Below are positions 1-64,000 of a stretch of DNA of 64,000 nucleotides, one piece after another. Source of the stretch: Alphaproteobacteria bacterium. GTDB lineage: Bacteria; Pseudomonadota; Alphaproteobacteria; Rs-D84. A model generated the notes under the pieces. The model had not been told where the DNA came from and ran no database searches. It saw nothing but the letters and a program-made list of their open reading frames with translations. Numbering within the stretch: position 1 is the first letter of the stretch; each line of letters opens with the position of its first letter. The stretch spans positions 3,586 to 67,585 of the forward strand of contig WQXN01000002.1 of the NCBI GenBank assembly GCA_009784815.1, given 5' to 3'. Both the position numbers and the translations under genes were made by a program.

Positions 1-2610
<2,610 letters not shown>

Positions 2611-2849
2611 CTCTGTTTGACTTTGGTTTTGACGCCGATGCAAGTTGGTGTCATAACCGCCTTTGGTTGCCTTCCGGCTTCGGTCGGAAGGTTTCCTCCA
2701 AGTCATTACAATGCTTGAAATGCAAGTTTTTTGAAAACTATTGCATTCTTGATTCTTAAACGAAATGATGTTTATGGTAGTTTTTGTTCCGGGGCCTCGG
2801 CCCCGGAACAATACTTCCGCCTTTTAGATGTTTAATTCGGTTGATTTTG

Positions 2850-2966
2850 TTCTGGTGATTATGGCGTGGAAGCCACTCGCTGTTCCATTTCGAACCAGAC
2901 CGAGAAACTCCACAGCGCCGATGGTACTTTGTCTTAAGGCACGGAAGAGTAGGTCGTCGCCAGAAC
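2850..2966 (+). rRNA. rrf: 5S ribosomal RNA
   Basis: TCTGGTGATTATGGCGTGGAAGCCAC...CCGATGGTACTTTGTCTTAAGGCACGGAAGAGTAGGTCGTCGCCAGAAC has 5S helix I pairing (CTGGTG/CGCCAGA) and loop motifs. A ~240-nt spacer after the 23S carries a processing stem GTTCCGGGGCCTCGGCCCCGGAAC at 2795-2818. Confidence 0.85.
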
Positions 2967-2978
2967 AAAATCAACCTA

Positions 2979-3371
2979 TTGATTATAAAACCGAAAACAA
3001 TACTTTATGCTGGGCTTGCCCAGCACTTTTTTATTGATAAATTGCTGCTTGATTGTACAATCGCTTTTATGAATATAGAACAAGAACTTGAATATATTGA
3101 TTTCAGAATAAACGAACAGGGTCATGAAGTGCATTCAAGACCCAGGGTATCGGGTGACGTCAAAGCCGAATATTACGGCATAATGGGTGTTGATTTAAAT
3201 CAGCGCAATGCCATATTCTCAAGATGGTGCAACGATGCAAAAAACCCCTGGGGCTTCGGAGGCGGCTATGAAGCCGGTATAGATAATGATAAATATACAG
3301 GAGCCAAGGCCGAAACCATATTCAATCATCTAAAAGCCGCATACCAAGCGCAACTTGTTCCGACTATTTAA
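2979..3371 (+). CDS. hypothetical protein (start may be the internal ATG at 3069)
   Basis: ORF of 130 aa between 5S rRNA and a divergent gene; no recognisable motif. Confidence 0.3.
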   Translation: MIIKPKTILYAGLAQHFFIDKLLLDCTIAFMNIEQELEYIDFRINEQGHEVHSRPRVSGDVKAEYYGIMGVDLNQRNAIFSRWCNDAKNPWGFGGGYEAGIDNDKYTGAKAETIFNHLKAAYQAQLVPTI

Positions 3372-3441
3372 AACAAAATCCCGTACTCAAATCTTGTCCG
3401 CTGTAATGGGCGGGCGGATTATTGATCAGAATTATTTTAAT

Positions 3442-4275
3442 TTATTTTGAAATAAAATACTCGGTGGATTTGGCTAAAGCTTTCATAAGCTTTGGGAATT
3501 CGCGGTCATATAAATCTGTTCCTTCCGAAATTGCTTTCGCATGAAGTCCGGTTCCTTGCTGTTGGAATATATTTAGTATATCGTGCTTTGTTAGTCCGGG
3601 TTTATATTCAGCGCCCATCTTGCTGACAAACTTGTTATCCGCTTGCTGAGTATTTTGATCCGGCTCTAATTCGATATAAAAGCCGGAAAATTTCTTCGCC
3701 ACATATCTTAATTTCTGAAACTGTTCATCCTTTGGAATATACACGAAAGTGCCCAAGGAAATAAAGTTGGACGTTTTTGCGATACTATCTATTTTATCCC
3801 AAACGACTATTTTATGATTTTTATTTATACCAAGCTTTTGCGAAGTCTGCTGAAATATTTCATTGGTAGTGTCGTCTTTTTCTATGGAAAAAGTATTTAT
3901 AAAAAACGATTTGTATTCATCTAAAAAATGCACAAGCGGAGAAAAACCGCGTCCGAAATCCACAACATTTGGTAAAGCTTTGACCGAATGATAGGCTTCT
4001 GTGAATCTTTTTGCATAGTAGAAGCTGCGGTAGGGTACGATTTTATCGATGATTGCTGCTATCGCGGCCGGGGATTGTACTGCAAGCATGAATTTGCCCA
4101 GCGCTCCGAATCGTTTTTTGAATTGTGGTTTTCTTGCAACTTCAATCAGCGCGCGGTTCCAGTCTTTAAGCATATACATGGATCCCTGCGGCATTGGCTT
4201 CAAAATATCGCGGTATTTCATGATTCCGCCTTCCAGTCCAAGCGAACAACCAAGAGTAATATCCAAAGCCGACAT
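3442..4275 (-). CDS. hypothetical protein; weak methyltransferase-like glycine motif (VVDFGRGFS)
   Basis: 277-aa ORF; AAAGGA RBS 8 nt before ATG; own promoter-cassette copy upstream (4300-4328). Confidence 0.5.
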   Translation of the reverse strand: MSALDITLGCSLGLEGGIMKYRDILKPMPQGSMYMLKDWNRALIEVARKPQFKKRFGALGKFMLAVQSPAAIAAIIDKIVPYRSFYYAKRFTEAYHSVKALPNVVDFGRGFSPLVHFLDEYKSFFINTFSIEKDDTTNEIFQQTSQKLGINKNHKIVVWDKIDSIAKTSNFISLGTFVYIPKDEQFQKLRYVAKKFSGFYIELEPDQNTQQADNKFVSKMGAEYKPGLTKHDILNIFQQQGTGLHAKAISEGTDLYDREFPKLMKALAKSTEYFISK

Positions 4276-4299
4276 AGTCTGATCCTTTCTAGTTAATGC

Positions 4300-4328
4300 A
4301 TTCTACCTCCCCCATGAAGTTTTGTCAA
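4300..4328 (-). promoter_or_regulatory. Promoter cassette, minus orientation, locked variant: TTGACA-N17-TAGAAT with interrupted tract GGGGGAGG
   Basis: Revcomp of 4300-4328 = TTGACAAAACTTCATGGGGGAGGTAGAAT. -10 lies 18 nt upstream of start codon 4275. Arranged back-to-back with the 4344-4370 cassette. Confidence 0.45.
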
Positions 4329-4343
4329 GCGTAATTAAAATGC

Positions 4344-4370
4344 TTGACAAAATTCGGGGGGGGGTAGAAT
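4344..4370 (+). promoter_or_regulatory. Promoter cassette TTGACA-aaattc-G9-TAGAAT (spacer 15 nt)
   Basis: -35 at 4344-4349, G9 at 4356-4364, -10 at 4365-4370. Downstream UTR TAGAATGCGCTTATAAATAACTAAAAGGGTG...ATG is near-identical to the 5655-5690 UTR. Confidence 0.55.
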
Positions 4371-4400
4371 GCGCTTATAAATAACTAAAAGGGTGAAAAA

Positions 4401-4916
4401 ATGACAGATTCATACGAAGGTAAATACGTTAGTTTTACATACGGTCTGGACGATTCGGACGCGATCGCAAGAAAATATTACGGCGATCATTACGGCAAAT
4501 TCCCGAATTGGCTTCTTGCGGCGCGGACTTGCGACTTTCATCGATCCAGTTATGCGAAAAGAGCGGAAGAAATATTGCAAATCCAAGTATTGAGAGTGGC
4601 GAAGGAAAGCTTCACTGATCGCGGTATAACAAGACAGCCTATTCATGATCCGGAAAGCCTGTTTTTCTCGTGCCGTATAAAAACCGCTCGGGGTTTAAGT
4701 GCTTGGCATGGTATAGGCGCGCTTGATCTTGAAGATCGGGATTTTGCTGTTGACGCCGTATTCTGCGCGGCCAACTACATATCCGAGAGTTACGATGTTT
4801 ATAACGCGCTAGTTTCTTCGATAAGCGATCCTGATTATCCCGAAGGCGAAAAACATATAAGTAAGGAAATCCAAGTTCAAGAACTTGTCGGTATACTGAA
4901 AGAAGCTATCCGATAA
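4401..4916 (+). CDS. hypothetical protein (no signal peptide)
   Basis: 171-aa ORF with AAAAGGG RBS, downstream of poly-G promoter cassette, followed by a terminator. Confidence 0.55.
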   Translation: MTDSYEGKYVSFTYGLDDSDAIARKYYGDHYGKFPNWLLAARTCDFHRSSYAKRAEEILQIQVLRVAKESFTDRGITRQPIHDPESLFFSCRIKTARGLSAWHGIGALDLEDRDFAVDAVFCAANYISESYDVYNALVSSISDPDYPEGEKHISKEIQVQELVGILKEAIR

Positions 4917-4925
4917 TAAACATAC

Positions 4926-4950
4926 GCCCGGCTTTTGGCCGGGTGTTTTT
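4926..4950 (+). terminator. Rho-independent terminator
   Basis: GCCCGGC-TTTT-GGCCGGG stem-loop followed by TGTTTTTA. Confidence 0.55.
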
Positions 4951-4994
4951 ATCCCTTGATTTTTTTTCGCGCAAGGTATAACATCCCCACACGT

Positions 4995-5071
4995 GGCGGA
5001 GTAGCTCAGGTGGTTAGAGCGATGGAATCATAATCCACAGGTCGGGGGTTCGAGTCCCTTCTCCGCTACCA
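4995..5071 (+). tRNA. tRNA-Met (anticodon CAT). Elongator-type anticodon stem; could also be tRNA-Ile2 (lysidine).
   Basis: Cloverleaf GGCGGAG/CTCCGCT acceptor, TAGCTCAGGTGGTTAGAGC D-arm, anticodon loop AATCATAAT, GGTTCGAGTCC T-arm, encoded CCA. Confidence 0.85.
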
Positions 5072-5150
5072 CTAATTTCCAGTCTTTAAAAATTCACAGT
5101 CCTCGTAAAAAATGCGGGGGTCTTTTACATATAAATAGAAAGGATATAAA

Positions 5151-5600
5151 ATGATTAGAAAAGCTACTATGGCGGATGTGCCCGCGGTGTTAGAGTTGGT
5201 AAACATGAACGCCAAGCAGGGACTGATGCTAAGCAAAAGTCCGTACGACATTTATCAGCGGATTTTTACGTTTTTTGTTTACGAAAAGGGCGGCCAAGTG
5301 GTCGGCTGCGTGCGGCTTCAACCTTTGTGGAAAGATATTGCTGAAATCGCGTCTTTGGCCGTGGCCGAAGATTTTCGCAATCAAGGCATAGGCAGAGAGC
5401 TGGTCCAAGTTTGCATGACCGAGGCCAAACGCGCCAAAATTCCAAGGATATGCACTTTGACCTACCAGTGCGAATTCTTCAAAAAATGCGGATTCAAGGA
5501 AGTCCCAAGGGAAACCCTGCCGCATAAATTCTTTGGCGATTGCCTGCGCTGCCCAAAGGTCGAATGCTGCGATGAATACGCCTTTATAATAGATCTATGA
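5151..5600 (+). CDS. GNAT-family N-acetyltransferase (short ArgA-like amino-acid acetyltransferase)
   Basis: 149 aa; acetyl-CoA binding motif RNQGIGRELV and GNAT beta-strand pattern; AAAGGATA RBS. Confidence 0.65.
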   Translation: MIRKATMADVPAVLELVNMNAKQGLMLSKSPYDIYQRIFTFFVYEKGGQVVGCVRLQPLWKDIAEIASLAVAEDFRNQGIGRELVQVCMTEAKRAKIPRICTLTYQCEFFKKCGFKEVPRETLPHKFFGDCLRCPKVECCDEYAFIIDL

Positions 5601-5629
5601 TAAAAATCCTAATTTAATACAAAAATTAC

Positions 5630-5660
5630 TTGACAAAACATCATGGGGGGGGGGTAGAAT
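5630..5660 (+). promoter_or_regulatory. Promoter cassette TTGACA-aaacatcat-G10-TAGAAT (spacer 19 nt)
   Basis: -35 at 5630-5635, G10 at 5645-5654, -10 at 5655-5660. UTR duplicated from the 4365-4400 copy. Confidence 0.55.
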
Positions 5661-5690
5661 GCGCTTGTCAATAACCAAAAGGATTAAATT

Positions 5691-6185
5691 ATGGCTTCAA
5701 TTATAGAAATTTTAATGGAAGAAATAGACAAAGAAATTATTTCCCTCGAGGATTCTATTAAAAACAACACAAGGGAAGCAAACAAGCAAGAGCGGAATAA
5801 TTTTTCTTACTGCCCCATAAAGGAAGCGACTGTTGTTATATCAACCAGCTTTTCAGTGCGTATAGCCGATTACAGAAAGGCGAAAGAAGAATTGGTCGGA
5901 TTTGACGAGGATAAGATCAATAATAACCTGTTTTCGATTGTTACTCTTCTTGATGTAAAGACCGACGAAACATTAAAATATCTTCTTGCCCCGGTATTGG
6001 GCGGAGAAACTATCACGATAGGCACCGAAAAAATAGACGTTGTGTCAAGCTCTTCGCCCTTGGGCAACGAGTTGCTGAATGCAGAGGCGTCCACCCTTGA
6101 AAAAGAAAATTTTGTGCAGCTGAGCAAAAAGTTAAATGGAATCAGATACAAAGTTTTGGGTATACAAAAGGCCGTGGCTAAGTAA
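5691..6185 (+). CDS. GreA/GreB-like (Rnk-like) C-terminal-domain protein, putative transcription factor
   Basis: 164 aa. C-terminal segment ETITIGTEKIDVVSSSSPLGNELLNAEASTLEKENFVQL...IRYKVLGIQ parallels the GreA FKBP-like domain pattern (TYRIVG..EAD...ISxxSPIARGLIGKEEDDVV...VEFEVLKI). N-terminal half is coiled-coil like. Confidence 0.4.
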   Translation: MASIIEILMEEIDKEIISLEDSIKNNTREANKQERNNFSYCPIKEATVVISTSFSVRIADYRKAKEELVGFDEDKINNNLFSIVTLLDVKTDETLKYLLAPVLGGETITIGTEKIDVVSSSSPLGNELLNAEASTLEKENFVQLSKKLNGIRYKVLGIQKAVAK

Positions 6186-6190
6186 TAACT

Positions 6191-6463
6191 ATGGCAATAA
6201 AAAGAATACCGCAGAAAACAAAGCCTATATCGCGCGACGACAAGCTTCATATGTACGAAGTCGCGCGATCCGGCCGTATAACGCCGCTTGATCTTCCGGG
6301 ATTCGTCAAAAAGGCGTCGGTCGTATTTTTAATGGCGGCGGCAGCGGCGCCTTTGGTGTTTTCAGTGTGGTATTTCGATTATAAACTGCCTAAATTGGAA
6401 GGTAGTTGGGTAGCATCGTCTAAAATAATCGAAAATCATCGAAATAATTCTCTTGCTAAATAG
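6191..6463 (+). CDS. small membrane protein, hypothetical
   Basis: 90 aa with one hydrophobic segment; immediately follows previous gene. Confidence 0.35.
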   Translation: MAIKRIPQKTKPISRDDKLHMYEVARSGRITPLDLPGFVKKASVVFLMAAAAAPLVFSVWYFDYKLPKLEGSWVASSKIIENHRNNSLAK

Positions 6464-6689
6464 CCTGCTTAATTGTAGTCTTACCCCTGTGCGCTGGCAA
6501 CCGCCCGCGTACGCAAAAAACACCAATAAAGCACCGTAAGGAGAACGGAATGTCCCAAATGACCTTCTGTTTTATACCGTTGGCGCAGAATTATCATGCG
6601 CTTATCGCCGGAATGACTAACGTCCGAGGTGGTCGCGGTATCGTCCATTGCATGCTTTCGAAAAACATCTATATACAAAGGATTAAATT

Positions 6690-8513
6690 ATGCCAAAACA
6701 AGTATACGTGGACGCAGTCCACCCAGAGGAAGTCCGAGTAGCGGTAGTAGATAACAACAAAGTTTTAGATTTTGACGTTGAAACCACCACAAAACCTCAA
6801 ATAAAGGGCAACATCTACCTTGCCAAAGTCGTACGGGTCGAACCGTCCCTCCAGGCCGCCTTCGTCGAATACGGCGCGGGTAAGAATGGCTTTTTGCCTT
6901 TTTCGGAAATCAATCCCGATTATTACCAAGTCCAAACTGAAACCAAAAAAGCGATGATGGAGGCGGCTCATGCCAACATGATCGACGACGACGGCGATCA
7001 GGACGACGATAACGCGGAATTTGTCGAATACGACGATAACAGCGCCGGCGAGGACAACAAAGAAATATTAAAGCGTATGCGCGAATACAAAATTCAGGAC
7101 GTCATAAAACCGAAACAAATCATGCTGATACAGGGAGTAAAGGAAGAGCGCGGACAAAAAGGCGCGTCTATGACAACGTACCTGTCTTTGGCGGGGCGGT
7201 TTGCGGTATTTATGCCTAACTCGCGCAAGCGCAACCTTTACGGCATATCTAAAAAGATCAGCGGGAAAGAGGAAAGGGCGCGCCTGCGCGAAATCCTTCA
7301 CGGCCTGAAAATCCCGCGCGGTATGACGGTGGTTCTTCGCACTGCCGCAAGCGGAGCGGAAAAGGCCGAAATCGAAAAAGACTACGAATACCTGACTTCG
7401 CTTTGGAACGAAATAAGAAAGCAGACTTTCGAATCCGTCGCGCCCGCGATCATACATACCGAAGATTCCTTGCTTCGCCGCGTCGTCCGCGATTTCATAT
7501 CCGACGAAAACGACGTGCTGACGATCCAGGGCGACGAAGCCTTTGGCCAGGCGGTCGAAAACTTCAAGCTTATGCGCGGCAAGCTTCCAAAAAAGCAGAT
7601 CGTAAAATACGACGATAAAATTCCTTTGTTCGTGAAAGTTAATATCGAACAGCGGTTGGAAGGTTTGCACAAACCTGAAGTGACTCTGCCAAGCGGCGGA
7701 TCCATAGTGTTGAACCAGACCGAGGCTATGGTCGCGATCGACGTCAATTCGTCGCACGCGATCAAGGAAAAAAATATCGAGGAAACCGCGCTTAACACGA
7801 ACCTGGAAGCGGCCGAGGAAATCGCGGTGCAGCTGCGTCTTCGCGACATGGCGGGCATAATAGCGATCGACTTCATAGACATGGAAGAAGAAAAAAACCG
7901 CCGCAAAGTCGAAGCCCGCATGCGCGAGCTGATGAAGCGCGACCGCGCTCGAACTCAGATCGCGAAAATTAATAACTTCGGCGTCTTGATGCTTAGCCGT
8001 CAACGTATGCGCAGCAGCTTTATCGAAAGCTCGTACGTGCAGTGCCTGCATTGCACCGGCACCGGCGTAGTGCCTTCGATACAAACCGCTTCCGTGATCA
8101 TATTCCGCCACTTGCAGGAAAAGATGATGTCGAAAGTCATGAAAAAAATCGTTGTGTCTGTCCCGACGGACGTCGCCGTGTACCTGCTGAACCAAAAGCG
8201 CGAGGACTTGGCGAATCTGGAAGCGCAGTACGATGTCGACGTGGTGGTGCTTGCGGACGATGGCTTGGTCAGCATAAACCAGTACCAGATCATTAGCGTG
8301 CCGCTGGACTACAACGAGGAAGCCGCGCTTAAGGCGAACGAAGCCCCAAGCGAGGCGCCGCGAAAGAAGTCTCCCGATCGTCAGGCTGCGAAAAAACTTG
8401 TCGTGGATACGCCGGTGCACAGGTCAAACCGCAGGCGCGGCGGCCGTCACAGAAATCGCAATCAGCAAAAACCGCAGCCCAAGAAAAGCCTGTGGAAAAA
8501 ACTTGTGGGATAG
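6690..8513 (+). CDS. rne: Ribonuclease E/G (short form, 607 aa)
   Basis: N-terminal S1 domain (NIYLAKVVRVEPSLQAAFVEYGAGKNGFLPFSEI), DNase-I-like and Zn-link CxxC region (CLHCTGTG), Arg-rich basic tail. Long (~220 nt) 5' leader, typical of autoregulated rne. Confidence 0.88.
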   Translation: MPKQVYVDAVHPEEVRVAVVDNNKVLDFDVETTTKPQIKGNIYLAKVVRVEPSLQAAFVEYGAGKNGFLPFSEINPDYYQVQTETKKAMMEAAHANMIDDDGDQDDDNAEFVEYDDNSAGEDNKEILKRMREYKIQDVIKPKQIMLIQGVKEERGQKGASMTTYLSLAGRFAVFMPNSRKRNLYGISKKISGKEERARLREILHGLKIPRGMTVVLRTAASGAEKAEIEKDYEYLTSLWNEIRKQTFESVAPAIIHTEDSLLRRVVRDFISDENDVLTIQGDEAFGQAVENFKLMRGKLPKKQIVKYDDKIPLFVKVNIEQRLEGLHKPEVTLPSGGSIVLNQTEAMVAIDVNSSHAIKEKNIEETALNTNLEAAEEIAVQLRLRDMAGIIAIDFIDMEEEKNRRKVEARMRELMKRDRARTQIAKINNFGVLMLSRQRMRSSFIESSYVQCLHCTGTGVVPSIQTASVIIFRHLQEKMMSKVMKKIVVSVPTDVAVYLLNQKREDLANLEAQYDVDVVVLADDGLVSINQYQIISVPLDYNEEAALKANEAPSEAPRKKSPDRQAAKKLVVDTPVHRSNRRRGGRHRNRNQQKPQPKKSLWKKLVG

Positions 8514-8516
8514 CGA

Positions 8517-8960
8517 ATGGTTGATAATATAATCGTCCGCTCGGCCAAGCCGGAAGATTTTAAAGCGGTGCAGGAAGTGCAGCTTACGGGCGGCGATGAT
8601 GTTCTTACTTATGGTGCTGCGATCGAAATAGCCGATATGGAAATGCACGCCGCGAACCCCAAGGCGATCTTCGGCGTCGCCGAGGTGGACGGCCAAGTGA
8701 TTGGTTTTATTTACGGCGAGCAGCTGGTCGCAAGATGGGCGATGTTTTCATATCTGGTGGTAAAACCAAAATATCGCAGTATGGGCGTTGTGCGGAAACT
8801 TGGAGAATGGTCGATAAGTCTTTGCAAAGCCCGCGGCCTGAAATATCTTTTGTGTTACGTGGATAAGGATCGCCCGAAACTGATAAATTTTTACAAACAC
8901 TTCGGCTTTGAAGCTAGTCCGGGCGAATACGTGGAAATGATTAAAAAACTGGACTGGTAA
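8517..8960 (+). CDS. GNAT-family N-acetyltransferase
   Basis: 147 aa; GNAT core (VVKPKYRSMGVVRKLGEW...FYKHFGFE). Confidence 0.65.
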   Translation: MVDNIIVRSAKPEDFKAVQEVQLTGGDDVLTYGAAIEIADMEMHAANPKAIFGVAEVDGQVIGFIYGEQLVARWAMFSYLVVKPKYRSMGVVRKLGEWSISLCKARGLKYLLCYVDKDRPKLINFYKHFGFEASPGEYVEMIKKLDW

Positions 8961-9027
8961 TCCAATGCGGCCTAATCACTCCCTCACTCCTCGGAAAATA
9001 GGTGTATTTTTTGCTCAAAATTATCTG

Positions 9028-9057
9028 TTGACAAAACGTCATGGGGGGGGGTAAACT
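9028..9057 (+). promoter_or_regulatory. Promoter cassette TTGACA-aaacgtcat-G9-TAAACT (spacer 18 nt)
   Basis: -35 at 9028-9033, G9 at 9043-9051; AAAGGGAA RBS before ATG 9091. Confidence 0.5.
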
Positions 9058-9090
9058 GCAACCATAGAATTTAAACAAAGGGAATTTATC

Positions 9091-9771
9091 ATGAGCGATC
9101 AACACACGAAAGAGCAGGCACTTAATGAATTGGCGTATAAGCTTCGCGTGACTGCAAACGCAAGAACGTTCAAAGACGATATATTGTCGGCGACGCCGAA
9201 TAGGATTGGTTTTTCGGCCTGCTGCTTATGTGGCAAGGACGAATGCGATTGCGATAAGATAGAAAATAACCTCAGGGTCGAATACGTCAGGACTCTGCTT
9301 GAAATTGACCCAAGTCTTATACAGCTGACGCGCGGAGAATTGATGCCCGCCGACAAGCTGTGCGAAGACTGTCGCATATGCGAAGAATTGATCGATAATC
9401 CCGAAGACTGCCCTAGGCATGACGCTCCTTACAAAGTCGAATGCTATCATTCGTTCAGCCGCGGTATGGGACAGTTTGTCGCGCGCGCATGCGCGGGCAA
9501 ATTTGACGACGTTACGTTTGCAGAATATAATTTGAAAAGAGGCGTGGATGTCTGGGCAGTTTATGAACTTTATAATTCTATAGATTCATCGGTGCGCGAT
9601 AGTATAAGAAAAATAGTTGTTGGGTATTACCATATCAAGCTTGCCGATGGGACCAATCTTATGGGCGAAAGCGATGATATCGTGTCCTTGGTGCATGGTG
9701 CGTTTGCTCGGCAGCAGGGCATTCAAGGGCATCGTTTATTCAAAGCCGGACCCTGCCGCGGCAGCAAATAA
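9091..9771 (+). CDS. Cys-rich cytoplasmic hypothetical protein (14 Cys; CCLCGKDECDCD, CEDCRICE clusters). Possible metal-binding.
   Basis: 226-aa ORF; no signal peptide; behind poly-G cassette. Confidence 0.55.
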   Translation: MSDQHTKEQALNELAYKLRVTANARTFKDDILSATPNRIGFSACCLCGKDECDCDKIENNLRVEYVRTLLEIDPSLIQLTRGELMPADKLCEDCRICEELIDNPEDCPRHDAPYKVECYHSFSRGMGQFVARACAGKFDDVTFAEYNLKRGVDVWAVYELYNSIDSSVRDSIRKIVVGYYHIKLADGTNLMGESDDIVSLVHGAFARQQGIQGHRLFKAGPCRGSK

Positions 9772-9783
9772 TAAATTAATTGT

Positions 9784-9804
9784 CATCCCCGGCTTGATCG
9801 GGGA
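9784..9804. terminator. Bidirectional hairpin between convergent genes
   Basis: ATCCCCG-GCTTGAT-CGGGGAT perfect 7-bp stem. Confidence 0.4.
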
Positions 9805-9814
9805 TCTCAGTCGC

Positions 9815-10093
9815 TTAATACTCGACCGTTTCGATTACGACGGCGGGGGTTTCGGGACATTCGGCGGCTTTGTCCGATTTGTCGCTGCGGTATTTTTTGT
9901 CCCTTCCGAACATTTTGCGGCTGCGTTCTTTCGCGTCTTTGTACACGTCCTTGGCGCATTCTCCCGCGTCATGTTCGGCCTGTTGCAGCTTGTTGTAAAA
10001 GTTCGGGTCTTTGGACCCGGCGGTGTATCCTATCGCTACGGCGGCGACTACCGCGGCGGCGATTATCAAAAGCGTGGTTAGATTAGATTTCAT
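9815..10093 (-). CDS. small secreted/membrane-anchored basic protein (93 aa from MKSNLTTLLIIAAAVVAAVAIG)
   Basis: AAAGGAGA RBS 6 nt upstream of ATG at 10093; hydrophobic N-terminus. Last gene of the minus-strand secreted-protein operon. Confidence 0.45.
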   Translation of the reverse strand: MKSNLTTLLIIAAAVVAAVAIGYTAGSKDPNFYNKLQQAEHDAGECAKDVYKDAKERSRKMFGRDKKYRSDKSDKAAECPETPAVVIETVEY

Positions 10094-10159
10094 AATTCTC
10101 TCCTTTTTTGCATCCGCATTATCCATGCGGTCAGGATAGAATTCAATTTGACGATTGTC

Positions 10160-12130
10160 CTATCCTCCGGACGGGGCGCCTCTGCTTCTGGTAGGAGTGG
10201 CCGCCACTGGAGCCGTCGGCGCGGAAGGAGCAGAGGAAGGTGCGGCAACCGGCGCTGAAGTTGGTGCGGGGGCAGACGGAGTCGAAAAAAAGGAGGCAGC
10301 ATCCAGCCGTTGTCCGCTATTTTGTCTTTCCCGCATCGCGTTCGCTTCGGCTGCGGACATATTATTCAAACCAGTGTCAGTTCGGGTTCCTGTAAACGTG
10401 CCCGTACCCCCCCCCACCGCTTCACTTGTCGTTGTGCTGCCGCCGCCGCTCGCGGCAACTTGATTTCTATTAGTTTCTCTATTCTGAAGAGCTATTTCTC
10501 GATTTTCTCCGGGTATTGATGTGATTTCAACTCGACCTTCTGCCTCTGGATTTAAAGCGCGATAGGTCGCCAAATTCGCCGCTGCATTATCAAAGTCGGC
10601 ATCAAATTGTGATTGGTCCGCTTGCGCTCTTGCAGCTGCCGCCGCTGCGGCTGCTCCGTTCATGGCGTCTGCATATCCGTCGGCTCCGCTGGCTCTGTTT
10701 GCGTTATCTATCGCCTCTTGTCCTCCGGTGCCGCCTGTATTGGTCCCTCTATCTCCGCGCGGTTGGATCAAAGCTTGTGGATCCGTTGGTTCGGCCGCAG
10801 AGGGCGATGATCCGGCACCGCCTTCGGGTGAAAAGGCTTCGATAGGAATGGCCTGTTGCGTTGAATCGAATTTTGTTTCTTCTTCTTTCTTGTCCAGCGC
10901 GCCGGCGCGTACGGCCGTGACAAGGCTTGCGGCTCCGACTCCAAGCCCCGCGCCAAGGAACGCCGCGCTTGCGCCTGCCGCGGTTACGTCGCGGTTGATC
11001 GCGTTCATAAGATACCTGGTTACGTCCACGCCGAACCATTCTTCTGTGCAAACAAAGTCGCCGCCCGGAGCGATCTTGCGCGAAGCCGGAGTGTATCTGC
11101 GCCCGTCCGCTTCAACCGAGAAGATCGCAGTGAAAGCGCATTCGCCGTTGCGATCGTCGAATACCGCCCCGACGGACGTGCACATATTGCGCATCGCGGG
11201 CATCATTGCGTCAAGCTCGGCCTGAAGCGCGTGTATTTGTTTTTCCCGCTCGACCCGCAGCGCCCCCATCATGTTCGTGAACCTGACTTGTAGATTGCTG
11301 TCGAACTGCCTGAACTCGTCATACACGGGCCGACATGCGGACAGGGCCTGGTTGATCCGCGCCTGCGTCACGCATCCGTTGAATCCGATCGCGACATGGC
11401 CAAGCAATGTTCCCGCCGCGCGCTGTGTCGCGCACTGGGTCTGCAAACAGCGCGAGTAAGCTTCGTTGCCGTTGATGATTTGTCCAAACAGCCATAGGCG
11501 CGCGTCGACTTCGACGTCGTCCCGTATTATTTTTCCATAAACGGAAAGCTCGGCTCCGGAACAATTGACCCGCGTGCGGCATCTGTTGAATCGTTCGCTC
11601 CATACTCCGTCGCCGTCGTTGAAGCATCTTTGCAGATTGTCCCCGCAGTCCTGTTTGACGCAGGCAAGAAGTTCGGTCGCGCACGGAGTGCGGTCGGTCG
11701 GATTTATCCTGCGCCTAAACTGTATCAAGGTTGCCTCGCGCCGCTCGCGGTCGCTTTGCGCTCCCAGCGCGCGCTCCCAAGCGTTGGTCCCGCCGCTGCG
11801 TCTGCCGCCGCTCATATCCTGCATGCGGGTTTTGATTCTGTCGGCGTTGGTTGTCGCCGTCGGCGGTTCTTCCGCAATTACTTCCGGTGCGTTAGCCTGC
11901 ACGACTTGCGCCGCGATAATTCCTGTGGGCGCAATACCCGGCGCCGCGCCGCGCGTAACAACGCCGCGCCCAGCGGTTGAGACTGTAGGCGCAGCACCTT
12001 CGGCGGGCGCTGTGGTTGTCGCCGGTATTCCGCGCGCCGCGCGTCCGGTTGGCGCGGGCGTGCTGGCGGATGCCGAAACCGCAATGGCGATCAAACCTGC
12101 CGATAAAAATTTTATGTATAATATTTTCAT
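10160..12130 (-). CDS. large secreted low-complexity protein: signal peptide, Pro/Ala/Thr linker, Cys-rich domain, glycine-zipper hydrophobic segment, poly-Ala and Ser/Pro/Ala tail
   Basis: 656-aa ORF. Signal peptide MKILYIKFLSAGLIAIAVSASA. Segment AAGASAAFLGAGLGVGAASLVTAV. Runs AAAAAAAARAQ and APAPTSAPVAAPSSAPSAPTAP. Start overlaps the upstream gene stop (ATGA). Contains a G9 tract. Confidence 0.6.
   Translation of the reverse strand: MKILYIKFLSAGLIAIAVSASASTPAPTGRAARGIPATTTAPAEGAAPTVSTAGRGVVTRGAAPGIAPTGIIAAQVVQANAPEVIAEEPPTATTNADRIKTRMQDMSGGRRSGGTNAWERALGAQSDRERREATLIQFRRRINPTDRTPCATELLACVKQDCGDNLQRCFNDGDGVWSERFNRCRTRVNCSGAELSVYGKIIRDDVEVDARLWLFGQIINGNEAYSRCLQTQCATQRAAGTLLGHVAIGFNGCVTQARINQALSACRPVYDEFRQFDSNLQVRFTNMMGALRVEREKQIHALQAELDAMMPAMRNMCTSVGAVFDDRNGECAFTAIFSVEADGRRYTPASRKIAPGGDFVCTEEWFGVDVTRYLMNAINRDVTAAGASAAFLGAGLGVGAASLVTAVRAGALDKKEEETKFDSTQQAIPIEAFSPEGGAGSSPSAAEPTDPQALIQPRGDRGTNTGGTGGQEAIDNANRASGADGYADAMNGAAAAAAAARAQADQSQFDADFDNAAANLATYRALNPEAEGRVEITSIPGENREIALQNRETNRNQVAASGGGSTTTSEAVGGGTGTFTGTRTDTGLNNMSAAEANAMRERQNSGQRLDAASFFSTPSAPAPTSAPVAAPSSAPSAPTAPVAATPTRSRGAPSGG
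10407..10415 (-). repeat. Homopolymeric G9 tract (C9 on + strand) inside the CDS 10160..12130, about 85 codons from its stop
   Basis: CCCGTACCCCCCCCCACCGC read directly; encodes ...AVGGGTGTF... Confidence 0.9.
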
Positions 12131-13152
12131 CTGTTATCGCCAAAGTTAAAGTTAGCCTGATTGACAACTTTGCATGCTTCCGCATTAAAACTGGTGCAAA
12201 GGTTTGTGGCCATCTCGCGCGCGGCCGGATGAGTGCAGTTGTCGGTGGTCTCCGGCGCAAGCAGCGAAGTCGCGGCGACGGTTCGCGCTCCAAGCGCCGT
12301 GTCGAACATAGCGCAATAAACTCTTATGCAATCCCTTTTCGCGCGGTCGTCCTTGCATAAATTCACGGCGCGGTTCCATCTGCGTTGGCGGTCCGCGGCG
12401 GCGTTGGTTTCGGCATTGGCTAGGCGTTCGCGGTCGCGGACGTCCAGATTCCTAATCTGACTTTTAAGATCGGCGTTTATGCTTCCGCGTCTTTTTATTA
12501 CGTTGTTGCCTTCGCGTATTTCTCCGTCTTCGCAACCGTGCTCAAGAAGGCACAGGCCGAAGAACCTGTCGAACGCCGCGTCGTTGCCGACGCCGCGGCA
12601 GTTGACCCATCCCGCTCCGCACCGCGCGTCTTCCTCCATGCAAAGGCCTGTCAAAGCCACGCACATCTCTGTGTCTTTGACTTCGGCAACGGCGGTCGCG
12701 GTTTCATGAAACCTGTTGGCGGCGTCGCTGGCGGCGCACGATTGTTCGACAAGCTTCATATATTCTTCAATGGTGTCCCAGGAATTGTTTTCGTCGCAGT
12801 TGCGGATTTTAGCTACGCATTTTTCGGTGGCCCAAACGAAGCGGTCTTCCGAATTGGTCGGCGCGTCGCGAAGTTCGCGCGCGCTTAAATTCACGTTCGA
12901 ACTTGCGTCAAGCGCAAGAGCCTGAAAGCCCAAAGCGTTTCCGGCTCCGTGATAAGTATCCTCGCGAAGTTGCGCCCGCCGCGCGCGGTCGGTAGGACCG
13001 CACAGACGGCACCGCGATCCGGGATCGGTGGTTATGTCGGTGACGCACGCGGAATCAAGACATCTTATAAGGTCGTTCGTTCTGCACGCAAAGGCATTCG
13101 ACGCGAATACAGCGCCTACCGCGAAAGTAAACATTAATAAGTGCAGTTTCAT
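12127..13152 (-). CDS. secreted Cys-rich protein (about 30 Cys), hypothetical
   Basis: 341 aa; signal peptide MKLHLLMFTFAVGAVFASNAFA; divergent from the 13280 gene. Confidence 0.6.
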   Translation of the reverse strand: MKLHLLMFTFAVGAVFASNAFACRTNDLIRCLDSACVTDITTDPGSRCRLCGPTDRARRAQLREDTYHGAGNALGFQALALDASSNVNLSARELRDAPTNSEDRFVWATEKCVAKIRNCDENNSWDTIEEYMKLVEQSCAASDAANRFHETATAVAEVKDTEMCVALTGLCMEEDARCGAGWVNCRGVGNDAAFDRFFGLCLLEHGCEDGEIREGNNVIKRRGSINADLKSQIRNLDVRDRERLANAETNAAADRQRRWNRAVNLCKDDRAKRDCIRVYCAMFDTALGARTVAATSLLAPETTDNCTHPAAREMATNLCTSFNAEACKVVNQANFNFGDNR

Positions 13153-13279
13153 TCCAAATCTCTCGTCCTATATTGTACCATTTTTACAAACTTCATTCAA
13201 ACTTATTTTTTATATTTGAAAGGTGGTCCAAAATATGATACAATGTCGGAAAGAGATAGTAGACCAAGGGAGTCTGTAA

Positions 13280-15180
13280 TGTATAAAATTATCGGTGCTT
13301 TGTCGTTGTTCGCGGTGTTGCCAATATCGGCCGCAGTGTCCGCTGTTCCCACGGGGGCGACGGTTTACAACGCAAACGCGGTCATGCCTGTGAATATGCC
13401 GGCGCGCGCCGCGACCCAGCAGGGAAGCCTTAGGGCGGCGGTTCAGCATCAACAGCCCGCGCCCGCCCGCGGTGGATTTTTAACCGGAGCGATGGGCGCA
13501 GGCGTCGGTACCGTTAACGTTCCGGGCGCCGGAAGCGCCAGCAACGTTGTGACTAATAATCCGGGGCAAGTGACTCCTCCGCCTCCTCCTCCGGTCGTTC
13601 CGGAAGTCCCGACTATGTCGGTTCAGCAGTGCATGGGCATGATAGAATCCTGCGTCAACAGAACTTTGCCCGGCGGTATAAGGAATCTGTTCGACGAAAA
13701 TATGAGGAATTCGATAATCAACGGCATGAACCTTTGTCAGAACGAAGTAGAAGACTGCCGCGGCCAGGTATTGCTTGCGGTCCGCGTGTCGGACGCCGCG
13801 GATGCCGCGACCATTATGACTCCGGTATATCGCAACAATGCGGACGTCTGGGTTGACTTTAACAGCCGCGTCGTAATGCCGCAATACTATGCGTTTACCT
13901 TGCAGCGCACGGGGCTGACTCCGCGTCAGGCCGAAGCGGTCTGCAAAATGATCGACAGGAATATGTTCGGAACTTCGTTCGCGGCGGTCGGAATCACCAA
14001 CCGCGTAACGACCGAGCTTGATAGGAACGTCGCGCCTTATAATTTGCAGGGCGAAGCGACGGGCTATAGATTCGGTCCGGGAGATCAGCCAATGGGCCCG
14101 GGTCTGAATCGTAATCCGGTCGACGCGATGCGCGGATACTATGGACGCTGGGACGCCGAGCGAGCGCAATGCCTAGTCCGTGTCGCGGCTTATTACAATA
14201 CAAGCCTGATACAGAACAGGTGGACCGCGGGTCTTGGCATGATACACGAACGTGCGGGCTTCCGCGTGGGATCGGGCGAATGGGCGGAAGTATGGCGCAC
14301 GGCCGGCGAAAGCTTTAGCTGCAACAACAACCTGTTCGGATTCAATATGCTGACCAGTACAAAGGAAAATGCAGTTTCTGGCGCAGTCCTGGGCGGAGCG
14401 ACCGGCGCGATAATCGGCGCAGTCGGAACGGCAAGCAAATTGAAGGACGTCGACTGTAGCAATCAAAAGCACAGGGAGGCTCTTGTGCTTGCCCTAAGGC
14501 CCTTTGATTGTCACGGAGATATAGGCGAAATTTGTAGGCCGGTCCAAGCTGGCGCCACTGCCCAAGCTGGCGATGCTGCCACTCCTGCGGGACAAGCCAC
14601 GGCGGCGCGCGCAAATTGGACCATTAACAATTTCGCTCAGTGCGGCAAGGCTTTGGAGCATATAAGGGATAACTTCCAACCCGAGACTTTGGCTGTAGTG
14701 GAAAAAACCTGGGCCGACGAATTCATGGGAGCTGGTGGTCGTGCCTTGATCGGCGGCGGTATCGGTGCGGCCGGCGGTGCGGGTCTTGCCGCGGCGATCA
14801 CCTATTTCGTCGAAACCAACAACATAACTTGCCGCGTTGGCGACAACCTTGAAACCGTCGGATACAACAAGTCCTTCTCGATACCGACTCTGAAAGACTT
14901 CTATGTCAAATGGGCCTTGAATATGCCCGATTCCGACAGCAGCAACCCGCTGCCGATCACGGGACGCGGAGATTGGGAAAACGTCTGCCGATCGCCGATC
15001 GCCGGATCCAGGGACGCGTGCGAGGAAATCAAAGTCAACTATCGCCGCGAAGGTCTGATAACGGGCATGACGATATGGAACGCCTGTACCTGGACCGGGG
15101 ACGAACTGCGCGGAACCTGCGGAATCAACAGGATTACCTGTCTGTCCTACGGAGTTTGCACGCTGGGCGACATACGGTAA
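13280..15180 (+). CDS. large secreted Cys-containing protein with glycine-zipper segments (start taken at MYKIIGALSLFAVLPISAAVSA)
   Basis: Extended -10 TGATACAAT at 13236-13244 and AAGGGAG RBS before ATG 13280. Segments SGAVLGGATGAIIGAVGTAS and GAGGRALIGGGIGAAGGAGLAAAI. Followed by a terminator. Confidence 0.6.
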
Positions 15181-15198
15181 GTTTAACCTCCTAGCTTA

Positions 15199-15226
15199 AA
15201 GCCCCCGAAAGGGGGCTTTTTGTTTT
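15199..15226 (+). terminator. Rho-independent terminator
   Basis: AGCCCCC-GAAA-GGGGGCT stem followed by TTTTTGTTTT. Confidence 0.6.
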
Positions 15227-15305
15227 AGCAATACTTTTCCCATTTACCATTTTCCATTTACCATTTTTTGTGATATAATATCCGTAACAGAGAGAACGTA
15301 AATCC

Positions 15306-16145
15306 ATGCGTAAATTCATCGCTCCGATTTTTTTTATCTTATCATTTTCAGCCTACGCCGCCGAACAGTCCGAAGAGGCTTTGGCGCGCGCCGCGCGTAA
15401 TGATCGTATGAGGCAGGGCGCGGGCATAGCCGCGGCCGGTGTGGGCGGAATGCAATTGGGGCAGGGCCTGGCCGAGAATCAAGCCCAGGCTGCGGGTCAA
15501 CAACGCATGCAGAATTATCTTGATACTTGGCAATGCGGAGTAGGTCGCGTCGACGGCACGACCGGCCGCATAGACTGGTCGCCCGGTACCACGCAGGTTA
15601 GGGCGGGGCAGGTTTGGTCTTCGCCGGAAGCGCATTCGGTCCTGACGCGCGACCTTGCGCGCATGCGCCGCGAGTTTGAAGAAAAACAAAATCAAATCCG
15701 CATGGCCAAGGGCGAGCTTGACATGGAACTGTCCGAAGAAGAGCTGCATACATTCGTAAGACATAATCTTTACGCCACAAGCGACGATGTTGCCGCGGTG
15801 GAAAACATGAACCAAGTCACGACCGGAGGCGGTGACAACCGCATAGCGATCGGTGCCGGCCTTGCGGGCACGGGCCTTATGCTTGCAGGCGGAGCAAAAA
15901 CGGGCACCGCGATCGGAACAGGACTTCTTGCCGGCGGCGCTGTCGCGGCCTATCAGGGACATCAGAACGAAGACGCGGGCAGAATGGCAATAGGCGGAGC
16001 GGCGGCAGTGGCCGGCGCGGGCACAATACTTGTTGATCAATCCGGCGGGCTGGGCAATATTATGAACCGGGGAGGCTCGGGTGGTGCGTCCGGCGGTTCA
16101 GGCGCCGCAGGCATAGGCAATCTCCCCGGCATCATGGGTAATTAA
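15306..16145 (+). CDS. secreted Gly/Ala-rich protein with glycine-zipper repeats
   Basis: 279 aa. Signal peptide MRKFIAPIFFILSFSAYAA. Segments AIGAGLAGTGLMLAGGAKTGTAIGTGLLAGGAVAAY and GGSGGASGGSGAAGIGNLPG. Confidence 0.55.
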   Translation: MRKFIAPIFFILSFSAYAAEQSEEALARAARNDRMRQGAGIAAAGVGGMQLGQGLAENQAQAAGQQRMQNYLDTWQCGVGRVDGTTGRIDWSPGTTQVRAGQVWSSPEAHSVLTRDLARMRREFEEKQNQIRMAKGELDMELSEEELHTFVRHNLYATSDDVAAVENMNQVTTGGGDNRIAIGAGLAGTGLMLAGGAKTGTAIGTGLLAGGAVAAYQGHQNEDAGRMAIGGAAAVAGAGTILVDQSGGLGNIMNRGGSGGASGGSGAAGIGNLPGIMGN

Positions 16146-16220
16146 TTTATACTTATTTATGGCGGGGCAGTATATCCAAGTATATGGCAGCATATAAGAA
16201 TGACTTTGTCGTTTTTATAG

Positions 16221-17030
16221 TCAATCAAACTCTACCGGCGTCCATTTGTCTATTGTATGGTTATAAAAAATATACTCCACTGGTTGAACCCATATACAAC
16301 CCTTATTGCTGCATACTTGTGTATTACATTCATTTTCACGCGTAAACCACAGAAATTGACAACCATCTGGCAATTGTTTATACGCCGATTCAGATGTCTT
16401 TATATCTGTGCCGCCGCAGTCGCGTAATATTCCATCACCATACAACAACCATTCTTTTTTGTCGCCATATATCATATATGCCCCCTTTAGTTCTTTTGGA
16501 ATATAGATTCGGGTTATCTTTGATGGGTTAAATGGAATATATTCATGCCTATCGCGGCACCATATAGCCCCATTGTCTTCTACGTGTGTCATATTGATAT
16601 CTACGTCCAGTACAAACAAATGATTCCCGCGTGTTGCCAAGACAACCGCATTAGGGTTGTCCTGCAATAATACGGCTTTACGAGCTTTTTGTGTAATTGT
16701 TCCGTCACGGTCAAAATTATCAAAATCTTGCCAATCTGGATAAAATACAGACATCAATCTTCCGCCAGATTTTTTATTAAAAAAAGTGAATTTTCTGTTG
16801 TCATCAGGACAATTGATTGACCCTGTGTCTCCTTCGCGCCATCGAGTAAATCCAATGTCGCCCCGATTAAGTTCTTGAGTGGTTAGTTCTTTAAGGTTAA
16901 ATTTATCAATAACGTCTTCAAAATTCATGCGGGATTTAAGAATTACATCTCCACATGACAAAGAATATTCTTGTTTTGTGATTGCGCAAGATGTAATTAA
17001 TGTTATCGATAATACAAATATATATTTCAT
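16221..17030 (-). CDS. lipoprotein, hypothetical (AT-rich gene)
   Basis: 269 aa; signal + lipobox LITSC; 12 Cys; GC clearly lower than flanks. Confidence 0.5.
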   Translation of the reverse strand: MKYIFVLSITLITSCAITKQEYSLSCGDVILKSRMNFEDVIDKFNLKELTTQELNRGDIGFTRWREGDTGSINCPDDNRKFTFFNKKSGGRLMSVFYPDWQDFDNFDRDGTITQKARKAVLLQDNPNAVVLATRGNHLFVLDVDINMTHVEDNGAIWCRDRHEYIPFNPSKITRIYIPKELKGAYMIYGDKKEWLLYGDGILRDCGGTDIKTSESAYKQLPDGCQFLWFTRENECNTQVCSNKGCIWVQPVEYIFYNHTIDKWTPVEFD

Positions 17031-17072
17031 GCGCAGATTATACCGTGCATGAAATATAATATCAATACTATT

Positions 17073-17342
17073 TTAAAAACGATGCCCCCATTCTTGTAAA
17101 CGTTCCATGGGGTCTAAATCTTCCCCCCAAAGTCGTTCTGACCTGGTTGTGTTAGGACCACTGATGGGATTGCCATCTCGCACTTCAAAATGCAAATGCG
17201 ATGGAGTGTTTGGATACCATTCCGCCAGAAGACGCTGGTGCCAGATTTTGATTTGGCGCCAGTATTTTTTTGACGACCTGCATCCCATTTTTTGCGATTT
17301 GCATCCCACTGCTTCATAGCCACTCCTTTTTGGTTGCGGCAA
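17073..17342 (-). pseudogene. remnant of M23 (LytM-type) peptidase C-terminus
   Basis: ORF contains NTPSHLHFEVRDGNPISGP, resembling the M23 motif GPHLHFEIRxxGxxVNP, but lacks the upstream HxxxD and catalytic region. Only 89 aa. Confidence 0.3.
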
Positions 17343-17411
17343 AAGTATTAAAAATGGAAAATGCTTGGATTTGTTAGGGGCGGCGGATAAAACTGGTCTT
17401 GCCGCACGAAT

Positions 17412-17440
17412 AAAAAAATCCAGCGAAAGTGCTGGATTTG
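17412..17440 (-). terminator. Rho-independent terminator downstream of tRNA-Ser
   Basis: Minus strand reads ATCCAGC-ACTTT-CGCTGGAT followed by TTTTTTT. Confidence 0.55.
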
Positions 17441-17456
17441 CTTAAAATAAGATAGT

Positions 17457-17545
17457 GGCGGAGCGTATAGGACTCGAACCTATGGACGGGTTTAAATCCG
17501 TCACGGTTTAGCAAACCGCTGCATTACCACTCTGCCAACGCTCCG
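17457..17545 (-). tRNA. tRNA-Ser (anticodon GCT)
   Basis: Revcomp gives GGAGCGTTGGCAGAGTGGTAATGCAGCGGTTTGCTAAACCG + long variable arm + GGTTCGAGTCC...CGCTCCGCCA. Anticodon loop TTGCTAA. Confidence 0.85.
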
Positions 17546-17677
17546 TTTGCATGACCGGACTATACATTTGACTTCCTAATTTTGCAAGCTTATAATACGC
17601 CCCGGGCGGACGAAAGCCTTCGTTAGTCGGTCAGGGGGAAACCAGCAGCCGGGCGGATAACTTTCGGGTCGCCCTTT

Positions 17678-17944
17678 TTAATAAGTCTGCTGAGACAGGC
17701 ATTTAACATGTTTGCCAACCAACACCATCGTGCCGCCATAGCTCACAGATTTTACTGCTTCCAAACTTTTTAACGCTTCAAGCAGGCTAAGATTGTTATC
17801 AAAAACATACGCGCAGCCGGAAGACCAGTGCCAACTTTTAATTAACGCGCTTTTCTTGGTCGTCTTATTCGTAATGATCGTTATGCCGTCGTTGTCTTCT
17901 TGGCTTATGGAAACATTTTCGTGAAATTCGTAGATATGCGGCAT
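17678..17944 (-). CDS. hypothetical protein (AT-rich)
   Basis: ORF 89-99 aa between two tRNAs; no motif. Confidence 0.3.
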   Translation of the reverse strand: MPHIYEFHENVSISQEDNDGITIITNKTTKKSALIKSWHWSSGCAYVFDNNLSLLEALKSLEAVKSVSYGGTMVLVGKHVKCLSQQTY

Positions 17945-18081
17945 AACGACTCCTTTTATTCTACGCGATCCTAGCATAACCTTATAATAAAGTAAACTAA
18001 TTTTTTAAATTGTCAATACATCTTGACGAATTACGCGTAGCGCTTGCAAAATACAAAACATTAAAGTAAAATACGAACGTT

Positions 18082-18166
18082 GCAGATATGGCGGAATTGG
18101 TAGACGCACTGGATTTAGGTTCCAGCGGAGCAATCCATGGGGGTTCAAGTCCCTTTATCTGCACCA
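18082..18166 (+). tRNA. tRNA-Leu (anticodon TAG)
   Basis: GCAGATA acceptor pairs with TATCTGC; D-arm GCGGAATTGGTAGACGC; anticodon loop ATTTAGGT; long variable arm; T-arm GGTTCAAGTCC; CCA. Confidence 0.85.
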
Positions 18167-18275
18167 ATTACAATTTTGCCCTGTTTGGGGCGATTTTTTC
18201 ATGACCACCAAGACCTGCACCAGTCCGATGATTGTCCAATATATCGGACTCATACCAGCAATTCCGAGCCTTCCT

Positions 18276-19037
18276 TTAATTCACTTTGAAATACGTGCAA
18301 GAGAATGTGGTTGAAAAGCCAAGCTTTTGAAATAGCTTTTCGTTAGTGCTTCCTCTTTCCGTCTGGCAAGTCAATGTCTTACAATTCTGACTAGCTGCCA
18401 ATTCTAAACAATAGCGGCATATCTGAATAAAAACACTTCCATATCTATATTTTGGAAGAACGCCAATCGAATTTATCTGCATAATTCCTTTCGAGATACA
18501 GCACATAATCTGCCCCACGATTTCTCCATTTTTATAAACATTTATCGGGACAAATTCAATGCCTTCGGGTGGTTGAATTTCAAAAAAGCGTTTTATTGAT
18601 TCAACTTCACCCTCATCGCATATCTCATATACTCCGCCGGGTGCTTCGTATATTTTTTGAAAATCCTCGGCAAACTTATTCTTGTCCCGAGCAATTTCAA
18701 AGGCTATGCCGCTATGGCGGTGTTGATATTTCGGCGCATTGGCAGTTTCCAGAAACATGAAAGAGTCTTCGGCAAATCGTTCGAGATTTGAAATTTGCGC
18801 CGTGCTTGCAGGAGTATGAAAAAGACAGACATCTTTTTGATATTTCTCTGAAATTTCCAGCCGCTTGTTAAGTGCCTCTTCCAAAGAGCAATCTTTCAAG
18901 ACAATAAAATTGTAAAATAAGTCATTCGTTTTACAAGATATGAAAACGCTATATTTATCAGACTTCATGATGCAATCTGAAGTTCCGAAATACATCATTT
19001 GCGACAGGTCTATATAATCAGCTAAATCTTTATCCAT
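18276..19037 (-). CDS. hypothetical protein with C-terminal GNAT-like acetyltransferase fold
   Basis: 253 aa; C-terminal IGVLPKYRYGSVFIQICRYCLELA...LFQKLGF pattern; AT-rich. Confidence 0.4.
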   Translation of the reverse strand: MDKDLADYIDLSQMMYFGTSDCIMKSDKYSVFISCKTNDLFYNFIVLKDCSLEEALNKRLEISEKYQKDVCLFHTPASTAQISNLERFAEDSFMFLETANAPKYQHRHSGIAFEIARDKNKFAEDFQKIYEAPGGVYEICDEGEVESIKRFFEIQPPEGIEFVPINVYKNGEIVGQIMCCISKGIMQINSIGVLPKYRYGSVFIQICRYCLELAASQNCKTLTCQTERGSTNEKLFQKLGFSTTFSCTYFKVN

Positions 19038-19290
19038 GACTGCATTTTAATTGGTCAGTCTATTAAATTCAAGGTTGAAAATATGGATAGAGTTCGAGGG
19101 TTTTTAGTATTTCTTATTGAAAGCGGCCATCTTCTCCACTAAGCTCTCAAAATCGGCAGGTTCATCCGTCTTCGCTACGCCACGCCGCGACAGGCTGGTT
19201 CGAAAGTTGCCAAGTCTGCCGCACCACTTTTTTTTATTGTTTTTATTCCTGTTTTTAGTTATAATTAACCGAAACTAAAGGAGTTTGGAT

Positions 19291-19710
19291 ATGGCAGTTG
19301 GCAAACCTAATTACAAAGCCGGGACAGAAAAAGCAAAAAAATATGATTTAGTTAAAAAGTTGATTAATGGATTGATTAAGTCGAACATTCCTTTGAATTC
19401 CATGTTGTACGGACACCTTGAAAATATTAAAAAATGGATTGATGACAAGTCATATAATCCCAAAGACAAAAGTCTTGATGCGGCGATAAACCAATTGCTT
19501 TACGGAATAGAGGTCGATAGGTCCTTGGATCTCCCCGATGGCCTTAAAAAAATATTTACCGAAACCAAGAATGCGGTTGCGGCCACGGACAAAAATTTTG
19601 CCGAATGGATTTCAAAAGCGCATACGCCACAAGTCCAAAAAGATGAACTTATGCGACGCCAAGCGCTGGCATTGTCAGGAGGTTGTCCACGTTGGAAAGA
19701 AATTAGATAA
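19291..19710 (+). CDS. hypothetical protein
   Basis: ORF with TATAAT-like box and AAAGGAG RBS upstream (19262-19284). Confidence 0.4.
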   Translation: MAVGKPNYKAGTEKAKKYDLVKKLINGLIKSNIPLNSMLYGHLENIKKWIDDKSYNPKDKSLDAAINQLLYGIEVDRSLDLPDGLKKIFTETKNAVAATDKNFAEWISKAHTPQVQKDELMRRQALALSGGCPRWKEIR

Positions 19711-19804
19711 TCTTCTGACGGGCAAAGAACATCGACTTCGGTTCATTTACATACATTTTGCCGGAACGATCCCCGTCCAATATATTGCGGGTTATTAGAC
19801 CGCG

Positions 19805-20410
19805 TTATTTCGTTGCATCTTGATTTGCTGTTAATCTTTTATACAGTCTGCAGTCGGGCAGCAATGACGCGGGTTCTTCAATCCACAGCTTTTGAAAATC
19901 GGGACAGTTTCTGTGCGTCATGATCTTGATCGTCTGCACAAGTTTATCAGCGGGAATCCGGGAAAGATCGGTGCCTGCGAATATATCGATCAATGCCGAG
20001 GCTCGTTTGCAGAACAAGCTGTCATTCCGGCCCTCGGTCGGAATTACAAGAACGTTGTTCACCATTTTGATGCGGGTCTGTTTGACTAAGGCTTTGTTTT
20101 CTTTGTGTGCCGTTATCGTCGCCGCGCGTATATGAGAGTGCGCGTTGGCGAACAAGCAAAGTCCGCTGCCGGTGTTTGATAATATGACGCCCAAAGTGTC
20201 GTCGAATTCTCCGACGTGCTTTGCGATTATGTCTCCGACGTGTTTGGCTTGGAAGTTTGCGATATTGTATTTTTGCGAATAGCTGTGGTGCGCGCCGATA
20301 TTATAAATCTCGTTAAAAACATAAGGATTTACCCAATCCATTAACCTGTCCGCGACGTGCGCGCTGCAATTAGTGGCGGCAATGTAAATGGTCGGTAGTC
20401 TGACTTTCAT
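19805..20410 (-). CDS. hypothetical protein (201 aa), cytoplasmic
   Basis: ORF downstream of minus-oriented poly-G cassette; no confident family assignment. Confidence 0.5.
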   Translation of the reverse strand: MKVRLPTIYIAATNCSAHVADRLMDWVNPYVFNEIYNIGAHHSYSQKYNIANFQAKHVGDIIAKHVGEFDDTLGVILSNTGSGLCLFANAHSHIRAATITAHKENKALVKQTRIKMVNNVLVIPTEGRNDSLFCKRASALIDIFAGTDLSRIPADKLVQTIKIMTHRNCPDFQKLWIEEPASLLPDCRLYKRLTANQDATK

Positions 20411-20437
20411 TTGATAGGCCTTTTGTCTTATATGCCT

Positions 20438-20467
20438 ATACTACCCCCCCCCATTAAGTTTTGTCAA
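20438..20467 (-). promoter_or_regulatory. Promoter cassette (minus) TTGACA-aaacttaat-G9-TAGTAT (spacer 18 nt). Its -35 overlaps the TGA stop of the upstream methyltransferase gene.
   Basis: C9 at 20444-20452, TGTCAA at 20462-20467, ATACTA at 20438-20443. Confidence 0.5.
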
Positions 20468-21078
20468 CTAATTTTTAAAATTATTTTACTTGGCTCTTTC
20501 GTTCCAAGCCGCCCTGAAATCACGACCCGTTCCGCTGAATTTTTATTCGAATATATCGGCGTCAATGTCACTCCGCCGATCGCGTCGGGTAGGCTACGGA
20601 TCACCTCGGTCATCACCGCCGGATCGACTATCATGTAAATTCGCCCGCGCGGTTTAAGTCGCCGGGCGCAAGCAGCCGTCCAAGCCGCCAAATCCGCCCC
20701 GTGATGTTCGCGCGAACCGCTGCCCTTAAAGAACGGAGGATTCGACACGACGATATCGAACTGCCGGTCCGTCTTCCATTTCGTTATGTCCGCTTTGATC
20801 AACTCGATTTTACGGCCGTTCAACTCGGCGTTTTTCGCGCACAGATCCAAGGATTCTTGCGATATGTCCAGTCCGATCGCGGCAAGTTTAGGAAACCGCG
20901 TCATCAGCGGCAGTATGACTCCGCCCGTGCCGACTCCCGCGTCCAGAACGGTCTTGGCAGATTTCGCATCCACCGCGTCCGCCAGCAGCAGAGCGTCCTG
21001 CGTAGCCTTGTACCCGGCGTCGATCATCATGACCCTGCCGTTGTATATTGTATAAGTTTTTGCTTGGCTTTCTTTCAT
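20464..21078 (-). CDS. N6-adenine-specific RNA methyltransferase (TrmN6/YfiC-like)
   Basis: SAM motif VLDAGVGTGGV and catalytic VVSNPPFF (NPPF) motif. Confidence 0.7.
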   Translation of the reverse strand: MKESQAKTYTIYNGRVMMIDAGYKATQDALLLADAVDAKSAKTVLDAGVGTGGVILPLMTRFPKLAAIGLDISQESLDLCAKNAELNGRKIELIKADITKWKTDRQFDIVVSNPPFFKGSGSREHHGADLAAWTAACARRLKPRGRIYMIVDPAVMTEVIRSLPDAIGGVTLTPIYSNKNSAERVVISGRLGTKEPSKIILKIS

Positions 21079-21121
21079 GGCCCTTATATAATAGGCCGGT
21101 AATTACAAAAAGGCAAATGCA

Positions 21122-22174
21122 ATGTTTTTCCCCGAAGCCCAAAATGTTCTTGGCACCGCGACAAGCACCTTCAACAACGCGGCCTTGGCTTCGCCTTGGT
21201 TTGTCCAGCTGGCTTTGATTGGAATTCCTTTGTTCGCCATCGCGTGGTTCACATACGCCGAGGTTATGTCGCGCATCGCTCCCGACGTAAAAAAGCGCCC
21301 CCTTGCGATCCGCGCTTGGGTGTTTTTCGGCCTGGCGTTGTGGGCGGCCTTCGGTATGGGCAACTTCGCCGTAGCGCGTGAACTTTCGACGCTGGTCGAA
21401 TTCATAGTGCCGGCAATATTGTTCTTCGCGTCGGCCTTCGCCGCGAATGCGGCTGTTAAACTAGGGGCGGTGCCGCAAACCGGCCTGTCCAAATTGACGC
21501 GCGTAGCGTTGGTGGCCGCATTGATCGTGGCGGTCGGATTTTTCGGAGCAAGAAATTTCTATGGGGCGTTCCTTCCAATATCTGCATTGATAGCGGGCTT
21601 TCTAACTGGATTCTATTCAGCGCGTTACGCGGGCAAAACTTCCGCGCAGGCGGGATACCCTTTCGTCACGTCGTCGCTTTTGATGCTGACGGGCGCGGCT
21701 TGCATACTAATGCAGCCCGAGCTGTTCAGATTCGGCCAACTAGGCAATCTTGACCTGCTTCAACTGGCGGGCTTTGCGCTTGTGGCCGTCCTTGCGCCGC
21801 AGGTTGCGATTTTGTCCGTGATGGCGCGCGTCAAACGATCCAAGGGCTTCTTAAATCGCACGGCGCACGACCGTGTGATGTGGCTGCTAAGGCTCGGAGT
21901 ACTGCTCTGCATGGTCCTGTTTTTCATAACCGAAAGCATCGTGACATTCGGAATCCTTTCGTTGTCGGTTGTGCCTTTGGCGCTTGTCTCGGGCGGGCAC
22001 CAGCCCTACTCGGAAGCCAAAATAGTCATGGCGTTCGTGCTTGATTTATGGAGCGTACTGTTATTCGTATTCGGCCTGGTTGCGGGATCTTATGCTTTGG
22101 CTTTCCTTGCCATAATCCTGCTGCGTTGTTCCGCCAATAAAAGCGTCATGGCCCAAGCCAAGCGCCTGTTATAA
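21122..22174 (+). CDS. polytopic inner-membrane protein, hypothetical (about 10 TM)
   Basis: 350 aa, highly hydrophobic, no assignable family. Confidence 0.5.
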   Translation: MFFPEAQNVLGTATSTFNNAALASPWFVQLALIGIPLFAIAWFTYAEVMSRIAPDVKKRPLAIRAWVFFGLALWAAFGMGNFAVARELSTLVEFIVPAILFFASAFAANAAVKLGAVPQTGLSKLTRVALVAALIVAVGFFGARNFYGAFLPISALIAGFLTGFYSARYAGKTSAQAGYPFVTSSLLMLTGAACILMQPELFRFGQLGNLDLLQLAGFALVAVLAPQVAILSVMARVKRSKGFLNRTAHDRVMWLLRLGVLLCMVLFFITESIVTFGILSLSVVPLALVSGGHQPYSEAKIVMAFVLDLWSVLLFVFGLVAGSYALAFLAIILLRCSANKSVMAQAKRLL

Positions 22175-22246
22175 TCCGTTATTCTTTTTAATTTCAAAAT
22201 CCGTTCGGCATAGGTTATAATTTTGGGGCAAACCAAGGTAATTATA

Positions 22247-23056
22247 ATGATTCACAGCACCGCGATAATAAGCCCTAACGCCGTAATCGGCAAGGATGTC
22301 GAAATAGGACCGTACTGCATAGTCGGCGACAAAGTAAAGCTTGGCGATCGCGTAGTTCTAAAATCCAACGTGGTGGTCGAAGGTCCTTGCGAAATCGGCG
22401 AAGACACGATCGTATACCCATTCGCTGCGATAGGAATAAAAGGCCAGGACCTGAAATTTCAAACGGACGATTCCGTGACCGGAGTCAAAATCGGAAAAAA
22501 GAACCGCATTCGCGAATACGTCACTATCCACCAGGGAACTCCGGCCTCCAAAGGCACCGTGGTCGGTGACAACTGTCAGATCATGGTGAACGCGCACGTG
22601 GCGCACGACTGCGTGCTTGGAAACGGAATCATACTTTCGAACCTTGTGCAGCTGGCCGGCCACGTGGAAGTCGAAGATTTTGCGATAATATCCGGCATGG
22701 TCGCGGTGCACCAATTCTGCCGCATAGGAAAATATTCGATAGTGGGCGGAGTTTCCGGCGTAACGAACGACGTGCTTCCGTACAGCATTTCAGACGGCCG
22801 GCCCGCGGTGTATAAAACCATCAATCGCGTCGGCCTTACCCGCCACGGTGTCTCGACCGAAGATATGCACGCGATCTATTCGGTCTATCAGGCTCTGTTC
22901 GACAAGACCGAAGGCACCACTGCAGCCGATAGATTGAAGGAAGTTAAAAAGAAAGTTAAGAACAGTCCTTATGCCATGGACGCGCTGGATTTTATAGAAA
23001 ACCGGTCCAAGCGCGGGGCTTCCGATTCCTCGAAGCGCACTGCTCATGAAGGATAA
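22247..23056 (+). CDS. lpxA: UDP-N-acetylglucosamine O-acyltransferase
   Basis: Left-handed beta-helix hexapeptide repeats; conserved HxxAHD (NAHVAHDC) and HQF (AVHQFCRIG) motifs; start taken at MIHSTAII. Confidence 0.85.
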   Translation: MIHSTAIISPNAVIGKDVEIGPYCIVGDKVKLGDRVVLKSNVVVEGPCEIGEDTIVYPFAAIGIKGQDLKFQTDDSVTGVKIGKKNRIREYVTIHQGTPASKGTVVGDNCQIMVNAHVAHDCVLGNGIILSNLVQLAGHVEVEDFAIISGMVAVHQFCRIGKYSIVGGVSGVTNDVLPYSISDGRPAVYKTINRVGLTRHGVSTEDMHAIYSVYQALFDKTEGTTAADRLKEVKKKVKNSPYAMDALDFIENRSKRGASDSSKRTAHEG

Positions 23057-24224
23057 AAAAAATCCTAAACTTAAAATATTCATCATCTCGGGCGAGGCGT
23101 CCGGCGACGTCCTTGGCGCGAAAATAATACGCAGCTTTTTGCGCCGCAACCGTTTTTCGCGGCCGCATCATGTAGAATTCCGGGGCATCGGCGGCATGAA
23201 TATGAAGAATGCGGGCCTGAAAAAATCCCTGTTCCCGATAGAAGATTTATCAGTCATGGGATTCACGGCAGTCCTGATGCGGGCGCGGACGCTGCTGCGC
23301 CGAATCCGCGAAACGGTTGCGGCGATAAACGAATGGCGGCCGGACATAGTTTTGACCATAGACTCGCCCGGTTTTGCGAAAGCGGTCGCGTCAAGGTTGC
23401 ATGGATGTGAATCGCGTCCCAAGCTGTTCCATTTTGTCGCTCCTCAGGTCTGGGCTTGGAGGCCGGGCAGGGCGAAAAAATTCGCGAAACTGTTTGATAG
23501 GCTGTATTGCTTTTTTGATTTCGAAGTGCCGTATTTTACCAGGTACGGATTGCCGACTATTCCGGTCGGGCATCCGGTCGCGGACGGTGAAATAAAGGAA
23601 GCAATGCCTGGAATTTTCAGGAAAAGATACCATATCGCGCGCGGCCGTAAAATCGTCGCGATGATGCCCGGTTCGCGCATGAATGAAATCGAAAATCTTT
23701 TGCCGCTTATGAAATCTGTGGCCGATAAATGGAGCGGTCACCAAATAGTGATCCCTGGCGCGGACACGGTGCGGAAAAAAATCAAGGCTATGACGCATGA
23801 TTGGAAAAACAAGCCGCTTGTGATAATGCCAAAAGACAGGTATATACTTTTCCGCGACGCGAACGTGGCGGTCGCCGCAAGCGGAACGGTCACGGTCGAA
23901 CTTGCGATCCTGCATACGCCGGCGGTAGTGGTTTATAAAACGAATTTTCTGACCTACCTGTTGTACAAACTTTTGATCCGGGTGAAGTATATTTCACTTG
24001 TGAATATAATCTCGGGAAAAGAAATCTATCCCGAACTGCTTCAACATAAAGCCGCGCCGGATAATGTGTTCCGCGCGGCGGACGATCTTATTAAGCATAA
24101 AAAATCCCGTACCAAAATGGTCGAGCAGCTAAAGGCCGAAGATAAAATCTGGTCCCGCGGCGGCCATCCGGCTTCGGACTTGATCAAAAACGACATCCTA
24201 AAAACAATCCGTAATAAGAAATAA
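23046..24224 (+). CDS. lpxB: lipid-A-disaccharide synthase
   Basis: 392 aa; N-terminal IFIISGEASGDVLGA and GT-B fold pattern; overlaps lpxA by 11 nt. Confidence 0.85.
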   Translation: MKDKKNPKLKIFIISGEASGDVLGAKIIRSFLRRNRFSRPHHVEFRGIGGMNMKNAGLKKSLFPIEDLSVMGFTAVLMRARTLLRRIRETVAAINEWRPDIVLTIDSPGFAKAVASRLHGCESRPKLFHFVAPQVWAWRPGRAKKFAKLFDRLYCFFDFEVPYFTRYGLPTIPVGHPVADGEIKEAMPGIFRKRYHIARGRKIVAMMPGSRMNEIENLLPLMKSVADKWSGHQIVIPGADTVRKKIKAMTHDWKNKPLVIMPKDRYILFRDANVAVAASGTVTVELAILHTPAVVVYKTNFLTYLLYKLLIRVKYISLVNIISGKEIYPELLQHKAAPDNVFRAADDLIKHKKSRTKMVEQLKAEDKIWSRGGHPASDLIKNDILKTIRNKK

Positions 24225-24251
24225 CTCTCCCCTTGTGGAACATAAGTATTT

Positions 24252-24710
24252 TCACACCCCGGTCGAGCCATGCCCTCCATCTCCGCGGTCGGTCTTGTCG
24301 AACTCGTCGGCGGATTCTATCTCGGTGAATTCGGCCTGCCATACTGGTTCGATTACTACCTGTCCTACCCTCATTCCGCGTTCGATTTTAAAATCTTCGC
24401 CTGACATATTTATAACGGACATTGATACTTCTCCGACGTAACCGTTGTCGATTGTCCCGACTCCGGACATCAGGATTATTCCCTTGGCCCCTATGCCGCT
24501 TCGAGACCTTAACTGATAGCCGAATCCCGGTTCAAGCTGCATGCCGAAGCCAAGAGGAATTCTTATGCGTTCAAGAGGTTTCAGCACCACGTCCGCGTCT
24601 ACGCACGCGCGGGTATCGAATCCCGAATCTGTGTCATAAGCATATTTAAGCGGCCCCCATGACTTGTCGTAATTCGGCATATAAAGGATTTTTGCTTTGA
24701 CTTTATTCAT
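24252..24710 (-). CDS. dut: dUTP diphosphatase (dUTPase)
   Basis: 152 aa; motifs GFDTRA, RSRSGIG, GTIDNGYVGE and C-terminal DRGDGGHGSTG (motif 5). Confidence 0.75.
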   Translation of the reverse strand: MNKVKAKILYMPNYDKSWGPLKYAYDTDSGFDTRACVDADVVLKPLERIRIPLGFGMQLEPGFGYQLRSRSGIGAKGIILMSGVGTIDNGYVGEVSMSVINMSGEDFKIERGMRVGQVVIEPVWQAEFTEIESADEFDKTDRGDGGHGSTGV

Positions 24711-24713
24711 ATT

Positions 24714-26628
<1,915 letters not shown>

Positions 26629-26659
26629 TTAAATTCTCCTTGTTAAATATTACTGTATT

Positions 26660-26692
26660 AATATAATGCATAAAATGCCGTTTTCAAGGGGG
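26660..26692 (-). promoter_or_regulatory. sigma-32-type heat-shock promoter for groES-groEL
   Basis: Minus strand reads CCCCCTTGAAAA-N13-CATTATAT. No CIRCE inverted repeat seen. Confidence 0.4.
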
Positions 26693-26697
26693 AAATC

Positions 26698-27045
26698 ATG
26701 TTCGAAGCCAGCTATGATGATAACAATGTTTTTGCGAAAATTCTAAGGGGGCAGCTACCCTGCGACAAACTTGCCGAAAACGACCACGCGATCGCATTCA
26801 AGGATTTGCATCCAAAAGCTAGGTTTCATGCGCTTGTTATCCCGCGGGGCGAATACGTGAACATACATCATTTTATACGAAAAGCGACGGCGGACGAACA
26901 GGTTGGATTTTGGAATCTTGTCGCGGATATTGCGGAACTGGCCCGATCGGACGGCTTTAATACGTTAACTAACACCGGCGCCTCGCACGGACAGCAGGTC
27001 CCGCATTTTCATATCCACATTATGGCCCAAGTTAAGGATTCGTAA
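26698..27045 (+). CDS. HIT-family (histidine triad) nucleotide hydrolase
   Basis: VPHFHIHIM histidine-triad motif. Confidence 0.8.
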   Translation: MFEASYDDNNVFAKILRGQLPCDKLAENDHAIAFKDLHPKARFHALVIPRGEYVNIHHFIRKATADEQVGFWNLVADIAELARSDGFNTLTNTGASHGQQVPHFHIHIMAQVKDS

Positions 27046-28228
27046 GCCGCAGTTCGATGCGGCGGTTGCGCTGCAAGTCTTCAGGACGGTTGCCGATCGC
27101 GACCGGGTGCGTTTCGCCGAATCCGGTCGGAGCAAGCAAGCGTCGGTCTATCCCGTTCTTAACAAGCTCTTCCGTCACCGCGCGCGCTCGCAGCAGCGAC
27201 AGCTGAGTATTGTCGCGCAGCTCGCTGCCAGGACGCACCGGTATGTTGTCGGTATGCCCGTCGACGCGGATTATCCAGCTGACGTTGTTCGGTATCATGG
27301 TATAGATCTCTTTGATCACGTCGGCGATGTTTTTAAGCTGTCTTTTTCCCGAAGCGGATATTGCGTACGATCCTTGAGCGAACAATATGTCGCTGGGCAG
27401 GGTGAACCGGTCGTCGTCCATCTGTACCATTCCGGTGTCGCCCAATGATCGGCGCACCGCGGAAAAGAACATGGACTGATACTCGCGCATATCTCCGACC
27501 TCGGCCAGCTTGTCGGCCAACGCGCGGTTAAATCGCGTGGACAATTCGATGTACTGCACTTCGCGTTCTGCGGCGCGTTCCTCCGACACGGCAAGCGCGT
27601 TGGACAAGTTCGCGATTTCTCGCGTCAGCGTGCGAAGCTGTGCGGCGGTTACTTCCTTTGCAATCGTAGTGGCTTCGGTCTCGGTCCTAAGCGTCCCTTT
27701 CAGGTTTTCCAACTCGCTAAGCAACCGTCGCCGCTCGACATCGGATACCATCGCTTCGTCTTTAAGGCTTTGCAGCTCGGTATGCTGGCGTTCTAAATCC
27801 GCGTTTGCGGCTTGCATTCTCGCCATCTCGGCGGCCTGCTGCGACAACTCGCGCGTTTGCTGAAGTATAAGGCCTTCCTTGGCGCGCGCTTCTATTTCGG
27901 CGTCGGCGGCTTCAACTTCCATACGTGCGACGGCTTCGGCTATCAGGGCTTTTTGAAGCAGCAACTCGTTGGCTTCGTCTTCCAGCTGCGCGCGGTTCTG
28001 AACGAATCGTTCAAGTATGGAATCTTGGTTTACTATGCGTTCGGACAGCTCGCGGATTTTTTCATCTTTAGAGGCGTCAACACCGGGTCCTGATTCTTTC
28101 AGCAGGAATTTCGCGGACGAAGACATGACGACGAAAACGATAAGCAGGAATAACAATACTATGGTCAGGTTCGAGAACAGATCGACGAACCCGGGCCAAA
28201 TGTTAACCGGCTCGCGGTGCCTTAGCAT
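27032..28228 (-). CDS. MotB/OmpA-family protein with an unusually long central coiled coil (398 aa)
   Basis: N-terminal TM with MotB/TolR-like WPGFVDLFSNLTIVLLFLLIVF, ~230-aa heptad-rich segment, C-terminal OmpA-like peptidoglycan-binding domain (TDNIPV...NTQLSLLRARAV...NRRIEL). 26-nt overlap with upstream motA-like gene. Confidence 0.65.
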   Translation of the reverse strand: MLRHREPVNIWPGFVDLFSNLTIVLLFLLIVFVVMSSSAKFLLKESGPGVDASKDEKIRELSERIVNQDSILERFVQNRAQLEDEANELLLQKALIAEAVARMEVEAADAEIEARAKEGLILQQTRELSQQAAEMARMQAANADLERQHTELQSLKDEAMVSDVERRRLLSELENLKGTLRTETEATTIAKEVTAAQLRTLTREIANLSNALAVSEERAAEREVQYIELSTRFNRALADKLAEVGDMREYQSMFFSAVRRSLGDTGMVQMDDDRFTLPSDILFAQGSYAISASGKRQLKNIADVIKEIYTMIPNNVSWIIRVDGHTDNIPVRPGSELRDNTQLSLLRARAVTEELVKNGIDRRLLAPTGFGETHPVAIGNRPEDLQRNRRIELRLTNP

Positions 28229-29150
28229 TCTTTCTCTCTTCCTTTTTTATTTCTTTTATCGAACTTATCACTGCGCCCATTTTATTGATTGCCGAATTCA
28301 TCTGCTTGTCCCGCTCGCGGATATGTTTTGAAAGTTCTCGTACTGATTTGGTCATGGCGTCTGTGGATTTGGACAGCTCGAACGCGGCGGTCTGCACATA
28401 GGGCAGGACGGTTTCTTCTCCTGATTCCGGCTGGGATAGATAGCCGAAAAGTTTGGTATAGTTGGACAGGTTTTCTTCCAACTCGCGGAAGATCGCGTTC
28501 TGCGCCAAAGACGTTTGCAGTGCCAGGAACCCGACTACCAGCGATCCGGCCAAACCAAGAAATGACGAGCTGAAAGCAGTGCCCATTCCGACCAGCGGAG
28601 CGGTAAGCCCCTCGCGCATGGCTTCGGTCGCGGCGCCAAAGTCGCTTCCGAAATCCATTCCTCCGACTATGGCGCTGAACGATCCGATGGTGTGCAGCAG
28701 GCCCCAGAATGTCCCAAGCAATCCCATGAATATAAGTATGTTTGTTGTGTACCTGTTCTGCTCGCGTTGATCTTCAAAGCGTCCCAATATTATGTCCAAA
28801 AACGTGTTCAGCGTCTGCGACGATATGTAGGGCTTGTGCTGAACCCGGACGGACGTAAGCATCTTGGCGACGGGCCGAAGAACGAAAGGCGGAAGCTGCG
28901 GGATTTTCGCCCCGGGCCGCGCATAGAAGAAATTCTTCATCCATCTGTATTCCGGCACCAACCGAAACACGTCGAAAAAACACGATATTACGCCGAACGC
29001 GGCGACGCCCATGATTGCTCCGTTCAGCCAGATATTGGTCATGACTATGTCTAAAAAATCATTCCAGAACAGCATTATGGCGACCATGATCATGGCCGTG
29101 AACAAAACCATGCGGTTTAGAATTTTGTGAAACTGATTGCTCATTTCCAT
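28203..29150 (-). CDS. MotA/TolQ/ExbB-family proton-channel protein
   Basis: 315 aa; 4 TM; conserved MotA/ExbB C-terminal TM3-TM4 region (TAPLVGMGTAFSSSFLGLAGSLVVGF). Confidence 0.65.
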   Translation of the reverse strand: MEMSNQFHKILNRMVLFTAMIMVAIMLFWNDFLDIVMTNIWLNGAIMGVAAFGVISCFFDVFRLVPEYRWMKNFFYARPGAKIPQLPPFVLRPVAKMLTSVRVQHKPYISSQTLNTFLDIILGRFEDQREQNRYTTNILIFMGLLGTFWGLLHTIGSFSAIVGGMDFGSDFGAATEAMREGLTAPLVGMGTAFSSSFLGLAGSLVVGFLALQTSLAQNAIFRELEENLSNYTKLFGYLSQPESGEETVLPYVQTAAFELSKSTDAMTKSVRELSKHIRERDKQMNSAINKMGAVISSIKEIKKEERKNAKAPRAG

Positions 29151-29217
29151 TCCCCTTTAAGGAATCATAGCAGTTTGCGGCAAGGTGGATCAATCATAAA
29201 AAGCCTGAAATAATGCA

Positions 29218-29246
29218 TTGACAAAACATCTCGGGTGGGGGAGAAT
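29218..29246 (+). promoter_or_regulatory. Promoter cassette, locked variant: TTGACA-aaacatctc-GGGTGGGGG-GAGAAT (spacer 17 nt)
   Basis: Same -35/spacer start/-10 'GAATGC' as the 5630 copy, but the G tract is interrupted by T. Confidence 0.45.
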
Positions 29247-29270
29247 GCAGGGTGTAAAAAGGATTCAAAA

Positions 29271-29951
29271 ATGTCTGAGACTAAAACTCTTTACTTTGCT
29301 CCAAGCCCGTTCGCGGACAATTTTCCGATAGTGCGTGAAATCTGGAATGGTATGGAAAAAATGAATATCTCGAATCTTAAAATGGTTGGAATCCAGGCGC
29401 ATTCGAAAACCGAATACAGCATCATAAATTCACCCGATGATTTCAAACCGGTCCAAGGCATTCTTGATGTTCATATCGCGCCGATGCTTGCCCTTTGCTT
29501 GATAAATGACAATTGGCTGGCCGAATGCGAGGACGACAAGGGCGCGTATAAAGAGTGGAAGTTCGAGCCGTGGAAGAACCACGAAAGCGGAGTTTACTAT
29601 CCGCTTAAGGACGCGACGGAATTCGGTCTTGCCTTTGGCGGTTGCGGTCGTATGGGCGCGATGATGATCTATTCCTGGACCCGCTTCATGTCCGCATACG
29701 AACCGTCGCATACAATTCAAGTTACGCGTCAAAATTTTAATATCAACGGCCTGACCGCTGCCATAGCTCCAAGTTTTGATCCTGATATAAAACAAATAAT
29801 ACAATCCGCGCGCACTATGTTGACGACTGATTTTACAGGAGATGCTTTCGGTCTGGATGCAAATAAGGCGGATATAGGATTAACGATGGGCGGTCTTAAT
29901 CGGAACCATAGTCTTAAGTATTTTGGCATTGACCGCCTTCGCCAAATTTGA
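29271..29951 (+). CDS. hypothetical protein (start taken at MSETKTLYF; the six-frame ORF start at 29235 lies inside the promoter)
   Basis: AAAAAGGA RBS 7 nt before ATG 29271. Confidence 0.5.
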   Translation: MSETKTLYFAPSPFADNFPIVREIWNGMEKMNISNLKMVGIQAHSKTEYSIINSPDDFKPVQGILDVHIAPMLALCLINDNWLAECEDDKGAYKEWKFEPWKNHESGVYYPLKDATEFGLAFGGCGRMGAMMIYSWTRFMSAYEPSHTIQVTRQNFNINGLTAAIAPSFDPDIKQIIQSARTMLTTDFTGDAFGLDANKADIGLTMGGLNRNHSLKYFGIDRLRQI

Positions 29952-30005
29952 CTTGATTTTATTCCCAACAGTCGTAGAATTGGGCCATAACCAAAAGGAT
30001 TGTAA

Positions 30006-30224
30006 ATGAAGAAACTCGTTATAGTAATACCCGCTTTGCTTCTTGCCGGCTGCTTTGGCTATTCGAACACCTATACGGTGAACAAGGACGGCGTCAAGGA
30101 ATGCTCGTTCCACATATATAAAACAGGAAACGCTTTGATCGGATATTCTGAAGGCAGCTGGGCTGCTCCTGACCGCGCCGAGCAGGACTGCAAAGATTGG
30201 ATAGCCGGAAAGAAAACGTTCTAA
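30006..30224 (+). CDS. small lipoprotein
   Basis: MKKLVIVIPALLLAGC lipobox; 72 aa. Confidence 0.45.
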   Translation: MKKLVIVIPALLLAGCFGYSNTYTVNKDGVKECSFHIYKTGNALIGYSEGSWAAPDRAEQDCKDWIAGKKTF

Positions 30225-30604
30225 TTGATCTCTTTGATCATAAGAATCGCGTCGACGCCTTGGTAATAGCCGGGGCGTCTTGCTTTTTCGATAAAACCAA
30301 GTGATTTGTAAAGTTCCAAAGCTGCTTGATTCTCCACCGATACCTCAAGAAATATTTTTTTAATGTTTTTCAAATCCCTTTCCATAAGCGCGATGATAGT
30401 TTTCGCCAGTCCCTGCCTGCGATGATCCGGGTGAACGGCCAGCGTTAGTATCTCGGCTTCGTCAGCGGCGACGCGGTAAATTATAATCGCGTTTTCCGAA
30501 GCTATGACTTCGGCGCCGGAATTTTTAAGCTTTAATATTTCTTCCGCGCTCCAACCCTTGTCGCCGAATGCCAAGCGATGAAGTCCGGCCAGCTGTTCTA
30601 ACAT
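30221..30604 (-). CDS. rimI: ribosomal-protein-alanine N-acetyltransferase
   Basis: GNAT motifs (RRQGLAKTII), conserved tsaB-rimI adjacency. Confidence 0.7.
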   Translation of the reverse strand: MLEQLAGLHRLAFGDKGWSAEEILKLKNSGAEVIASENAIIIYRVAADEAEILTLAVHPDHRRQGLAKTIIALMERDLKNIKKIFLEVSVENQAALELYKSLGFIEKARRPGYYQGVDAILMIKEIN

Positions 30605-31092
30605 TTTTCTTCTGCATAATGAGGCTTGATGTACAAAGGAATTACTTGCTCGTTGGAATCTTTTTTCGCCGCCATAATCTCGAACGCCGCATCTATATCC
30701 AAATTGGGATTTATAATCATACCCTGTTTAGTCTCGGCGATCGAACGGGCTGGAAAATCTTTCGATTGAACGAACCAACCGTCCTTCTTATTATCAATCG
30801 CAATGACCGCGTCTGGATTTTTCCGCAAAGCGATTTCGAACCGGCTGATCGGAATTACGGGAACTCCGGCCGCGATGGCCGCGCCCTTGGCCCAAGCTAT
30901 GCCGATTCTAATTCCGGTGAAGCTGCCTGGTCCGACTACCGCTCCGATCGCCGAGATTTTTTTGAAATCTATTCCTAATTCGCTAACAAGTTTAGGAAGC
31001 ATGACTGCCTGATTATCCGCGCCTGCGCGCAGAAAGCGCCCGTCGTCGGTCGCAACGGTCGTGCCGTCGCAGCAATCGACGATCAGCATCAT
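30598..31092 (-). CDS. tsaB: tRNA threonylcarbamoyladenosine biosynthesis protein TsaB (YeaZ), short form
   Basis: GPGSFTGIRIGIAWAKG motif; 164 aa; overlaps lon stop. Confidence 0.75.
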   Translation of the reverse strand: MMLIVDCCDGTTVATDDGRFLRAGADNQAVMLPKLVSELGIDFKKISAIGAVVGPGSFTGIRIGIAWAKGAAIAAGVPVIPISRFEIALRKNPDAVIAIDNKKDGWFVQSKDFPARSIAETKQGMIINPNLDIDAAFEIMAAKKDSNEQVIPLYIKPHYAEEKC

Positions 31093-33398
31093 TGGCGCGC
31101 GTCCTCGGACGAAATTCGGACGCCGGGAGCGATTGGCATGGGCGGCGTCGTGAACGCTATCTCGATCACTTCGCGTATGTCGTTAACGAACTTCAGCTCC
31201 ATGCCCTCGAAAATATATTCCGGTATGTCCGCCAAATCCTTGCGGTTTTTTTCGGGCATTATGACAATGCTGATTCCGCCTCGGCGTGCTCCAAGAAGCT
31301 TTTCACGCAGCCCGCCGATCGGCAAAGCTTTTCCATGCAACGATATTTCGCCTGTAAGCGCGACGTCGCGCCTGATCGGAATATTCGAAAGCGCGGACAA
31401 TATGGCTGCGCAGATCGCAAGTCCCGCGGACGGCCCTTCTTTTGGGACGCCCCCGTCCAAAGCGTGCACGTGTATGTTGGTTTTTTCGAATACTTCCGGG
31501 TTTATTCCGAATTCGGCGGCCATGGACTGTGCGCATGATTTCGCGATCTGGGCGGATTCCTTCATGATTTCGCCAAGATGGCCTGTGATGATTATGTTTC
31601 CTTTTCCGGGGATTGTCGAGGCTTCCAACGGAATGATATTGCCGCCTGCATCGGTATACGAAAGCCCGCTTATTATCCCGACGGAATCCTTGTCCGATGT
31701 GCTTCTGAAATCGTACTTGCGCACGCCAAGCCATTCTTCGATCTGCTGAATTGAAAAATCTTTTTTCCCTGCGCGCAGCGATTTGCGTAATAATTTTTCT
31801 ATCAACCGGTAAAGCTCGCGCACTCCGGCTTCCATGGTGTAATATCGCACCATGTGCCGCAAAGTCTCGATAGATATGCTGATTTCAGAGGGGTTAATTC
31901 CCATATTTTCAGCGGCGTTTTTGATAAGGTGGCTTTGCGCGATTCGGATTTTTTCATCTTCGACATAGCCCGAAAGATCTATGATCTCCATGCGGTCTAT
32001 AAGGGCCTGCGACATCTTATAACTGTTGGCGGTCGCTACGAACATGACCTCGGACAAATCGAAGTCCGATTCCAAATAGTGGTCGCGGAAAGTCTTGTTC
32101 TGTTCCGGATCCAGAATTTCAAGCAGCGCCGCTTCGGGATCTCCGCGGTAATCGCGCCCAAGCTTGTCTATTTCGTCCAGCACTACCAAAGGATTTTTTA
32201 CCTTGGCGCGTTTCAGCATATCGATTATGCGTCCTGGCTGGCTTCCGATATAAGTCTTGCGGTGGCCTCTGAAATGCGCTTCGTCCGCTACTCCGCCCAA
32301 AGACATTCTTGCATACTGGCGGCCTGTTGCGCGGGCTATGGATTTGCCAAGCGAAGTTTTTCCAACTCCCGGAGGGCCGACAAAGCAAAGTATCGCTCCG
32401 CCGGATTTTCCTGTCTGCTTCATGACCGCAAGATGTTCCAGTATTCGCTCTTTTATTTTTTCCAAACCTTCATGGTCTTCGTTCATGATCTTCTCGGCCT
32501 CGTTCAGGTCTATCTTTGCGTCGGACCTTTTGTTCCAGGGCAGGGCCAGAATCTCGTCCAGCCAGTTTTTTATAACGGACGCTTCGGACGACATGGGCTG
32601 CAGGTTGCGAAGTTTTTTAAGTTCGGACAAAGCCTTTTCATTGACGTCTTTAGGAAGCTTCGCGGCGGCTATCTTTTGCTTAAGGCTGTTGGCGTCGCAA
32701 TCTTCGCGCTCGCCAAGCTCGCGCTGGATCGCCTTCATTTTTTCGTTAAGATATACCTCGCGGTGAGCCTTGCTCATCTGCTGGTTGATTCGCGACTTGA
32801 TGGTGTTGTCCAGATCAAGGTTTTGAAGTTCCGCGTCCAGCCGCGCGATTATTATTTTAAGCTTTTCCTCGTAGTTTTCGGCGATTAAAACTCTCTGCGC
32901 CAGCTCGCTGCCCATGCCGAAGGCGGAAATCGTTGCGTCCAAAAACAAGGGCAGGGAATTGTGCGATAAAACTGTGCGTATAAGCTCGTAATTATACCGC
33001 CTTGCGCGGGATAGAATCTTGATCTGTTCGCCGGCGCGCGACCTAAGCGCCTCGACCTGCGGATTGATTGTGACATCCTGCGCGATCTCGGTGGCTTCGG
33101 CGGACAGCTCTCCGTCGTCTTCGGTGCGTATATCCGTCATCTTGACTGGCGTGGTTGTCTGAATATTCACCTGCACGCTGCCGTTGCTTGATTTGATTAC
33201 GCTAAGCACGCGGGCCAGGGTGCCGTATTGCATAACTTCGTCGGTTTTTTTACCGACGGGCTTGTGCGAAGCCAGAATGACGGTCTTGCCGTCGATGTCC
33301 ATAAGCGCGCTGACGTGAACGGGCTTGTCTACGAATATTGGCAGACTGATCCCGGGCTGTATGGTTATTCCGTTAAGCGAGAGTATGGGATATCTCAT
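31089..33398 (-). CDS. lon: ATP-dependent protease Lon
   Basis: 769 aa; Walker A GPPGVGKTS, sensor and P-domain with catalytic Ser (PKEGPSAG) and Lys. Confidence 0.96.
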   Translation of the reverse strand: MRYPILSLNGITIQPGISLPIFVDKPVHVSALMDIDGKTVILASHKPVGKKTDEVMQYGTLARVLSVIKSSNGSVQVNIQTTTPVKMTDIRTEDDGELSAEATEIAQDVTINPQVEALRSRAGEQIKILSRARRYNYELIRTVLSHNSLPLFLDATISAFGMGSELAQRVLIAENYEEKLKIIIARLDAELQNLDLDNTIKSRINQQMSKAHREVYLNEKMKAIQRELGEREDCDANSLKQKIAAAKLPKDVNEKALSELKKLRNLQPMSSEASVIKNWLDEILALPWNKRSDAKIDLNEAEKIMNEDHEGLEKIKERILEHLAVMKQTGKSGGAILCFVGPPGVGKTSLGKSIARATGRQYARMSLGGVADEAHFRGHRKTYIGSQPGRIIDMLKRAKVKNPLVVLDEIDKLGRDYRGDPEAALLEILDPEQNKTFRDHYLESDFDLSEVMFVATANSYKMSQALIDRMEIIDLSGYVEDEKIRIAQSHLIKNAAENMGINPSEISISIETLRHMVRYYTMEAGVRELYRLIEKLLRKSLRAGKKDFSIQQIEEWLGVRKYDFRSTSDKDSVGIISGLSYTDAGGNIIPLEASTIPGKGNIIITGHLGEIMKESAQIAKSCAQSMAAEFGINPEVFEKTNIHVHALDGGVPKEGPSAGLAICAAILSALSNIPIRRDVALTGEISLHGKALPIGGLREKLLGARRGGISIVIMPEKNRKDLADIPEYIFEGMELKFVNDIREVIEIAFTTPPMPIAPGVRISSEDARQ

Positions 33399-33420
33399 AA
33401 ATTAAAGTCCTTTTGCCACA

Positions 33421-33448
33421 ATATAGGACATTAATCGAAAATTGCAAG
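33421..33448 (-). promoter_or_regulatory. sigma-32-type promoter for lon
   Basis: Minus strand reads CTTGCAA-N14-CCTATAT, about 20 nt upstream of lon ATG. Confidence 0.4.
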
Positions 33449-33610
33449 TGACCAGTTTTATTTTATATCACTCGATTGGAAGCATTTTTAAGCGCCGTCT
33501 TGTAATACTCTTCTACAGAAAATTAGGCTTTTGTCAATCATATTTTTCTTGATTTTAGAGGCGATTTATGGTATAATGCCCTTATCTCCCCTAGATATAA
33601 GGAAACAGAT

Positions 33611-33850
33611 ATGCGCTTGACTGTATTTGCCGGCGCGGCCTTGGCTATTTTAATTTTTTTCATTTATTTTGCGCACTCTGTCGGCAGGGGGCGGGGCCGC
33701 GCCGAATGTGAAAGGAATCATGCCGTCCAAGCGGTCGCCGTAACGCAACGAATTGAAATTATAAGGAAACAGGTAAATGAAAAAGTTAATACCAGCGCTA
33801 CTGGCGATATTCGCCGCCAGCTGCGCGAGAAATACACCATCGGTGATTAG
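33611..33850 (+). CDS. small membrane protein, hypothetical (overlaps next ORF by 74 nt)
   Basis: Extended -10 TGGTATAAT (33566-33574) and RBS TAAGGAAACAG before ATG; TM FAGAALAILIFFIYFA. Confidence 0.3.
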   Translation: MRLTVFAGAALAILIFFIYFAHSVGRGRGRAECERNHAVQAVAVTQRIEIIRKQVNEKVNTSATGDIRRQLREKYTIGD

Positions 33851-33965
33851 CTATTGCGAGCCTATATACGGCCGCGCAGTGGACTGGGAGGTGATAAGCG
33901 ACGACCTTGCGCGGGCAATCTACCGCCACAACCTGATCTGCTGGGAACTGGACGGGCTATCTTAA
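33777..33965 (+). CDS. small lipoprotein
   Basis: Same RBS string TAAGGAAACAGG; lipobox FAASC. Confidence 0.4.
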   Translation: MKKLIPALLAIFAASCARNTPSVISYCEPIYGRAVDWEVISDDLARAIYRHNLICWELDGLS

Positions 33966-33982
33966 AAAATTTTGCAGCTTAA

Positions 33983-34222
33983 TTAATGAGCTCTTCTGCT
34001 AAGAAATTCTTTGAATTTATTCAAATTCTTGCAAGCTTCGCGATCGTTTCCAAATGCTTCGATTGGCACGCAGTTTTCTTTCCCGGCTATCATGGCAAAG
34101 TAAGCTCCCGGGACTTCATCGTTGGTTACAATGCCGCCTTCTATCCATTGGCAGATACGGTAAGACACGCCCCCAATGTCGTAAGTTTCTATATAATTGC
34201 TGCTCATTGCTGTTTGTGGCAT
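33983..34222 (-). CDS. hypothetical small protein (AT-rich islet)
   Basis: 79-aa ORF. Confidence 0.3.
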   Translation of the reverse strand: MPQTAMSSNYIETYDIGGVSYRICQWIEGGIVTNDEVPGAYFAMIAGKENCVPIEAFGNDREACKNLNKFKEFLSRRAH

Positions 34223-34244
34223 TATTTACTCCTTTTGCTATTTC

Positions 34245-34505
34245 TTATTTTAGACGAGGTGGTTCACGCAGATATATTTTAATCAGTCCTATAACATCTT
34301 CTATGGATCTAGGTTCCGTATTATCTCTTTGGTCATGCTCTATAAGTTCCTGGTCGTTTGAAAAATCTAGCCCGAAATAAGTATTATAGTGCACTTTCTT
34401 AAATATCCCGAAAGACTCGTACATTGTTACGAAGTTTGCGTTTCTAATTAGTCTGGATTGCCTTAAGCTGTTGAGGTAACTGTTGTTCATGGGCTCTTTT
34501 TTCAT
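34245..34505 (-). CDS. hypothetical small protein (AT-rich islet)
   Basis: 86-aa ORF, 22 nt upstream of previous ORF. Confidence 0.3.
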   Translation of the reverse strand: MKKEPMNNSYLNSLRQSRLIRNANFVTMYESFGIFKKVHYNTYFGLDFSNDQELIEHDQRDNTEPRSIEDVIGLIKIYLREPPRLK

Positions 34506-34751
34506 GCGTATTCCCTAATTTTTTATTGCTATATTTTTAAATATGTAACTAATAATCTAATTCGTCAAGTATAATAACGGCGCGAATGGCTGCGACTATG
34601 ATGTGATTAAGGCAGTCATCATTTTATTAGCAGGGAGGTTGCCCTTTTTGCCACAAATTCCGCAGTCATTTATTTTGACAAAAATGCTTGACAAATGACA
34701 TAAATAGACTATATTAGGGGTGTAAACCTAATATGAACCCGAGGGAATGTC

Positions 34752-35528
34752 ATGGAAAACAAAGCAAAAATTACAACGAATCCCGTGAATAACACGGCTG
34801 GCAAGGCCGCCGCGCCTGCCAAGCAGTCATTTTGCCAGTGTGTTTCGACCAAGGCTAAAAAGACTTGGTGCTGGGTAAAAGCCCGGAATATGGCCACTGT
34901 CGCGAACACCGCGCTTCTTGTTTTGACTGTTGCTATGCTTGTGATCTTGATAAAAGTTGTTCAGCAGAACAATCGCATAGTGGCGAACGTGTCGCCAAAG
35001 GCCGCCGAATTGCAAGTCCAGCGTGCTGCGCCGCGTACGGTTTCGGCCGCTAAACAGGCTTCTGTACCCGCGCCGACTTCCATAGCAAGACAAGAAAGGC
35101 TTGCGCCCGCCCGTCCCAAGAATGTTTCTTTTTCGGATGCTCCGGCCGCTGTTTCAGTTAACACCCAGATTACGGTCCAGCCTCAGCAGCCCGCAAGGCA
35201 AACCACTCGCATAGTCGTTAATTCCGCCCCGCGCCGCGCTCCGTCGAACGCCGAATGGATCCGTCAGGAACAGCAACTGCGCCCGGTGTCCCGCGTGAAA
35301 AAGCTTCCGGCTATGTCGCAGGTCAAAGGCAACCTTTACATACAGAACATGAACGCTTATACTATTCCCTGCGGCACGAAAGTGCAGGGCGACCTGATAG
35401 TCAGAAACGTCCGCAAGCTTGACTTTTGCGGCTGCTTCGAAGTCAAAGGCAACGTCTACGTCGGCCGAGGCGTATCGTTTGGTCCGCTTCCGAAAGGAGC
35501 CAGGATCGGCGGCCAGATCATACATTAA
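34752..35528 (+). CDS. single-pass membrane-anchored protein with C-terminal GN(L/V)Y(I/V) short repeats
   Basis: 258 aa; TM TALLVLTVAMLVILIKVV; repeats KGNLYIQN / QGDLIVRN / KGNVYVGRG; tandem TTGACA boxes upstream (34675, 34688). Confidence 0.5.
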   Translation: MENKAKITTNPVNNTAGKAAAPAKQSFCQCVSTKAKKTWCWVKARNMATVANTALLVLTVAMLVILIKVVQQNNRIVANVSPKAAELQVQRAAPRTVSAAKQASVPAPTSIARQERLAPARPKNVSFSDAPAAVSVNTQITVQPQQPARQTTRIVVNSAPRRAPSNAEWIRQEQQLRPVSRVKKLPAMSQVKGNLYIQNMNAYTIPCGTKVQGDLIVRNVRKLDFCGCFEVKGNVYVGRGVSFGPLPKGARIGGQIIH

Positions 35529-35542
35529 AAGGGTAAATTAAA

Positions 35543-36253
35543 ATGAGGAATCTGTTTGTATCTTTATCGGCTGTCAGCGCGACGCTTATCATCATGGTCA
35601 CGGGCATAGTCGCCCAATCGTTCGGAAACGACAACATCAGCGACGCCGAAAAGTTTGCCGATAACCAGCATAACCTTGCTCGTTACTTTTCCTCGCACAG
35701 CCCCTCGGCGGTGGCATGGCGCGAAGAAAACAGCCTGGACAACTGGGGAGATTTATTCGAAGCCCCCGGCGCCGGTCCTGATCCCGAACCCGAACCGACC
35801 GCTCCTCTTACCTTGGAACAACGCAATGCCGAACTTAGGGCGAACAGACAGGCTCTTAACCAAAGAATGGGCGATCTGGACAGGGCTGTTGTTGAAGACA
35901 GAAGGCAGGTTAACCGCAATACCGCGCAGACCATGCGTGATCGTAAAACCAAATTTTCCGAAGACCTGAAAGAGCTTAACGAGGCTATGAAACGGGATAC
36001 GATTGAAATTTGGCGTAGTCATGGCGAACAAATCAGAGAGATCAACAACGACGACCGCCGCGTCCGCGCAGCTTTTAGATCTGCGCATCAAGCCGACTCG
36101 GCCTCGATCGAGGAAAGGTTCAAAAACTCGCCGCGCGTCACCCGCCGCCCGAATCCTGCGGCTCCTGCCGCGCCCGCGCCGGAACCTATCGGCAGCGCGC
36201 TGATAGAAGGCCAAATAATTATTCAGTTCGACGGATCGCAGGGTGAAAGATAA
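35543..36253 (+). CDS. secreted coiled-coil protein
   Basis: 236 aa; signal peptide; PEPEPTAP linker; stop overlaps next start (TAATG). Confidence 0.5.
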   Translation: MRNLFVSLSAVSATLIIMVTGIVAQSFGNDNISDAEKFADNQHNLARYFSSHSPSAVAWREENSLDNWGDLFEAPGAGPDPEPEPTAPLTLEQRNAELRANRQALNQRMGDLDRAVVEDRRQVNRNTAQTMRDRKTKFSEDLKELNEAMKRDTIEIWRSHGEQIREINNDDRRVRAAFRSAHQADSASIEERFKNSPRVTRRPNPAAPAAPAPEPIGSALIEGQIIIQFDGSQGER

Positions 36254-37767
36254 TGATCCCGCAGGCTGTCGACGTCCTTATGATCCAGCCTCCCGTTACT
36301 AAAAAGCAGGCACTGGAAGACCCGGTCATAGAAGCCTATTTTACAGCGGTCGATAAAAATCTTGGAACTTTGGTCGGCGATTCGCCTTACGAAATCAATT
36401 GGGGCCTGAAGGGTATAGCGGAATATATTCTGTATAAAAATCCCGATACGAAAATCAAGATGCTTGACCTGAATTTCATGGATCGCGACAAGCGCTCAGA
36501 GGGTATGGGTTTTTTAACGCCGGAAGACGCCGAAGCCGCGATTGTAAAATACAAACCCAAAATCACACTGCTTTCCTTTATGACTCAGTCCTACGCCGAA
36601 TGGGGCTGTGACCTGGCGCAAGCCGCACGCAAAGTATCGGATTACGTCTTCGTTGGCGGAATACACCCGACCGTCCAATATCATCATGTGATGGCCGATC
36701 TTGGCCTGAATATAGACGGAGTAATCGTGGGCGAGGGTGAAAAGATTTGCCAAGACCTGGTCGCGAATTTCGATGACATAGACCGTTTGATTGAAAATAA
36801 TGATTCTATTCTTACCTGGGAAAAATACGGTTCGCCAAGAATTCCTAAAGATTACGCCGCGCCTGTCCGCGCAACTATTTCGGAAGCCGATTTTCAAAAA
36901 GCTATCCCCTCGCGCTATGACCTGTTTAAAGAATACAAGGATAAGATTTCAGTCCGAATAAATACGTCGTGGGGCTGCGTGGGCGAATGCGGATTCTGCT
37001 CGGTCGGATCGTTCTTCAAAAAGTGCGGAGTGCGCCGCAAAACCGTGGATCAGATTATGAATGAAATCCGCGCTCTGGATCGACTTAATCTGTCCGACAA
37101 ACAGTTCGTTTTCGGAGATCTCTGCATGTTCGACGATTCGTCGCTGTCGAACGAACTGCTGGAAAGAATGATAAAATTAAAATTAAGCGGTCGTATGCCG
37201 TACCAATGGTGGTGTCAGACGCGCGCCGATAAAGTAACAAAAGAACTTTGCGAAAAACTGAAAGAGGCGGGCTGCAAACAGGTCGCGATCGGATGCGAAT
37301 CGGGAAGCGACGAACAGCTGCAAAAAATTTCCAAAGGCGTGACTGTCGCGCAGATAAAAGACTCGCTGAAAATGATCCGCGATGCGGATATGGAAACGCA
37401 GTGCTATTGGATAATCGGCCTGCCGGGTGACAGCTTCCAAGCCGTCCGTCAAACGCAAAATAAAATTATCGAATACCTAAAGGAAGACCTTTGCACGGTC
37501 CCTCATATCAGCACTTTGGTGCCGTATCCGGGAACGCCGTTGTTTTGCGCTGCTCAGGAAAGCGCGGTGTTGTCGGGAATAGACATCCGCGATTACGACT
37601 TTGAAAATTACTGGATGAACTGCGACCGCCACGGTTGCGGCAAACCCGTATACAACACGGTGGGCGAAACCGGGAAGATCCTTTTGGACAGTGATCAGAT
37701 TTATGATCTATGGCTTGATACCTTGCAAAAAGTGACTGACTTCGCGAATAAAAAATCCAGAAACTAA
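36253..37767 (+). CDS. B12-binding-domain radical SAM enzyme (class B)
   Basis: 504 aa; N-terminal cobalamin-binding-like region, CVGECGFC (Cx3Cx2C) radical-SAM cluster motif. Confidence 0.7.
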   Translation: MIPQAVDVLMIQPPVTKKQALEDPVIEAYFTAVDKNLGTLVGDSPYEINWGLKGIAEYILYKNPDTKIKMLDLNFMDRDKRSEGMGFLTPEDAEAAIVKYKPKITLLSFMTQSYAEWGCDLAQAARKVSDYVFVGGIHPTVQYHHVMADLGLNIDGVIVGEGEKICQDLVANFDDIDRLIENNDSILTWEKYGSPRIPKDYAAPVRATISEADFQKAIPSRYDLFKEYKDKISVRINTSWGCVGECGFCSVGSFFKKCGVRRKTVDQIMNEIRALDRLNLSDKQFVFGDLCMFDDSSLSNELLERMIKLKLSGRMPYQWWCQTRADKVTKELCEKLKEAGCKQVAIGCESGSDEQLQKISKGVTVAQIKDSLKMIRDADMETQCYWIIGLPGDSFQAVRQTQNKIIEYLKEDLCTVPHISTLVPYPGTPLFCAAQESAVLSGIDIRDYDFENYWMNCDRHGCGKPVYNTVGETGKILLDSDQIYDLWLDTLQKVTDFANKKSRN

Positions 37768-38627
37768 ACGCCTCTTACTACTCCGTTGATCAAGTTTATA
37801 TCGCTTGGCACGATTGTTTCTATGTTCGCCTTTCTAAAAATCGCCAACGGTAAAATCGCTCCCTGGCGCGCTCCGGTCATCCATGTTGGGTTCTTCGGCA
37901 TCAGCGCGAACAAGTCCTCCATGGTCAAGTCGTAGAATATTCGGCGCGTGCCGGCGATGAATTCTTCCAAACTCTGCATGTGCGGGTGGTTCGCGTCAAC
38001 GAACATGGTGTTCGGCCCAAGCGGATATTCGGTTAGTTTTTGAAACCTCAGCTCTCCGGTCAAAAGCGCGAAATCGTAATCGGTGTCGAATTCTTCGCTC
38101 GCTATCTGCTGGGCGCAAAACGCTTCCATTTCTTCGATTGGCGCGCTTGATACGGTGTCCGTGACGTTCGGAAATTGTTTGGACAAGTTCGCGACGCCAA
38201 GGTTTAACATCTTTGATTCCGTGGTTCCGTCCCGGTTGACGGTTATGGCCTCGGTCGTTTTTCCGCCCATGTTTATTACCAAAACCTTCTTGCCGTTGTA
38301 CGGTAGGTCCGCGGCCTGTTTAAGATAGCGCGCCTCGTCCTCGTGCGAGATTACGTTGAATCCGATGGGCGAATTGGCTTTCAGATATTCAAGTTGCGCC
38401 GAAGGTATCTCGCGCCAAATTCCTGTGGCGAAAGTCTGGACGTTCTGTCCTCGCCATTTTTCCAAATGTCCCAGCAGCTGGGCGATTTTATCCGCGGCCA
38501 CTCCGGCTTCATTAGTAAAGCCGTCTTTGAACAAAGTCGAAAATTCGTCGACAAGCTCTAACTTGTTGCCGTCCAAGGAATAAGTTTTTATGGTGCTTGA
38601 TCCGATGTCTATGAATATTTTGCTCAT
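37764..38627 (-). CDS. ASKHA-fold protein, Ppx/GppA-phosphatase-like
   Basis: N-terminal IFIDIGSSTIKT phosphate-1 motif; 287 aa. Confidence 0.35.
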   Translation of the reverse strand: MSKIFIDIGSSTIKTYSLDGNKLELVDEFSTLFKDGFTNEAGVAADKIAQLLGHLEKWRGQNVQTFATGIWREIPSAQLEYLKANSPIGFNVISHEDEARYLKQAADLPYNGKKVLVINMGGKTTEAITVNRDGTTESKMLNLGVANLSKQFPNVTDTVSSAPIEEMEAFCAQQIASEEFDTDYDFALLTGELRFQKLTEYPLGPNTMFVDANHPHMQSLEEFIAGTRRIFYDLTMEDLFALMPKNPTWMTGARQGAILPLAIFRKANIETIVPSDINLINGVVRGV

Positions 38628-38645
38628 GGCCGTCTCCTTTTTTAT

Positions 38646-39212
38646 TTATCTGAAATCGCAATTGACCAAGTGATCGTTGACCCATCCGGTCGCCTGCAGG
38701 TGGGCGTAACATATGGTGGTTCCAAAGAATTTGAATCCGCGCTTTTTCATGTCTTTTGCGATTGCGTCGGATATGTCTGTGCGCGCCGGAATATCCGCCA
38801 AGCTTTTAGGTTTGTTGATTACGGGCTTTCCGCTTGGGAAAAATGTTTTTATGTAATTGCAAAAGCTTCCGAATTCTTTTTGAATATCGATAAAGTGTTT
38901 TGCGTTGCTGATTGCGGAAATTATTTTTAATCGGTTGCGTACTATGCCTTCGTTTTTCAAAAGTTTTTCAACATCCTCATCGCCGAATTTGGCGACTTTC
39001 TTAACATCGAAATTTGCGAACGCCTTGCGGTAGTTTTCTCGCTTTCTCAAAATAGTGATCCACGACAACCCAGCCTGAGCGGATTCCAAAGTCAAAAATT
39101 CGAACATCTTTTTATCGTCGGTTGCCAGCTTGCCCCATTCGGCATCGTGATATTTTTCATACAAAGAATCGCCTTTGCACCATCCGCATCGTTTGACTTT
39201 TTTCATTTTCAT
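38646..39212 (-). CDS. tag: DNA-3-methyladenine glycosylase I
   Basis: CGWCKGDSLYEKYHDAEWG zinc-binding N-terminus and LESAQAGLSWITIL motif. Longer six-frame ORF runs into the tRNA and is rejected. Confidence 0.75.
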   Translation of the reverse strand: MKMKKVKRCGWCKGDSLYEKYHDAEWGKLATDDKKMFEFLTLESAQAGLSWITILRKRENYRKAFANFDVKKVAKFGDEDVEKLLKNEGIVRNRLKIISAISNAKHFIDIQKEFGSFCNYIKTFFPSGKPVINKPKSLADIPARTDISDAIAKDMKKRGFKFFGTTICYAHLQATGWVNDHLVNCDFR

Positions 39213-39255
39213 ATCGCATCCTAAGTGGTTTGCCGCCCGAAGCCTTGGCGAAGGG

Positions 39256-39332
39256 TGGTGGTTGTGATAAGACTCGAACTTACGACCCCTTCGATGTGAA
39301 CGAAGTGCTCTAACCAACTGAGCTACACAACC
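39256..39332 (-). tRNA. tRNA-Val (anticodon CAC)
   Basis: Revcomp GGTTGTGTAGCTCAGTTGGTTAGAGCACTTCGTTCACATCGAAGGGGTCGTAAGTTCGAGTCTTATCACAACCACCA. Confidence 0.85.
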
Positions 39333-39352
39333 ATACACGGCAGTCTAACACA

Positions 39353-42300
39353 TCATTTTATGATGTCTACAGAAAATTTATGCCCTTCGATTTCGGTCTT
39401 TTGATTGCCGGCGGTGTCCACTCGTTTCATGTCGGTTACAAGCGCGCCTTCCATTATTCGCGCGCGGTGCGCCTCGACCGCCGCAGCCAACTCGTCGTCG
39501 CAGAAATATCCTATAACTATGCGGTCGGACACGTCCAAGTCCAGTGCCTTGCGTGAATCCTGAATAAACCGCAAAGCGTCGTTCGCCATGCCCTCGGCGA
39601 TAAGTTCCGGCGTGACGTTTGTGTCGATCGCTACCACGGCGGTGTTGTCGGGCAGGGCGGTTCCGGTGATTCCGTCTTTAACGTTCAAGCGCATCTCGAA
39701 CTCGTCGGGCAGCAAGCCGGCGGCGACTGGGTCGAACCCGGGTTTCTTGGACGCTGGTATTATCTCTTTCAGCTGCGAACCTATACGCGCCCCGATTTTC
39801 GGAGTGATCAAATACACGAACGAATCCGCAACCGCATCGACGTCTTTTGACAGCGCGACTTCTTTGACATTCATCTCGTCCTTTATTATGTCCATGAATT
39901 TGATTTCGTCGGCGCTTGCGATCGTAAGCTTGGCCAAGGGCAGTCGGTTTCTAAGCCTGGCGTTTTCACGCAGCATTTTTCCGGCGGCTATTATGCTTCG
40001 AACCTTGTCCATATCGGCTTCCAATTCGGCGTCGTGAATTATCAAAGACACATCCGGCCAGTCGGTCAGGTGCACGGACTCGGCGCCGGTCAAACCCTTG
40101 TATATATGGTCCGCGGTCATCGGCATGTACGGAGCCAGCGCGCGGCACATAGTGACAAGCACGGTGTATAAAGTGTCGAACGCTCCCTGATCTTTTCCGT
40201 CCCAGAAACGCGCGCGCGACCTGCGCACATACCAGTTGTTCAAACCTTCCATAAATTCGACGAACAGCGGCGAAGCTTCATTGATGCGCGACGCGTCGAG
40301 AAATTCTGTTGTCTTCTCGATCGTCGTGCGCATCTTGGACAATATGTACCTGTCCAGCACATCTTCGGCCTTTGTGATTTCCTTTGCATTTATTCCTTCG
40401 GCGTTGGCGTAAAGCGTAAAGAAGTAATAAGTGTTCCAAAGCGGAATTATTACCTGTCGCGCGGCCTTGTCGACGTCGGATCCGTCCGGGCTTACTGACA
40501 GCGTGCCGCCTGAAAGTATCGGCGAAGACATCTGGAACCACCGCAAACTGTCCGATCCGATCTTCTCGATAGTCTCCATGGGATCGGGGTAGTTGCGTTT
40601 TGATTTGGATAGTTTCTTTCCGTTTACGTCCACGACCACGCCGTGGCAGATGCCCGTCGTGAAAGGAACATTGTCGAACAAAGCGGCGGCCAGCACGATC
40701 ATGTTATAGAACCATCCGCGTGTCTGAGCGGCGTACTCGACTATGAAGTCGCCGGGGAAGTGCGTCTCGAACCAGTCCTTGTTTTCGAAAGGATAATGCA
40801 CGCTTGCGAACGGCATTGCGGCGGACTCGAACCAGCAGTCAAGCACGTCGGGTATGCGCCGCATCATGGACTTGCCCGAAGGATCGTCCGGGTTGGGGCG
40901 CGTCAGTTCATCGATATGCGGGCGGTGAAAGTTTGTGACTTTTGCTCCGAAATCTCGCTCTAACTCGGCGGTGCTTCCGTACACGTCGACGCGCGGATAA
41001 TCCGGATTGTCGGACTTCCATATCGGCATGGGCGCGCCGAAAAAACGACTGCGCGAGATCGCCCAAGGCCGCGCGCCTTCCAGCCACTTGCCCATCTGTC
41101 CGTCGCGTATGTGCGAAGGTATCCAGGTGATCTGTTTGTTAAGCTGAACCATGCGGTCGCGTATTTTCGGAATATCGATATACCAGCTGTTCAGCGGCAT
41201 GTTGATTAAAGGTACTCCGGTTCTCCAGCAGTGCGGATACATGTGGCGGTACTGCTCTTTTTTGATAAGAATTCCGCGCGCTTTCAAATCTCCGACGATA
41301 GGATCGACGGCGTCGAACACCAGCATTCCGGCATACGCTCCGACCTGTTTCGTGAAGCGTCCCTTCATGTCGACGGGCGCGTGCCACGATATGCCCTCGC
41401 GCTCCATGACTACCATGTCGTCCTCTCCGAAAGGAGCAAGATGCACGACCCCGGTGCCGTCGTCGGTGGTGACGAAATCTGCGGATACTATGCGGAACGC
41501 TCCGGGCGTATCGGCAAAGAAATCAAACATAGGTTTATATGTGCGCCCGGCCAGATCCGTTCCCTTGATGTTGCGAACAAATTCGGCTTTCTCTAGTTGT
41601 TGTTTATACCGTTCGCGCACGGCCTCGCCGATGATCAAATGTTTGCCGTCCAGCTCAAGAACGGAATACTCGATTTCTGGCCCGACGCACAGCGCGAAGT
41701 TCGAAACCAAAGTCCAAGGAGTTGTCGTCCAAGCAAGAACATAAGTCGGCTTTCCGTCGATCGGCTCGGACAGTTCGAACATTACGGTGACTGTCGTGTC
41801 TTCGCGCTCGCGGTAACTGTCATCCTGTTTTGTCTCCGAGTTCGACACGGTGCATTCGCCGCCATAGGAATACCAGATCGAGTGATTGCCTTCATATATA
41901 AGGCCCTTGTCATAGAATTGCTTGAACGCCCAGATGACGCTTTCCATGTACGAAGTGTCCATGGTGCGGTAAGTCCTGTCATATTCGACCCAGCGTCCCA
42001 TTCTTGTAAGAACTTTTTCCCACACTTCGACGTACATCTGAACTCGTTCCTGGCAAACTTCGTTGAATTCTTTTATTCCGTATTTGATGATTTCCGCGCG
42101 GCCCGATATTTTTAGATATTCTTGCGCTTCCAATTCTGCGGGAAGCCCGTGGCAGTCCCACCCGATATTTCTGGGTACGCGTTTACCTCGCATAGTCTGA
42201 TACCTGGGAACCAAATCCTTGACGTAAGAGGTTAATATGTGGCCGTAATGTGGCTTGCCGTTTCCGAAAGCGGGCCCATCGTAAAATATAAACTCGGGCG

Positions 42301-42430
42301 CGTTTGCGCGGTTGTCGATGGACTTTTTGAATATGTCATTGGCGGCCCAAAATCCCAGCATCTCGCGTTCGATCTTCGGGAAGTCCGGTTTGGCCGATAC
42401 TTCTGGATAATGTTTTGTCTTTGTCGTCAT
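39353..42430 (-). CDS. ileS: isoleucine--tRNA ligase (start at MTTKTKHYPEV)
   Basis: HIGH (PHYGH) and KMSKS (KLSKS) motifs, CP1 editing domain. Confidence 0.95.
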   Translation of the reverse strand: MTTKTKHYPEVSAKPDFPKIEREMLGFWAANDIFKKSIDNRANAPEFIFYDGPAFGNGKPHYGHILTSYVKDLVPRYQTMRGKRVPRNIGWDCHGLPAELEAQEYLKISGRAEIIKYGIKEFNEVCQERVQMYVEVWEKVLTRMGRWVEYDRTYRTMDTSYMESVIWAFKQFYDKGLIYEGNHSIWYSYGGECTVSNSETKQDDSYREREDTTVTVMFELSEPIDGKPTYVLAWTTTPWTLVSNFALCVGPEIEYSVLELDGKHLIIGEAVRERYKQQLEKAEFVRNIKGTDLAGRTYKPMFDFFADTPGAFRIVSADFVTTDDGTGVVHLAPFGEDDMVVMEREGISWHAPVDMKGRFTKQVGAYAGMLVFDAVDPIVGDLKARGILIKKEQYRHMYPHCWRTGVPLINMPLNSWYIDIPKIRDRMVQLNKQITWIPSHIRDGQMGKWLEGARPWAISRSRFFGAPMPIWKSDNPDYPRVDVYGSTAELERDFGAKVTNFHRPHIDELTRPNPDDPSGKSMMRRIPDVLDCWFESAAMPFASVHYPFENKDWFETHFPGDFIVEYAAQTRGWFYNMIVLAAALFDNVPFTTGICHGVVVDVNGKKLSKSKRNYPDPMETIEKIGSDSLRWFQMSSPILSGGTLSVSPDGSDVDKAARQVIIPLWNTYYFFTLYANAEGINAKEITKAEDVLDRYILSKMRTTIEKTTEFLDASRINEASPLFVEFMEGLNNWYVRRSRARFWDGKDQGAFDTLYTVLVTMCRALAPYMPMTADHIYKGLTGAESVHLTDWPDVSLIIHDAELEADMDKVRSIIAAGKMLRENARLRNRLPLAKLTIASADEIKFMDIIKDEMNVKEVALSKDVDAVADSFVYLITPKIGARIGSQLKEIIPASKKPGFDPVAAGLLPDEFEMRLNVKDGITGTALPDNTAVVAIDTNVTPELIAEGMANDALRFIQDSRKALDLDVSDRIVIGYFCDDELAAAVEAHRARIMEGALVTDMKRVDTAGNQKTEIEGHKFSVDIIK

Positions 42431-42644
42431 TTCACCTGCTCCTTTTTCAGCAAAAAATAATGGGCGCATACGCGCCCCAGCATGCCGCCAAAGCGCATGA
42501 CCGGTTATTCTATGATAATTATGTTTTTGTTGTTCATGGCAAGCATTATATATAATGGAAAATAAAATTTCAAGCACTACTTTCTTCTGCTTGCAAACTG
42601 CCGCAAAAATCCCTATGGTAAGCCTAAGACATAGTAGATGCTAA

Positions 42645-43142
42645 ATGAAAATTCTGGCGGCCCTTTTTATCCTTACAATCCTATCGCTGCCCGCGTTCGC
42701 GGCGGCCAGAATTCCACCGCTTAACGCTGACGCGACAGTCGACCGCATAATAGACGGTGACACCTTTGTCGCGACCCTGACTCTGGAAAACGGCGCAAGG
42801 GTAGGGGTGCGGGTAAGATTTATGGAAATTGACGCTCCCGAACTGTCCGGCGACTGCGAGCGTGAACGGCAAATGGCCCAAGCTTCCAAAGTCCGACTTG
42901 GCGAAATCGTTCCGATCGGCAGCACGGTGACATTAACAGAAATCAAAGACGATAAATACCAAGGCAGAATAAACGCGTACGTTTTTGTTGGCGACCTAGA
43001 CGTCGGCGCAAAAATGATCGCGGAAAACCACGCAATTCCATACGGCGGAGGGCGCCGAAGCCCATGGTGCACAGACCAAGAAATAGCCGCCGAACAAAAA
43101 AGAGTCCTTCTGTCTATACATAATGCCAATACAATTAAATAG
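42645..43142 (+). CDS. secreted thermonuclease (SNase-like) family protein
   Basis: Signal peptide; IDGDTF...VRFMEIDAPE motif. Confidence 0.65.
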   Translation: MKILAALFILTILSLPAFAAARIPPLNADATVDRIIDGDTFVATLTLENGARVGVRVRFMEIDAPELSGDCERERQMAQASKVRLGEIVPIGSTVTLTEIKDDKYQGRINAYVFVGDLDVGAKMIAENHAIPYGGGRRSPWCTDQEIAAEQKRVLLSIHNANTIK

Positions 43143-43199
43143 CGCTTGACTAAAATCCCAAAAATGTAAACAATCCAAAGTCAATTTTAAGGGACAGAA

Positions 43200-43436
43200 A
43201 TGAAAGTTACTACTAATATAAGCAATTCATTAAGCCAAATCCTGGCCGATCCGCGCGTGCTCAATGATAAAACAGGGACCGAAGCGTATGCAAGACCAAT
43301 AGTAAGCGCCAATACCGTCGCAGACATGACGCCTGAAAAACTGGCCTTAAGGAATGAGGCCATCAAAAAAGAATTCGCCGGGCTTCCCCGTACCACTGCA
43401 TACGCATTACGCGCTTATGCTTTTCATCAAATCTAA
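43200..43436 (+). CDS. hypothetical protein
   Basis: 78-aa ORF. Confidence 0.3.
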   Translation: MKVTTNISNSLSQILADPRVLNDKTGTEAYARPIVSANTVADMTPEKLALRNEAIKKEFAGLPRTTAYALRAYAFHQI

Positions 43437-43478
43437 GATTTGCACCGTTTTAATTCTTATATTGATTGTCCGGGAAAA

Positions 43479-44072
43479 ATGCTATACTCCGCCATGCTTC
43501 GTAAAATCGTCATATTCGTTGCGCTGACTATCGCTCCGTTAGCGGTCCGTGCCGCAAATCCGATATTCGGTGATTTTCAAAACCAGTTCCGCGCGGATAT
43601 AACCTGGCAAGTGGATCATTACGCCGCCGCGGTGCGTAATTTCGTCATAGGCTACGCGCAACCTAATACGTTCTTTCGGCTTCCTGGCCGCCGCAGTATC
43701 CACTTGGGCTATATGGCCGGGACTACGCATTGGTGGGCAATCGAGCCGACAGACCCGAACGCCCGCGGCAAAAAAATTGAAAAGCGGTGTCAGCATCGCA
43801 GTATCTCAACCGCGATGGCGGGCTTTATGCAGGACCTGGTGTTTCTAAGCGCGTATAATTTTTACCTTGGCGCCGGCATAGGGCCCTATGTTAAAGATCA
43901 CAGACGCGACTTCGTCCAAACCAACCTTATTATAGGCGAGCGAGCTTTCCTAGGCTACCGGTTCGAACGGTTCAACGTCGAACTGATCGCAAGTCATTTT
44001 TCGAACGGGCATCTGTCGTTGCTTAATCGCGGCATAAACAGCGTTGGCCTTGGCGTAACATGGAATTTTTAA
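43479..44072 (+). CDS. PagL-like lipid A deacylase / acyloxyacyl hydrolase family outer-membrane protein
   Basis: Signal peptide; HFSNG catalytic-type motif; C-terminal GVTWNF beta-barrel signature. Confidence 0.5.
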   Translation: MLYSAMLRKIVIFVALTIAPLAVRAANPIFGDFQNQFRADITWQVDHYAAAVRNFVIGYAQPNTFFRLPGRRSIHLGYMAGTTHWWAIEPTDPNARGKKIEKRCQHRSISTAMAGFMQDLVFLSAYNFYLGAGIGPYVKDHRRDFVQTNLIIGERAFLGYRFERFNVELIASHFSNGHLSLLNRGINSVGLGVTWNF

Positions 44073-44082
44073 GGAGATCTGA

Positions 44083-44646
44083 ATGAGAAAACTAATGGCA
44101 ATAATATTTGCGATCGCAATATCCGCGCCCGCGTTCGCCGATCGTCCGAATCCGTTTTTCTTCGGTGACACGCAGAACCAGATGGGCGTTCAATTGGGCC
44201 AAAGCGCGGGGCCGGGCGCGATCCTGACGATAATTCCTGGCAACGGCTGGGACCTTGAACCGTTTCAAGTGATCGCGCTTCAGTACAGTCAACCGACCGA
44301 GTTTTTTAGACTACCCGCGCGCCTAAACCTGCACGCCGGATTCTTCGTGGCCTGGAACAACATGGCCGATGATTACAATGATCCCTTCGCGGGCGCGTCA
44401 TTGGACGTGGCTTTTTTCCAGTGGGATGATTTTTATCTTGGTGCGGGGCTTGGCGGATATATCAAGCCGACTTACGACGGCCGCATGGATTCGCTGTTGA
44501 TGTTCGGTACGAAAATATTTTTGGGATACAGGTTTGCGGATCTATGGTCGGTGGAAATATACAGCCAGCACATGGACAACGCGGGCCTGATGGCCGTCAA
44601 CGGAGGCTATAACTTCTTCGGCCTTCAGGTATTACGGAATTTTTAA
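44083..44646 (+). CDS. PagL-like outer-membrane protein, tandem paralog
   Basis: Same architecture (HMDNAG, ...VLRNF terminal Phe); shared FFRLP / YLGAG(I/L)G blocks with upstream paralog. Confidence 0.5.
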   Translation: MRKLMAIIFAIAISAPAFADRPNPFFFGDTQNQMGVQLGQSAGPGAILTIIPGNGWDLEPFQVIALQYSQPTEFFRLPARLNLHAGFFVAWNNMADDYNDPFAGASLDVAFFQWDDFYLGAGLGGYIKPTYDGRMDSLLMFGTKIFLGYRFADLWSVEIYSQHMDNAGLMAVNGGYNFFGLQVLRNF

Positions 44647-45437
44647 CCGCGAACTCCGAAAGAATTGCCGCTTTCATATCGCTTTAATCCGCGATAAAAG
44701 AACCAAACTGAAAACATAAAGAACGCGGTTGTGACGCCTATCAGAGTCAGCGCGGTGCTCCATTTTGGATTGCTCACCAATTCCACTGGAAGGAAAGTCA
44801 GTGCGCCTGCCGGGATCAAGAACGTCAAGGCTAACCGTACATTCCCGGTATAGATCGATCCGGGTCGGGTTGAAATAGTCAATAACGAGTTTATGACCTG
44901 TCCGCACCAGCCTTCTGCGTCTTTCAGCCAGAACGCTAACGATCCGGCGAATACTCCTATCGCGAAGAATGTTAAAAACGCGGTCAAAGCGCAAATTAGT
45001 ACAAGCCCGGCGGTCTGCCATGTTGTGAATCCACTCCATATTACGAATGCGATTCCCATGATCAAATCCCCCATGGCCGAAGGGTGTGACCTTGATCCCG
45101 CGACGTTCAGTAATATGTTTTTGGGTTGCAATATGAATGTGTCCAGTTCTCCGCGGTCTATTATTCCTGCCAACACGTCGCCGATTCCGCGAAAGCAGAA
45201 CGAGTACACAGCATACCCGATCATGAAAAATCCTGTCATCAGTATAAAGTGGTTTACGTTCCAGCCGTTGATCTCGCGGAACATATAGAACACTATCGCC
45301 CAAGATACGAACAACAGCACGTTGTTGACTGCCATGAACAGTACTTCGATTATGAAGTTAAGTTTAAGTGAAACCGCCGAGGACACGTTCGTCTTCATAA
45401 GCTTCCAGAAAAATCGCCAAGTCGGTTTAATTGCCAT
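44643..45437 (-). CDS. ABC-2 family transporter permease
   Basis: 264 aa, 6 TM. Confidence 0.5.
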   Translation of the reverse strand: MAIKPTWRFFWKLMKTNVSSAVSLKLNFIIEVLFMAVNNVLLFVSWAIVFYMFREINGWNVNHFILMTGFFMIGYAVYSFCFRGIGDVLAGIIDRGELDTFILQPKNILLNVAGSRSHPSAMGDLIMGIAFVIWSGFTTWQTAGLVLICALTAFLTFFAIGVFAGSLAFWLKDAEGWCGQVINSLLTISTRPGSIYTGNVRLALTFLIPAGALTFLPVELVSNPKWSTALTLIGVTTAFFMFSVWFFYRGLKRYESGNSFGVRG

Positions 45438-46197
45438 TTACGCTCACCTTTTTAATCAAAGCTGCGAACAGTCGGTTCGCAAGCAGGAATAATATTCCGC
45501 ACCACATGGCCAAATGCGCAGCCGTAAGTCCGGCCGCTGCCCATGAAAATTCGTAGGTAAGGCGCGATATTTCGTAAAGTGCCCATGGGAATGGGGTCCA
45601 ATAAGCAATGTTTGTCATAAATTGCGGATACACGGTAAGCGGAAAGAACAAGCCTCCGAAAAGGACCAGCAGTTTGTTCCATATTATGTAGATCGATTCG
45701 GTTTGCTGCATGTAAATACCAAGAAGGCTAATCACTACCTGCGCCAGAATTGCGAAAAACCCCGACATGATCATAAGAACAAAAATTATTCCTATGCCTT
45801 GCGGGGTGCTGGGCCAGCCTCCGCCTAAAATATATGATATAGCGATTCCGCCCGTCATTATGATCGGTAGTCGCGCACAGAACGATCCAAAATTTTCGGA
45901 TATCTTCTGGCTTAGATACGTGAATGGCCTCATAAGCGAATACCCTATGTTTCCAGTGCGTATGTCGTTCTGTATCTTAACCCTAAGCTTTTCATCTATC
46001 GAAAATATTATTGTTTCGCCCATCACGACATACCATACCATGTCCGCGGGCGCGAATCCCTGGTATCCTATCACAAGCCAAAGCTGCAAAGTGACGAACG
46101 CGACTACCGCAAGGAACAACAGCCTAAAGGCCATGATTGTTGGATTGCGCCATTGGTCTTCTGCCGCGGTCTTGAAAAACAACCAAAACTTTTTCAT
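45427..46197 (-). CDS. ABC-2 family transporter permease
   Basis: 256 aa, 6 TM; overlaps neighbours. Confidence 0.5.
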   Translation of the reverse strand: MKKFWLFFKTAAEDQWRNPTIMAFRLLFLAVVAFVTLQLWLVIGYQGFAPADMVWYVVMGETIIFSIDEKLRVKIQNDIRTGNIGYSLMRPFTYLSQKISENFGSFCARLPIIMTGGIAISYILGGGWPSTPQGIGIIFVLMIMSGFFAILAQVVISLLGIYMQQTESIYIIWNKLLVLFGGLFFPLTVYPQFMTNIAYWTPFPWALYEISRLTYEFSWAAAGLTAAHLAMWCGILFLLANRLFAALIKKVSVNGN

Positions 46198-47019
46198 TTC
46201 GAATATATGTCCCGTATTATTTCTTCCATGCTTGGTTCTTCTATCGATATGTCGGCGATCGCTTCCTTTTCGATTATTTCGCCCAAAGCCTTTTGAAGCG
46301 AAACGTCCCTGGTGTCGATTTCAAATCTTGATACTTGTCCCTTGGCGGTCGTGGCCGTGATGACTTTTTTCGACGGATACGTGGATTTTAATTTTTGAAT
46401 GCTTTCGTCTATTACGATTTTTCCGTGGTTTATTATGATCGCGCGCGTGCAGACGTCTTCTATATCTCCCGCATCGTGTGAAGTAAGGATTATAGTCGTA
46501 TCCTCCCTCTTGTTCATGTCTTTCAATACCTGCCGGATTTTGGCTTTGGCGACGACATCAAGGCCGATTGTGGGTTCGTCCAAAAATAAAACCTTCGGAT
46601 TGTGGAGTAGGGAGGCAACGATTTCGCACCGCATGCGTTCGCCAAGTGAAAAGGTGCGGACGGGACGATCCATAAGCTCGTCTATTTCGAAAATTTTCAC
46701 CAAGTCTTTAAGACGTTTTCTGAACGTCGAATCCGGTATGTTGTAGACGGCCGCCAGCAGTTCAAAGCTTTTGATCGGCGACAAATGCTGCCAAAGTTGG
46801 GAACGTTGTCCGAACACTGCGCCAATATTATACGTCAGCGTTTTTCTATCTTCCCATGGCGTAAGGCCGAATACGTTCGCCTTGCTTTATGCGGAACGAT
46901 AGTTTGTCGACGGCCTTTTTGATTTTGTATTTAGGAAAAAATATCGACCGCAAAAATCCTTGCTTCTTCTTTATGCGGAAGTACTTTGATAGGTTTTTAA
47001 CTTCTATTGCGTAAGACAT
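46194..47019 (-). pseudogene. ABC transporter ATP-binding protein disrupted by deletion + frameshift that removes Walker A
   Basis: N-terminal frame MSYAIEVKNLSKYF...LSFRIKQGE then RIRPYAMGR-stop at ~46855. The C-terminal frame (46194-46817) carries signature/Walker B ([32 protein letters not shown]) and H-loop. No GxxGxGKT anywhere. Confidence 0.55.
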
Positions 47020-47045
47020 GGCGAATCCTTGAAATGACTGCCGTT

Positions 47046-47075
47046 ATCCTACCCCCCCCCTCAAATATAAGTCAA
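47046..47075 (-). promoter_or_regulatory. Promoter cassette (minus) TTGACT-tatatttga-G9-TAGGAT (spacer 18 nt)
   Basis: C9 at 47052-47060; AGTCAA at 47070-47075. Confidence 0.45.
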
Positions 47076-47090
47076 GATGTAATTAGTCAA

Positions 47091-47303
47091 TTATCTGACT
47101 GCTTGTGCGGTTGCCACGGCAAAGCGATCTTTTGCTGTCTGCAGCCTTAATTCAAAAATCTCAATAAAAAATTCCTTAAGTACGGTAGCTGTCTGCGCGT
47201 CCATATTTGCCGAGTTTTTAATAAATTCAAAATCCTTATTAATATCCGCCTGCGCCTTATCGCAATCCGCCAAGAATATTTCTGTTGCTTGTTTTTCTGT
47301 CAT
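47091..47303 (-). CDS. small hypothetical protein (70 aa from MTEKQATEIF). The six-frame ORF N-terminus MGGGRLAL is translation of the promoter G tract.
   Basis: ORF behind poly-G cassette. Confidence 0.4.
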   Translation of the reverse strand: MTEKQATEIFLADCDKAQADINKDFEFIKNSANMDAQTATVLKEFFIEIFELRLQTAKDRFAVATAQAVR

Positions 47304-47337
47304 CTGATTTGCCTTTATATACGGGTTTCGCAGTGCC

Positions 47338-47367
47338 AGTCTACCCCCCCCCATTTCATTTTGTCAA
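47338..47367 (-). promoter_or_regulatory. Promoter cassette (minus) TTGACA-aaatgaaat-G9-TAGACT (spacer 18 nt)
   Basis: C9 at 47344-47352; TGTCAA at 47362-47367. Confidence 0.5.
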
Positions 47368-47374
47368 GCATAAA

Positions 47375-48004
47375 TTAAAGGGCTGGCGAAATCCGAATCT
47401 CGACCCGTCGGTTCATACGGCGGCCGGCTTCGGTGTTCTGTTCGGCGATCGGCCGGCTTGCGCCGCGTCCCTGTACGAACATTCGATAAGTATTAACTCG
47501 GTTCTGAGCCATAAATACCGCAACCCTCTCAGCCATGTCGAAACTAAGCCGTTGGTTTGTTTCCGTGTTCGGAGAATTGTCGGAATAACCGGTGATCTCG
47601 ATAAAAGTCATGTGATGAGTGCGCAAAATCCGGGAAAGATTTCCCAAAACTTCGACACCCTGGGCCGATATTTCGGGGGCGTCATACTGCATGAATACGT
47701 CGCGCATTATGACCGCCAATACGTCGCGCCCGACGCGCTGAATCTGAATTCCGGGCTGGCGCAGGTTTTCGTTCAACTCGAACTCGATTCGTGACATATA
47801 TTCTTCGGCGCGATCGCTTTGCAAAAGCTTTCCGCCGGACTGAAGATACATTGGCCGCTTGGCGACTTTGGCCGTCTCGGACATTACGCCAAAAGATGCT
47901 CCGCGCAACAGACTATCCCACACGCTCCGCGGAGGGCTGATATAGGGCTGCGCGCAGCTGCCTACAATCACCGCGGCTATCAATGTAAGTATGAATTTTT
48001 TCAT
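47375..48004 (-). CDS. OmpA-family / Pal-like peptidoglycan-associated lipoprotein
   Basis: Lipobox VGSC; C-terminal OmpA-like domain (TGYSDNSPNTETNQRLSFDMAERVA...NRRVEIRI). Confidence 0.7.
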   Translation of the reverse strand: MKKFILTLIAAVIVGSCAQPYISPPRSVWDSLLRGASFGVMSETAKVAKRPMYLQSGGKLLQSDRAEEYMSRIEFELNENLRQPGIQIQRVGRDVLAVIMRDVFMQYDAPEISAQGVEVLGNLSRILRTHHMTFIEITGYSDNSPNTETNQRLSFDMAERVAVFMAQNRVNTYRMFVQGRGASRPIAEQNTEAGRRMNRRVEIRISPAL

Positions 48005-48075
48005 GGTACGCGTATTATAGCGGTAAAAAATATCCTGGTCAAGACCAGGATATTTTCACAAGTTCTGATTATATT

Positions 48076-48816
48076 TTAGAACTGTATGCCGAACCTGGCT
48101 CCGACTATCCAGCCGCCGTCGATCGAGGCGATTTTGCTGCCGTCGTAATATACGTTGGTGTCAAGTTCGCTGGTGATATACGGCATGACCGCGACATTTG
48201 GCTTCCACGCATATACTACTCCGAAAGTCAGGTTCTTGGAATAAATCCACCAGGCCTTGTCGCCAAGCGACAATCCGTCTTCGGATTCTCTGTCGATCTG
48301 ATAATTGAACTGTCCAAGCAGGCTCCATTTCGAGTCTATCTTGTACATCGCCTGCGCCATAAGCGAAGTCCTCAGTTCGACCGAATCATCAAAATCGTCG
48401 AACGAGGTATAGCGGAACATACCCGAAACTCCCCATTGCCAGTCTTTGCTGATCGTGCCATAAGCGCTGACTCCGACTGCGGCCGACAAATCTTCTTTGT
48501 TAAGGTCGGCGGTCGCGATTAAATCCAATCCGAATTTCTTGTCGTTCACCATCTGCCAGTTGACTCCGACGGCTGGGCGGGTGCGTCCTTCCTGAATGAA
48601 CACGTTAAAGTTGTCGGTGATGCCGTAGGTCAGATCATCTGTGCCTAGGCGGAAATTTCCGTCGGTGGCAAGAAAATCGCCCGAAGCATAGCTGATGTCA
48701 ACTATGGTGTTGAACTTTCCGGCTTTGGTGCGGAATGTGGGATCGAACACGGTCATCGCGTTCGCGGCTGTCGCTGTCGCCAGGACTATTGCGGATGCTG
48801 CTATTATTTTATTCAT
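48076..48816 (-). CDS. outer-membrane beta-barrel protein
   Basis: Signal peptide, alternating amphipathic strands, C-terminal ...GARFGIQF. Confidence 0.5.
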   Translation of the reverse strand: MNKIIAASAIVLATATAANAMTVFDPTFRTKAGKFNTIVDISYASGDFLATDGNFRLGTDDLTYGITDNFNVFIQEGRTRPAVGVNWQMVNDKKFGLDLIATADLNKEDLSAAVGVSAYGTISKDWQWGVSGMFRYTSFDDFDDSVELRTSLMAQAMYKIDSKWSLLGQFNYQIDRESEDGLSLGDKAWWIYSKNLTFGVVYAWKPNVAVMPYITSELDTNVYYDGSKIASIDGGWIVGARFGIQF

Positions 48817-48900
48817 AGAGGTTTCTCCTTTTATTAGTTGGGCCGGATTTTTTGCCGGCCCAACAGTCTAATAGGATCAACTCCCTATCGTCAAGCTAAT

Positions 48901-49476
48901 TTACATGCCAAGGAAACTTCTCTCTCTCAGCATTCCCCATCCGACGGAAATTTCTTCGCCCTGGGCGTTTTCGCGGCGCAATACTATCTTGGCTCCGTCA
49001 AGCTCGGCGGCGGTCAATCCCGTTATAAGGAAGCTTGTGCGCGCTTCGCCCTTGGCGGTGCTTTTCAAAGTCGGCATAGTTGCGCGCATATTGACCTTTT
49101 CGCAATTTTTGGTCTTTTTGGCCCGTTTTTCTGCTCGCTGTTCCTTTGTCGCCTCTTTCCATTTTTTCTTGTCTATCTTGCAATCGCTCATGTCGTAAAT
49201 TACGACTTGATATTCGGTGTTTGGGCGCAGGTCTTTCAATTCCATGTGCATCCTCAGTCCGCTCTCGCGTTCGGCGAAAGTTATGTGTCCCATCTCGGTT
49301 TTATGATCGCGTTTTTGGAACATGCGCGCCCTTACGCGGGTTACTTCGTCGCCCTGATGAGTCTGCACATACTCGACTCGTTTTCCGCGGTCGTGGCTTC
49401 GGTGGCATCCTCCGAATCCGACGGCTATCGCCGCGACGGCGGTTATCATTGAAAGTGTTTTAATGTATTTGTTCAT
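48901..49476 (-). CDS. lipoprotein, possibly Cu/Zn-superoxide-dismutase-like fold (weak)
   Basis: Lipobox FGGC; Lys-rich internal segment; SodC-like beta pattern is only tentative. Confidence 0.3.
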   Translation of the reverse strand: MNKYIKTLSMITAVAAIAVGFGGCHRSHDRGKRVEYVQTHQGDEVTRVRARMFQKRDHKTEMGHITFAERESGLRMHMELKDLRPNTEYQVVIYDMSDCKIDKKKWKEATKEQRAEKRAKKTKNCEKVNMRATMPTLKSTAKGEARTSFLITGLTAAELDGAKIVLRRENAQGEEISVGWGMLRERSFLGM

Positions 49477-49541
49477 AAGGTCTCTCCTTTTTTGTTTATG
49501 ACCTTATTGTATCGCACTTTTTGCGATTTTTCTTTAGGAGG

Positions 49542-52052
49542 TTATTCTTCTGAATATACCGGTCCGACTTCTATTACTTTTTCCATGCTGTAAAAGTTTC
49601 GGTCGATAGTTATGTTCACCACGTGCAGAAGATTGTTATCTCCGTTAAGAATTTCAAGCCTGTAGTCTCCGTATTTTATTCCGTCGAATAGAAATGCGCC
49701 GTCTTCGTCCGCGGTCTTCATGGCGACGATTTCTCCGGCCGCCGCTATGACGTATATTTTGTATCTTTTTCCACGCTCTATGCCGCCAAGCTGCCCCTCG
49801 ATCCCGCCCAGGCGGTAGAAAGGAATATCCACCTGACGCACCGCGCCGGGCCGCAGGACAAGTTTTTTCTGATGGAATTCGGGAGTAAGCGCGATCTCGT
49901 CGACATCCTGTTCGTCGACGGTTAGAATAGTCTTTTGATAGGATTCCAGGTTTACGATAAGTGCGCTCCCGTTTTCATCGGTGACAGAGGGTTCCTGCCT
50001 GCCGCTGACTATTATTTTAGCGTTCTTTACCGGATCGCCGTTTTCATCCAGCGCTTGCGCCCAAATTGCTCCGTAATTCGCCATCTGCGTCTCGGAATTC
50101 ATGAACGGAATATACCTGTCCGGAATCTTGCCAAAGCTGGTGTTGTATAGAAGGCCGAACGAAATGTTTTTGTCGGTGTCTCCGGTGGCGGAAATTTGAA
50201 TTCCTCCGAACCTGAACAGACGTCCTACTCCGACCGACAGGGAATCCAAATCCCGCATTGCGGAATAATTGGATCTGCAGTCGTGATTCCAGTTCGCGTT
50301 TATGAAAGTGTTTCGGTTCCATCGGTATTCCGAAAACGCCCCATAGCTTCGCCAATAGCTTTCGGGTTCCGTCTGATACCTTGCGCGCGCGAAAATCCTG
50401 AATCTTCCCGAAGAAACCTGGGCAAGCGATTCGACGTGGTTTTCGATATGCCCGGCGTTGTTGCGCCAAACGTTTTCGACCGTAAGATTGTAATAACGCA
50501 TAAAGTTCGGAGACAAGCGCGCCCGAACTTCCCTCAGCGGAAAATCGCTCTGCAAATAGGAAACGAAGTACGGCACGTTCGCAACCGGTATCCAACCGGT
50601 TAAACGTCCTTCAAACAAGTTGCTTAAATATTTTCCCTGATAATGCGAAATAGGGGAATTGGTGTCGCCGTAATATTCGTATCTTGCGAAAATATCTCCG
50701 ATGTAAATGTCTCCCTGCGCGTCCGCGTGGTGTCCGATTTTTTGACTGTTGAAATTGGCCGCGATGTTGTATTGCAAAGCCACGCCGTTCAGGGCTATCT
50801 GCGCGCCGACGGTTCCGAATTGCAAATCCTTTCCTTTTTCTGTCGCGCTCTCTACGTTCGATGCGCCGCCTATAAGCACGAAATGATCGCTTACTCCGTA
50901 ATAAAATATCGAATCTGCGGTCACGTTTCCTTGTTCGCTGTGCCGCGGCTCGTTCGCCTCGATCAGATACCTGCGCGCCTGATACGCGCCAATGCTGTAC
51001 CCAAGCTCTCCGGCCTTGACTGGCGCGGTGCCGGAATAATACCGTCGCTCTTCCTCGCGGACTTCTCCGAACGGGCCGTACATCACGACCCTGAAATTAT
51101 TCAGCCCGTAGTTCACGGGAATATTTCGAAAGTCGTACCTGCCGTCGATTCCTCCCTGCCTGAATCCGATAAGCTGATTGTTTAGATAAAGCTCGGCCTC
51201 CCATCCGATCGGCATAAGTCCGTTTATGTCGATGGTCTTGTCTCCTGAAATCACAAGATCCTTGAACGAGCTGGCTTTCGCTCCGCGCCCGGACGTCGAC
51301 CGGTGAAACATGCTGTCGGAATTTCCGAATATGTCTCCTGCCTGGAATTTAACAAGGTTCAATCTGTTGCCCGGCTCTTCTAAAAAAGTCCTGCCGGCTA
51401 TTATTCTTGCGCGCGGATGTTCCAATCGGCCGGCCCCGAAATTATCGCCGAACACGGTCGCGTTGGCGTCAAGCCCGGCGAACAGCATGCCCAAATTGGC
51501 CTGGTAATAATCTCCGCTTGACCACGCGCCGCCGCGCGGCTTGGACTCGTTTCGCCTGTAAATAAGATCGACCACGGGCGCGGAAAAATATCTTTCGTCG
51601 AATTCGTAATTGCTGAACGGATCATCTCTCGGAGCAGGAGCCATGCTCTCTCGCCGCGCCGCGTTGCGGTGATTCCGGGTTGTGGGCAGCGTCTGATCGG
51701 AAGTGACCATAAGTTGGGATTCCAAAGGTTCGACTTTTAATTTTATCGGAAATATGTTTTCGTAAAAATCCAAAGGATAATAATCGCGTCCGTTTACGTC
51801 CAGGCGCCGGGCTTTCGGATCTATTGCGAAATCCTTTTCAAGAAAAGTGCCGCGCCCGGTGTCGGAATTGAATCTGAACTTTAAAGATTCGGACATGTCC
51901 TGAATGTCAAAATAGTACCTGCCGTTAAGATCAAGCGCGCGTATTATCTCGTCGGAATTGAATCCTTGAATGTTTGGAGCCAAAAGCAATACGTCCGCTG
52001 CCGCGTTTCCGGCCGTCAAAAAAAAGCAAAGGACGCAGCATTTTTTCCACAC
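49542..52052 (-). CDS. fimbrial outer-membrane usher protein (chaperone-usher pathway)
   Basis: 836 aa, signal peptide, size and operon context with chaperone + SCPU pilins. Confidence 0.55.
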   Translation of the reverse strand: MWKKCCVLCFFLTAGNAAADVLLLAPNIQGFNSDEIIRALDLNGRYYFDIQDMSESLKFRFNSDTGRGTFLEKDFAIDPKARRLDVNGRDYYPLDFYENIFPIKLKVEPLESQLMVTSDQTLPTTRNHRNAARRESMAPAPRDDPFSNYEFDERYFSAPVVDLIYRRNESKPRGGAWSSGDYYQANLGMLFAGLDANATVFGDNFGAGRLEHPRARIIAGRTFLEEPGNRLNLVKFQAGDIFGNSDSMFHRSTSGRGAKASSFKDLVISGDKTIDINGLMPIGWEAELYLNNQLIGFRQGGIDGRYDFRNIPVNYGLNNFRVVMYGPFGEVREEERRYYSGTAPVKAGELGYSIGAYQARRYLIEANEPRHSEQGNVTADSIFYYGVSDHFVLIGGASNVESATEKGKDLQFGTVGAQIALNGVALQYNIAANFNSQKIGHHADAQGDIYIGDIFARYEYYGDTNSPISHYQGKYLSNLFEGRLTGWIPVANVPYFVSYLQSDFPLREVRARLSPNFMRYYNLTVENVWRNNAGHIENHVESLAQVSSGRFRIFARARYQTEPESYWRSYGAFSEYRWNRNTFINANWNHDCRSNYSAMRDLDSLSVGVGRLFRFGGIQISATGDTDKNISFGLLYNTSFGKIPDRYIPFMNSETQMANYGAIWAQALDENGDPVKNAKIIVSGRQEPSVTDENGSALIVNLESYQKTILTVDEQDVDEIALTPEFHQKKLVLRPGAVRQVDIPFYRLGGIEGQLGGIERGKRYKIYVIAAAGEIVAMKTADEDGAFLFDGIKYGDYRLEILNGDNNLLHVVNITIDRNFYSMEKVIEVGPVYSEE

Positions 52053-52054
52053 AT

Positions 52055-52813
52055 CTATATGTCTTTTATTTCAATGATCTCCTTGGTGCGACCATTGATC
52101 AGGGTTACGGATATTTCTCCTTTGGGATTTTTGCTCAAAGGCACGCTAAGAATCCGCGCGCCGGTCGTCATGAAAATTCGAAAGTCGGAAATCTTTCCGA
52201 TCTCCCTTCCTTTTTCCTTTATGACTACCGATCCTAAGAACGACCTGTTTCCGAATCTCTCGACTTTGACTCTGGCTATGTTTTCATTTTTTAGAACCTG
52301 CGCGTTTTTAATGCGCGCCGTGGACGTCGTCTTTCCCTTTTCGATGATCACCGGAATCGACACTCCGTACACGACTTCTAAATTTATGCTGATGCCTTCG
52401 GTCGGTTTTTCATTGGATTTTGGCCTGTCTATCGGAACCTCTTGAATTAAAAGATGCGATACGTATTCGCCCGGATCGGCTGCGGCCATGCCTCGGCGCT
52501 GCACGCGCACCACTTGCGACTTCATGGGTTCCAAAGTCACCTGCCGCGGGGAATACTCAAGATAATAATCCGCGAAGGGATTTCCCTCCAGCGGCTTGGT
52601 TATCGTCCTGTACGACCCGTCCTTTTCCTGAATGAAATTCACAAGCCGTATGTTGTACGTGCGCGTTTCTCGGCTTGTGTTTGTGAATCTAACCTGACCT
52701 GTTCTGGTTTTTGCTTCGGCGTCGAACTTCAGAAAGAACGGTGATAGGGATATGTTGGACAAGACCGGCAGCGGCATAAAAATCGCAAATAAAAGAAAGA
52801 TATATTTTTTCAT
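52055..52813 (-). CDS. periplasmic pilus chaperone (PapD/CsuC-like)
   Basis: ~250 aa, signal peptide, two Ig-like domain length, operon position between pilins and usher. Confidence 0.45.
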   Translation of the reverse strand: MKKYIFLLFAIFMPLPVLSNISLSPFFLKFDAEAKTRTGQVRFTNTSRETRTYNIRLVNFIQEKDGSYRTITKPLEGNPFADYYLEYSPRQVTLEPMKSQVVRVQRRGMAAADPGEYVSHLLIQEVPIDRPKSNEKPTEGISINLEVVYGVSIPVIIEKGKTTSTARIKNAQVLKNENIARVKVERFGNRSFLGSVVIKEKGREIGKISDFRIFMTTGARILSVPLSKNPKGEISVTLINGRTKEIIEIKDI

Positions 52814-52824
52814 TTTTCCTCCGT

Positions 52825-53736
52825 TCAATAACTCACCGTAAGCGAATAGGTTCCATTGTAAGTGCCGGGCGCCTGCGCTGCGTTCACTGCAAGATCCGCG
52901 CCTACGTTCAGCGTCAAAGTCCCGCTGGAACTAAGCGTCGCCGAGGTCGAACTAGGATAGCCGACAAAGTTGCTTGCCGTCATTGCGGCGCCGGGGCCCG
53001 TAAGGCTTGCGGTCGAGGGCAGGGTTATGGTGACCGGAGTGCTGGCCTCGCCGGTTACCTGAAAAACTCCGGCCGCCGCGGGTTTGTCCGATATAAGATT
53101 CACTCCCCCCGTACCCGATACGATAGTGCGCGCGCTTGTCTGCGGAGCCACCCTGACAGTGGAATTTCCTCCCGTCATCTCCAATCCTCCGAATGTCAGG
53201 GCGGTGGTCTGCGAAACGCCAAGCGCGCTCCACAAGGTCAATATTATCGGCAGCGTCATGGTGGACGTCCCGCTAAGCAATCCGCTTCCCTGAACCTGAA
53301 CGGATCCGGTGTAATTTCCCGGAGTCGAAGCGGAAGTAAAATTCATGGTCCCGCCGACATATATGTTTGCGGTCGGCGACAGAAGCGTCAGGGAAGGGTT
53401 GGATGTTGTCGTGAAATTATTCACCGTGACCGTTCCGCCGCTTCCGTTTGATAACGTCACGCTGCTTGATAGAACCGTAATGGTTATCAAGTCCGCCACC
53501 ACGCTCAATCCCGACCCTGTGTAGACTCCAAGCCCGGCGTAGTAAGTTGTGCCGCTGGGCGCGATCGTGACTACTCCGTTCGTTGTGATCGCGCTGTTCA
53601 GTCCGATCGTTACGCTGCCCGATGTTGCCGTCGGGACAAGCGTTCCGAACGACAAATCCTGCGATACAGTGAAGGTCGAAGCGCTTGCGCCGCTAAACCA
53701 AAAAACAAACGCTACGAATATCGTTGCGCATTTCAA
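52825..53736 (-). CDS. spore-coat-U (SCPU) domain protein, two-domain pilus subunit / tip adhesin candidate
   Basis: 303 aa Thr/Ser/Gly-rich, signal peptide, ends GTYNGTYSLTVSY like the upstream pilin. Confidence 0.5.
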   Translation of the reverse strand: MKCATIFVAFVFWFSGASASTFTVSQDLSFGTLVPTATSGSVTIGLNSAITTNGVVTIAPSGTTYYAGLGVYTGSGLSVVADLITITVLSSSVTLSNGSGGTVTVNNFTTTSNPSLTLLSPTANIYVGGTMNFTSASTPGNYTGSVQVQGSGLLSGTSTMTLPIILTLWSALGVSQTTALTFGGLEMTGGNSTVRVAPQTSARTIVSGTGGVNLISDKPAAAGVFQVTGEASTPVTITLPSTASLTGPGAAMTASNFVGYPSSTSATLSSSGTLTLNVGADLAVNAAQAPGTYNGTYSLTVSY

Positions 53737-54203
53737 TAACTAACCGTCATCGTGTAAGTTCCGGTATAACTTCCTGCGGGCTGACTTGCCGTGACGTTCA
53801 AAGTTGCTCCGACGTCCACCGTCAAAGCCCCGCTCGAGTTTGTGGTATAAGTAGCAGGATTAGTGGTGAACGTGTTTACCGTCATGCTGTTCGCTCCTGA
53901 TGTCACGGTGCCGTTTGTGAACGTAATCGTCAAAGCGGTCGAATCTGCGGCGGTTATGTTGAATATGCCTTGGGCCGTTGTATCATAAAGCCCAAGCGTT
54001 CCGCTTGTCGCGGCTCCCGCGGTCGATAAAACTACGGTCCCGGCGCTGGTTGTGGGTGTTACGGTTCCGAAATTCATAGGCTGTGTCTGCGTTGCGGTAA
54101 TCGCGGTTTGTATTACGACGGACGCGTTGCCCGTGACCGAGATCGCATTAGCGCCTTTGATGAAGATTGTAAGCGCCGATATAAGTAGTAAGTATTTCTT
54201 CAT
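53733..54203 (-). CDS. SCPU-domain major pilin (Csu / sigma-fimbria type)
   Basis: 156 aa, signal peptide, C-terminal AGSYTGTYTMTVSY donor-strand motif typical of SCPU pilins. Confidence 0.55.
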   Translation of the reverse strand: MKKYLLLISALTIFIKGANAISVTGNASVVIQTAITATQTQPMNFGTVTPTTSAGTVVLSTAGAATSGTLGLYDTTAQGIFNITAADSTALTITFTNGTVTSGANSMTVNTFTTNPATYTTNSSGALTVDVGATLNVTASQPAGSYTGTYTMTVSY

Positions 54204-54299
54204 AATCCCCTCTTTGTTTATAAGTGAAACATAGGGAATTATACATACGGAAATCCCGCGTCGCCACGGGCATGAATTCTTAATAAGTCTGATGTTAAA

Positions 54300-55534
54300 T
54301 TACTGACCTCTAAGCAGGTCTTTCAAAGTCTCTCTTTTTCTGATCAGTTTCACGCGGCCGTTTTCCTTTATAAGAACTTCGGCGGCGCGGCCTCGGGAAT
54401 TATATTCGGAACTCATCGAGAATCCGTAAGCGCCGGCGTCCGCAAGCGCGACCACGTCTTCTTCCAATATCTGCGGCATCATGCGTCCTCCGGGGGTCAA
54501 TATATCGCCGGATTCGCAAATATTTCCTGTGACGATGACTCTTTCTTTTTTCGAAGACTTTAATTCCTTGCCGCCGCGGAATATTTCTATGTCGTGGTGC
54601 GCGTCATACATGCAAGGCCGCACAAGAACGTTAAATCCTATGTCCGTGCGCGCATATTTGTTAGGGCCGTTCTGCTTCACGCAGTTGACCTTGCCTATGA
54701 CGCGGCCGCATTCGGCGACTACATATCTTCCTGGTTCTATGTAAAAAGCGATGTTGGGATCATAACTTTTCGCAAATTCGCGCATGACCTTGGATAATTT
54801 TTTACCCAAAGTCCCAAGGTCGAATCGCGCCTCTCCTTCCTGCTTTTTATAAGGAATCTTGAATCCGCCGCCAAAGTCGATGAATTTTAATCCTTTGAAT
54901 TTTTGCGCGATCCTAAGAATATTTTCAATGCTTTTGACGTATGAAGCGGGATCGGAAAACCCGGAACCTATATGCTGGTTTATCCCGACAAGACTAAGGT
55001 TGTATTTTTTTATAATCTCTTTGACCTCTGGAATATATTCCGCATTGATTCCGAATTTTGTCTCAAATCCTCCGGTTGTCGTTTTTTTATGGAATCCTGC
55101 TCCGACTCCGGGATTGAACCGCAAAGCGATCTTCCCTCCGGGGTTAAGCCTGCCATAGCGTTCCAACTGCGAAACCGAATCGACGCTGATCAGGATTTTG
55201 TTTTTTATTACATATCGCATCTCGTCGTCATCGATGCTGTTTCCTACGAAAAATATTTCACTTGGTTTGAATCCGGCCTTAAGATTGATAAACACTTCGC
55301 CCATGCTAAGCGCGTCGGCCATTAGTCCTTCCTGACGTGTTATTTTCAAAAGCGCGATGTTCGTGTTTGCCTTGACCGAATAATAAACACGAAAGTTGGG
55401 ATAATCTACGAAGTTTTTAATCTCACGGCATCTCTCTCGTAGTATCGCCTCGTTATACACATACAACGGGCTGCCATATTTTTTGATAAGCGCCGCCGGA
55501 TCAATTCCTTTCCAAAAACTATTTGCTCTGCTCA
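54300..55534 (-). CDS. lysA: PLP-dependent decarboxylase, most likely diaminopimelate decarboxylase
   Basis: YSVKANTNIALLK (PLP Lys), GGGF, EPGR and CESGD motifs of the alanine-racemase-fold decarboxylases. Confidence 0.65.
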
Positions 55535-55614
55535 TATCTTTTTCTCCATAGTGCGCCCGTGCCGCTGCAAAAATCAAGAAACACCAAGTAGATGGTGCGG
55601 CTAAATCGATTTAT

Positions 55615-55691
55615 TGGTGGGTTGGGAGGGACTCGAACCCCCGACCAAAGCGTTATGAGCGCTCCGCTCTAACCAACTGAGCTACCAACCC
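55615..55691 (-). tRNA. tRNA-Met (anticodon CAT), second copy / isoacceptor
   Basis: Revcomp GGGTTGGTAGCTCAGTTGGTTAGAGCGGAGCGCTCATAACGCTTTGGTCGGGGGTTCGAGTCCCTCCCAACCCACCA. Confidence 0.85.
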
Positions 55692-55779
55692 AACTTGTCG
55701 CGCCGGCGCACAAAGTGCAAGGCGGGCAGCCGAATTATAATGTTAAAATTACAAAATGCAACGGCTTTTTTAAACAGCG

Positions 55780-56151
55780 TCATCTACCGGGTATTTTTAG
55801 GGTTTTCACAATTTCAACCGTCAAAGTTTCAAGTGAAACCAATCTATTGCAAACTGCCTCATCTTTTAGACTTCGATTTATAGGTGGCACCTCGATATAA
55901 AAAGACTCGATCATCAAAAAGAAATACCTTTTAAGGTTGTGAATCATAGCCGGGTTTTTCTTTATTATGCCCGTCAGTTCTTCAATAGTCATAAGATTAT
56001 TTAATTTCGGAAAAAATTTTGATTTTTCATCGCAGGGTATTACCAAAGACCTGTCTTCTTCAGTTCCCACAACCGGGTTATGATCGATAATCTCGGACTT
56101 ATAAGGCACATAAAGCATGACAGGCTGATCTATATCGTTAATATCTGACAT
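55780..56151 (-). CDS. hypothetical protein
   Basis: 123-aa ORF. Confidence 0.35.
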   Translation of the reverse strand: MSDINDIDQPVMLYVPYKSEIIDHNPVVGTEEDRSLVIPCDEKSKFFPKLNNLMTIEELTGIIKKNPAMIHNLKRYFFLMIESFYIEVPPINRSLKDEAVCNRLVSLETLTVEIVKTLKIPGR

Positions 56152-56222
56152 TTTATTCCTATTTTTCGGTACCCGAAATCATACCATATTTTAAGAATAA
56201 AATCAATGGCCTTTCTATAGCC

Positions 56223-57920
56223 TTACTGCGTCATCTTAAGAAATTTAGCGGCGCGCTCGGCGGGCAGGGCGGCGGGATCGGACTTGCCAAGAACATCCAG
56301 CTGTGCACAAATTGCCGCGCGCAAATTATTCATCGAAACTTCCCAATCCGTATGCGCTCCGCCGGCGGGCTCGGGCACGACTTGGTCGATAAGTCCCAAC
56401 TGCAAAGCGTCTTGCGCGGTCAGTTTCATAGCCTGTGCGGCTTCGGCTTTGAATTTGTTGTCCTTCCAGCAGATCGAAGCGCAAGATTCCGGAGCGATAA
56501 CGGAATAAACCGAATTTTCCATCATCAAAACCTTGTCGCCGGTTGCGATTGCGATCGCTCCTCCGCTTCCGCCTTCTCCGACGATCGCGGCGATGTACGG
56601 CGTCTTGATTAAAAGTCCGGTCTGTATAGAAGCGGCTATGGCCTGCGACTGTCCTCGTTCTTCGGCTTCTTTTCCTGCGAACGCTCCGGCTGTGTCGATC
56701 AGCGATATTAAGGGCAGCTTGAATTTTTCGGCCAACCGCATAAGTCGCGCGGCCTTTCGGTATCCTTCCGGGTTCGCCATGCCGAATCGATGTTTGGTGC
56801 GTGTCGCGGCGTCGCGTCCCTTTTCCTGGCCGATGATTACTGCGGGCCTGTCGTCGAACCATCCGATTCCGCCGATCATGGCTGGGTCTTCTCCGTACAA
56901 CCGGTCTCCCGCCAGGGGAATGAATCCGCCTACCATGCCGTTTACATAGTCAAGGAAATGCGGGCGGTTTTCGTTGCGGGCAAGAAGAACTTTATTATAC
57001 GCCTCGGTGGTTTTGGATGAATTTAAAACCCCGCCCGTGGGAGTCTTTATCACAGGCGCGGCAAATTCAGGGGCCTTGGCGCGGGTCAGAATCTTAAGTA
57101 TGTCGCCCAAAGTCTTTTTCAGTTCCGTGCGTTTCGCGACTATGTCGACCATTCCGTGATCAAGAAGATATTCCGCCGTCTGGAAATTCGCGGGAAGCTT
57201 TTCATGCAAGTTCTGCTCGATCACTCTGCGTCCTGCGAATCCGATGCGCGCGCCGGTCTCGGCGATATGTACGTCGCCAATCATAGCGAACGAAGCGGTG
57301 ACTCCGCCGTAAGTCGGATCGCCCAACACTACTATATAAGGCAGCCCTGCGTCGTTAAGTTTGTTGATGGCTACGGTCGTGCGCGCCATCTGCATCAGGG
57401 AAAGCAGGTTTTCCTGCATTCGCGCTCCTCCGCTGCTTGTGACCATTATGAATGGCTGCTTGTTTTTCAAAGCGTGCGTGGCTGCGTAAACTATGCCTTC
57501 GCCTACGCTACGCCCCATTGATCCGCCGATGAATTCCATATTCATAACGGCAACGGTTGAATTTACTCCGCCGATTTCTCCGGTCGCGGCCGAAATTCCT
57601 TCTCTGGATCCGGTTTCATCGCGGGCGTCGGCAAGTTTATCCTTGTATGTTTTTATATCTTTGAATCCCATCGGATCGTCTTTGAACACGGGCATACCCA
57701 GCTTTTTAAAGTCCAAGTCATCGAACAGCATCTTGAATCGTTGCGACGGGTTCATGCCGAACAAGTGCTGGCATTTTGGGCACATGCGGATTTTTTTATA
57801 TTCTTTATAAAAGACCAGTTTTCCGCACTGCGCGCATTTCAGCCACATCAGCTTTTTGACCGAGTTATAAGTGGCGTCCTTGATTATATCAACGGGATTT
57901 TTCTTAGATTTCCAAAACAT
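56223..57920 (-). CDS. accDA: acetyl-CoA carboxylase carboxyltransferase, fused beta (AccD) + alpha (AccA) subunits in one 565-aa polypeptide
   Basis: N-terminal AccD zinc ribbon CAQCGK...CPKCQH and beta-subunit core. From RPHFLDYV onward, collinear with AccA (LAGDRLYGEDPAMIGGIGWFDDRPAVIIGQEKGRD...FGMANPEGYRKAARLMRLAEKFKLPLISLIDTAGAFAGKEAEERGQSQAIA...SVIAPESCASICWKD). Confidence 0.85.
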   Translation of the reverse strand: MFWKSKKNPVDIIKDATYNSVKKLMWLKCAQCGKLVFYKEYKKIRMCPKCQHLFGMNPSQRFKMLFDDLDFKKLGMPVFKDDPMGFKDIKTYKDKLADARDETGSREGISAATGEIGGVNSTVAVMNMEFIGGSMGRSVGEGIVYAATHALKNKQPFIMVTSSGGARMQENLLSLMQMARTTVAINKLNDAGLPYIVVLGDPTYGGVTASFAMIGDVHIAETGARIGFAGRRVIEQNLHEKLPANFQTAEYLLDHGMVDIVAKRTELKKTLGDILKILTRAKAPEFAAPVIKTPTGGVLNSSKTTEAYNKVLLARNENRPHFLDYVNGMVGGFIPLAGDRLYGEDPAMIGGIGWFDDRPAVIIGQEKGRDAATRTKHRFGMANPEGYRKAARLMRLAEKFKLPLISLIDTAGAFAGKEAEERGQSQAIAASIQTGLLIKTPYIAAIVGEGGSGGAIAIATGDKVLMMENSVYSVIAPESCASICWKDNKFKAEAAQAMKLTAQDALQLGLIDQVVPEPAGGAHTDWEVSMNNLRAAICAQLDVLGKSDPAALPAERAAKFLKMTQ

Positions 57921-57995
57921 TATTCTTTCTCCTCGTCACTCCGTCGAAGGACGGAGCCCATTGTACTAAATTGTCGGGCAAAGCCCGACACAATT

Positions 57996-58283
57996 TTATT
58001 TTGGCTGGTTCATAGCTTTTGACAAGTCCATACTTATCTTAAAATGCAAACGTTCCGATGCGGATACCGCGATCATTTCTTTGGAATAAGGGTTATATCC
58101 GATTTTTCCGGCGCGCTTGCGGTTTTCAAAAGTCCCGAATCGGCGGATTTCGACGCGCGCGCCTTCGCTGGCGCGGTCAACAAGCGTCTGGAAGAAAACG
58201 TCAACCAAGCGTTCCGCATCCTGCTTGCCCATGCGTACGAACCTTACCTGTATAGAGCGGACCAAATCCGAGCGTTTCATCAA
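57996..58283 (-). CDS. ihfB: integration host factor beta subunit / HU-family DNA-binding protein
   Basis: 95 aa; HU/IHF fold with RFGTFENRKRAGKIGYNPYSKEMIAV arm. Confidence 0.6.
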   Translation of the reverse strand: MMKRSDLVRSIQVRFVRMGKQDAERLVDVFFQTLVDRASEGARVEIRRFGTFENRKRAGKIGYNPYSKEMIAVSASERLHFKISMDLSKAMNQPK

Positions 58284-58405
58284 TTTGCCTTTTTCTTCAG
58301 GGAATTATGCACTAATTGACCCGTATTTCAAGCATTTCTTTTTTCTCTTGAAAAATATATTCTCATGTGTAAAATGTCGGGCAAGAACCATAAGGAATAA
58401 TGAAC

Positions 58406-58578
58406 ATGGCAGTTCCAAAGAAAAAGAAAAGCAAATCCCGTTCCGCGATGCACAAATCGCATAACGCGTTAAAGGCTAATCCGGCCGCAACCTGCGGCAA
58501 ATGCGGCGAGAAAAAACGCCCGCACCACGTCTGCGGCGCGTGCGGGGCCTACGGCGAAAAGGCTGTGCTGGTAAAATA
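58406..58578 (+). CDS. rpmF: 50S ribosomal protein L32
   Basis: MAVPKKKKSKSRSAMHKSHNAL...CGKCGEKKRPHHVCGACGAYG zinc-ribbon; 57 aa (below six-frame track cutoff). Confidence 0.85.
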
Positions 58579-58594
58579 ATCCGGCAAGGGCAAA

Positions 58595-59656
58595 ATGTCC
58601 AAATTAAAAAATACATTTGCGATTGACGCGTTCGGGGGCGATAAGGCCCCCAAAGCCGTTCTTGGCGGTCTGAACCAATTCTTATTTTCAGAACCCGAAC
58701 TGGCGGAAAATATTCACTTCCGCATATTCGGAGACTCGGCCAAAATCGGGGCGTTAATGTCGATCTACCCGCGCGTGCTGTCGAAATCGGAAATAATTCA
58801 CGCTCCGAACAGGGTGGCCGGCGACGCCAAGTTCAGCGAAGTCAAAGGCGACAAAACCACCAGCATGTACGCGGCGATCAACGATGTCAAAGAAGGCCGG
58901 TCCTGCGGGGTGGTCTCGGCCGGGAATACCGGGGTCCTTATGGCCCTGTCCTATATAATGCTGCGCACTGTCCAAGGAATTTCCCGCCCTGCGCTGACCA
59001 CTATGCTTCCGGCCGGGGCAAGGGGGCATAAACGTACTGTGCTGCTGGACCTTGGCGCGAACGCCCTATGCGACGAAGATAATCTTATAGATTTCACTAT
59101 ACTTGGCTCGGCCTACCATAAAACGGTCGTCGGCTCGGCCCGTCCGCGCGTCGGGCTGCTGAATATAGGCGAAGAAGACCAAAAAGGCCTGGAATCCCTG
59201 CGTAACGTGAACGAAATATTCAAAGCGAATCAGGACCGGCTTCCGTTTGAATACGTCGGATTTGTCGAGGGTAACGACATATCAAGCGGCGAAGTCGACG
59301 TGGTCGTTACGGACGGCTTTACGGGCAACATAGTCTTGAAAACGATCGAAGGCACGGCCAAGCTGATAAAGAACGTCATGAAAGACACTATCAAGGACTC
59401 GATAATCGCCATGGTGTGTTACTTCCTTTTGTCGCACGTGTTCAAAAGGCTGAAATCCAAGCTGGACCCAAGATCTTACGCCGGCGCGGCGTTTTTGGGT
59501 TTGAACGGATTTGTGGTTAAAACGCACGGCAATTCGGATGCGCTGGCCTTTTCAAACGCGGTGAAATACGCGGTGCGGATGTCCAAGGCGGACTATAACG
59601 CGCATATCAAGCACGACGTAAGCCTTATGGCGACCGTCAAGAAAGGATCGGAATAA
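58595..59656 (+). CDS. plsX: phosphate acyltransferase PlsX
   Basis: 353 aa; IAIDAFGGDKAP start, GNTG motif, conserved rpmF-plsX-fabH order. Confidence 0.9.
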   Translation: MSKLKNTFAIDAFGGDKAPKAVLGGLNQFLFSEPELAENIHFRIFGDSAKIGALMSIYPRVLSKSEIIHAPNRVAGDAKFSEVKGDKTTSMYAAINDVKEGRSCGVVSAGNTGVLMALSYIMLRTVQGISRPALTTMLPAGARGHKRTVLLDLGANALCDEDNLIDFTILGSAYHKTVVGSARPRVGLLNIGEEDQKGLESLRNVNEIFKANQDRLPFEYVGFVEGNDISSGEVDVVVTDGFTGNIVLKTIEGTAKLIKNVMKDTIKDSIIAMVCYFLLSHVFKRLKSKLDPRSYAGAAFLGLNGFVVKTHGNSDALAFSNAVKYAVRMSKADYNAHIKHDVSLMATVKKGSE

Positions 59657-60591
59657 TGAAGGGAAGCAAGCTGACGGGATACGGGTACTACGTGCCGGAA
59701 AAGGTCGTGTCGAACTTCGATCTGGAATCGAAAATGGATACGACCGATGAATGGATATTTTCAAGAACCGGAATAAAACAGCGATACATAGCAAGGGACG
59801 ACGAAACGGTCGCGGATATGGCGGCGTTGGCGTCGAAACGCGCGCTGGATATGGCGGGGTTAAATCCGAATGACATAGACTGCGTAATCATGGCGACTAT
59901 CTCGGACCGCAAGGATTTTCCAGCTTCGGCGAATTACCTTTACGCGAAATTGGGCATGACCAACAACGCTCCGGCGTTTGACGTCAAGGCGGCCTGCACG
60001 GGGTTTGTCTATGCGATGCATATCGCAAGGGCATATTTTGCGGCGGGAATCTACAAAAGAATATTGATAGTCGGCTCTGAAAAAATGTCGCAAATGCTTG
60101 ATTGGACCGATAGGAATACGGCGGTGCTTTTTGGGGACGGAGCAGGGGCGTTTGTCTTCGAAGCCTCGGAAGAAGGCGATGGAATCATAGCTTCGGAAAT
60201 CTTTTCGGACGGATCTTTCACAGACCTGCTTTACGCCGATTCCGGCCTGGTCAAAATGGACGGCCGCGAGGTTTATAAGCACGCGGTCAGAAATATGAGC
60301 GCGGTGGGCCTCCAAGTGCTTGAATCCGCCGGCATGAGGATTGAAGACATAGACTGGCTGCTTCCTCATCAGGCCAATATAAGGATTATGGCCAGCGCGG
60401 CGGAAAAAATGGGCTTTCCGATGGATAAAGTTATCGCCAGCGTGGATCGGTTCGCCAATACAAGCGGGGCCTCGGGTGCGCTGGCCTTTGCTTATGCGGC
60501 GCAGCAGGGGCTTGCAAAACCTGGGCAGAGAATCTTATACACGGCGTTCGGCGCGGGCTTGACTTGGGGCGCCGCGGTTATTAAGATTTAG
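59656..60591 (+). CDS. fabH: 3-oxoacyl-ACP synthase III
   Basis: Catalytic triad context ACTGFVYA (Cys), HQANIRI (His), NTSGAS (Asn). Confidence 0.9.
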   Translation: MKGSKLTGYGYYVPEKVVSNFDLESKMDTTDEWIFSRTGIKQRYIARDDETVADMAALASKRALDMAGLNPNDIDCVIMATISDRKDFPASANYLYAKLGMTNNAPAFDVKAACTGFVYAMHIARAYFAAGIYKRILIVGSEKMSQMLDWTDRNTAVLFGDGAGAFVFEASEEGDGIIASEIFSDGSFTDLLYADSGLVKMDGREVYKHAVRNMSAVGLQVLESAGMRIEDIDWLLPHQANIRIMASAAEKMGFPMDKVIASVDRFANTSGASGALAFAYAAQQGLAKPGQRILYTAFGAGLTWGAAVIKI

Positions 60592-60606
60592 AAAAGAGGT
60601 ATCGTC

Positions 60607-60900
60607 ATGAATAATAAAAGCATAACGAGCATAACGCGTTCGGACTTCGCGGATATGATCAACAGCCAGGTCGGACTTTCCAAAGCCGAAAGCTATTCTA
60701 TGACGGACCTTATATTCTCCGAAATCGCGGACAGCCTGATCCGCGGCGAGGAAGTGAAGATAAGCGGCTTCGGAACCTTCAAAATACTTAACAAGCGCGA
60801 ACGCATGGGCAGAAACCCAAAAACGGGCGAACCTGCGGTAATATCGGCTCGCCGCACGGTAAGCTTTCATCCCTCGGCGAAATTAAAAAAGAAAGTTTGA
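60607..60900 (+). CDS. ihfA: integration host factor alpha subunit
   Basis: 97 aa; [34 protein letters not shown] arm. Confidence 0.8.
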
Positions 60901-61271
60901 ATATGACGACTGGAGAGAACGCATATTTTTCATCTATATCGGACGTATCTAAAAAACTTGACCTTCCCTCGCACGTGCTCAGATTCTGGGAGAAACAATT
61001 CCCAACCTTCATAAAACCCACAACCGGGGCGGGCGGCCGCAGATACTACCGCGCCGCGGACGTAGCTGTACTTGATAAAATAAAAGACCTTTTATACAAG
61101 CAGGGCTATACGATCAGGGGCGTCAAAAAGCTTTTGTCTACGGGCGGCGGTTCCATGGTGGCGGACGCGCCCAAATCCGAAGGGCCAAAAAATATTTCCG
61201 AAGGCGAAATCGACCAAGCGATTGAATTGCTGCTGTCGGCATCTCTCGCTCTCAAAACCGCCGACGGTTAA
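60897..61271 (+). CDS. MerR-family transcriptional regulator (conserved downstream of ihfA in alphaproteobacteria)
   Basis: [25 protein letters not shown]...[19 protein letters not shown]. Confidence 0.7.
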
Positions 61272-61290
61272 GCAGACCCAAGGGGAGAGA

Positions 61291-63216
61291 ATGAACGTAT
61301 TCCTAATCGTTTTGGTGTTTCTGTTTATGGCGAGCTACTATTACCTTGGCGCGCCAAGCATGCGAACCGACATCAAAACCACAGAAGAAGTGCTGGAAGG
61401 CTCGGACGCCGCCGCCGCGACTTCCTGCGTCGTTGCGGTGCACCGCGCGGCAAGCGAACTGGCGCGTGCCGAAGACGACGTGGGCGCCGCTATCGACGCC
61501 AATCCCTGCGCGGCGCGTTTCAAAGTTTCGACAACTTCGGTCTGCCTGCGCAACGACGAAGTGGTGCGGGGCTGCCGCGTCGATCCCCGCGACGTTGATC
61601 CTATGCAAAAATACGTCATAACAAAATCATCATGGGTCGGGCCGGAAATGTCTGGCCTGGTTATGGATTCGATCCGCCGCCGTTACAGGAATCTGTCGGG
61701 ACTTGGAATGCTGATGACGGCGGAAGGCCAAGACGAATTCGGCGAAGCGTTCCGCCGCATGGCGATACTTTCCGTAGGCCGCCGCCCGGTCTGGCTAAGC
61801 GAATCGCTTGTGTCGGCCGCATCCCTGGAAACGGGAGATTTGGTATACCTGACTCAATACACGACGGACGAACTTCAATCCGAACAGATACGGCGCGAAG
61901 CCGGTCAGCTGATCTGCGCTCCGGGCGAAGTCAAAGTCTTCCGCTTCAGAACCTGGCGGTGCGAGCGGCCAACCCCGGTAATGCTTTGCCAAGGCGACAT
62001 GGTCTTCGACCGCGAACTCGGCGAATGCGTGCCTAACTTTTCCGCGCGCCCTATCTGCGGCGGCAATGAAACTGCGGTGATAATTGAAGGCGCATGGACC
62101 TGCCAGCTTCCGACCGACGCGATCGAATGCCCGCACGGCCGCGCGCCAAGCTTTGACTTTGAAACTTTGGAATGGGTATGCATCGGCGACCCGCTTGCCG
62201 CGCAGGAAGAAAACAAATGCGCGCCCGTCCGCACTCGCCGCGGAATTTTGGGAACGGCGGCCCCGCGCGCCCCGGTCAGTCATTGCAATGACTGCGAAGC
62301 CCAGGTCCAGGACCCCGAAACCTGCGAATTCGTCTGCATCCCGGACAGGGACAAACTTATGTTCAAAGGCTGCTACCCGAACGCGGCGGAATGCGACGCT
62401 GTCGGCGGACACAAAGCTTTCTACTTCGGATTTCCGAACGATTTGGCCTATATCCAGTCGTCTCTGAACAACGTGGCGGGCCTTGCTGCGGCGGGCATAC
62501 CGCAAACGGCGAACCATTCCGCGAACAGGAAATTCAACTGTCTTGATTGCTCTCCGTTCAAGGTCGATCTGAACACGGTGTTTCATCCCTACGTCGCGTC
62601 ATGCAGATTCGAAGGAACCCATTCGTCCGTCTGCGGTCCTAACGCGCTTTACGTGCCGAACATGACAATAGGCGCTCGCGGCAAATGCGAAAGCTTGGAA
62701 ACTCTGGAACGCATAGTGCCCCCGTGTCCTCCGGGCTATGCGCGTGCGACCCAATCGGCGGCCTGCAGCCCTAATTGGTGCGGCGGGGACAGCGGCAGGG
62801 CTGGCGTATACTGCGGCGCGCTAAGACCGCTTATGGTGCTGTCTGGGGACGGCTGCGCATACTGCATCAACCCGCGCGAAGACCAAATCCCAAGGCTGCT
62901 TGATCTGTCGATCGACATATCTAAGAACGCGGGCAACAACGGCTGGAATGGAAATTTAAGACTGGTGTGGGGCGCGGAACACGGTTACGAAATGCCTGTT
63001 GTTCCGGGCGGCATACCCGGCTTCGAACTGTTCGGCGGAAGAATATTCGCATACGAAAACATATTCGACCAGGGCAGGGTCATAGACCTGATAGACTCGG
63101 TCCAATGGGGTGATCAAACGGGAATGCCGGTGCCTATGCCCATAGCGGTCCCTCAAAATATGCTGAACTGCAGAATGCAGGGGCCTCGCTGCGCCCCCGA
63201 CCAAGTGTCCGAATAG
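61291..63216 (+). CDS. large secreted Cys-rich protein (about 50 Cys), hypothetical (start at MNVFLIVLVFLFMASYYY)
   Basis: 642 aa from ATG 61291; N-terminal hydrophobic signal/anchor; repeated C-x-x-C and CP/GC pairs across the whole length. Confidence 0.55.
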   Translation: MNVFLIVLVFLFMASYYYLGAPSMRTDIKTTEEVLEGSDAAAATSCVVAVHRAASELARAEDDVGAAIDANPCAARFKVSTTSVCLRNDEVVRGCRVDPRDVDPMQKYVITKSSWVGPEMSGLVMDSIRRRYRNLSGLGMLMTAEGQDEFGEAFRRMAILSVGRRPVWLSESLVSAASLETGDLVYLTQYTTDELQSEQIRREAGQLICAPGEVKVFRFRTWRCERPTPVMLCQGDMVFDRELGECVPNFSARPICGGNETAVIIEGAWTCQLPTDAIECPHGRAPSFDFETLEWVCIGDPLAAQEENKCAPVRTRRGILGTAAPRAPVSHCNDCEAQVQDPETCEFVCIPDRDKLMFKGCYPNAAECDAVGGHKAFYFGFPNDLAYIQSSLNNVAGLAAAGIPQTANHSANRKFNCLDCSPFKVDLNTVFHPYVASCRFEGTHSSVCGPNALYVPNMTIGARGKCESLETLERIVPPCPPGYARATQSAACSPNWCGGDSGRAGVYCGALRPLMVLSGDGCAYCINPREDQIPRLLDLSIDISKNAGNNGWNGNLRLVWGAEHGYEMPVVPGGIPGFELFGGRIFAYENIFDQGRVIDLIDSVQWGDQTGMPVPMPIAVPQNMLNCRMQGPRCAPDQVSE

Positions 63217-63256
63217 ACCTTGACTTATCGGCAACCCTCAGGATATAATTCTCGCA

Positions 63257-64000
63257 TGAAAAAACCTCCAAAACTTATAGTCAGCATAACTTCGTTCCCG
63301 GCGGCGATTCCAATCGCGGCCCAGGCGATAAGATCGATTTTCAAACAAAGCATCCGGCCGGACAAGATAGTGCTTTATCTTACGTCGGAACAGTTTCCGG
63401 GTAAAAAATTGCCGGTGGAAATCAAGGCTTTGCAAAAAGAAAGCAAAATTTTCGAAGTCCGTTTCTGTGATGAAAACATCAAGTCGTACACAAAACTTAT
63501 CCCGGCGCTGAAAGATTTTCCGAACGACATGATCATAACGATCGACGACGACGTGATATACCCGCGCAGCATGATAAGTCAGCTGACGCGCCGTCATAAA
63601 AAATATCCGAACGCGATCGTGGGCCTTCGCGTCAAGCGCGTCCGTTTTGGCGAAGACGGCCGCCTGCTTCCTCATCGGCAGTGGAAAAATTATAAGACCT
63701 TTAGATTTCTGTGGCTTCATTCGCGTCCGCGTCTTAACAATCAGCTGATGGGCGTAAGCGGGGTTCTTTATCCTCCGCGCGTCTTCCCGCCCCAAGTCTT
63801 TGACTCGAATACCTTTATGAAAATAGCGCCGACGGTCGACGATATCTGGTTCTGGCTTATGGCTGTGAAAAAAGGAACCAAGACTACTTTCGTCCCTTGG
63901 GGCAGCGGCAGTATGCATCTTAACAACGCGCGCGTTAAGGGTATGGGAAAACCAAAATCTATCACGCTGACGTTCCAAAACTTCCATTGCGGTAAGGACG
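63257..64000 (+). CDS. putative DXD-motif glycosyltransferase (3' end beyond window)
   Basis: TTGACT-N18-TATAAT at 63218-63247, ATG 63257. MKKPPKLIVSITSFPAAIP...ITIDDDVIYP...DDIWF. No stop in window, so absent from the six-frame track. Confidence 0.5.

Follow-up and report, generated by a model that had tools for sequence, protein, structure and literature searches.

Six intact promoter-like cassettes in the window, the 64-kb stretch of DNA analysed here, share the architecture TTGAC(A/T)-N6-9-G9/10-TAnnnT, and two further copies carry an interrupted G run. We consider it probable that the cassettes act as independent sigma-70-type promoters, each switched by slippage of the G run in its spacer; the likeliest mechanism would be of an already known type, as in Neisseria porA and Treponema pallidum TP0126/tprL. 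The eight promoter-like sites of the original prediction are all present:

4300–4328, minus strand: interrupted “locked” copy, TTGACA, 17-nt spacer with GGGGGAGG, TAGAAT; back-to-back with the 4344 cassette
4344–4370, plus strand: intact cassette, TTGACA, 15-nt spacer (AAATTC + G9 at 4356–4364), TAGAAT
5630–5660, plus strand: intact cassette, TTGACA, 19-nt spacer (AAACATCAT + G10 at 5645–5654), TAGAAT
9028–9057, plus strand: intact cassette, TTGACA, 18-nt spacer (AAACGTCAT + G9 at 9043–9051), TAAACT
20438–20467, minus strand: intact cassette, TTGACA, 18-nt spacer (AAACTTAAT + G9; C9 at 20444–20452 on the plus strand), TAGTAT
29218–29246, plus strand: interrupted, degenerate “locked” copy, TTGACA, 17 nt (GGGTGGGG; AAACATCTCGGGTGGGG), −10 degraded to GAGAAT
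47046–47075, minus strand: intact cassette, TTGACT, 18-nt spacer (TATATTTGA + G9; C9 at 47052–47060 on the plus strand), TAGGAT
47338–47367, minus strand: intact cassette, TTGACA, 18-nt spacer (AAATGAAAT + G9; C9 at 47344–47352 on the plus strand), TAGACT

At every site the end of the −10 hexamer lies 24–34 nt from an ATG, with an AAGG/AAAGG ribosome-binding site between them. Consensus −35 and −10 hexamers, short leaders and ribosome-binding sites agree with the earlier reading of these sites as putative sigma-70-type promoters, and spacer length depends on the G run, as had been claimed. The predicted range of G8–G10 was borne out for G9 and G10, whereas a G8 copy is absent. Judged from sequence, the sites qualify as candidate SSR promoters in placement, as TTGAC(A/T) and TAnnnT flank the run with a ribosome-binding site and ATG downstream; in tract length, where about 8 G/C or more are required, G9 occurs five times and G10 once. 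Both interrupted copies have spacers of 17 bp, and the one at 4300–4328 (minus strand) retains 11 of 12 consensus matches.

The pattern TTGAC-N6-12-G8-TA matched six times in the window, against 0.00 expected from 100 dinucleotide-preserving shuffles. G/C runs of lengths 1–6 occur 18240, 5020, 914, 138, 34 and 4 times, respectively; none has a length of 7 or 8, six have a length of 9 and one a length of 10. Because a gap at 7–8 precedes the runs of 9–10, the latter do not form the upper end of a random length distribution. All G/C runs longer than six in the 64 kb belong to the six intact cassettes or to one intragenic G9, and long runs were found neither in the other intergenic DNA of the window nor in the C orientation. 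At all eight sites the non-template strand carries the run as G rather than C, directly next to the −10; orientation counts elsewhere were 6 G versus 0 C in viral scans and 4 versus 0 among incidental tracts.

The genes downstream of the cassettes (cargo) are as follows:

3442–4275, minus strand: 277-aa orphan, behind the 4300 locked copy
4401–4916, plus strand: 171-aa orphan, behind the 4344 cassette
5691–6185 and 6191–6463, plus strand: 164-aa orphan, then a 90-aa ORF, behind the 5630 cassette
9091–9771, plus strand: 226-aa Cys-rich ORFan, behind the 9028 cassette
19805–20410, minus strand: 201-aa protein, distantly RpiB/LacAB-like, behind the 20438 cassette
29271–29951, plus strand: 226-aa orphan, behind the 29218 locked copy
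46194–47019 (ATPase), 45427–46197 and 44643–45437 (permeases), minus strand: ABC-2 exporter operon, behind the 47046 cassette
47091–47303, minus strand: 70-aa helical orphan, behind the 47338 cassette

An RNase E/G gene (6690–8513) lies downstream of the 5630 cassette on the same strand, and ORF 63238–63987 probably starts outside the window.

Two of the eight cassette products have no homologue anywhere, and for the Cys-rich ORFan (9091–9771) zero relatives were found among 1.84 billion representatives. The 164-aa protein had been described as GreA-like, a label we drop: it has no Pfam/NCBIfam match (E ≤ 0.01), no PDB match (E ≤ 1) and no homologue, and its single-sequence AlphaFold (AF2) model (pLDDT 47.7) is unusable. 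The ABC exporter is decayed, as predicted, with the ATPase gene split and its Walker A segment lost. Signal-peptide-like N-termini were detected in none of the eight products, in keeping with the earlier view of the cargo as non-surface. No meaningful PADLOC match indicated defence systems among the cargo, and all-against-all BLASTP revealed no paralogy among the cargo proteins. The surface, secreted or restriction-modification genes expected of phase variation were not seen behind these cassettes; such cargo is typical of the SSR family, but not strictly defining. The cassettes are restricted to non-housekeeping genes in the window: no G-run tract was found upstream of lon, groES, ileS, accDA, lysA, rne or plsX, and the GC content of cassette-driven genes is 39–48% versus 51–53% for housekeeping genes. 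That the cargo came from phages or mobile elements was considered and rejected, with no PHROG matches and with the window resembling fetched loci only at tRNAs.

Slippage, expression change and any adaptive value in this organism are inferred. Inside each spacer the G9–G10 run abutting the −10 hexamer would be hypermutable, and slipped-strand mispairing at replication would add or remove a G, moving the −35/−10 distance in 1-bp steps and so changing promoter strength. At the five sites with a 9-nt non-G part, G8 would give a spacer of 17 bp, G9 one of 18 and G10 one of 19. The gene 24–34 nt downstream would then be transcribed more or less strongly, in a heritable and reversible way. With unlinked, cis-acting switches, a population would be a combinatorial mix of expression states of lineage-specific genes, and the two interrupted copies may represent switches locked at the 17-bp optimum.

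Promoter repeats that alter element spacing are known from Bordetella pertussis fim2/fim3 (poly-C) and Haemophilus influenzae hifA/hifB ((TA)n). The fim system combines the C run with the activator BvgA, and hifA/hifB form a divergent pair in which one dinucleotide repeat serves both promoters. The back-to-back 4300/4344 pair is divergent in the same way; unlike in hif, however, each of the two promoters has its own G run, one of them interrupted.

Published work (PMC7864442) bears out the invoked precedent of a poly-G tract in the −35/−10 spacer, naming T. pallidum TP0126 and tprL and N. meningitidis porA, and places the transcriptional optimum of TP0126 and porA at 17 bp. In porA a G run in the sigma-70 spacer acts through its length on spacing and on transcription level (PMC7864442), as would be the case here. 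porA, however, is a single locus encoding a major outer-membrane porin of a pathogen, whereas the uncultured alphaproteobacterium has six to eight loci that share cassette sequence, and their products lack signal peptides. Like the window, the T. pallidum genome contains multiple promoter tracts, of G8–G11 (TP0126, tprL, tprE/G/J), and G9 predominates there, which is also the modal length here (PMC7864442, PMC10013896). In vivo its promoter tracts contain 7–11 G, and G8 and G10 tracts differ in reporter output (PMC7864442), while among its clones length varies in 24 of 46 polyG/C tracts of ≥8 nt (PMC10013896). In T. pallidum the tracts control putative outer-membrane proteins and their variation has been measured, whereas the cassettes here precede ORFan genes, a gene for an RpiB-like protein and a decayed transporter operon, with tract lengths known from consensus assemblies of one clone. 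Campylobacter jejuni NCTC11168 carries polyG/C of ≥7 at 29 loci (PMC4965091). Its dozens of G8–G11 tracts in a small genome and its bimodal run-length spectrum parallel the window, but the C. jejuni tracts are mostly intragenic translational switches in surface-modification genes, whereas six of the seven in the window lie in promoter spacers.

The source is an uncultured alphaproteobacterial MAG of a termite/gut-type lineage. The NCBI MAG window, ENA ERZ27264051 and two Logan runs are 100% identical outside the 23S gene and have equal consensus tract lengths; all available contigs of the organism represent one clone. Two independent Logan assemblies break off within the G10 of the 5630 cassette, leaving exactly nine G at the contig end or start, whereas the G9 tracts were assembled through. 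Such breaks hint at a G9/G10 mixture, which would yield them, but could instead stem from Illumina homopolymer errors. That the tracts themselves are a two-colour poly-G sequencing or assembly artefact was rejected, as they are internal and of equal length in the MEGAHIT, Logan and NCBI assemblies, and as the same promoter design occurs in finished isolates, e.g. Sellimonas caecigallum JCM 35759.

The original prediction implied that this architecture was unique, yet we found it in more than 118 genomes of many phyla. TAnnnT directly follows the run in 95% of 126 many-phyla matches (among the matches listed), and also in 59 of 64 matches from a scan in which the sequence after the run was left unspecified. 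The modal 18-nt spacer was seen again in unrelated bacteria. Furthermore, the architecture is length-polymorphic (G8–G11) between samples in other gut bacteria: orthologous human-gut contig loci with flanks 93–100% identical carry G9, G10 or G11 (n = 9 contigs), and further loci with the same flank conservation carry G10 or G11 in one set of three contigs and G8 or G10 in another set of three. Signal-peptide-like N-termini are found in 82 of 133 ORFs (62%) behind such promoters across phyla, compared with a background of 24%, and this enrichment of secreted proteins is the classical signature of phase variation.

The cassettes also resemble one another. Positions 4356–4403 and 5646–5693, covering promoter and 5′UTR, are 85% identical over 48 nt, a second spacer/5′UTR stretch of 24 nt is shared between cassettes at 96%, and an exact 16-nt RBS/ATG block occurs at both 5678 and 6677; outside those pairs, similarity is mostly limited to functional elements. 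With sequence in common, the cassettes may have arisen by duplication and should not be counted as eight independent observations. Near-identical promoter and 5′UTR modules before unrelated genes are likewise a feature of “mobile promoters” (duplicated promoters), but unlike those, the cassettes show no transposon-like ends or target duplications. Sister-species neighbourhoods of RNase E homologues (82–88% identity) are not syntenic and contain only one such tract in ~77 kb, and the orphan cargo proteins offer no homologues by which orthologous promoters could be followed.

Some observations count against a switch. The six tracts hardly differ in length (five G9, one G10), the commonest spacer is 18 rather than 17, and the 4344 copy, at 15, is two steps off the optimum; with no surface or restriction-modification genes among the targets, and a pseudogene as one of them, selection for switching is hypothetical. 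The near-uniform lengths, equal in all assemblies, together with the constant G orientation, the abutted −10 and a mode of 18 shared by unrelated bacteria, would suit a fixed promoter element. Its G run would matter for structure or for recognition, either by placing G at −13 to −15 (a partial extended −10) or by making the spacer rigid and A-like; it would set a particular promoter strength or supercoiling sensitivity, its length held by purifying selection and slippage being noise. We think this unlikely, because the architecture varies in length between samples of other gut bacteria, G8–G11 tracts are measurably unstable in T. pallidum, and the housekeeping promoters of the window manage without a G run, as does the RpiB-like homologue of a relative (L129), which lies behind an ordinary TTGACA-N16-TATGAT promoter. 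Orientation and adjacency fit equally well a switch that holds −10-proximal contacts constant. It is possible, if on balance doubtful, that they reflect a cross-phylum, orientation-specific “contingency promoter” design, copied here before young, non-secreted ORFans for stochastic expression. Non-template G would then keep −13 to −15 as G at any tract length, the modal state of 18 bp would sit one step from the optimum, and newly arisen or acquired genes would be on only in a stochastic fraction of cells.

A neutral by-product of genome decay, in which runs grew beyond a slippage threshold where tolerated (spacers, 3′ gene ends) and one module was copied before several accessory genes with no selected function, appears distinctly improbable. 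The ABC ATPase pseudogene is a sign of decay, the cassettes have spacer/5′UTR sequence in common, the targets are ORFans, two further G9 runs lie near 3′ ends of ORFs, and the single promoter-type tract in the ~77 kb of relatives implies that the tracts are recent. Against it stand the missing runs of 7–8, the absence of long runs from the remaining intergenic DNA and from the C orientation, locked copies at exactly 17 bp, and independent lineages with the same placement and secreted-protein enrichment, the last of these arguing for selection on the architecture in general. The predicted “regulon” fares worst, as nothing joins the sites in trans: each has its own cis tract, and the hexamers are generic, canonical sigma-70. 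Five to six copies are alike beyond the hexamers, as if a trans factor (a G-tract-binding protein or alternative sigma) read a TTGACAAAAC-TCAT-G9-TAGAATGC module and co-regulated the genes. We regard this as very improbable, however, given that TTGACAAAA also heads G-run-free promoters at 33537 (minus strand) and 34675 (plus strand), the spacer half-site is not kept in 4344 or 47075, and similar G-run promoters in unrelated phyla have unrelated spacers. A search for a linked regulator or methyltransferase, as in a phasevarion or regulon, found none nearby. Structured RNAs or riboswitches in the leaders (~17–27 nt) were also rejected, with Rfam returning only rRNA and tRNAs, as were reiterative transcription or transcriptional slippage, since the run lies upstream of the −10 and is not transcribed from its promoter, and a G-quadruplex, since a lone G9–10 run is unable to fold intramolecularly.

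Independent cis switches thus remain our preferred reading. The poly-G spacer switch is a known type; here the runs precede lineage-specific genes with no known function, not surface antigens. A recent review of phase variation counts surface structures and restriction-modification systems as its main cargo and leaves open whether many-locus genomes are truly confined to pathogens or only seem so through database bias (PMC11868660). The window offers a testable counter-example, with about one candidate switch per 10 kb, ORFan non-secreted cargo and an uncultured alphaproteobacterial MAG as host. If the contingency design is real, multi-locus SSR phase variation reaches commensals or symbionts and cytoplasmic or effector-like cargo; if the tracts are stable, the finding shrinks to an odd but ordinary promoter variant. 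A side result, perhaps more useful, is that gut MAGs from many phyla commonly have this G-run promoter, so that promoter-spacer poly-G tracts could be mined systematically from metagenomic reads to map commensal contingency genes.

The seventh long run, absent from the original prediction, lies within a gene:

10407–10415, minus strand: intragenic coding-strand G9, not itself a promoter copy, at codon 572 of the 656-aa ORF 10160–12130

This ORF has a signal-peptide-like N-terminus and an Ala/Gly/Thr-rich tail; the tract is absent from its homologue (49% identity) in another relative (L127). Gain or loss of one G would cut the product to 584 or 587 aa, making the tract a candidate for a second class of contingency site.

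All eight sites of the original prediction were found at the coordinates it had assigned, in a window of 49.7% G+C, and their anatomy was re-derived programmatically. The predicted −35/−10 spacer lengths were borne out, although the proposed tract range of G8–G10 was too wide, as intact tracts are only G9 or G10 and no G8 was present. An ATG lies 24–34 nt from the end of the −10 hexamer at the eight sites, with AAGG or AAAGG before it. The pattern TTGAC-N6-12-G8-TA matched six times in the window, where 100 dinucleotide-preserving shuffles gave an expectation of 0.00. G/C runs of lengths 1–6 decay geometrically in number (18240, 5020, 914, 138, 34 and 4), followed by none of length 7 or 8, six of length 9 and one of length 10. 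The promoter sites account for six of the seven long runs, and the remaining one (10407–10415) is intragenic.

Promoter cassettes of the window, with −35/−10 spacer and downstream gene
4300–4328 (−): interrupted copy, 17 bp; 277-aa protein, 3442–4275
4344–4370 (+): 15 bp; 171-aa protein, 4401–4916
5630–5660 (+): 19 bp; 164-aa protein, 5691–6185, then a 90-aa ORF, with RNase E further downstream
9028–9057 (+): 18 bp; 226-aa Cys-rich protein, 9091–9771
20438–20467 (−): 18 bp; 201-aa protein, weakly matching RpiB/LacAB, 19805–20410
29218–29246 (+): interrupted copy, 17 bp; 226-aa protein, 29271–29951
47046–47075 (−): 18 bp; ABC-2 exporter operon
47338–47367 (−): 18 bp; 70-aa protein, 47091–47303

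Apart from the RpiB-like and ABC proteins, the cassette-driven products had no Pfam, NCBIfam, PHROG or meaningful PADLOC match. The GreA-like label given earlier to the 164-aa protein has no support, as the protein had no domain or PDB match; it found only itself among 5.8 billion clusters, and its single-sequence AlphaFold model (pLDDT 47.7) was too poor for use. Likewise, the 226-aa protein at 9091–9771 found only itself among 1.84 billion representatives in a full HMMER search. No close relative of the 201-aa protein was found, and its homologue (40% identity) in L129, a locus from a relative, has an ordinary TTGACA-N16-TATGAT promoter. Neither paralogy between cassette-driven proteins nor any signal peptide among them was detected. 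Their genes have 39–48% GC vs 51–53% for groEL, lon, ileS and rne. The exporter is indeed decayed, as had been proposed: its ATPase gene (46194–47019, −) is a pseudogene with the frame broken into 57-aa and 207-aa pieces and ~45 codons missing, Walker A included, and the permease genes downstream (45427–46197 and 44643–45437) look intact. No long G run occurs upstream of lon, groES (which has a sigma-32-type box), ileS, accDA, lysA, rne or plsX, or in the other TTGACAAAA promoters of the window, at 33537 (−) and 34675 (+).

The best-supported reading, which we hold to be probable, is that each cassette is a cis switch of its own, with −35/−10 spacing altered by G-run slippage. Slippage would change run length and so shift the distance between the two elements: with a 9-nt non-G part, G8 would give the 17-bp optimum, G9 18 bp and G10 19 bp. 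As assembled, most copies, having 18-bp spacers, are thus one step off the optimum and 5630 two steps, and 4344 (6 nt + G9 = 15 bp) lies two steps below it. The 17-bp spacers of both interrupted copies are what would be expected had point mutations frozen a switch in its strongest state.

Tract length differs at the same locus across different human-gut metagenome contigs while the flanks are conserved, as contingency loci would be expected to behave.

Promoter groups with differing tract length in human-gut contigs
GCTAAT group: 9 contigs; G9, G10, G11; flanks 93–100% identical
TCGAAT group: 3 contigs; G10, G11; flanks 97.7–98% identical
TAGAAT..TACAAT group: 3 contigs; G8, G10; flanks 95.5–97% identical

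The nine-contig orthologous promoter, TTGACAAAAGCTAAT-Gn-TATACT (loci L138, L144, L152, L162, L163, L168, L170, L183 and L186), precedes the gene of a small secreted protein (MKKFLAMLCAVALAALCAVSAFA...) and clearly exemplifies natural polymorphism of a promoter tract in a gut commensal. This polymorphism matches measurements on Treponema pallidum clones, between which length differs at 24 of the 46 polyG/C tracts that have at least 8 nt (PMC10013896). In vivo, the tprL tract of that species ranges from 7 to 11 G and is most often G9; reporter output differs between G8 and G10 (PMC7864442).

The G run could instead belong to a fixed promoter element, which we think unlikely. Neutral G-run expansion with promoter duplication in a decaying genome appears somewhat less likely still.

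Direct evidence within this organism is slim. Consensus tract lengths are the same in all assemblies of the organism, namely the window, a 180-kb contig of ENA assembly ERZ27264051 and the SRR10512954 and SRR5215205 Logan assemblies. Except within the 23S gene, the others match the window at 100% identity and represent one clone with it; the 21 and 4 mismatches there (ENA and Logan contigs) probably reflect conserved rRNA that was assembled chimerically. The two independent Logan assemblies each break inside the G10 tract of 5630 (5645–5654), one contig ending ...CATGGGGGGGGG (L123) and the other starting GGGGGGGGGTAGAAT (L002), with exactly nine G each; the G9 tracts at 4356, 9043 and 10407 are assembled through in the same contigs. 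If G9 and G10 molecules coexisted, a de Bruijn graph would branch at exactly this point, although the breaks fit a G9/G10 mixture or homopolymer sequencing error alike.

Aligned copies are conserved chiefly in functional elements (consensus TTGACAAAAC-TCAT-G9-TAGAATGC...AAAGGA...ATG). Some pairs are clearly copies: 4356–4403 and 5646–5693 share 85% over 48 nt, including the whole 5′UTR, and 5630–5653 and 9028–9051 share 96% over 24 nt. Duplication has therefore partly propagated the module, and the number of copies, eight, overstates that of independent events. The 16-mer AAAGGATTAAATTATG, comprising RBS and start codon, occurs exactly at 5678–5693 (164-aa ORFan) and 6677–6692 (RNase E/G), with a chance of ~0.006 of such a repeat in the 7.3-kb region; this sequence match suggests the ORFan translation start was copied from the housekeeping gene, or the reverse. 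Co-regulation of the sites by a trans factor is very improbable, and we reject the term "regulon" used in the original prediction, as nothing couples the sites.

Slippage of the G run in each cassette independently remains our preferred reading. Spacer-repeat switching is a textbook mechanism, known from porA, TP0126/tprL, fim and hif. What is new here is the host lineage, the copy number of one cassette and its cargo, none of it secreted: ORFans, a pseudogene and one RpiB-like protein. The usual phase-variable cargo consists of surface and restriction-modification genes (PMC11868660). Relatives (82–88% RNase E identity) have only one promoter-type tract in ~77 kb (L129 14674–14684, TTGATT-N9-G11-TAGACT, before a GT92 glycosyltransferase gene), hence the tract density of the window is lineage-specific and recent.

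When one genome per species was scanned for TTGACAAAA-N3-8-G8-TA, at least 118 loci matched. Among the matches listed were Clostridia, Bacilli, Erysipelotrichaceae, Treponema and other spirochaetes, gut Alphaproteobacteria, Elusimicrobia, Lentisphaerae, Verrucomicrobiota, Fusobacterium, Paceibacterota, Microcystis and others, finished isolate genomes included. TAnnnT was completed directly after the run in 95% of 126 hits among the matches listed, with A strongly enriched at −10 positions 4 and 5. When metagenomes were scanned for TTGACAAAANNNNAT-G8+, leaving the sequence 3′ of the run unspecified, TAnnnT followed immediately in 59/64 hits, or 46/51 unique loci vs ~1/64 expected by chance. Spacers of these 51 loci were 17 (n = 6), 18 (n = 23), 19 (n = 14) and 20 bp (n = 8). 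The commonest G-run promoter spacer is 18 bp (9 nt + G9), not 17, in unrelated bacteria as in the window; this could stem from mutation reaching equilibrium at G9, from selection favouring a near-optimal "poised" state or from altered poly(dG) helix geometry.

The run is read as G, abutting the −10, in 8/8 window sites. The G version of the pattern was matched by six viral contigs and the C version by none. The 1.24 Mb of fetched DNA held 17 other long G/C runs, all incidental, and an abutting TAnnnT was present in four read as G and none read as C. G at −14 has a known role, and a −10-abutting run of any length would leave positions −13 to −15 as G and so supply part of an extended −10. Signal-peptide-like N-termini, including type IV pilin-like leaders, were found in 82/133 ORFs downstream of G-run promoters (62%) vs 223/919 background ORFs of the same loci (24%). 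These cross-phylum regularities (G strand only, −10-abutting position, 18-bp mode, secreted-cargo enrichment and between-sample polymorphism) merit a separate test. Five Ga0123356-series metagenome contigs, L165 (Ga0123356_10011586), L172, L181, L187 and L158, carry window-style cassettes (TTGACAAAA-N6-G9-TAGnTT, AAAGGA RBS, ATG). L165 has two in 8.6 kb and a product 63% identical to the 152-aa ORF at 24252–24710 of the window, and is possibly from a remoter relative with the same G-run habit.

The intragenic run at 10407–10415 is a coding-strand G9 at codon 572 of a 656-aa ORF (10160–12130, −), encoding an Ala/Gly/Thr-rich protein with a signal-peptide-like N-terminus. G8 would bring a stop at 587 aa and G10 at 584 aa, with loss of the Pro/Ala/Ser-rich tail, making this a candidate translational phase-variation site. 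The homologue in L127, from a relative (49% identity), is without the tract. The nine kb past the window end contain one extra G9, also intragenic (L198 19011–19019, same contig, ~7 kb past the end), ~50 codons before the end of a 305-aa ORF without Pfam match. Together these suggest that long G runs of the genome fall into two classes, the second lying inside genes.

The window further includes five tRNAs and rRNA genes, hence ORFs listed within the following two intervals are spurious.

1–2612: 23S rRNA gene, 3′ part
2851–2965: 5S rRNA

Housekeeping genes comprise RNase E/G, GroEL, Lon, IleS, fused AccD-AccA and LysA. RNase E is 100% identical to an NCBI protein labelled "MAG: Alphaproteobacteria bacterium", and the next matches (82–88%) are labelled "MAG: Rickettsiales bacterium". 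At 56223–57920 (−), a single 565-aa ORF is a fusion of acetyl-CoA carboxylase carboxyltransferase beta (AccD) and alpha (AccA).

Follow-up and report, generated by a model that had tools for sequence, protein, structure and literature searches.

Spacer-length switches based on poly-G tracts are known mainly from a few pathogens. In Haemophilus influenzae, the divergent fimbrial promoters of hifA and hifB carry TA repeats that set the length of their spacer. In Treponema pallidum, a poly-G tract lies between the -35 and -10 hexamers of the TP0126 promoter, with an optimum at a 17-nt spacer (PMC7864442). Expression of porA is high with a tract of 11G, 2-fold lower with 10G and 13-fold lower with 9G (PMC3639595). 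The polyG tracts of Campylobacter jejuni have a modal length of nine, with G8 favouring insertions and G11 favouring deletions (PMC3401435). The pair of divergent promoters described here, from an uncultured alphaproteobacterium, is probably a new example of this already known type of bacterial on/off switch.

The analysis covered a stretch of 64,000 nt, hereafter called the window, from a MAG with the NCBI locus tags FWD33_01315 and FWD33_01320. The window is chromosomal, and contains 23S and 5S rRNA genes and five tRNA genes. Counts of uptake sequences ruled out Neisseria or Pasteurellaceae as its source. The promoter pair at 4300-4370 is flanked by ORFs of 277 aa (3442..4275, minus strand) and 171 aa (4401..4916, plus strand), and in both copies a short leader and an AAGG-type ribosome-binding site (RBS) lie between the promoter and the ATG of the ORF (Table 1). 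Direct reading of the sequence, together with a pattern search, agreed with the preliminary description on the geometry of the two copies, i.e. G9 with a 15-bp spacer in the plus copy and an interrupted tract with a 17-bp spacer in the minus copy. The head-to-head layout also stands, but the distance of 16 nt given between the copies is a difference of coordinates, and 15 nt (4329-4343) lie between the -35 hexamers. The pattern is far beyond chance: TTGACA-N12-22-TAGAAT has three matches in the window vs 0.08 expected, runs of G8 or longer give 15 overlapping matches vs 1.4 expected, and all the G/C runs of at least seven are 9 or 10 long. Inspection by eye of the region around 4150-4520 revealed no alternative -35/-10 hexamers that would give the plus gene a 16-18-bp spacer. 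The explanation that we favour, with a probability of roughly 0.6, is spacer-length phase variation of the porA/TP0126 type, in which the minus copy would be locked ON at 17 bp and the plus copy would be slippable and resting OFF.

Table 1. Features of the divergent promoter pair and the G-tract cassettes of the window.
Feature	Position	Strand	Details
Minus-gene leader and RBS (GAAAGGA)	4276..4299	-	Mirror image of plus leader
Minus-copy promoter	4300-4328	-	TTGACA-AAACTTCAT-GGGGGAGG-TAGAAT, spacer 17 bp
Minus-copy -10 hexamer TAGAAT	4300..4305	-	11/12 consensus match, spacer 17
Minus-copy interrupted G tract GGGGGAGG	4306..4313	-	8 nt, longest run G5; same in L001 and L002
Minus-copy fixed spacer part AAACTTCAT, 9 nt	4314..4322	-	
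Minus-copy -35 hexamer TTGACA	4323..4328	-	
AT-rich 15-nt segment GCGTAATTAAAATGC between -35 hexamers	4329..4343		Putative UP-element position for both promoters
Plus-copy promoter	4344-4370	+	TTGACA-AAATTC-GGGGGGGGG-TAGAAT, spacer 15 bp
Plus-copy -35 hexamer TTGACA	4344..4349	+	
Plus-copy short fixed spacer part AAATTC, 6 nt	4350..4355	+	6-nt class also in L018, L027
Plus-copy uninterrupted G9 tract	4356..4364	+	G9 also in L001, L002, L054
Plus-copy -10 hexamer TAGAAT	4365..4370	+	
Plus-gene leader and RBS (GCGCTTATAAATAACTAAAAGGGTG...)	4371..4400	+	23/30 nt identical to 5630-copy leader
Intrinsic terminator	4924-4946		Directly 3' of 171-aa ORF
Cassette 4328	4328	-	GGGGGAGG, spacer 17, interrupted
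Cassette 4344	4344	+	G9, spacer 15, slippable class
Cassette 5630	5630..5660	+	TTGACA-AAACATCAT-G10-TAGAAT, spacer 19, slippable class; upstream of 164-aa gene 5691-6185
Cassette 9028	9028..9057	+	G9, spacer 18, -10 TAAACT, slippable class; gene 9091-9771
Cassette 20467	20438..20467	-	G9, spacer 18, -10 TAGTAT, slippable class; RpiB-like gene 19805-20410
Cassette 29218	29218..29246	+	TTGACA-AAACATCTC-GGGTGGGG-GAGAAT-GC, spacer 17, interrupted by T; 226-aa gene 29271-29951, function unknown
Cassette 47075	47046..47075	-	TTGACT-N9-G9-TAGGAT, spacer 18, slippable class; upstream of disrupted (probable) ABC ATPase
Cassette 47367	47338..47367	-	G9, spacer 18, -10 TAGACT, slippable class; small ORF 47091-47303

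The pair belongs to a family. A relaxed scan of the window identified eight sigma-70-type promoter modules with a G tract abutting the -10 in 64 kb, six of the slippable class (five with G9 and one with G10) and two interrupted. In all eight cassettes the tract is located between -35 and -10, immediately adjacent to the latter, with its G's on the sense strand. The fixed segment of the spacer is only ever 6 or 9 nt long, and none of the slippable copies at G9 has the supposed 17-bp optimum. The interruptions of copies 4328 and 29218 differ, but in each the tract is 8 nt and the spacer 17 bp long; we take this as an internal hint that 17 bp is a geometry worth fixing. Copies 4328, 4344, 5630 and 29218 have (T/G)AGAATGC and AAAC(A/T)TC in common, and the 5630 cassette is the closest paralogue of the plus copy; the other four cassettes have only the functional elements in common. 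Nine copies of the sequence TTGACAAAA are present in the window: seven lie in cassettes and the rest in ordinary promoters, e.g. ahead of Lon. Apart from the weak RpiB-like one, the genes driven by the cassettes had no Pfam, NCBIfam or PADLOC match, and the two 226-aa proteins, when tested for paralogy, showed none.

Some of the surroundings deserve mention in their own right. The ABC ATPase gene behind the 47075 cassette (46194-47019, minus strand) lacks its Walker A region and has a frameshift between pieces of 57 aa and 207 aa; it is probably disrupted, so that this G9 promoter would drive a pseudogene, and the ABC-2 permease genes 3' of it are intact. At 47046-47367 (minus strand), two G9 cassettes are arranged in tandem on the same strand, 292 bp apart, and the first drives only an ORF of about 70 aa (47091-47303). 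G9 tracts are also present within reading frames. One, at 10407-10415 (minus strand), is a candidate tract for translational phase variation or switching of the C-terminus: it falls at codon 572 of ORF 10160..12130, which encodes a secreted Ala/Pro/Gly-rich protein of 656 aa, and G8 or G10 would cut off the last 70-85 residues of that protein. Another, on the same ENA contig about 6.3 kb past the end of the window (L067, 20646-20654), is located in a gene of 305 aa, some 50 codons from its stop codon; the neighbours of this gene are GT2, GT8 and Stealth (capsule/polysaccharide) genes. The divergent genes themselves, with an ORF of 100-130 aa, occupy a segment of about 2 kb (2966-4994) with a GC content of 0.43 vs about 0.50, located between the 5S rRNA (2851-2965) and tRNA-Met (4995-5071) genes. 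Since 5S rRNA and tRNA-Met genes are adjacent in many Alphaproteobacteria, this segment may have been inserted at the end of the rRNA operon.

Cassettes of the same design are found in a related genome. A scan of a genome collection with the pattern TTGACAAAAYNNNATG7 found three loci in the termite-gut alphaproteobacterial MAG Emb289P3bin118, which hold seven cassettes, all of them G9. Two of these (at L018 and L027) combine a 6-nt fixed segment with G9, like the plus copy, and promoters of this 15-bp class have a perfect TTGACA and a proper RBS-ATG. Locus L016 harbours a divergent head-to-head G9/G9 pair (C9 at 5547-5555, G9 at 5600-5608) that aligns with the window pair, the segment between its -35 hexamers being 14 nt long; its flanking genes, encoding a secreted Ala/Pro-rich protein and a small membrane protein, are unrelated to those of the window. 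L018 and L045 show a tandemly overlapping, duplicated -35 (TTGACTTGACA). The layout TTGACA-N9-G(7-17)-TAnnnT is also present in MAGs from a range of phyla (genome loci L003-L045 and metagenome loci L059, L061 and L062). Of the 44 cross-phylum matches, 39 have TAnnnT directly after the tract. The tract lengths were G7 (8 matches), G8 (1), G9 (17), G10 (10), G11 (3), G12 (4) and G17 (1). The matches span at least eight phylum-level groups, represented by Treponema, Clostridia, Christensenellaceae, Anaerolineales, Saccharibacteria, SR1, Gemmatimonas, Anaeroplasmataceae, an actinobacterium and others, and a conserved G7 version of the layout is shared by a group of SR1-like genomes. A search of metagenomes for the cassette pattern yielded six loci, none from the lineage of the window, which were informative about polymorphism at the class level only.

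The module consists, in order, of an AT-rich upstream segment, TTGACA, a fixed segment of 6 or 9 nt, the G tract, TAGAAT, a short leader and the AAGG-type RBS, and positions 4284-4393 represent a quasi-palindromic divergent control region formed by two inverted copies of this lineage-specific module. Under spacer-length phase variation, slipped-strand mispairing during replication would alter the G tract, and hence the spacer, by one bp per step; because the tract lies inside the -35/-10 spacer, such slippage would change the strength of the promoter. The fixed segment would set the default, with 9 nt giving a near-optimal 18 bp and 6 nt giving 15 bp and an OFF state. In the minus copy, a G-to-A interruption would have abolished slippability and frozen the promoter at an 8-nt tract and the 17-bp optimum; since its longest run is G5, this copy is a derivative and not a member of the slippable class. 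The plus copy has an uninterrupted G9, within the range regarded as hypermutable (about 8 or more), and would have kept this tract with a fixed segment shorter by 3 nt, such that G10 or G11 would be needed to reach 16 or 17 bp. In porA, a tract of 9G likewise corresponds to a 15-bp spacer, and by that analogy the plus promoter at G9 might be about an order of magnitude under its optimum. Rare G10 or G11 variants would raise its activity and would be biased to return toward G9. The predicted transcription starts, at about 4293 (minus) and 4377 (plus), are 84 bp apart and the -35 hexamers 15 nt apart, so the core polymerase contacts should be separate, with overlap of the upstream AT-rich regions, and the two promoters are probably largely independent. 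A shared-tract switch of the hifA/hifB type was considered and rejected, since each promoter has its own tract (4306-4313 and 4356-4364) inside its own spacer, and the -35 hexamers do not overlap. The ON and OFF assignments follow rules established in E. coli, Neisseria and Treponema, from which those of this organism may differ.

The 277-aa protein belongs to no Pfam or NCBIfam family. Its structure is predicted with confidence (pLDDT 86.6), the top fold matches in the PDB are SAM-dependent methyltransferases, the best being PPM1/LCMT with a TM score of 0.67, and the model assigns to the product of 3442..4275 a class I SAM-dependent methyltransferase fold. The protein family is small, with nine sequence clusters at 33-49% identity. 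Six distinct loci of homologues were inspected (L046/47, L048/49, L050-53, L064, L065 and L066), and the G tract was absent from all six; five have a plain TTGACA-N16/17-TAnnnT promoter, and at the remaining one the gene starts inside the upstream gene (operon). The cassette was thus not inherited together with this gene, for which constitutive consensus promoters seem to be the norm. A scan of metagenome proteins for relatives of the 277-aa protein gave no match, hence no strain series of the locus. The earlier view of the minus copy as a fixed, constitutive derivative is supported by its run of at most G5 and its 17-bp spacer, by the similar state of the 29218 copy and by the homologues that lack a G tract. 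We infer that the minus copy is locked ON, as a constitutive promoter for the methyltransferase-fold gene.

According to the main alternative, about nine G's are kept at the -10 for structure or for protein binding, at an essentially fixed length, by altering the DNA geometry, by placing a G at -14 that mimics half of an extended -10, or as the site of a regulator; the two copies would then simply be one strong and one weak promoter. The intergenic sequence is base-for-base the same in ENA ERZ27264051 (L001/L054) and in Logan SRR5215205 (L002), L002 crosses the plus-copy G9 unbroken, and neither tract of the pair differs in length among the three assemblies, all of one strain and differing only in rRNA. 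A static element would also fit the finding that 12 of 13 intact promoter tracts of the lineage have a length of exactly nine G's, whichever class of fixed segment (9 or 6 nt) they belong to, and the fact that sense-strand tracts are all G and never C. Against this, there are contig breaks in two independent Logan assemblies inside the G tract of the sibling 5630 cassette (5645-5654), a G10 in the window and in the ENA contig: Logan contig L002 (SRR5215205) ends exactly at ...CAT followed by G9, and Logan contig L055 (SRR10512954) starts exactly with G9 followed by TAGAAT. In the Logan assembly, a k-mer graph breaks within a tract only if the reads hold both G9 and a longer form, so these breaks are what a mixture of G9 with G10 or longer would produce in a de Bruijn graph; such a mixture could stem from homopolymer sequencing error and not from biology. 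In other organisms, promoters with this architecture that are otherwise identical in sequence have tracts differing by 3-4 G's (G6 vs G10 in L059 vs L061/L062; G10 vs G7 in L017/L021 and L011/L014), and orthologous or paralogous copies are up to 4 G's apart. Since the interrupted copies retain a working geometry although their tracts are impure, promoter function does not require a pure G9. G9 is also the modal length of the proven hypermutable tracts of C. jejuni, as a result of mutational bias, and a bias of that type between insertions and deletions would account for the near-universal G9 in either spacer class (PMC3401435). A static element therefore appears unlikely.

Two other explanations were considered. 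The plus copy could be a dead remnant, i.e. a duplicated promoter inactivated by the loss of 3 nt, with a 171-aa ORF that is non-functional or spurious. Such a view would suit the 15-bp spacer and several features of the ORF, which matched only itself among 5.8 billion and 1.84 billion sequences, with no credible homologue, and may for this reason not encode a functional protein; its codon score of 0.09 bits per codon is the weakest among the larger neighbours (only a 70-aa ORF scores lower), and its single-sequence AlphaFold model is of low confidence and uninformative (pLDDT 36). The sole remote match, P0011, was discarded as spurious, because it reflects a short motif that recurs 15 times in a Gram-positive LPXTG/Rib protein, which inflates the match. 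We nevertheless consider a dead remnant quite improbable, because the copy has two perfect hexamers, a G9 free of interruptions and a correctly spaced RBS, and its ORF is followed by a strong intrinsic terminator; moreover, 171 codons stay open in DNA of 45% GC, with codon usage positive only in their own frame, and the 15-bp geometry occurs at two promoters of the related MAG. The same observations do not sustain the label 'decayed' given to this copy in the preliminary description: with 6 nt plus G9 present at two other promoters, it falls into a recurrent class and is not a one-off product of decay. Judged by its sequence, the plus copy seems to be one instance of a recurrent low set-point; the analogy of porA 9G makes an off or weak state at G9 plausible, and the copy is probably a weak, default-OFF setting ahead of an orphan gene. 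As for the pair as a whole, positions 4284-4393 form a near-palindrome of about 110 bp from RBS to RBS, with nested inverted arms of 22 nt at 77%, 16 nt at 94% and, outermost (4284-4295 / 4382-4393), 12 nt at 83%. This near-perfect hairpin potential (-29.4 kcal/mol when folded as single-stranded DNA, z = -10.6), the nesting of the arms, the similar paired unit between unrelated genes in another species (L016) and the low GC of the surrounding 2 kb between the 5S rRNA and tRNA-Met genes would be in keeping with a Correia-like miniature inverted-repeat mobile element with outward promoters, inserted between the two genes. A mobile element is, however, very unlikely. In about 70 kb, a part of the genome, there is one paired unit and the six other copies are single half-modules, and a set of complete pairs sharing termini and target-site duplications is not seen there; function accounts for the symmetry of the palindrome, whose ends coincide with both RBSs and show no target-site duplication, and plasmids and phages (searched by BLAST) and viral contigs (scanned) gave no match. 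Thus, of the proposal that the cassette is a mobile or duplicated unit and not a vertically inherited one, mobility finds no support, and duplication is supported by the palindrome and by the leader of the plus copy, so similar to that of the 5630 copy, with downstream proteins (171 and 164 aa) that are unrelated and show no paralogy. An inverton was also rejected: with an inverted symmetry made up of two promoters that both face outward, flipping the region would have no effect, and no recombinase domain was present among the neighbouring genes scanned.

If spacer-length phase variation holds, the cassette family of this uncultured symbiont points to a contingency mechanism that could be common in gut commensals, with a tunable resting state; the features of the family include a locked derivative, a variant with a shifted set-point and a palindromic divergent pair. 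The G tracts would mark genes whose expression is probably heterogeneous within the population, and would also account for breaks in metagenome assemblies. The interrupted copies at 17 bp would serve as an internal calibration, from sequence only, of the tract length that corresponds to ON. A broader generalization is possible but rather doubtful, namely that uncultured gut symbionts use a standard, copyable 'G9 promoter module' in which the fixed segment presets the level of expression and a point mutation hard-wires the promoter ON at a tract of 8. If true, it would apply to the termite-gut alphaproteobacterial lineage of the window and, by convergence, to Treponema, Clostridia, Anaerolineae, Saccharibacteria and others, and the divergent pair would display two of the three states side by side.

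Among described systems, the Correia elements and other MITEs of Neisseria resemble the pair in that a short palindromic intergenic unit provides flanking genes with promoters, but here there are no terminal repeats apart from the functional elements, no target-site duplication and mostly half-copies. The hif genes of H. influenzae are likewise divergent, with a spacer length set by a repeat; however, one shared tract in overlapping promoters co-regulates both hif genes, whereas in the present pair each promoter has its own tract, so that the two genes are uncoupled, one being fixed and one variable. The genome of C. jejuni likewise contains many tracts (its phasome), most commonly nine nucleotides long, and the window has coding G9 tracts as well, but most of the C. 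jejuni tracts lie in reading frames and act by translational switching, while most of those in the window are in promoter spacers. In N. meningitidis, porA shares the G homopolymer in a sigma-70 spacer, and its expression is graded by one-base changes; it is nevertheless a single locus encoding a known surface antigen, unlike the eight modules in 64 kb found here, which precede mostly uncharacterised genes and include two fixed-segment classes (6 and 9 nt) as well as locked derivatives. Finally, T. pallidum carries poly-G at several paralogous promoters per genome (TP0126/tpr), and MAGs of gut Treponema have the exact TTGACA-N9-G9/10-TAnnnT layout; these belong to another phylum and precede unrelated genes, whereas the pair in the window is divergent and palindromic, with one member locked by an interruption.

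Follow-up and report, generated by a model that had tools for sequence, protein, structure and literature searches.

Genes C, B, D and E of the window (the whole 64-kb stretch of DNA that was analyzed) are, as judged from sequence comparison, this genome's version of a conserved set of exported envelope proteins, rich in disulfides and not described before, that is specific to an uncultured group of genome-reduced gut alphaproteobacteria. B and C have one domain in common, and D and E represent, by the same comparisons, two separate families. From this we tentatively infer an envelope-anchored complex that would display a polymorphic surface domain, a function to which we give slightly less than an even chance.

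Gene organization and export signals

All five consecutive open reading frames proposed in a preliminary description of the region are present (Table 1), and C and B share the 4 nt (ATGA) reported there. The divergent pair with a common control region was borne out by promoter-like sites facing both ways between C and D (TTGAAA-17-TACAAT and TTGAAT-17-TACAAT), the intergenic length being 126 and not 127 nt. The ribosome-binding site AAGGGAG precedes the start codon of D. A hairpin with T-run was indeed found 3′ of D, but it does not mark the end of the cluster, because E lies beyond it. Since this terminator separates E from D, and a promoter-like site lies upstream of E, E is probably transcribed on its own. 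The high G+C content of the region (0.55-0.59) is due to second codon positions, that is, to proteins rich in Ala, Gly, Pro and Cys. GC3 of the cluster genes (0.59-0.64) is at the level of housekeeping genes, and the cluster genes are therefore real and native.

Table 1. Positions of genes, control sites and protein features in the window
Feature	Positions	Strand	Remarks
Gene A	9815-10126	-	103 aa; 93 aa if second ATG used
Gene B	10160-12130	-	656 aa
B low-complexity tail, residues 413-656	10163-10894	-	poly-Ala, Gly/Thr/Ser/Pro
B glycine-zipper hydrophobic helix, residues 382-412	10895-10987	-	VTAAGASAAFLGAGLGVGAASLVTAVRAGAL; hydropathy
B Cys-rich domain, residues 145-365	11036-11698	-	homologous to C; 13 invariant Cys
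Gene C	12127-13152	-	341 aa
C/D divergent control region	13153-13278	.	126 nt
Promoter-like site for C-B	13200-13172	-	inside C/D intergenic region
Promoter-like site for D	13216-13244	+	inside C/D intergenic region
Gene D	13279-15180	+	633 aa
D N-domain, residues 114-362	13618-14364	+	conserved; mean pairwise identity 0.64
D glycine zipper 1, residues 363-385	14365-14433	+	G372/G376/G380 invariant, G368 nearly so
D variable insert, residues 386-484	14434-14730	+	disulfide-paired (predicted), 4 Cys in window copy (99 aa)
D glycine zipper 2, residues 485-510	14731-14808	+	G492, G496 invariant
D C-domain, residues 511-633	14809-15177	+	conserved, Cys-containing
Intrinsic-terminator-like hairpin 3′ of D	15198-15229	+	9 bp, 6 GC pairs, T-run
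Promoter-like site upstream of E	15251-15279	+	TTTCCA-17-TATAAT
Gene E	15306-16145	+	279 aa
E Cys77, sole and invariant Cys	15534-15536	+	within core domain
E glycine-zipper helices, residues ~178-245	15837-16040	+	zippers in E

Signal peptides had been claimed for all five proteins. B, C, D and E begin with an n-region rich in K/R, followed by a hydrophobic core and a site of the AxA type, whereas A has an N-terminal membrane anchor and a charged tail, with no clear cleavable signal peptide. The four proteins would be exported by the Sec route and disulfide-bonded outside the cytoplasm; a disulfide-forming enzyme was not seen within the 64-kb window. Dense Cys, described as a common feature, applies to C (20 Cys, where about 30 had been given), B (13) and D (18) but not to E (1) or A (2). 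Every Cys of B (13/13), C (20/20) and E (1/1) is invariant, in 40, 42 and 24 family members, respectively.

Nothing above threshold was obtained for A to E in Pfam or NCBIfam. Searches of PHROGs and PADLOC gave no match to C, B, D or E, and the PDB gave none to C or D by sequence or by fold, in agreement with the earlier view that these are new families with no recognizable enzymatic motifs. About one-third of the window genes have no Pfam match, so that a missing hit is by itself weak evidence here. A starts 33 nt downstream of B, and a search of 88 loci for its homologues returned only two copies of its own contig. With no homologue in any related locus, A lacks family features and is, by this comparison, genome-specific, unrelated to B-E and outside the conserved module.

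Proteins C, B and E

C, in which a signal peptide (residues 1-22) is followed by an all-alpha domain containing the Cys residues, is a founding member of a family of about 290 aa. A representative search of 1.84 billion proteins gave 37 matches to this family, all 126-400 aa long. The AF2 model of C (pLDDT 79.7) is entirely helical, and the first Cys of the family lies 0-3 residues past the AxA site, outside any lipobox. In B the signal peptide is followed by a linker of Ala/Pro/Thr/Arg, then by the Cys-rich domain, the glycine zipper and a low-complexity tail. Alignment of B with C by hhalign gave a probability of 94% and an E-value of 1.4e-7 over 249 columns, with all negative controls below 3%, and the C profile matched B at residues 145-193 and 247-306. 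By these alignments B shares with C, in its N-terminal half, an all-alpha Cys-rich domain, which would form a conserved periplasmic scaffold. From the grouping of Cys in B, Cys361 may be unpaired. The family consensus of B retains the G/A pattern of the zipper. The low-complexity stretches, which had been called eukaryote-like, are ordinary disordered linkers.

The B tail stands where the orthologues P0084 and P0085 carry an OmpA_C (PF00691) domain. No remnant of this domain was found in the window's B in any frame (tblastn), and A-E had no Pfam match to it; the case for peptidoglycan tethering comes from the relatives. E is composed of a signal peptide, a core domain (residues ~32-140), glycine-zipper helices and a Gly-rich tail, and in the 600-1000-aa "E-like" proteins of Enterousia (CarboxypepD_reg...OmpA) it corresponds to the central section. 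The OmpA domain is carried by E-like in Enterousia (21/27) and by B in the termite relatives and has therefore been swapped between two partners; on either, it would tie the complex to peptidoglycan in most relatives. C, D and the family f946 have even numbers of Cys; the number is odd in 28/39 members of the B family and in 19/21 E-like proteins. The 13 invariant Cys of B and the single one of E suggest that the two proteins may be joined by an intermolecular disulfide.

Conserved neighborhood in gut alphaproteobacteria

No other member of the module was detected as widely as D, which has homologues in 81 protein clusters, with E-values down to 1e-213. Its relatives lie on 278 stretches of gut MAGs among the species-representative genomes searched, belonging to Ca. 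Enterousia (order Rs-D84) and originating from rumen, human, chicken and termite. The host-associated lifestyle proposed previously is upheld by the source itself, an alphaproteobacterial MAG with nearest relatives from termite and vertebrate guts. The source organism is uncultured. Relatives of B are found no farther than 10 kb from D in 51 of 81 loci, those of C in 47 and those of E in 27. C and B are immediate neighbors with the same orientation in 47/47, a few nt apart, and L009 and L089 repeat the complete order B<C<D>E>. The five genes had been taken as one cluster and family; C-B, D and E are indeed neighbors in dozens of genomes, but they do not form a single family. In Enterousia a 2-TM inner-membrane protein, f335, adjoins D in 75/81 loci; f335, f946 and f1207 are absent from the 64-kb window.

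Some pore-forming toxins contain glycine zippers, and the preliminary description had likened the zippers of this region to them. Signal peptides and low-complexity regions would also suit secreted effectors or pore-forming toxins that act on host or competitor membranes with the zippers as insertion elements, as would a weak ApoL match on the B zipper region, although at 13 bits against a Pfam cut-off of 25.9 it is far below threshold. We regard this explanation as highly improbable. Similar zippers occur in resident outer-membrane lipoproteins, orthologues are fused to peptidoglycan-binding OmpA domains, and the module is widely conserved, with most of its length under strong purifying selection. 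No immunity gene, secretion system or toxin domain was found nearby, and the cluster, with its native codon usage, is on neither phage nor other mobile DNA. Of the earlier "surface or effector" label the effector half is not supported, and the surface half is supported indirectly, by the variability of D described below.

Glycine zippers

The three glycine-zipper segments quoted earlier were all found, and D has one more at residues 363-385. In E. coli the outer-membrane lipoproteins SlyB, YfgH, OsmB and YiaD contain glycine zippers, the last together with an OmpA_C domain (bioRxiv 10.64898/2025.12.22.696046). Exported B, D and E likewise have hydrophobic helices with GxxxG/AxxxG repeats, those of E are paired across a short turn, comparable to a 2TM hairpin, and B orthologues join a zipper to a C-terminal OmpA domain as YiaD does. 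The GxxxG helices, of the same kind as in the resident SlyB, YfgH and YiaD, would hold B, D and E in the outer membrane. Unlike these lipoproteins, B, D and E have AxA-type sites without Cys and no lipobox, the module proteins are three to six times larger and have extra novel Cys-rich domains, and the D zippers are parted not by a turn but by a variable domain of 55-257 aa in the relatives. None of the glycine-zipper Pfam models (Gly-zipper_OmpA, PF13436; Gly-zipper_Omp, PF13488; Gly-zipper_YMGG, PF13441; Rick_17kDa_Anti, PF05433) reached threshold. B and E were without any match, and D 363-385 scored 15.8 bits with PF13436, below its cut-off of 27; the D homologue P0075 has a precomputed PF13441 match.

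The variable insert of D

The N-domain of D contains the motifs TGLTPxQAE, RG(H/Y)YARWD and RVAAY and has a mixed alpha/beta fold with no PDB match. The AF2 model of D is of moderate confidence (pLDDT 59), alpha/beta with no barrel, and its zippers are low-confidence. Gly invariance in both zippers was scored over 22 aligned sequences. Mean identity of the insert is 0.24; its Cys number is even in 41/42 and its flanks are net negative, so that it is not a cytoplasmic loop. Between Enterousia strains the insert is 12-43% identical while the flanking D domains are 99-100% identical. The insert identities are bimodal in these strains, and insert DNA could not be aligned between conspecific contigs with housekeeping genes 94-99% identical. 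Otherwise near-identical strains differ by replacement of the D insert, of a section of E-like, of f946 and of the "545" gene; from strain to strain, conservation of C, B and f335 is 95-99%. The insert of the Enterousia relatives is swapped wholesale between strains, like surface-recognition domains. Hypervariability at strain level is an Enterousia result, since close variants were not found for the window lineage, in which the insert is 16-37% and the conserved domains are 54-76% identical to the nearest relatives. The window insert is short and diverged only in relative terms.

D would thus set a disulfide-locked insert between two invariant zippers. Because of its wholesale exchange between strains, the insert lies most likely on the outside of the cell, where phage, host or partner-cell recognition may impose diversifying selection. 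The surface role of D is supported indirectly, by the strain hypervariability in Enterousia relatives.

Alpha-helical spans are rare in the outer membrane, for which reason D may be wholly periplasmic. The module could also be a periplasmic or inner-leaflet scaffold that stabilizes the envelope without surface exposure. Its disulfide-rich proteins would be anchored by zipper hairpins in the inner leaflet of the outer membrane, bound to peptidoglycan in the relatives, and would lend mechanical strength to a reduced-genome cell. Such a scaffold might be likened to stabilizers of the SlyB/YiaD type, whose zippers are similar, or to the chlamydial Cys-rich envelope lattice. OmpA domains, which are necessarily periplasmic, on B or E-like orthologues, the very dense, invariant Cys and the high conservation of C, B and f335 between strains are all consistent with it. 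We nevertheless consider it unlikely. Selection of this diversifying or balancing kind is not normal for structural proteins of the periplasm, and a scaffold leaves unexplained why the insert, E-like part, f946 and "545" are replaced in near-identical strains. Similarity to OmcA/OmcB or SlyB is moreover absent in sequence and in fold.

Cross-linking by disulfides of Cys-rich proteins underpins chlamydial envelopes (PMC6752827). The resemblance to OmcA/OmcB/MOMP (COMC) extends to host-dependent, reduced genomes and to several exported envelope proteins being very rich in Cys that are conserved. In contrast, B, C and D had no match to the chlamydial OMP3/OMP6 Pfam models at E<=1, the predicted folds are all-alpha (C) or mixed alpha/beta, neither beta-barrel nor OmcB-like, and Rs-D84 is reported to retain peptidoglycan synthesis genes.

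Discussion

The alphaproteobacterial Msp2/P44 of Anaplasma has a hypervariable center between conserved N- and C-terminal parts, as D does, and varies through cassette recombination. It is, however, a Surface_Ag_2 (PF01617) beta-barrel, to which D has no match, and the variation of D was seen between strains, not inside one genome. In chlamydial MOMP, surface-exposed variable domains sit between conserved segments (PMC6752827 and PMC13254160).

An apparatus for contact-dependent recognition and exchange (or uptake) that resembles TraA/TraB of Myxococcus is another candidate. In it, a Cys-rich polymorphic surface receptor and a partner protein with an OmpA domain would recognize a partner cell and then transfer outer-membrane lipids, proteins or nutrients, on whose supply a lineage without its own biosynthetic pathways depends. 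TraA is polymorphic according to later papers. It is a secreted receptor with Cys-rich repeats, and the overlapping traB of the same operon encodes an OmpA-like domain (PMC3325183). The module offers parallels in an exported Cys-rich protein with a strain-polymorphic domain (the D insert of Enterousia strains), in the overlapping bicistronic genes C-B and in OmpA domains on the E-like/B orthologues of relatives; the frequent presence of f335 next to D in Enterousia would also fit. Genomes of the lineage are below 1 Mb and lack biosynthetic pathways, and the cells are thought to depend on partner cells, from which they are predicted to take metabolites (PMC12306168). Still, this apparatus is distinctly improbable, its whole case being one of analogy. 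The module shows no homology to TraA/TraB, the PA14 domain, TIGR04201 repeat and MYXO-CTERM tag were undetected in Pfam and NCBIfam, phylum and lifestyle differ, and the window is without f335, f946 and f1207. Lipid scavenging is not obviously needed either, because the window genome keeps the fatty-acid synthesis genes PlsX, FabH and AccAD.

Finally, D might be an alpha-helical display protein that spans the outer membrane and carries a disulfide-locked recognition cassette recombining between strains, seated on a C/B/E disulfide scaffold with a covalent B-E heterodimer and forming an organelle for partner or host recognition and uptake. We think this quite unlikely. If true, the D zippers would cross the outer membrane, the conserved N- and C-domains would dock onto the periplasmic scaffold, and the organelle would let these obligately dependent gut alphaproteobacteria with reduced genomes recognize a partner or host cell and obtain material from it.

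Gene organization and composition

The five ORFs of the preliminary description were present as described, and the observation was essentially right overall. Genes C, B, D and E make up the local copy of a module of exported, putative envelope proteins. The 126-nt spacer between C and D holds two back-to-back extended −10 promoter-like sites, and D has a good ribosome-binding site there. D is followed by a GC-rich hairpin of 9 bp and a T-run, and E has a promoter-like site of its own. The signal peptides claimed for all five proteins were confirmed for B, C, D and E, whose N-termini are typical Sec signal peptides with AxA-like ends; A carries an N-terminal membrane anchor in its place. Cysteines number 20 in C, where about 30 had been reported, 13 in B, 18 in D, 1 in E and 2 in A.

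The raised G+C of the region originates in GC2 (0.49–0.58 vs 0.33–0.43 elsewhere), and the GC3 of the module genes is the same as that of RNase G, GroEL, Lon and IleRS. Because this GC3 equals that of the genome, horizontal transfer was ruled out as the cause of the high G+C; the module genes are native, without recent import, and encode Ala/Gly/Pro/Cys-rich proteins. The source MAG carries the NCBI locus tags FWD33_01365-01375.

Comparison of A–E with Pfam, NCBIfam, PHROGs and PADLOC gave nothing above threshold. About one third of the larger window ORFs (at least 150 aa) are without a Pfam match, so novelty by an absent Pfam match alone is cheap in the source genome; the proteome encoded in the window is strongly divergent. 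Paralogues of B, C and D were found nowhere else in the window, and no Dsb-like or other disulfide-forming enzymes were seen among the ORFs scanned in the 64 kb.

Features of the window, with the module genes first
Feature	Position	Strand	Description
A	9815-10126	-	103 aa
B	10160-12130	-	656 aa
C	12127-13152	-	341 aa; ATGA overlap with B
D	13279-15180	+	633 aa
E	15306-16145	+	279 aa
Cys-cluster ORF	9091-9771	+	226 aa; no signal peptide; 12 Cys including a CCxCxxxxCxC cluster (metal-binding-like)
Lipoprotein-like ORF	16221-17030	-	269 aa; LITSC lipobox; 9 Cys; between E and tRNA-Ser
tRNA-Ser	17456-17544		
LpxA/LpxB	22223-24224		
MotA/MotB-like pair	27032-29150	-	315-aa multi-TM protein; 398-aa protein with N-terminal TM, long coiled coil and C-terminal OmpA; both weak ZorA/ZorB (generic MotAB) matches in PADLOC
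PagL genes	43440-44646	+	Two tandem PagL (lipid A 3-O-deacylase) paralogues
Pilus-like operon	49542-54203	-	Four genes resembling a chaperone-usher (Csu / spore-coat-U type) pilus system: 836-aa protein with weak CarboxypepD_reg match; 257-aa exported protein, Pfam-less; two DUF4402 proteins (303 and 156 aa)
Cys-rich ORF	61222-63216	+	664 aa; signal anchor; many Cys; Pfam-less; high GC2 like B–E; start likely internal (MNVFLIV...)
Pfam-less ORF (example)	3442-4275		
Pfam-less ORF (example)	21122-22174		
Pfam-less ORF (example)	34752-36253		
Pfam-less ORF (example)	45427-46197		
Pfam-less ORF (example)	63238-63987		

Several other loci of the window were recorded. The 664-aa Cys-rich ORF was unmatched by every module profile and appears to be another exported Cys-rich protein outside known families. 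The lipoprotein-like ORF was probably acquired recently, since its GC3 is 0.32 vs ~0.6 for the genome; its homologues occurred only in copies of the same contig. For the Cys-cluster ORF, no Pfam or NCBIfam match and no homologue in the related loci was found. The tandem PagL genes and LpxA/LpxB indicate that the source genome makes and remodels lipid A. The MotA/MotB-like pair is present though the lineage is reported without flagella.

Relatives, synteny and lineage

D has 81 homologous protein clusters, every one annotated as 'hypothetical'. A scan of species-representative genomes gave 278 stretches matching D, 80 of which were kept; these derive from gut MAGs, namely Ca. Enterousia, Alphaproteobacteria of rumen, horse, chicken and human, and termite-gut 'Rickettsiales'. 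Typical D modules occurred in three records titled 'uncultured Muribaculaceae bacterium' (L011, L016, L017), titles that probably reflect misbinning or mislabelling of public records.

ORFs were called in all fetched loci and then searched with the window proteins and profiles. Relatives of B, C and E were present in 51, 47 and 27 of the 81 D-containing loci, counts that are lower bounds because many contigs are short. C and B were adjacent on the same strand with C first in 47/47 cases, with gaps mostly between −19 and +21 nt, and the order B<C<D>E> of the window recurs in the closest relatives, L009 and L089. The Enterousia layout is larger, f946> f335< D> [C> B> E-like>] f1207, with up to seven genes and roughly 4,500 codons. 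Here f946 is a Cys-rich protein of ~950 aa, f335 a 2-TM inner-membrane protein found in 75 of the 81 loci, and f1207 a large exported protein whose N-terminus gives a weak ankyrin-like match below threshold. No homologues of f335, f946 or f1207 were found in the window, and A had no relatives in the related loci searched.

Enterousia lies within the GTDB order Rs-D84, whose genomes are <1 Mb, without amino-acid, nucleotide or lipid biosynthesis, respiration or flagella, and whose members are presumed to depend on other cells (PMC12306168). A placement of the window genome in Rs-D84 is suggested by the orthologues of D, B, C and E, the closest of which come from termite-gut MAGs and the next closest from Enterousia; the window genes would be a reduced form of an order-wide module.

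A phage or mobile origin of the module was rejected, as viral contigs held no D relative. In L089, phage-type integrase genes lie on both sides of the E-D-C-B module (1-3564 and 11888-14128), and the flanks also contain a DNA methylase gene and an HTH_17 gene; mobile elements have inserted beside the module there.

A variable insert between the glycine zippers of D

D comprises, in order, a signal peptide, a disordered Pro/Arg-rich linker, an N-domain, zipper 1, the insert, zipper 2 and a C-domain, the zippers being GxxxG hydrophobic helices. The N- and C-domains are conserved (mean pairwise identity 0.64 and 0.52), and the GxxxGxxxG of zipper 1 is invariant; the insert spans 55-257 aa and averages 0.24 identity. 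Its Cys count is even in 41/42 homologues and its flanks are net negative, which indicates that the insert is an extracytoplasmic, disulfide-paired domain. For the same reasons, zippers acting as inner-membrane helices around a cytoplasmic loop were ruled out.

Among 76 pairs of D proteins with N-domains at least 98% identical, insert identity was bimodal, at or above 80% in 40 pairs and 30–70% in 36. Identity in single 40-column windows dropped to 12–23%, with sharp edges at the zippers. DNA was compared among the conspecific contigs L003, L090 and L091, whose housekeeping genes are 94–99% identical. D was 97–100% identical save for ~450 nt of the insert, unalignable by blastn; C, B and f335 were 95–99% identical. 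Residues ~50-200 of the E-like proteins, the longer Enterousia relatives of E, were unalignable too in both contig comparisons, and between L003 and L090 f946 and the adjoining '545' gene were replaced or strongly diverged. Drift cannot account for such a pattern; divergent alleles must have been imported and maintained, a hallmark of components exposed to phages, hosts or other cells. The main rival explanation, a purely periplasmic stabilising lattice likened to SlyB/YiaD or to the chlamydial Cys-rich envelope, leaves the strain-level cassette replacement unexplained, and we regard it as unlikely.

The window D followed the same trend, with 16–37% identity to its nearest relatives in the insert and 54–76% in the conserved domains. 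JGI metagenome contigs contained no close strain variants of it, and the proteins encoded by a Logan contig (L002) were identical to those of the window for each of the seven genes compared. A termite-gut MAG (JAISKV01; L020, 9743-13925) has two tandem D paralogues of 679 and 713 aa, so the variable-insert protein is duplicated there. In the related loci, the post-signal linkers of the D, B and f946 families have short Arg-containing repeats in common (ARAAT, ARSAT, GRG), and Enterousia D proteins share a conserved RMPxMPxLP motif. The match between D and B (hhalign 92%) was limited to the first ~110 columns, the linker region.

Relationships of B, C and E

The whole of C is homologous to the N-terminal half of B (hhalign 94%, E 1.4e-7, 249 columns), and f946 has the same module (84% vs B, 68% vs C); unrelated Cys-rich and membrane families, used as negative controls, stayed below 3%. 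The B–C relationship is visible only by profiles; compared pairwise by BLASTP, B, C, D and E showed no similarity to one another. A word-indexed search started from C and B recovered little beyond the queries themselves, and a full HMMER search was needed for the C family. Sequence-profile search of the PDB with the D and C alignments gave zero matches.

A single glycine-zipper helix comes after the Cys-rich domain of B. In the nearest B relatives, P0084 (60% identical) and P0085, a C-terminal OmpA domain follows the zipper, where the window B has a 240-aa low-complexity tail. No OmpA remnant was found after the window B in any frame, neither frameshifted 3′ of B nor in the form of A. E is the counterpart of the middle part of the Enterousia E-like proteins (600-1000 aa), which have an N-terminal CarboxypepD_reg domain and, in 21/27, a C-terminal OmpA. 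The OmpA peptidoglycan-binding domain is absent from the window copies; among the relatives it is carried by E-like or by B, depending on the branch, as would be expected if the two were subunits of one complex. Invariance extends to each of the 13 Cys of B and to the only Cys of E. Odd Cys counts were found in 28/39 members of the B family and 19/21 E-like proteins, with C, D and f946 mostly even; an intermolecular B–E disulfide would be the simplest reading of these odd, invariant Cys.

The effector role raised in the preliminary description found no support. A secreted effector or pore-forming toxin fits poorly with the OmpA fusions, with a module conserved broadly across the related genomes examined, with its native codon usage and with the lack of secretion or immunity genes, and is very improbable. 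The claim that a host-associated bacterium has here a new family of surface proteins was partly right: novelty lies in the protein families and in how their domains are arranged, and the general kind, an envelope-anchored polymorphic surface complex, is known.

Proposed architecture and significance

We infer the localisation, complex formation and function of the module throughout. Our tentative preference, held at somewhat short of even confidence, is an envelope-anchored complex, tied by OmpA in most relatives, in which D displays a polymorphic domain. C and the N-domain of B would form a conserved disulfide-rich periplasmic scaffold, glycine zippers would hold B, D and E in the outer membrane, the OmpA domain would tie the complex to peptidoglycan in most relatives, and the polymorphic domain of D would be displayed most likely at the cell surface. 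SlyB, YfgH, OsmB and YiaD of E. coli are outer-membrane glycine-zipper lipoproteins, with OmpA_C added in YiaD (bioRxiv 10.64898/2025.12.22.696046). None of the window proteins A–E reached the Pfam glycine-zipper threshold or had a lipobox. A recognition and exchange device of the TraA/TraB kind would be an attractive functional analogue (PMC3325183), but Pfam and NCBIfam scans revealed none of the defining TraA features; we consider this reading rather improbable.

Beyond the preliminary description, the analysis points to the homology of B and C, to an OmpA domain that moves between B and E in relatives, and to a strain-swapped cassette between two invariant glycine zippers in D. At least four protein families are defined by the module for the first time, and so is a domain arrangement in which a polymorphic domain is inserted between two glycine zippers. 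The hypotheses of a B–E disulfide and of surface exposure of the D insert are concrete and testable.

Rs-D84 and Ca. Enterousia are found widely in the guts of humans, livestock, birds and termites and do not make most of their building blocks (PMC12306168). In such a genome ~4,500 codons amount to >1%, a large investment in exported proteins without a recognised fold. Because of its order-wide conservation, its invariant Cys and the strain-swapped cassette in one component, the module is the best current candidate for the structure mediating the interaction of this lineage with phages, hosts or partner cells.
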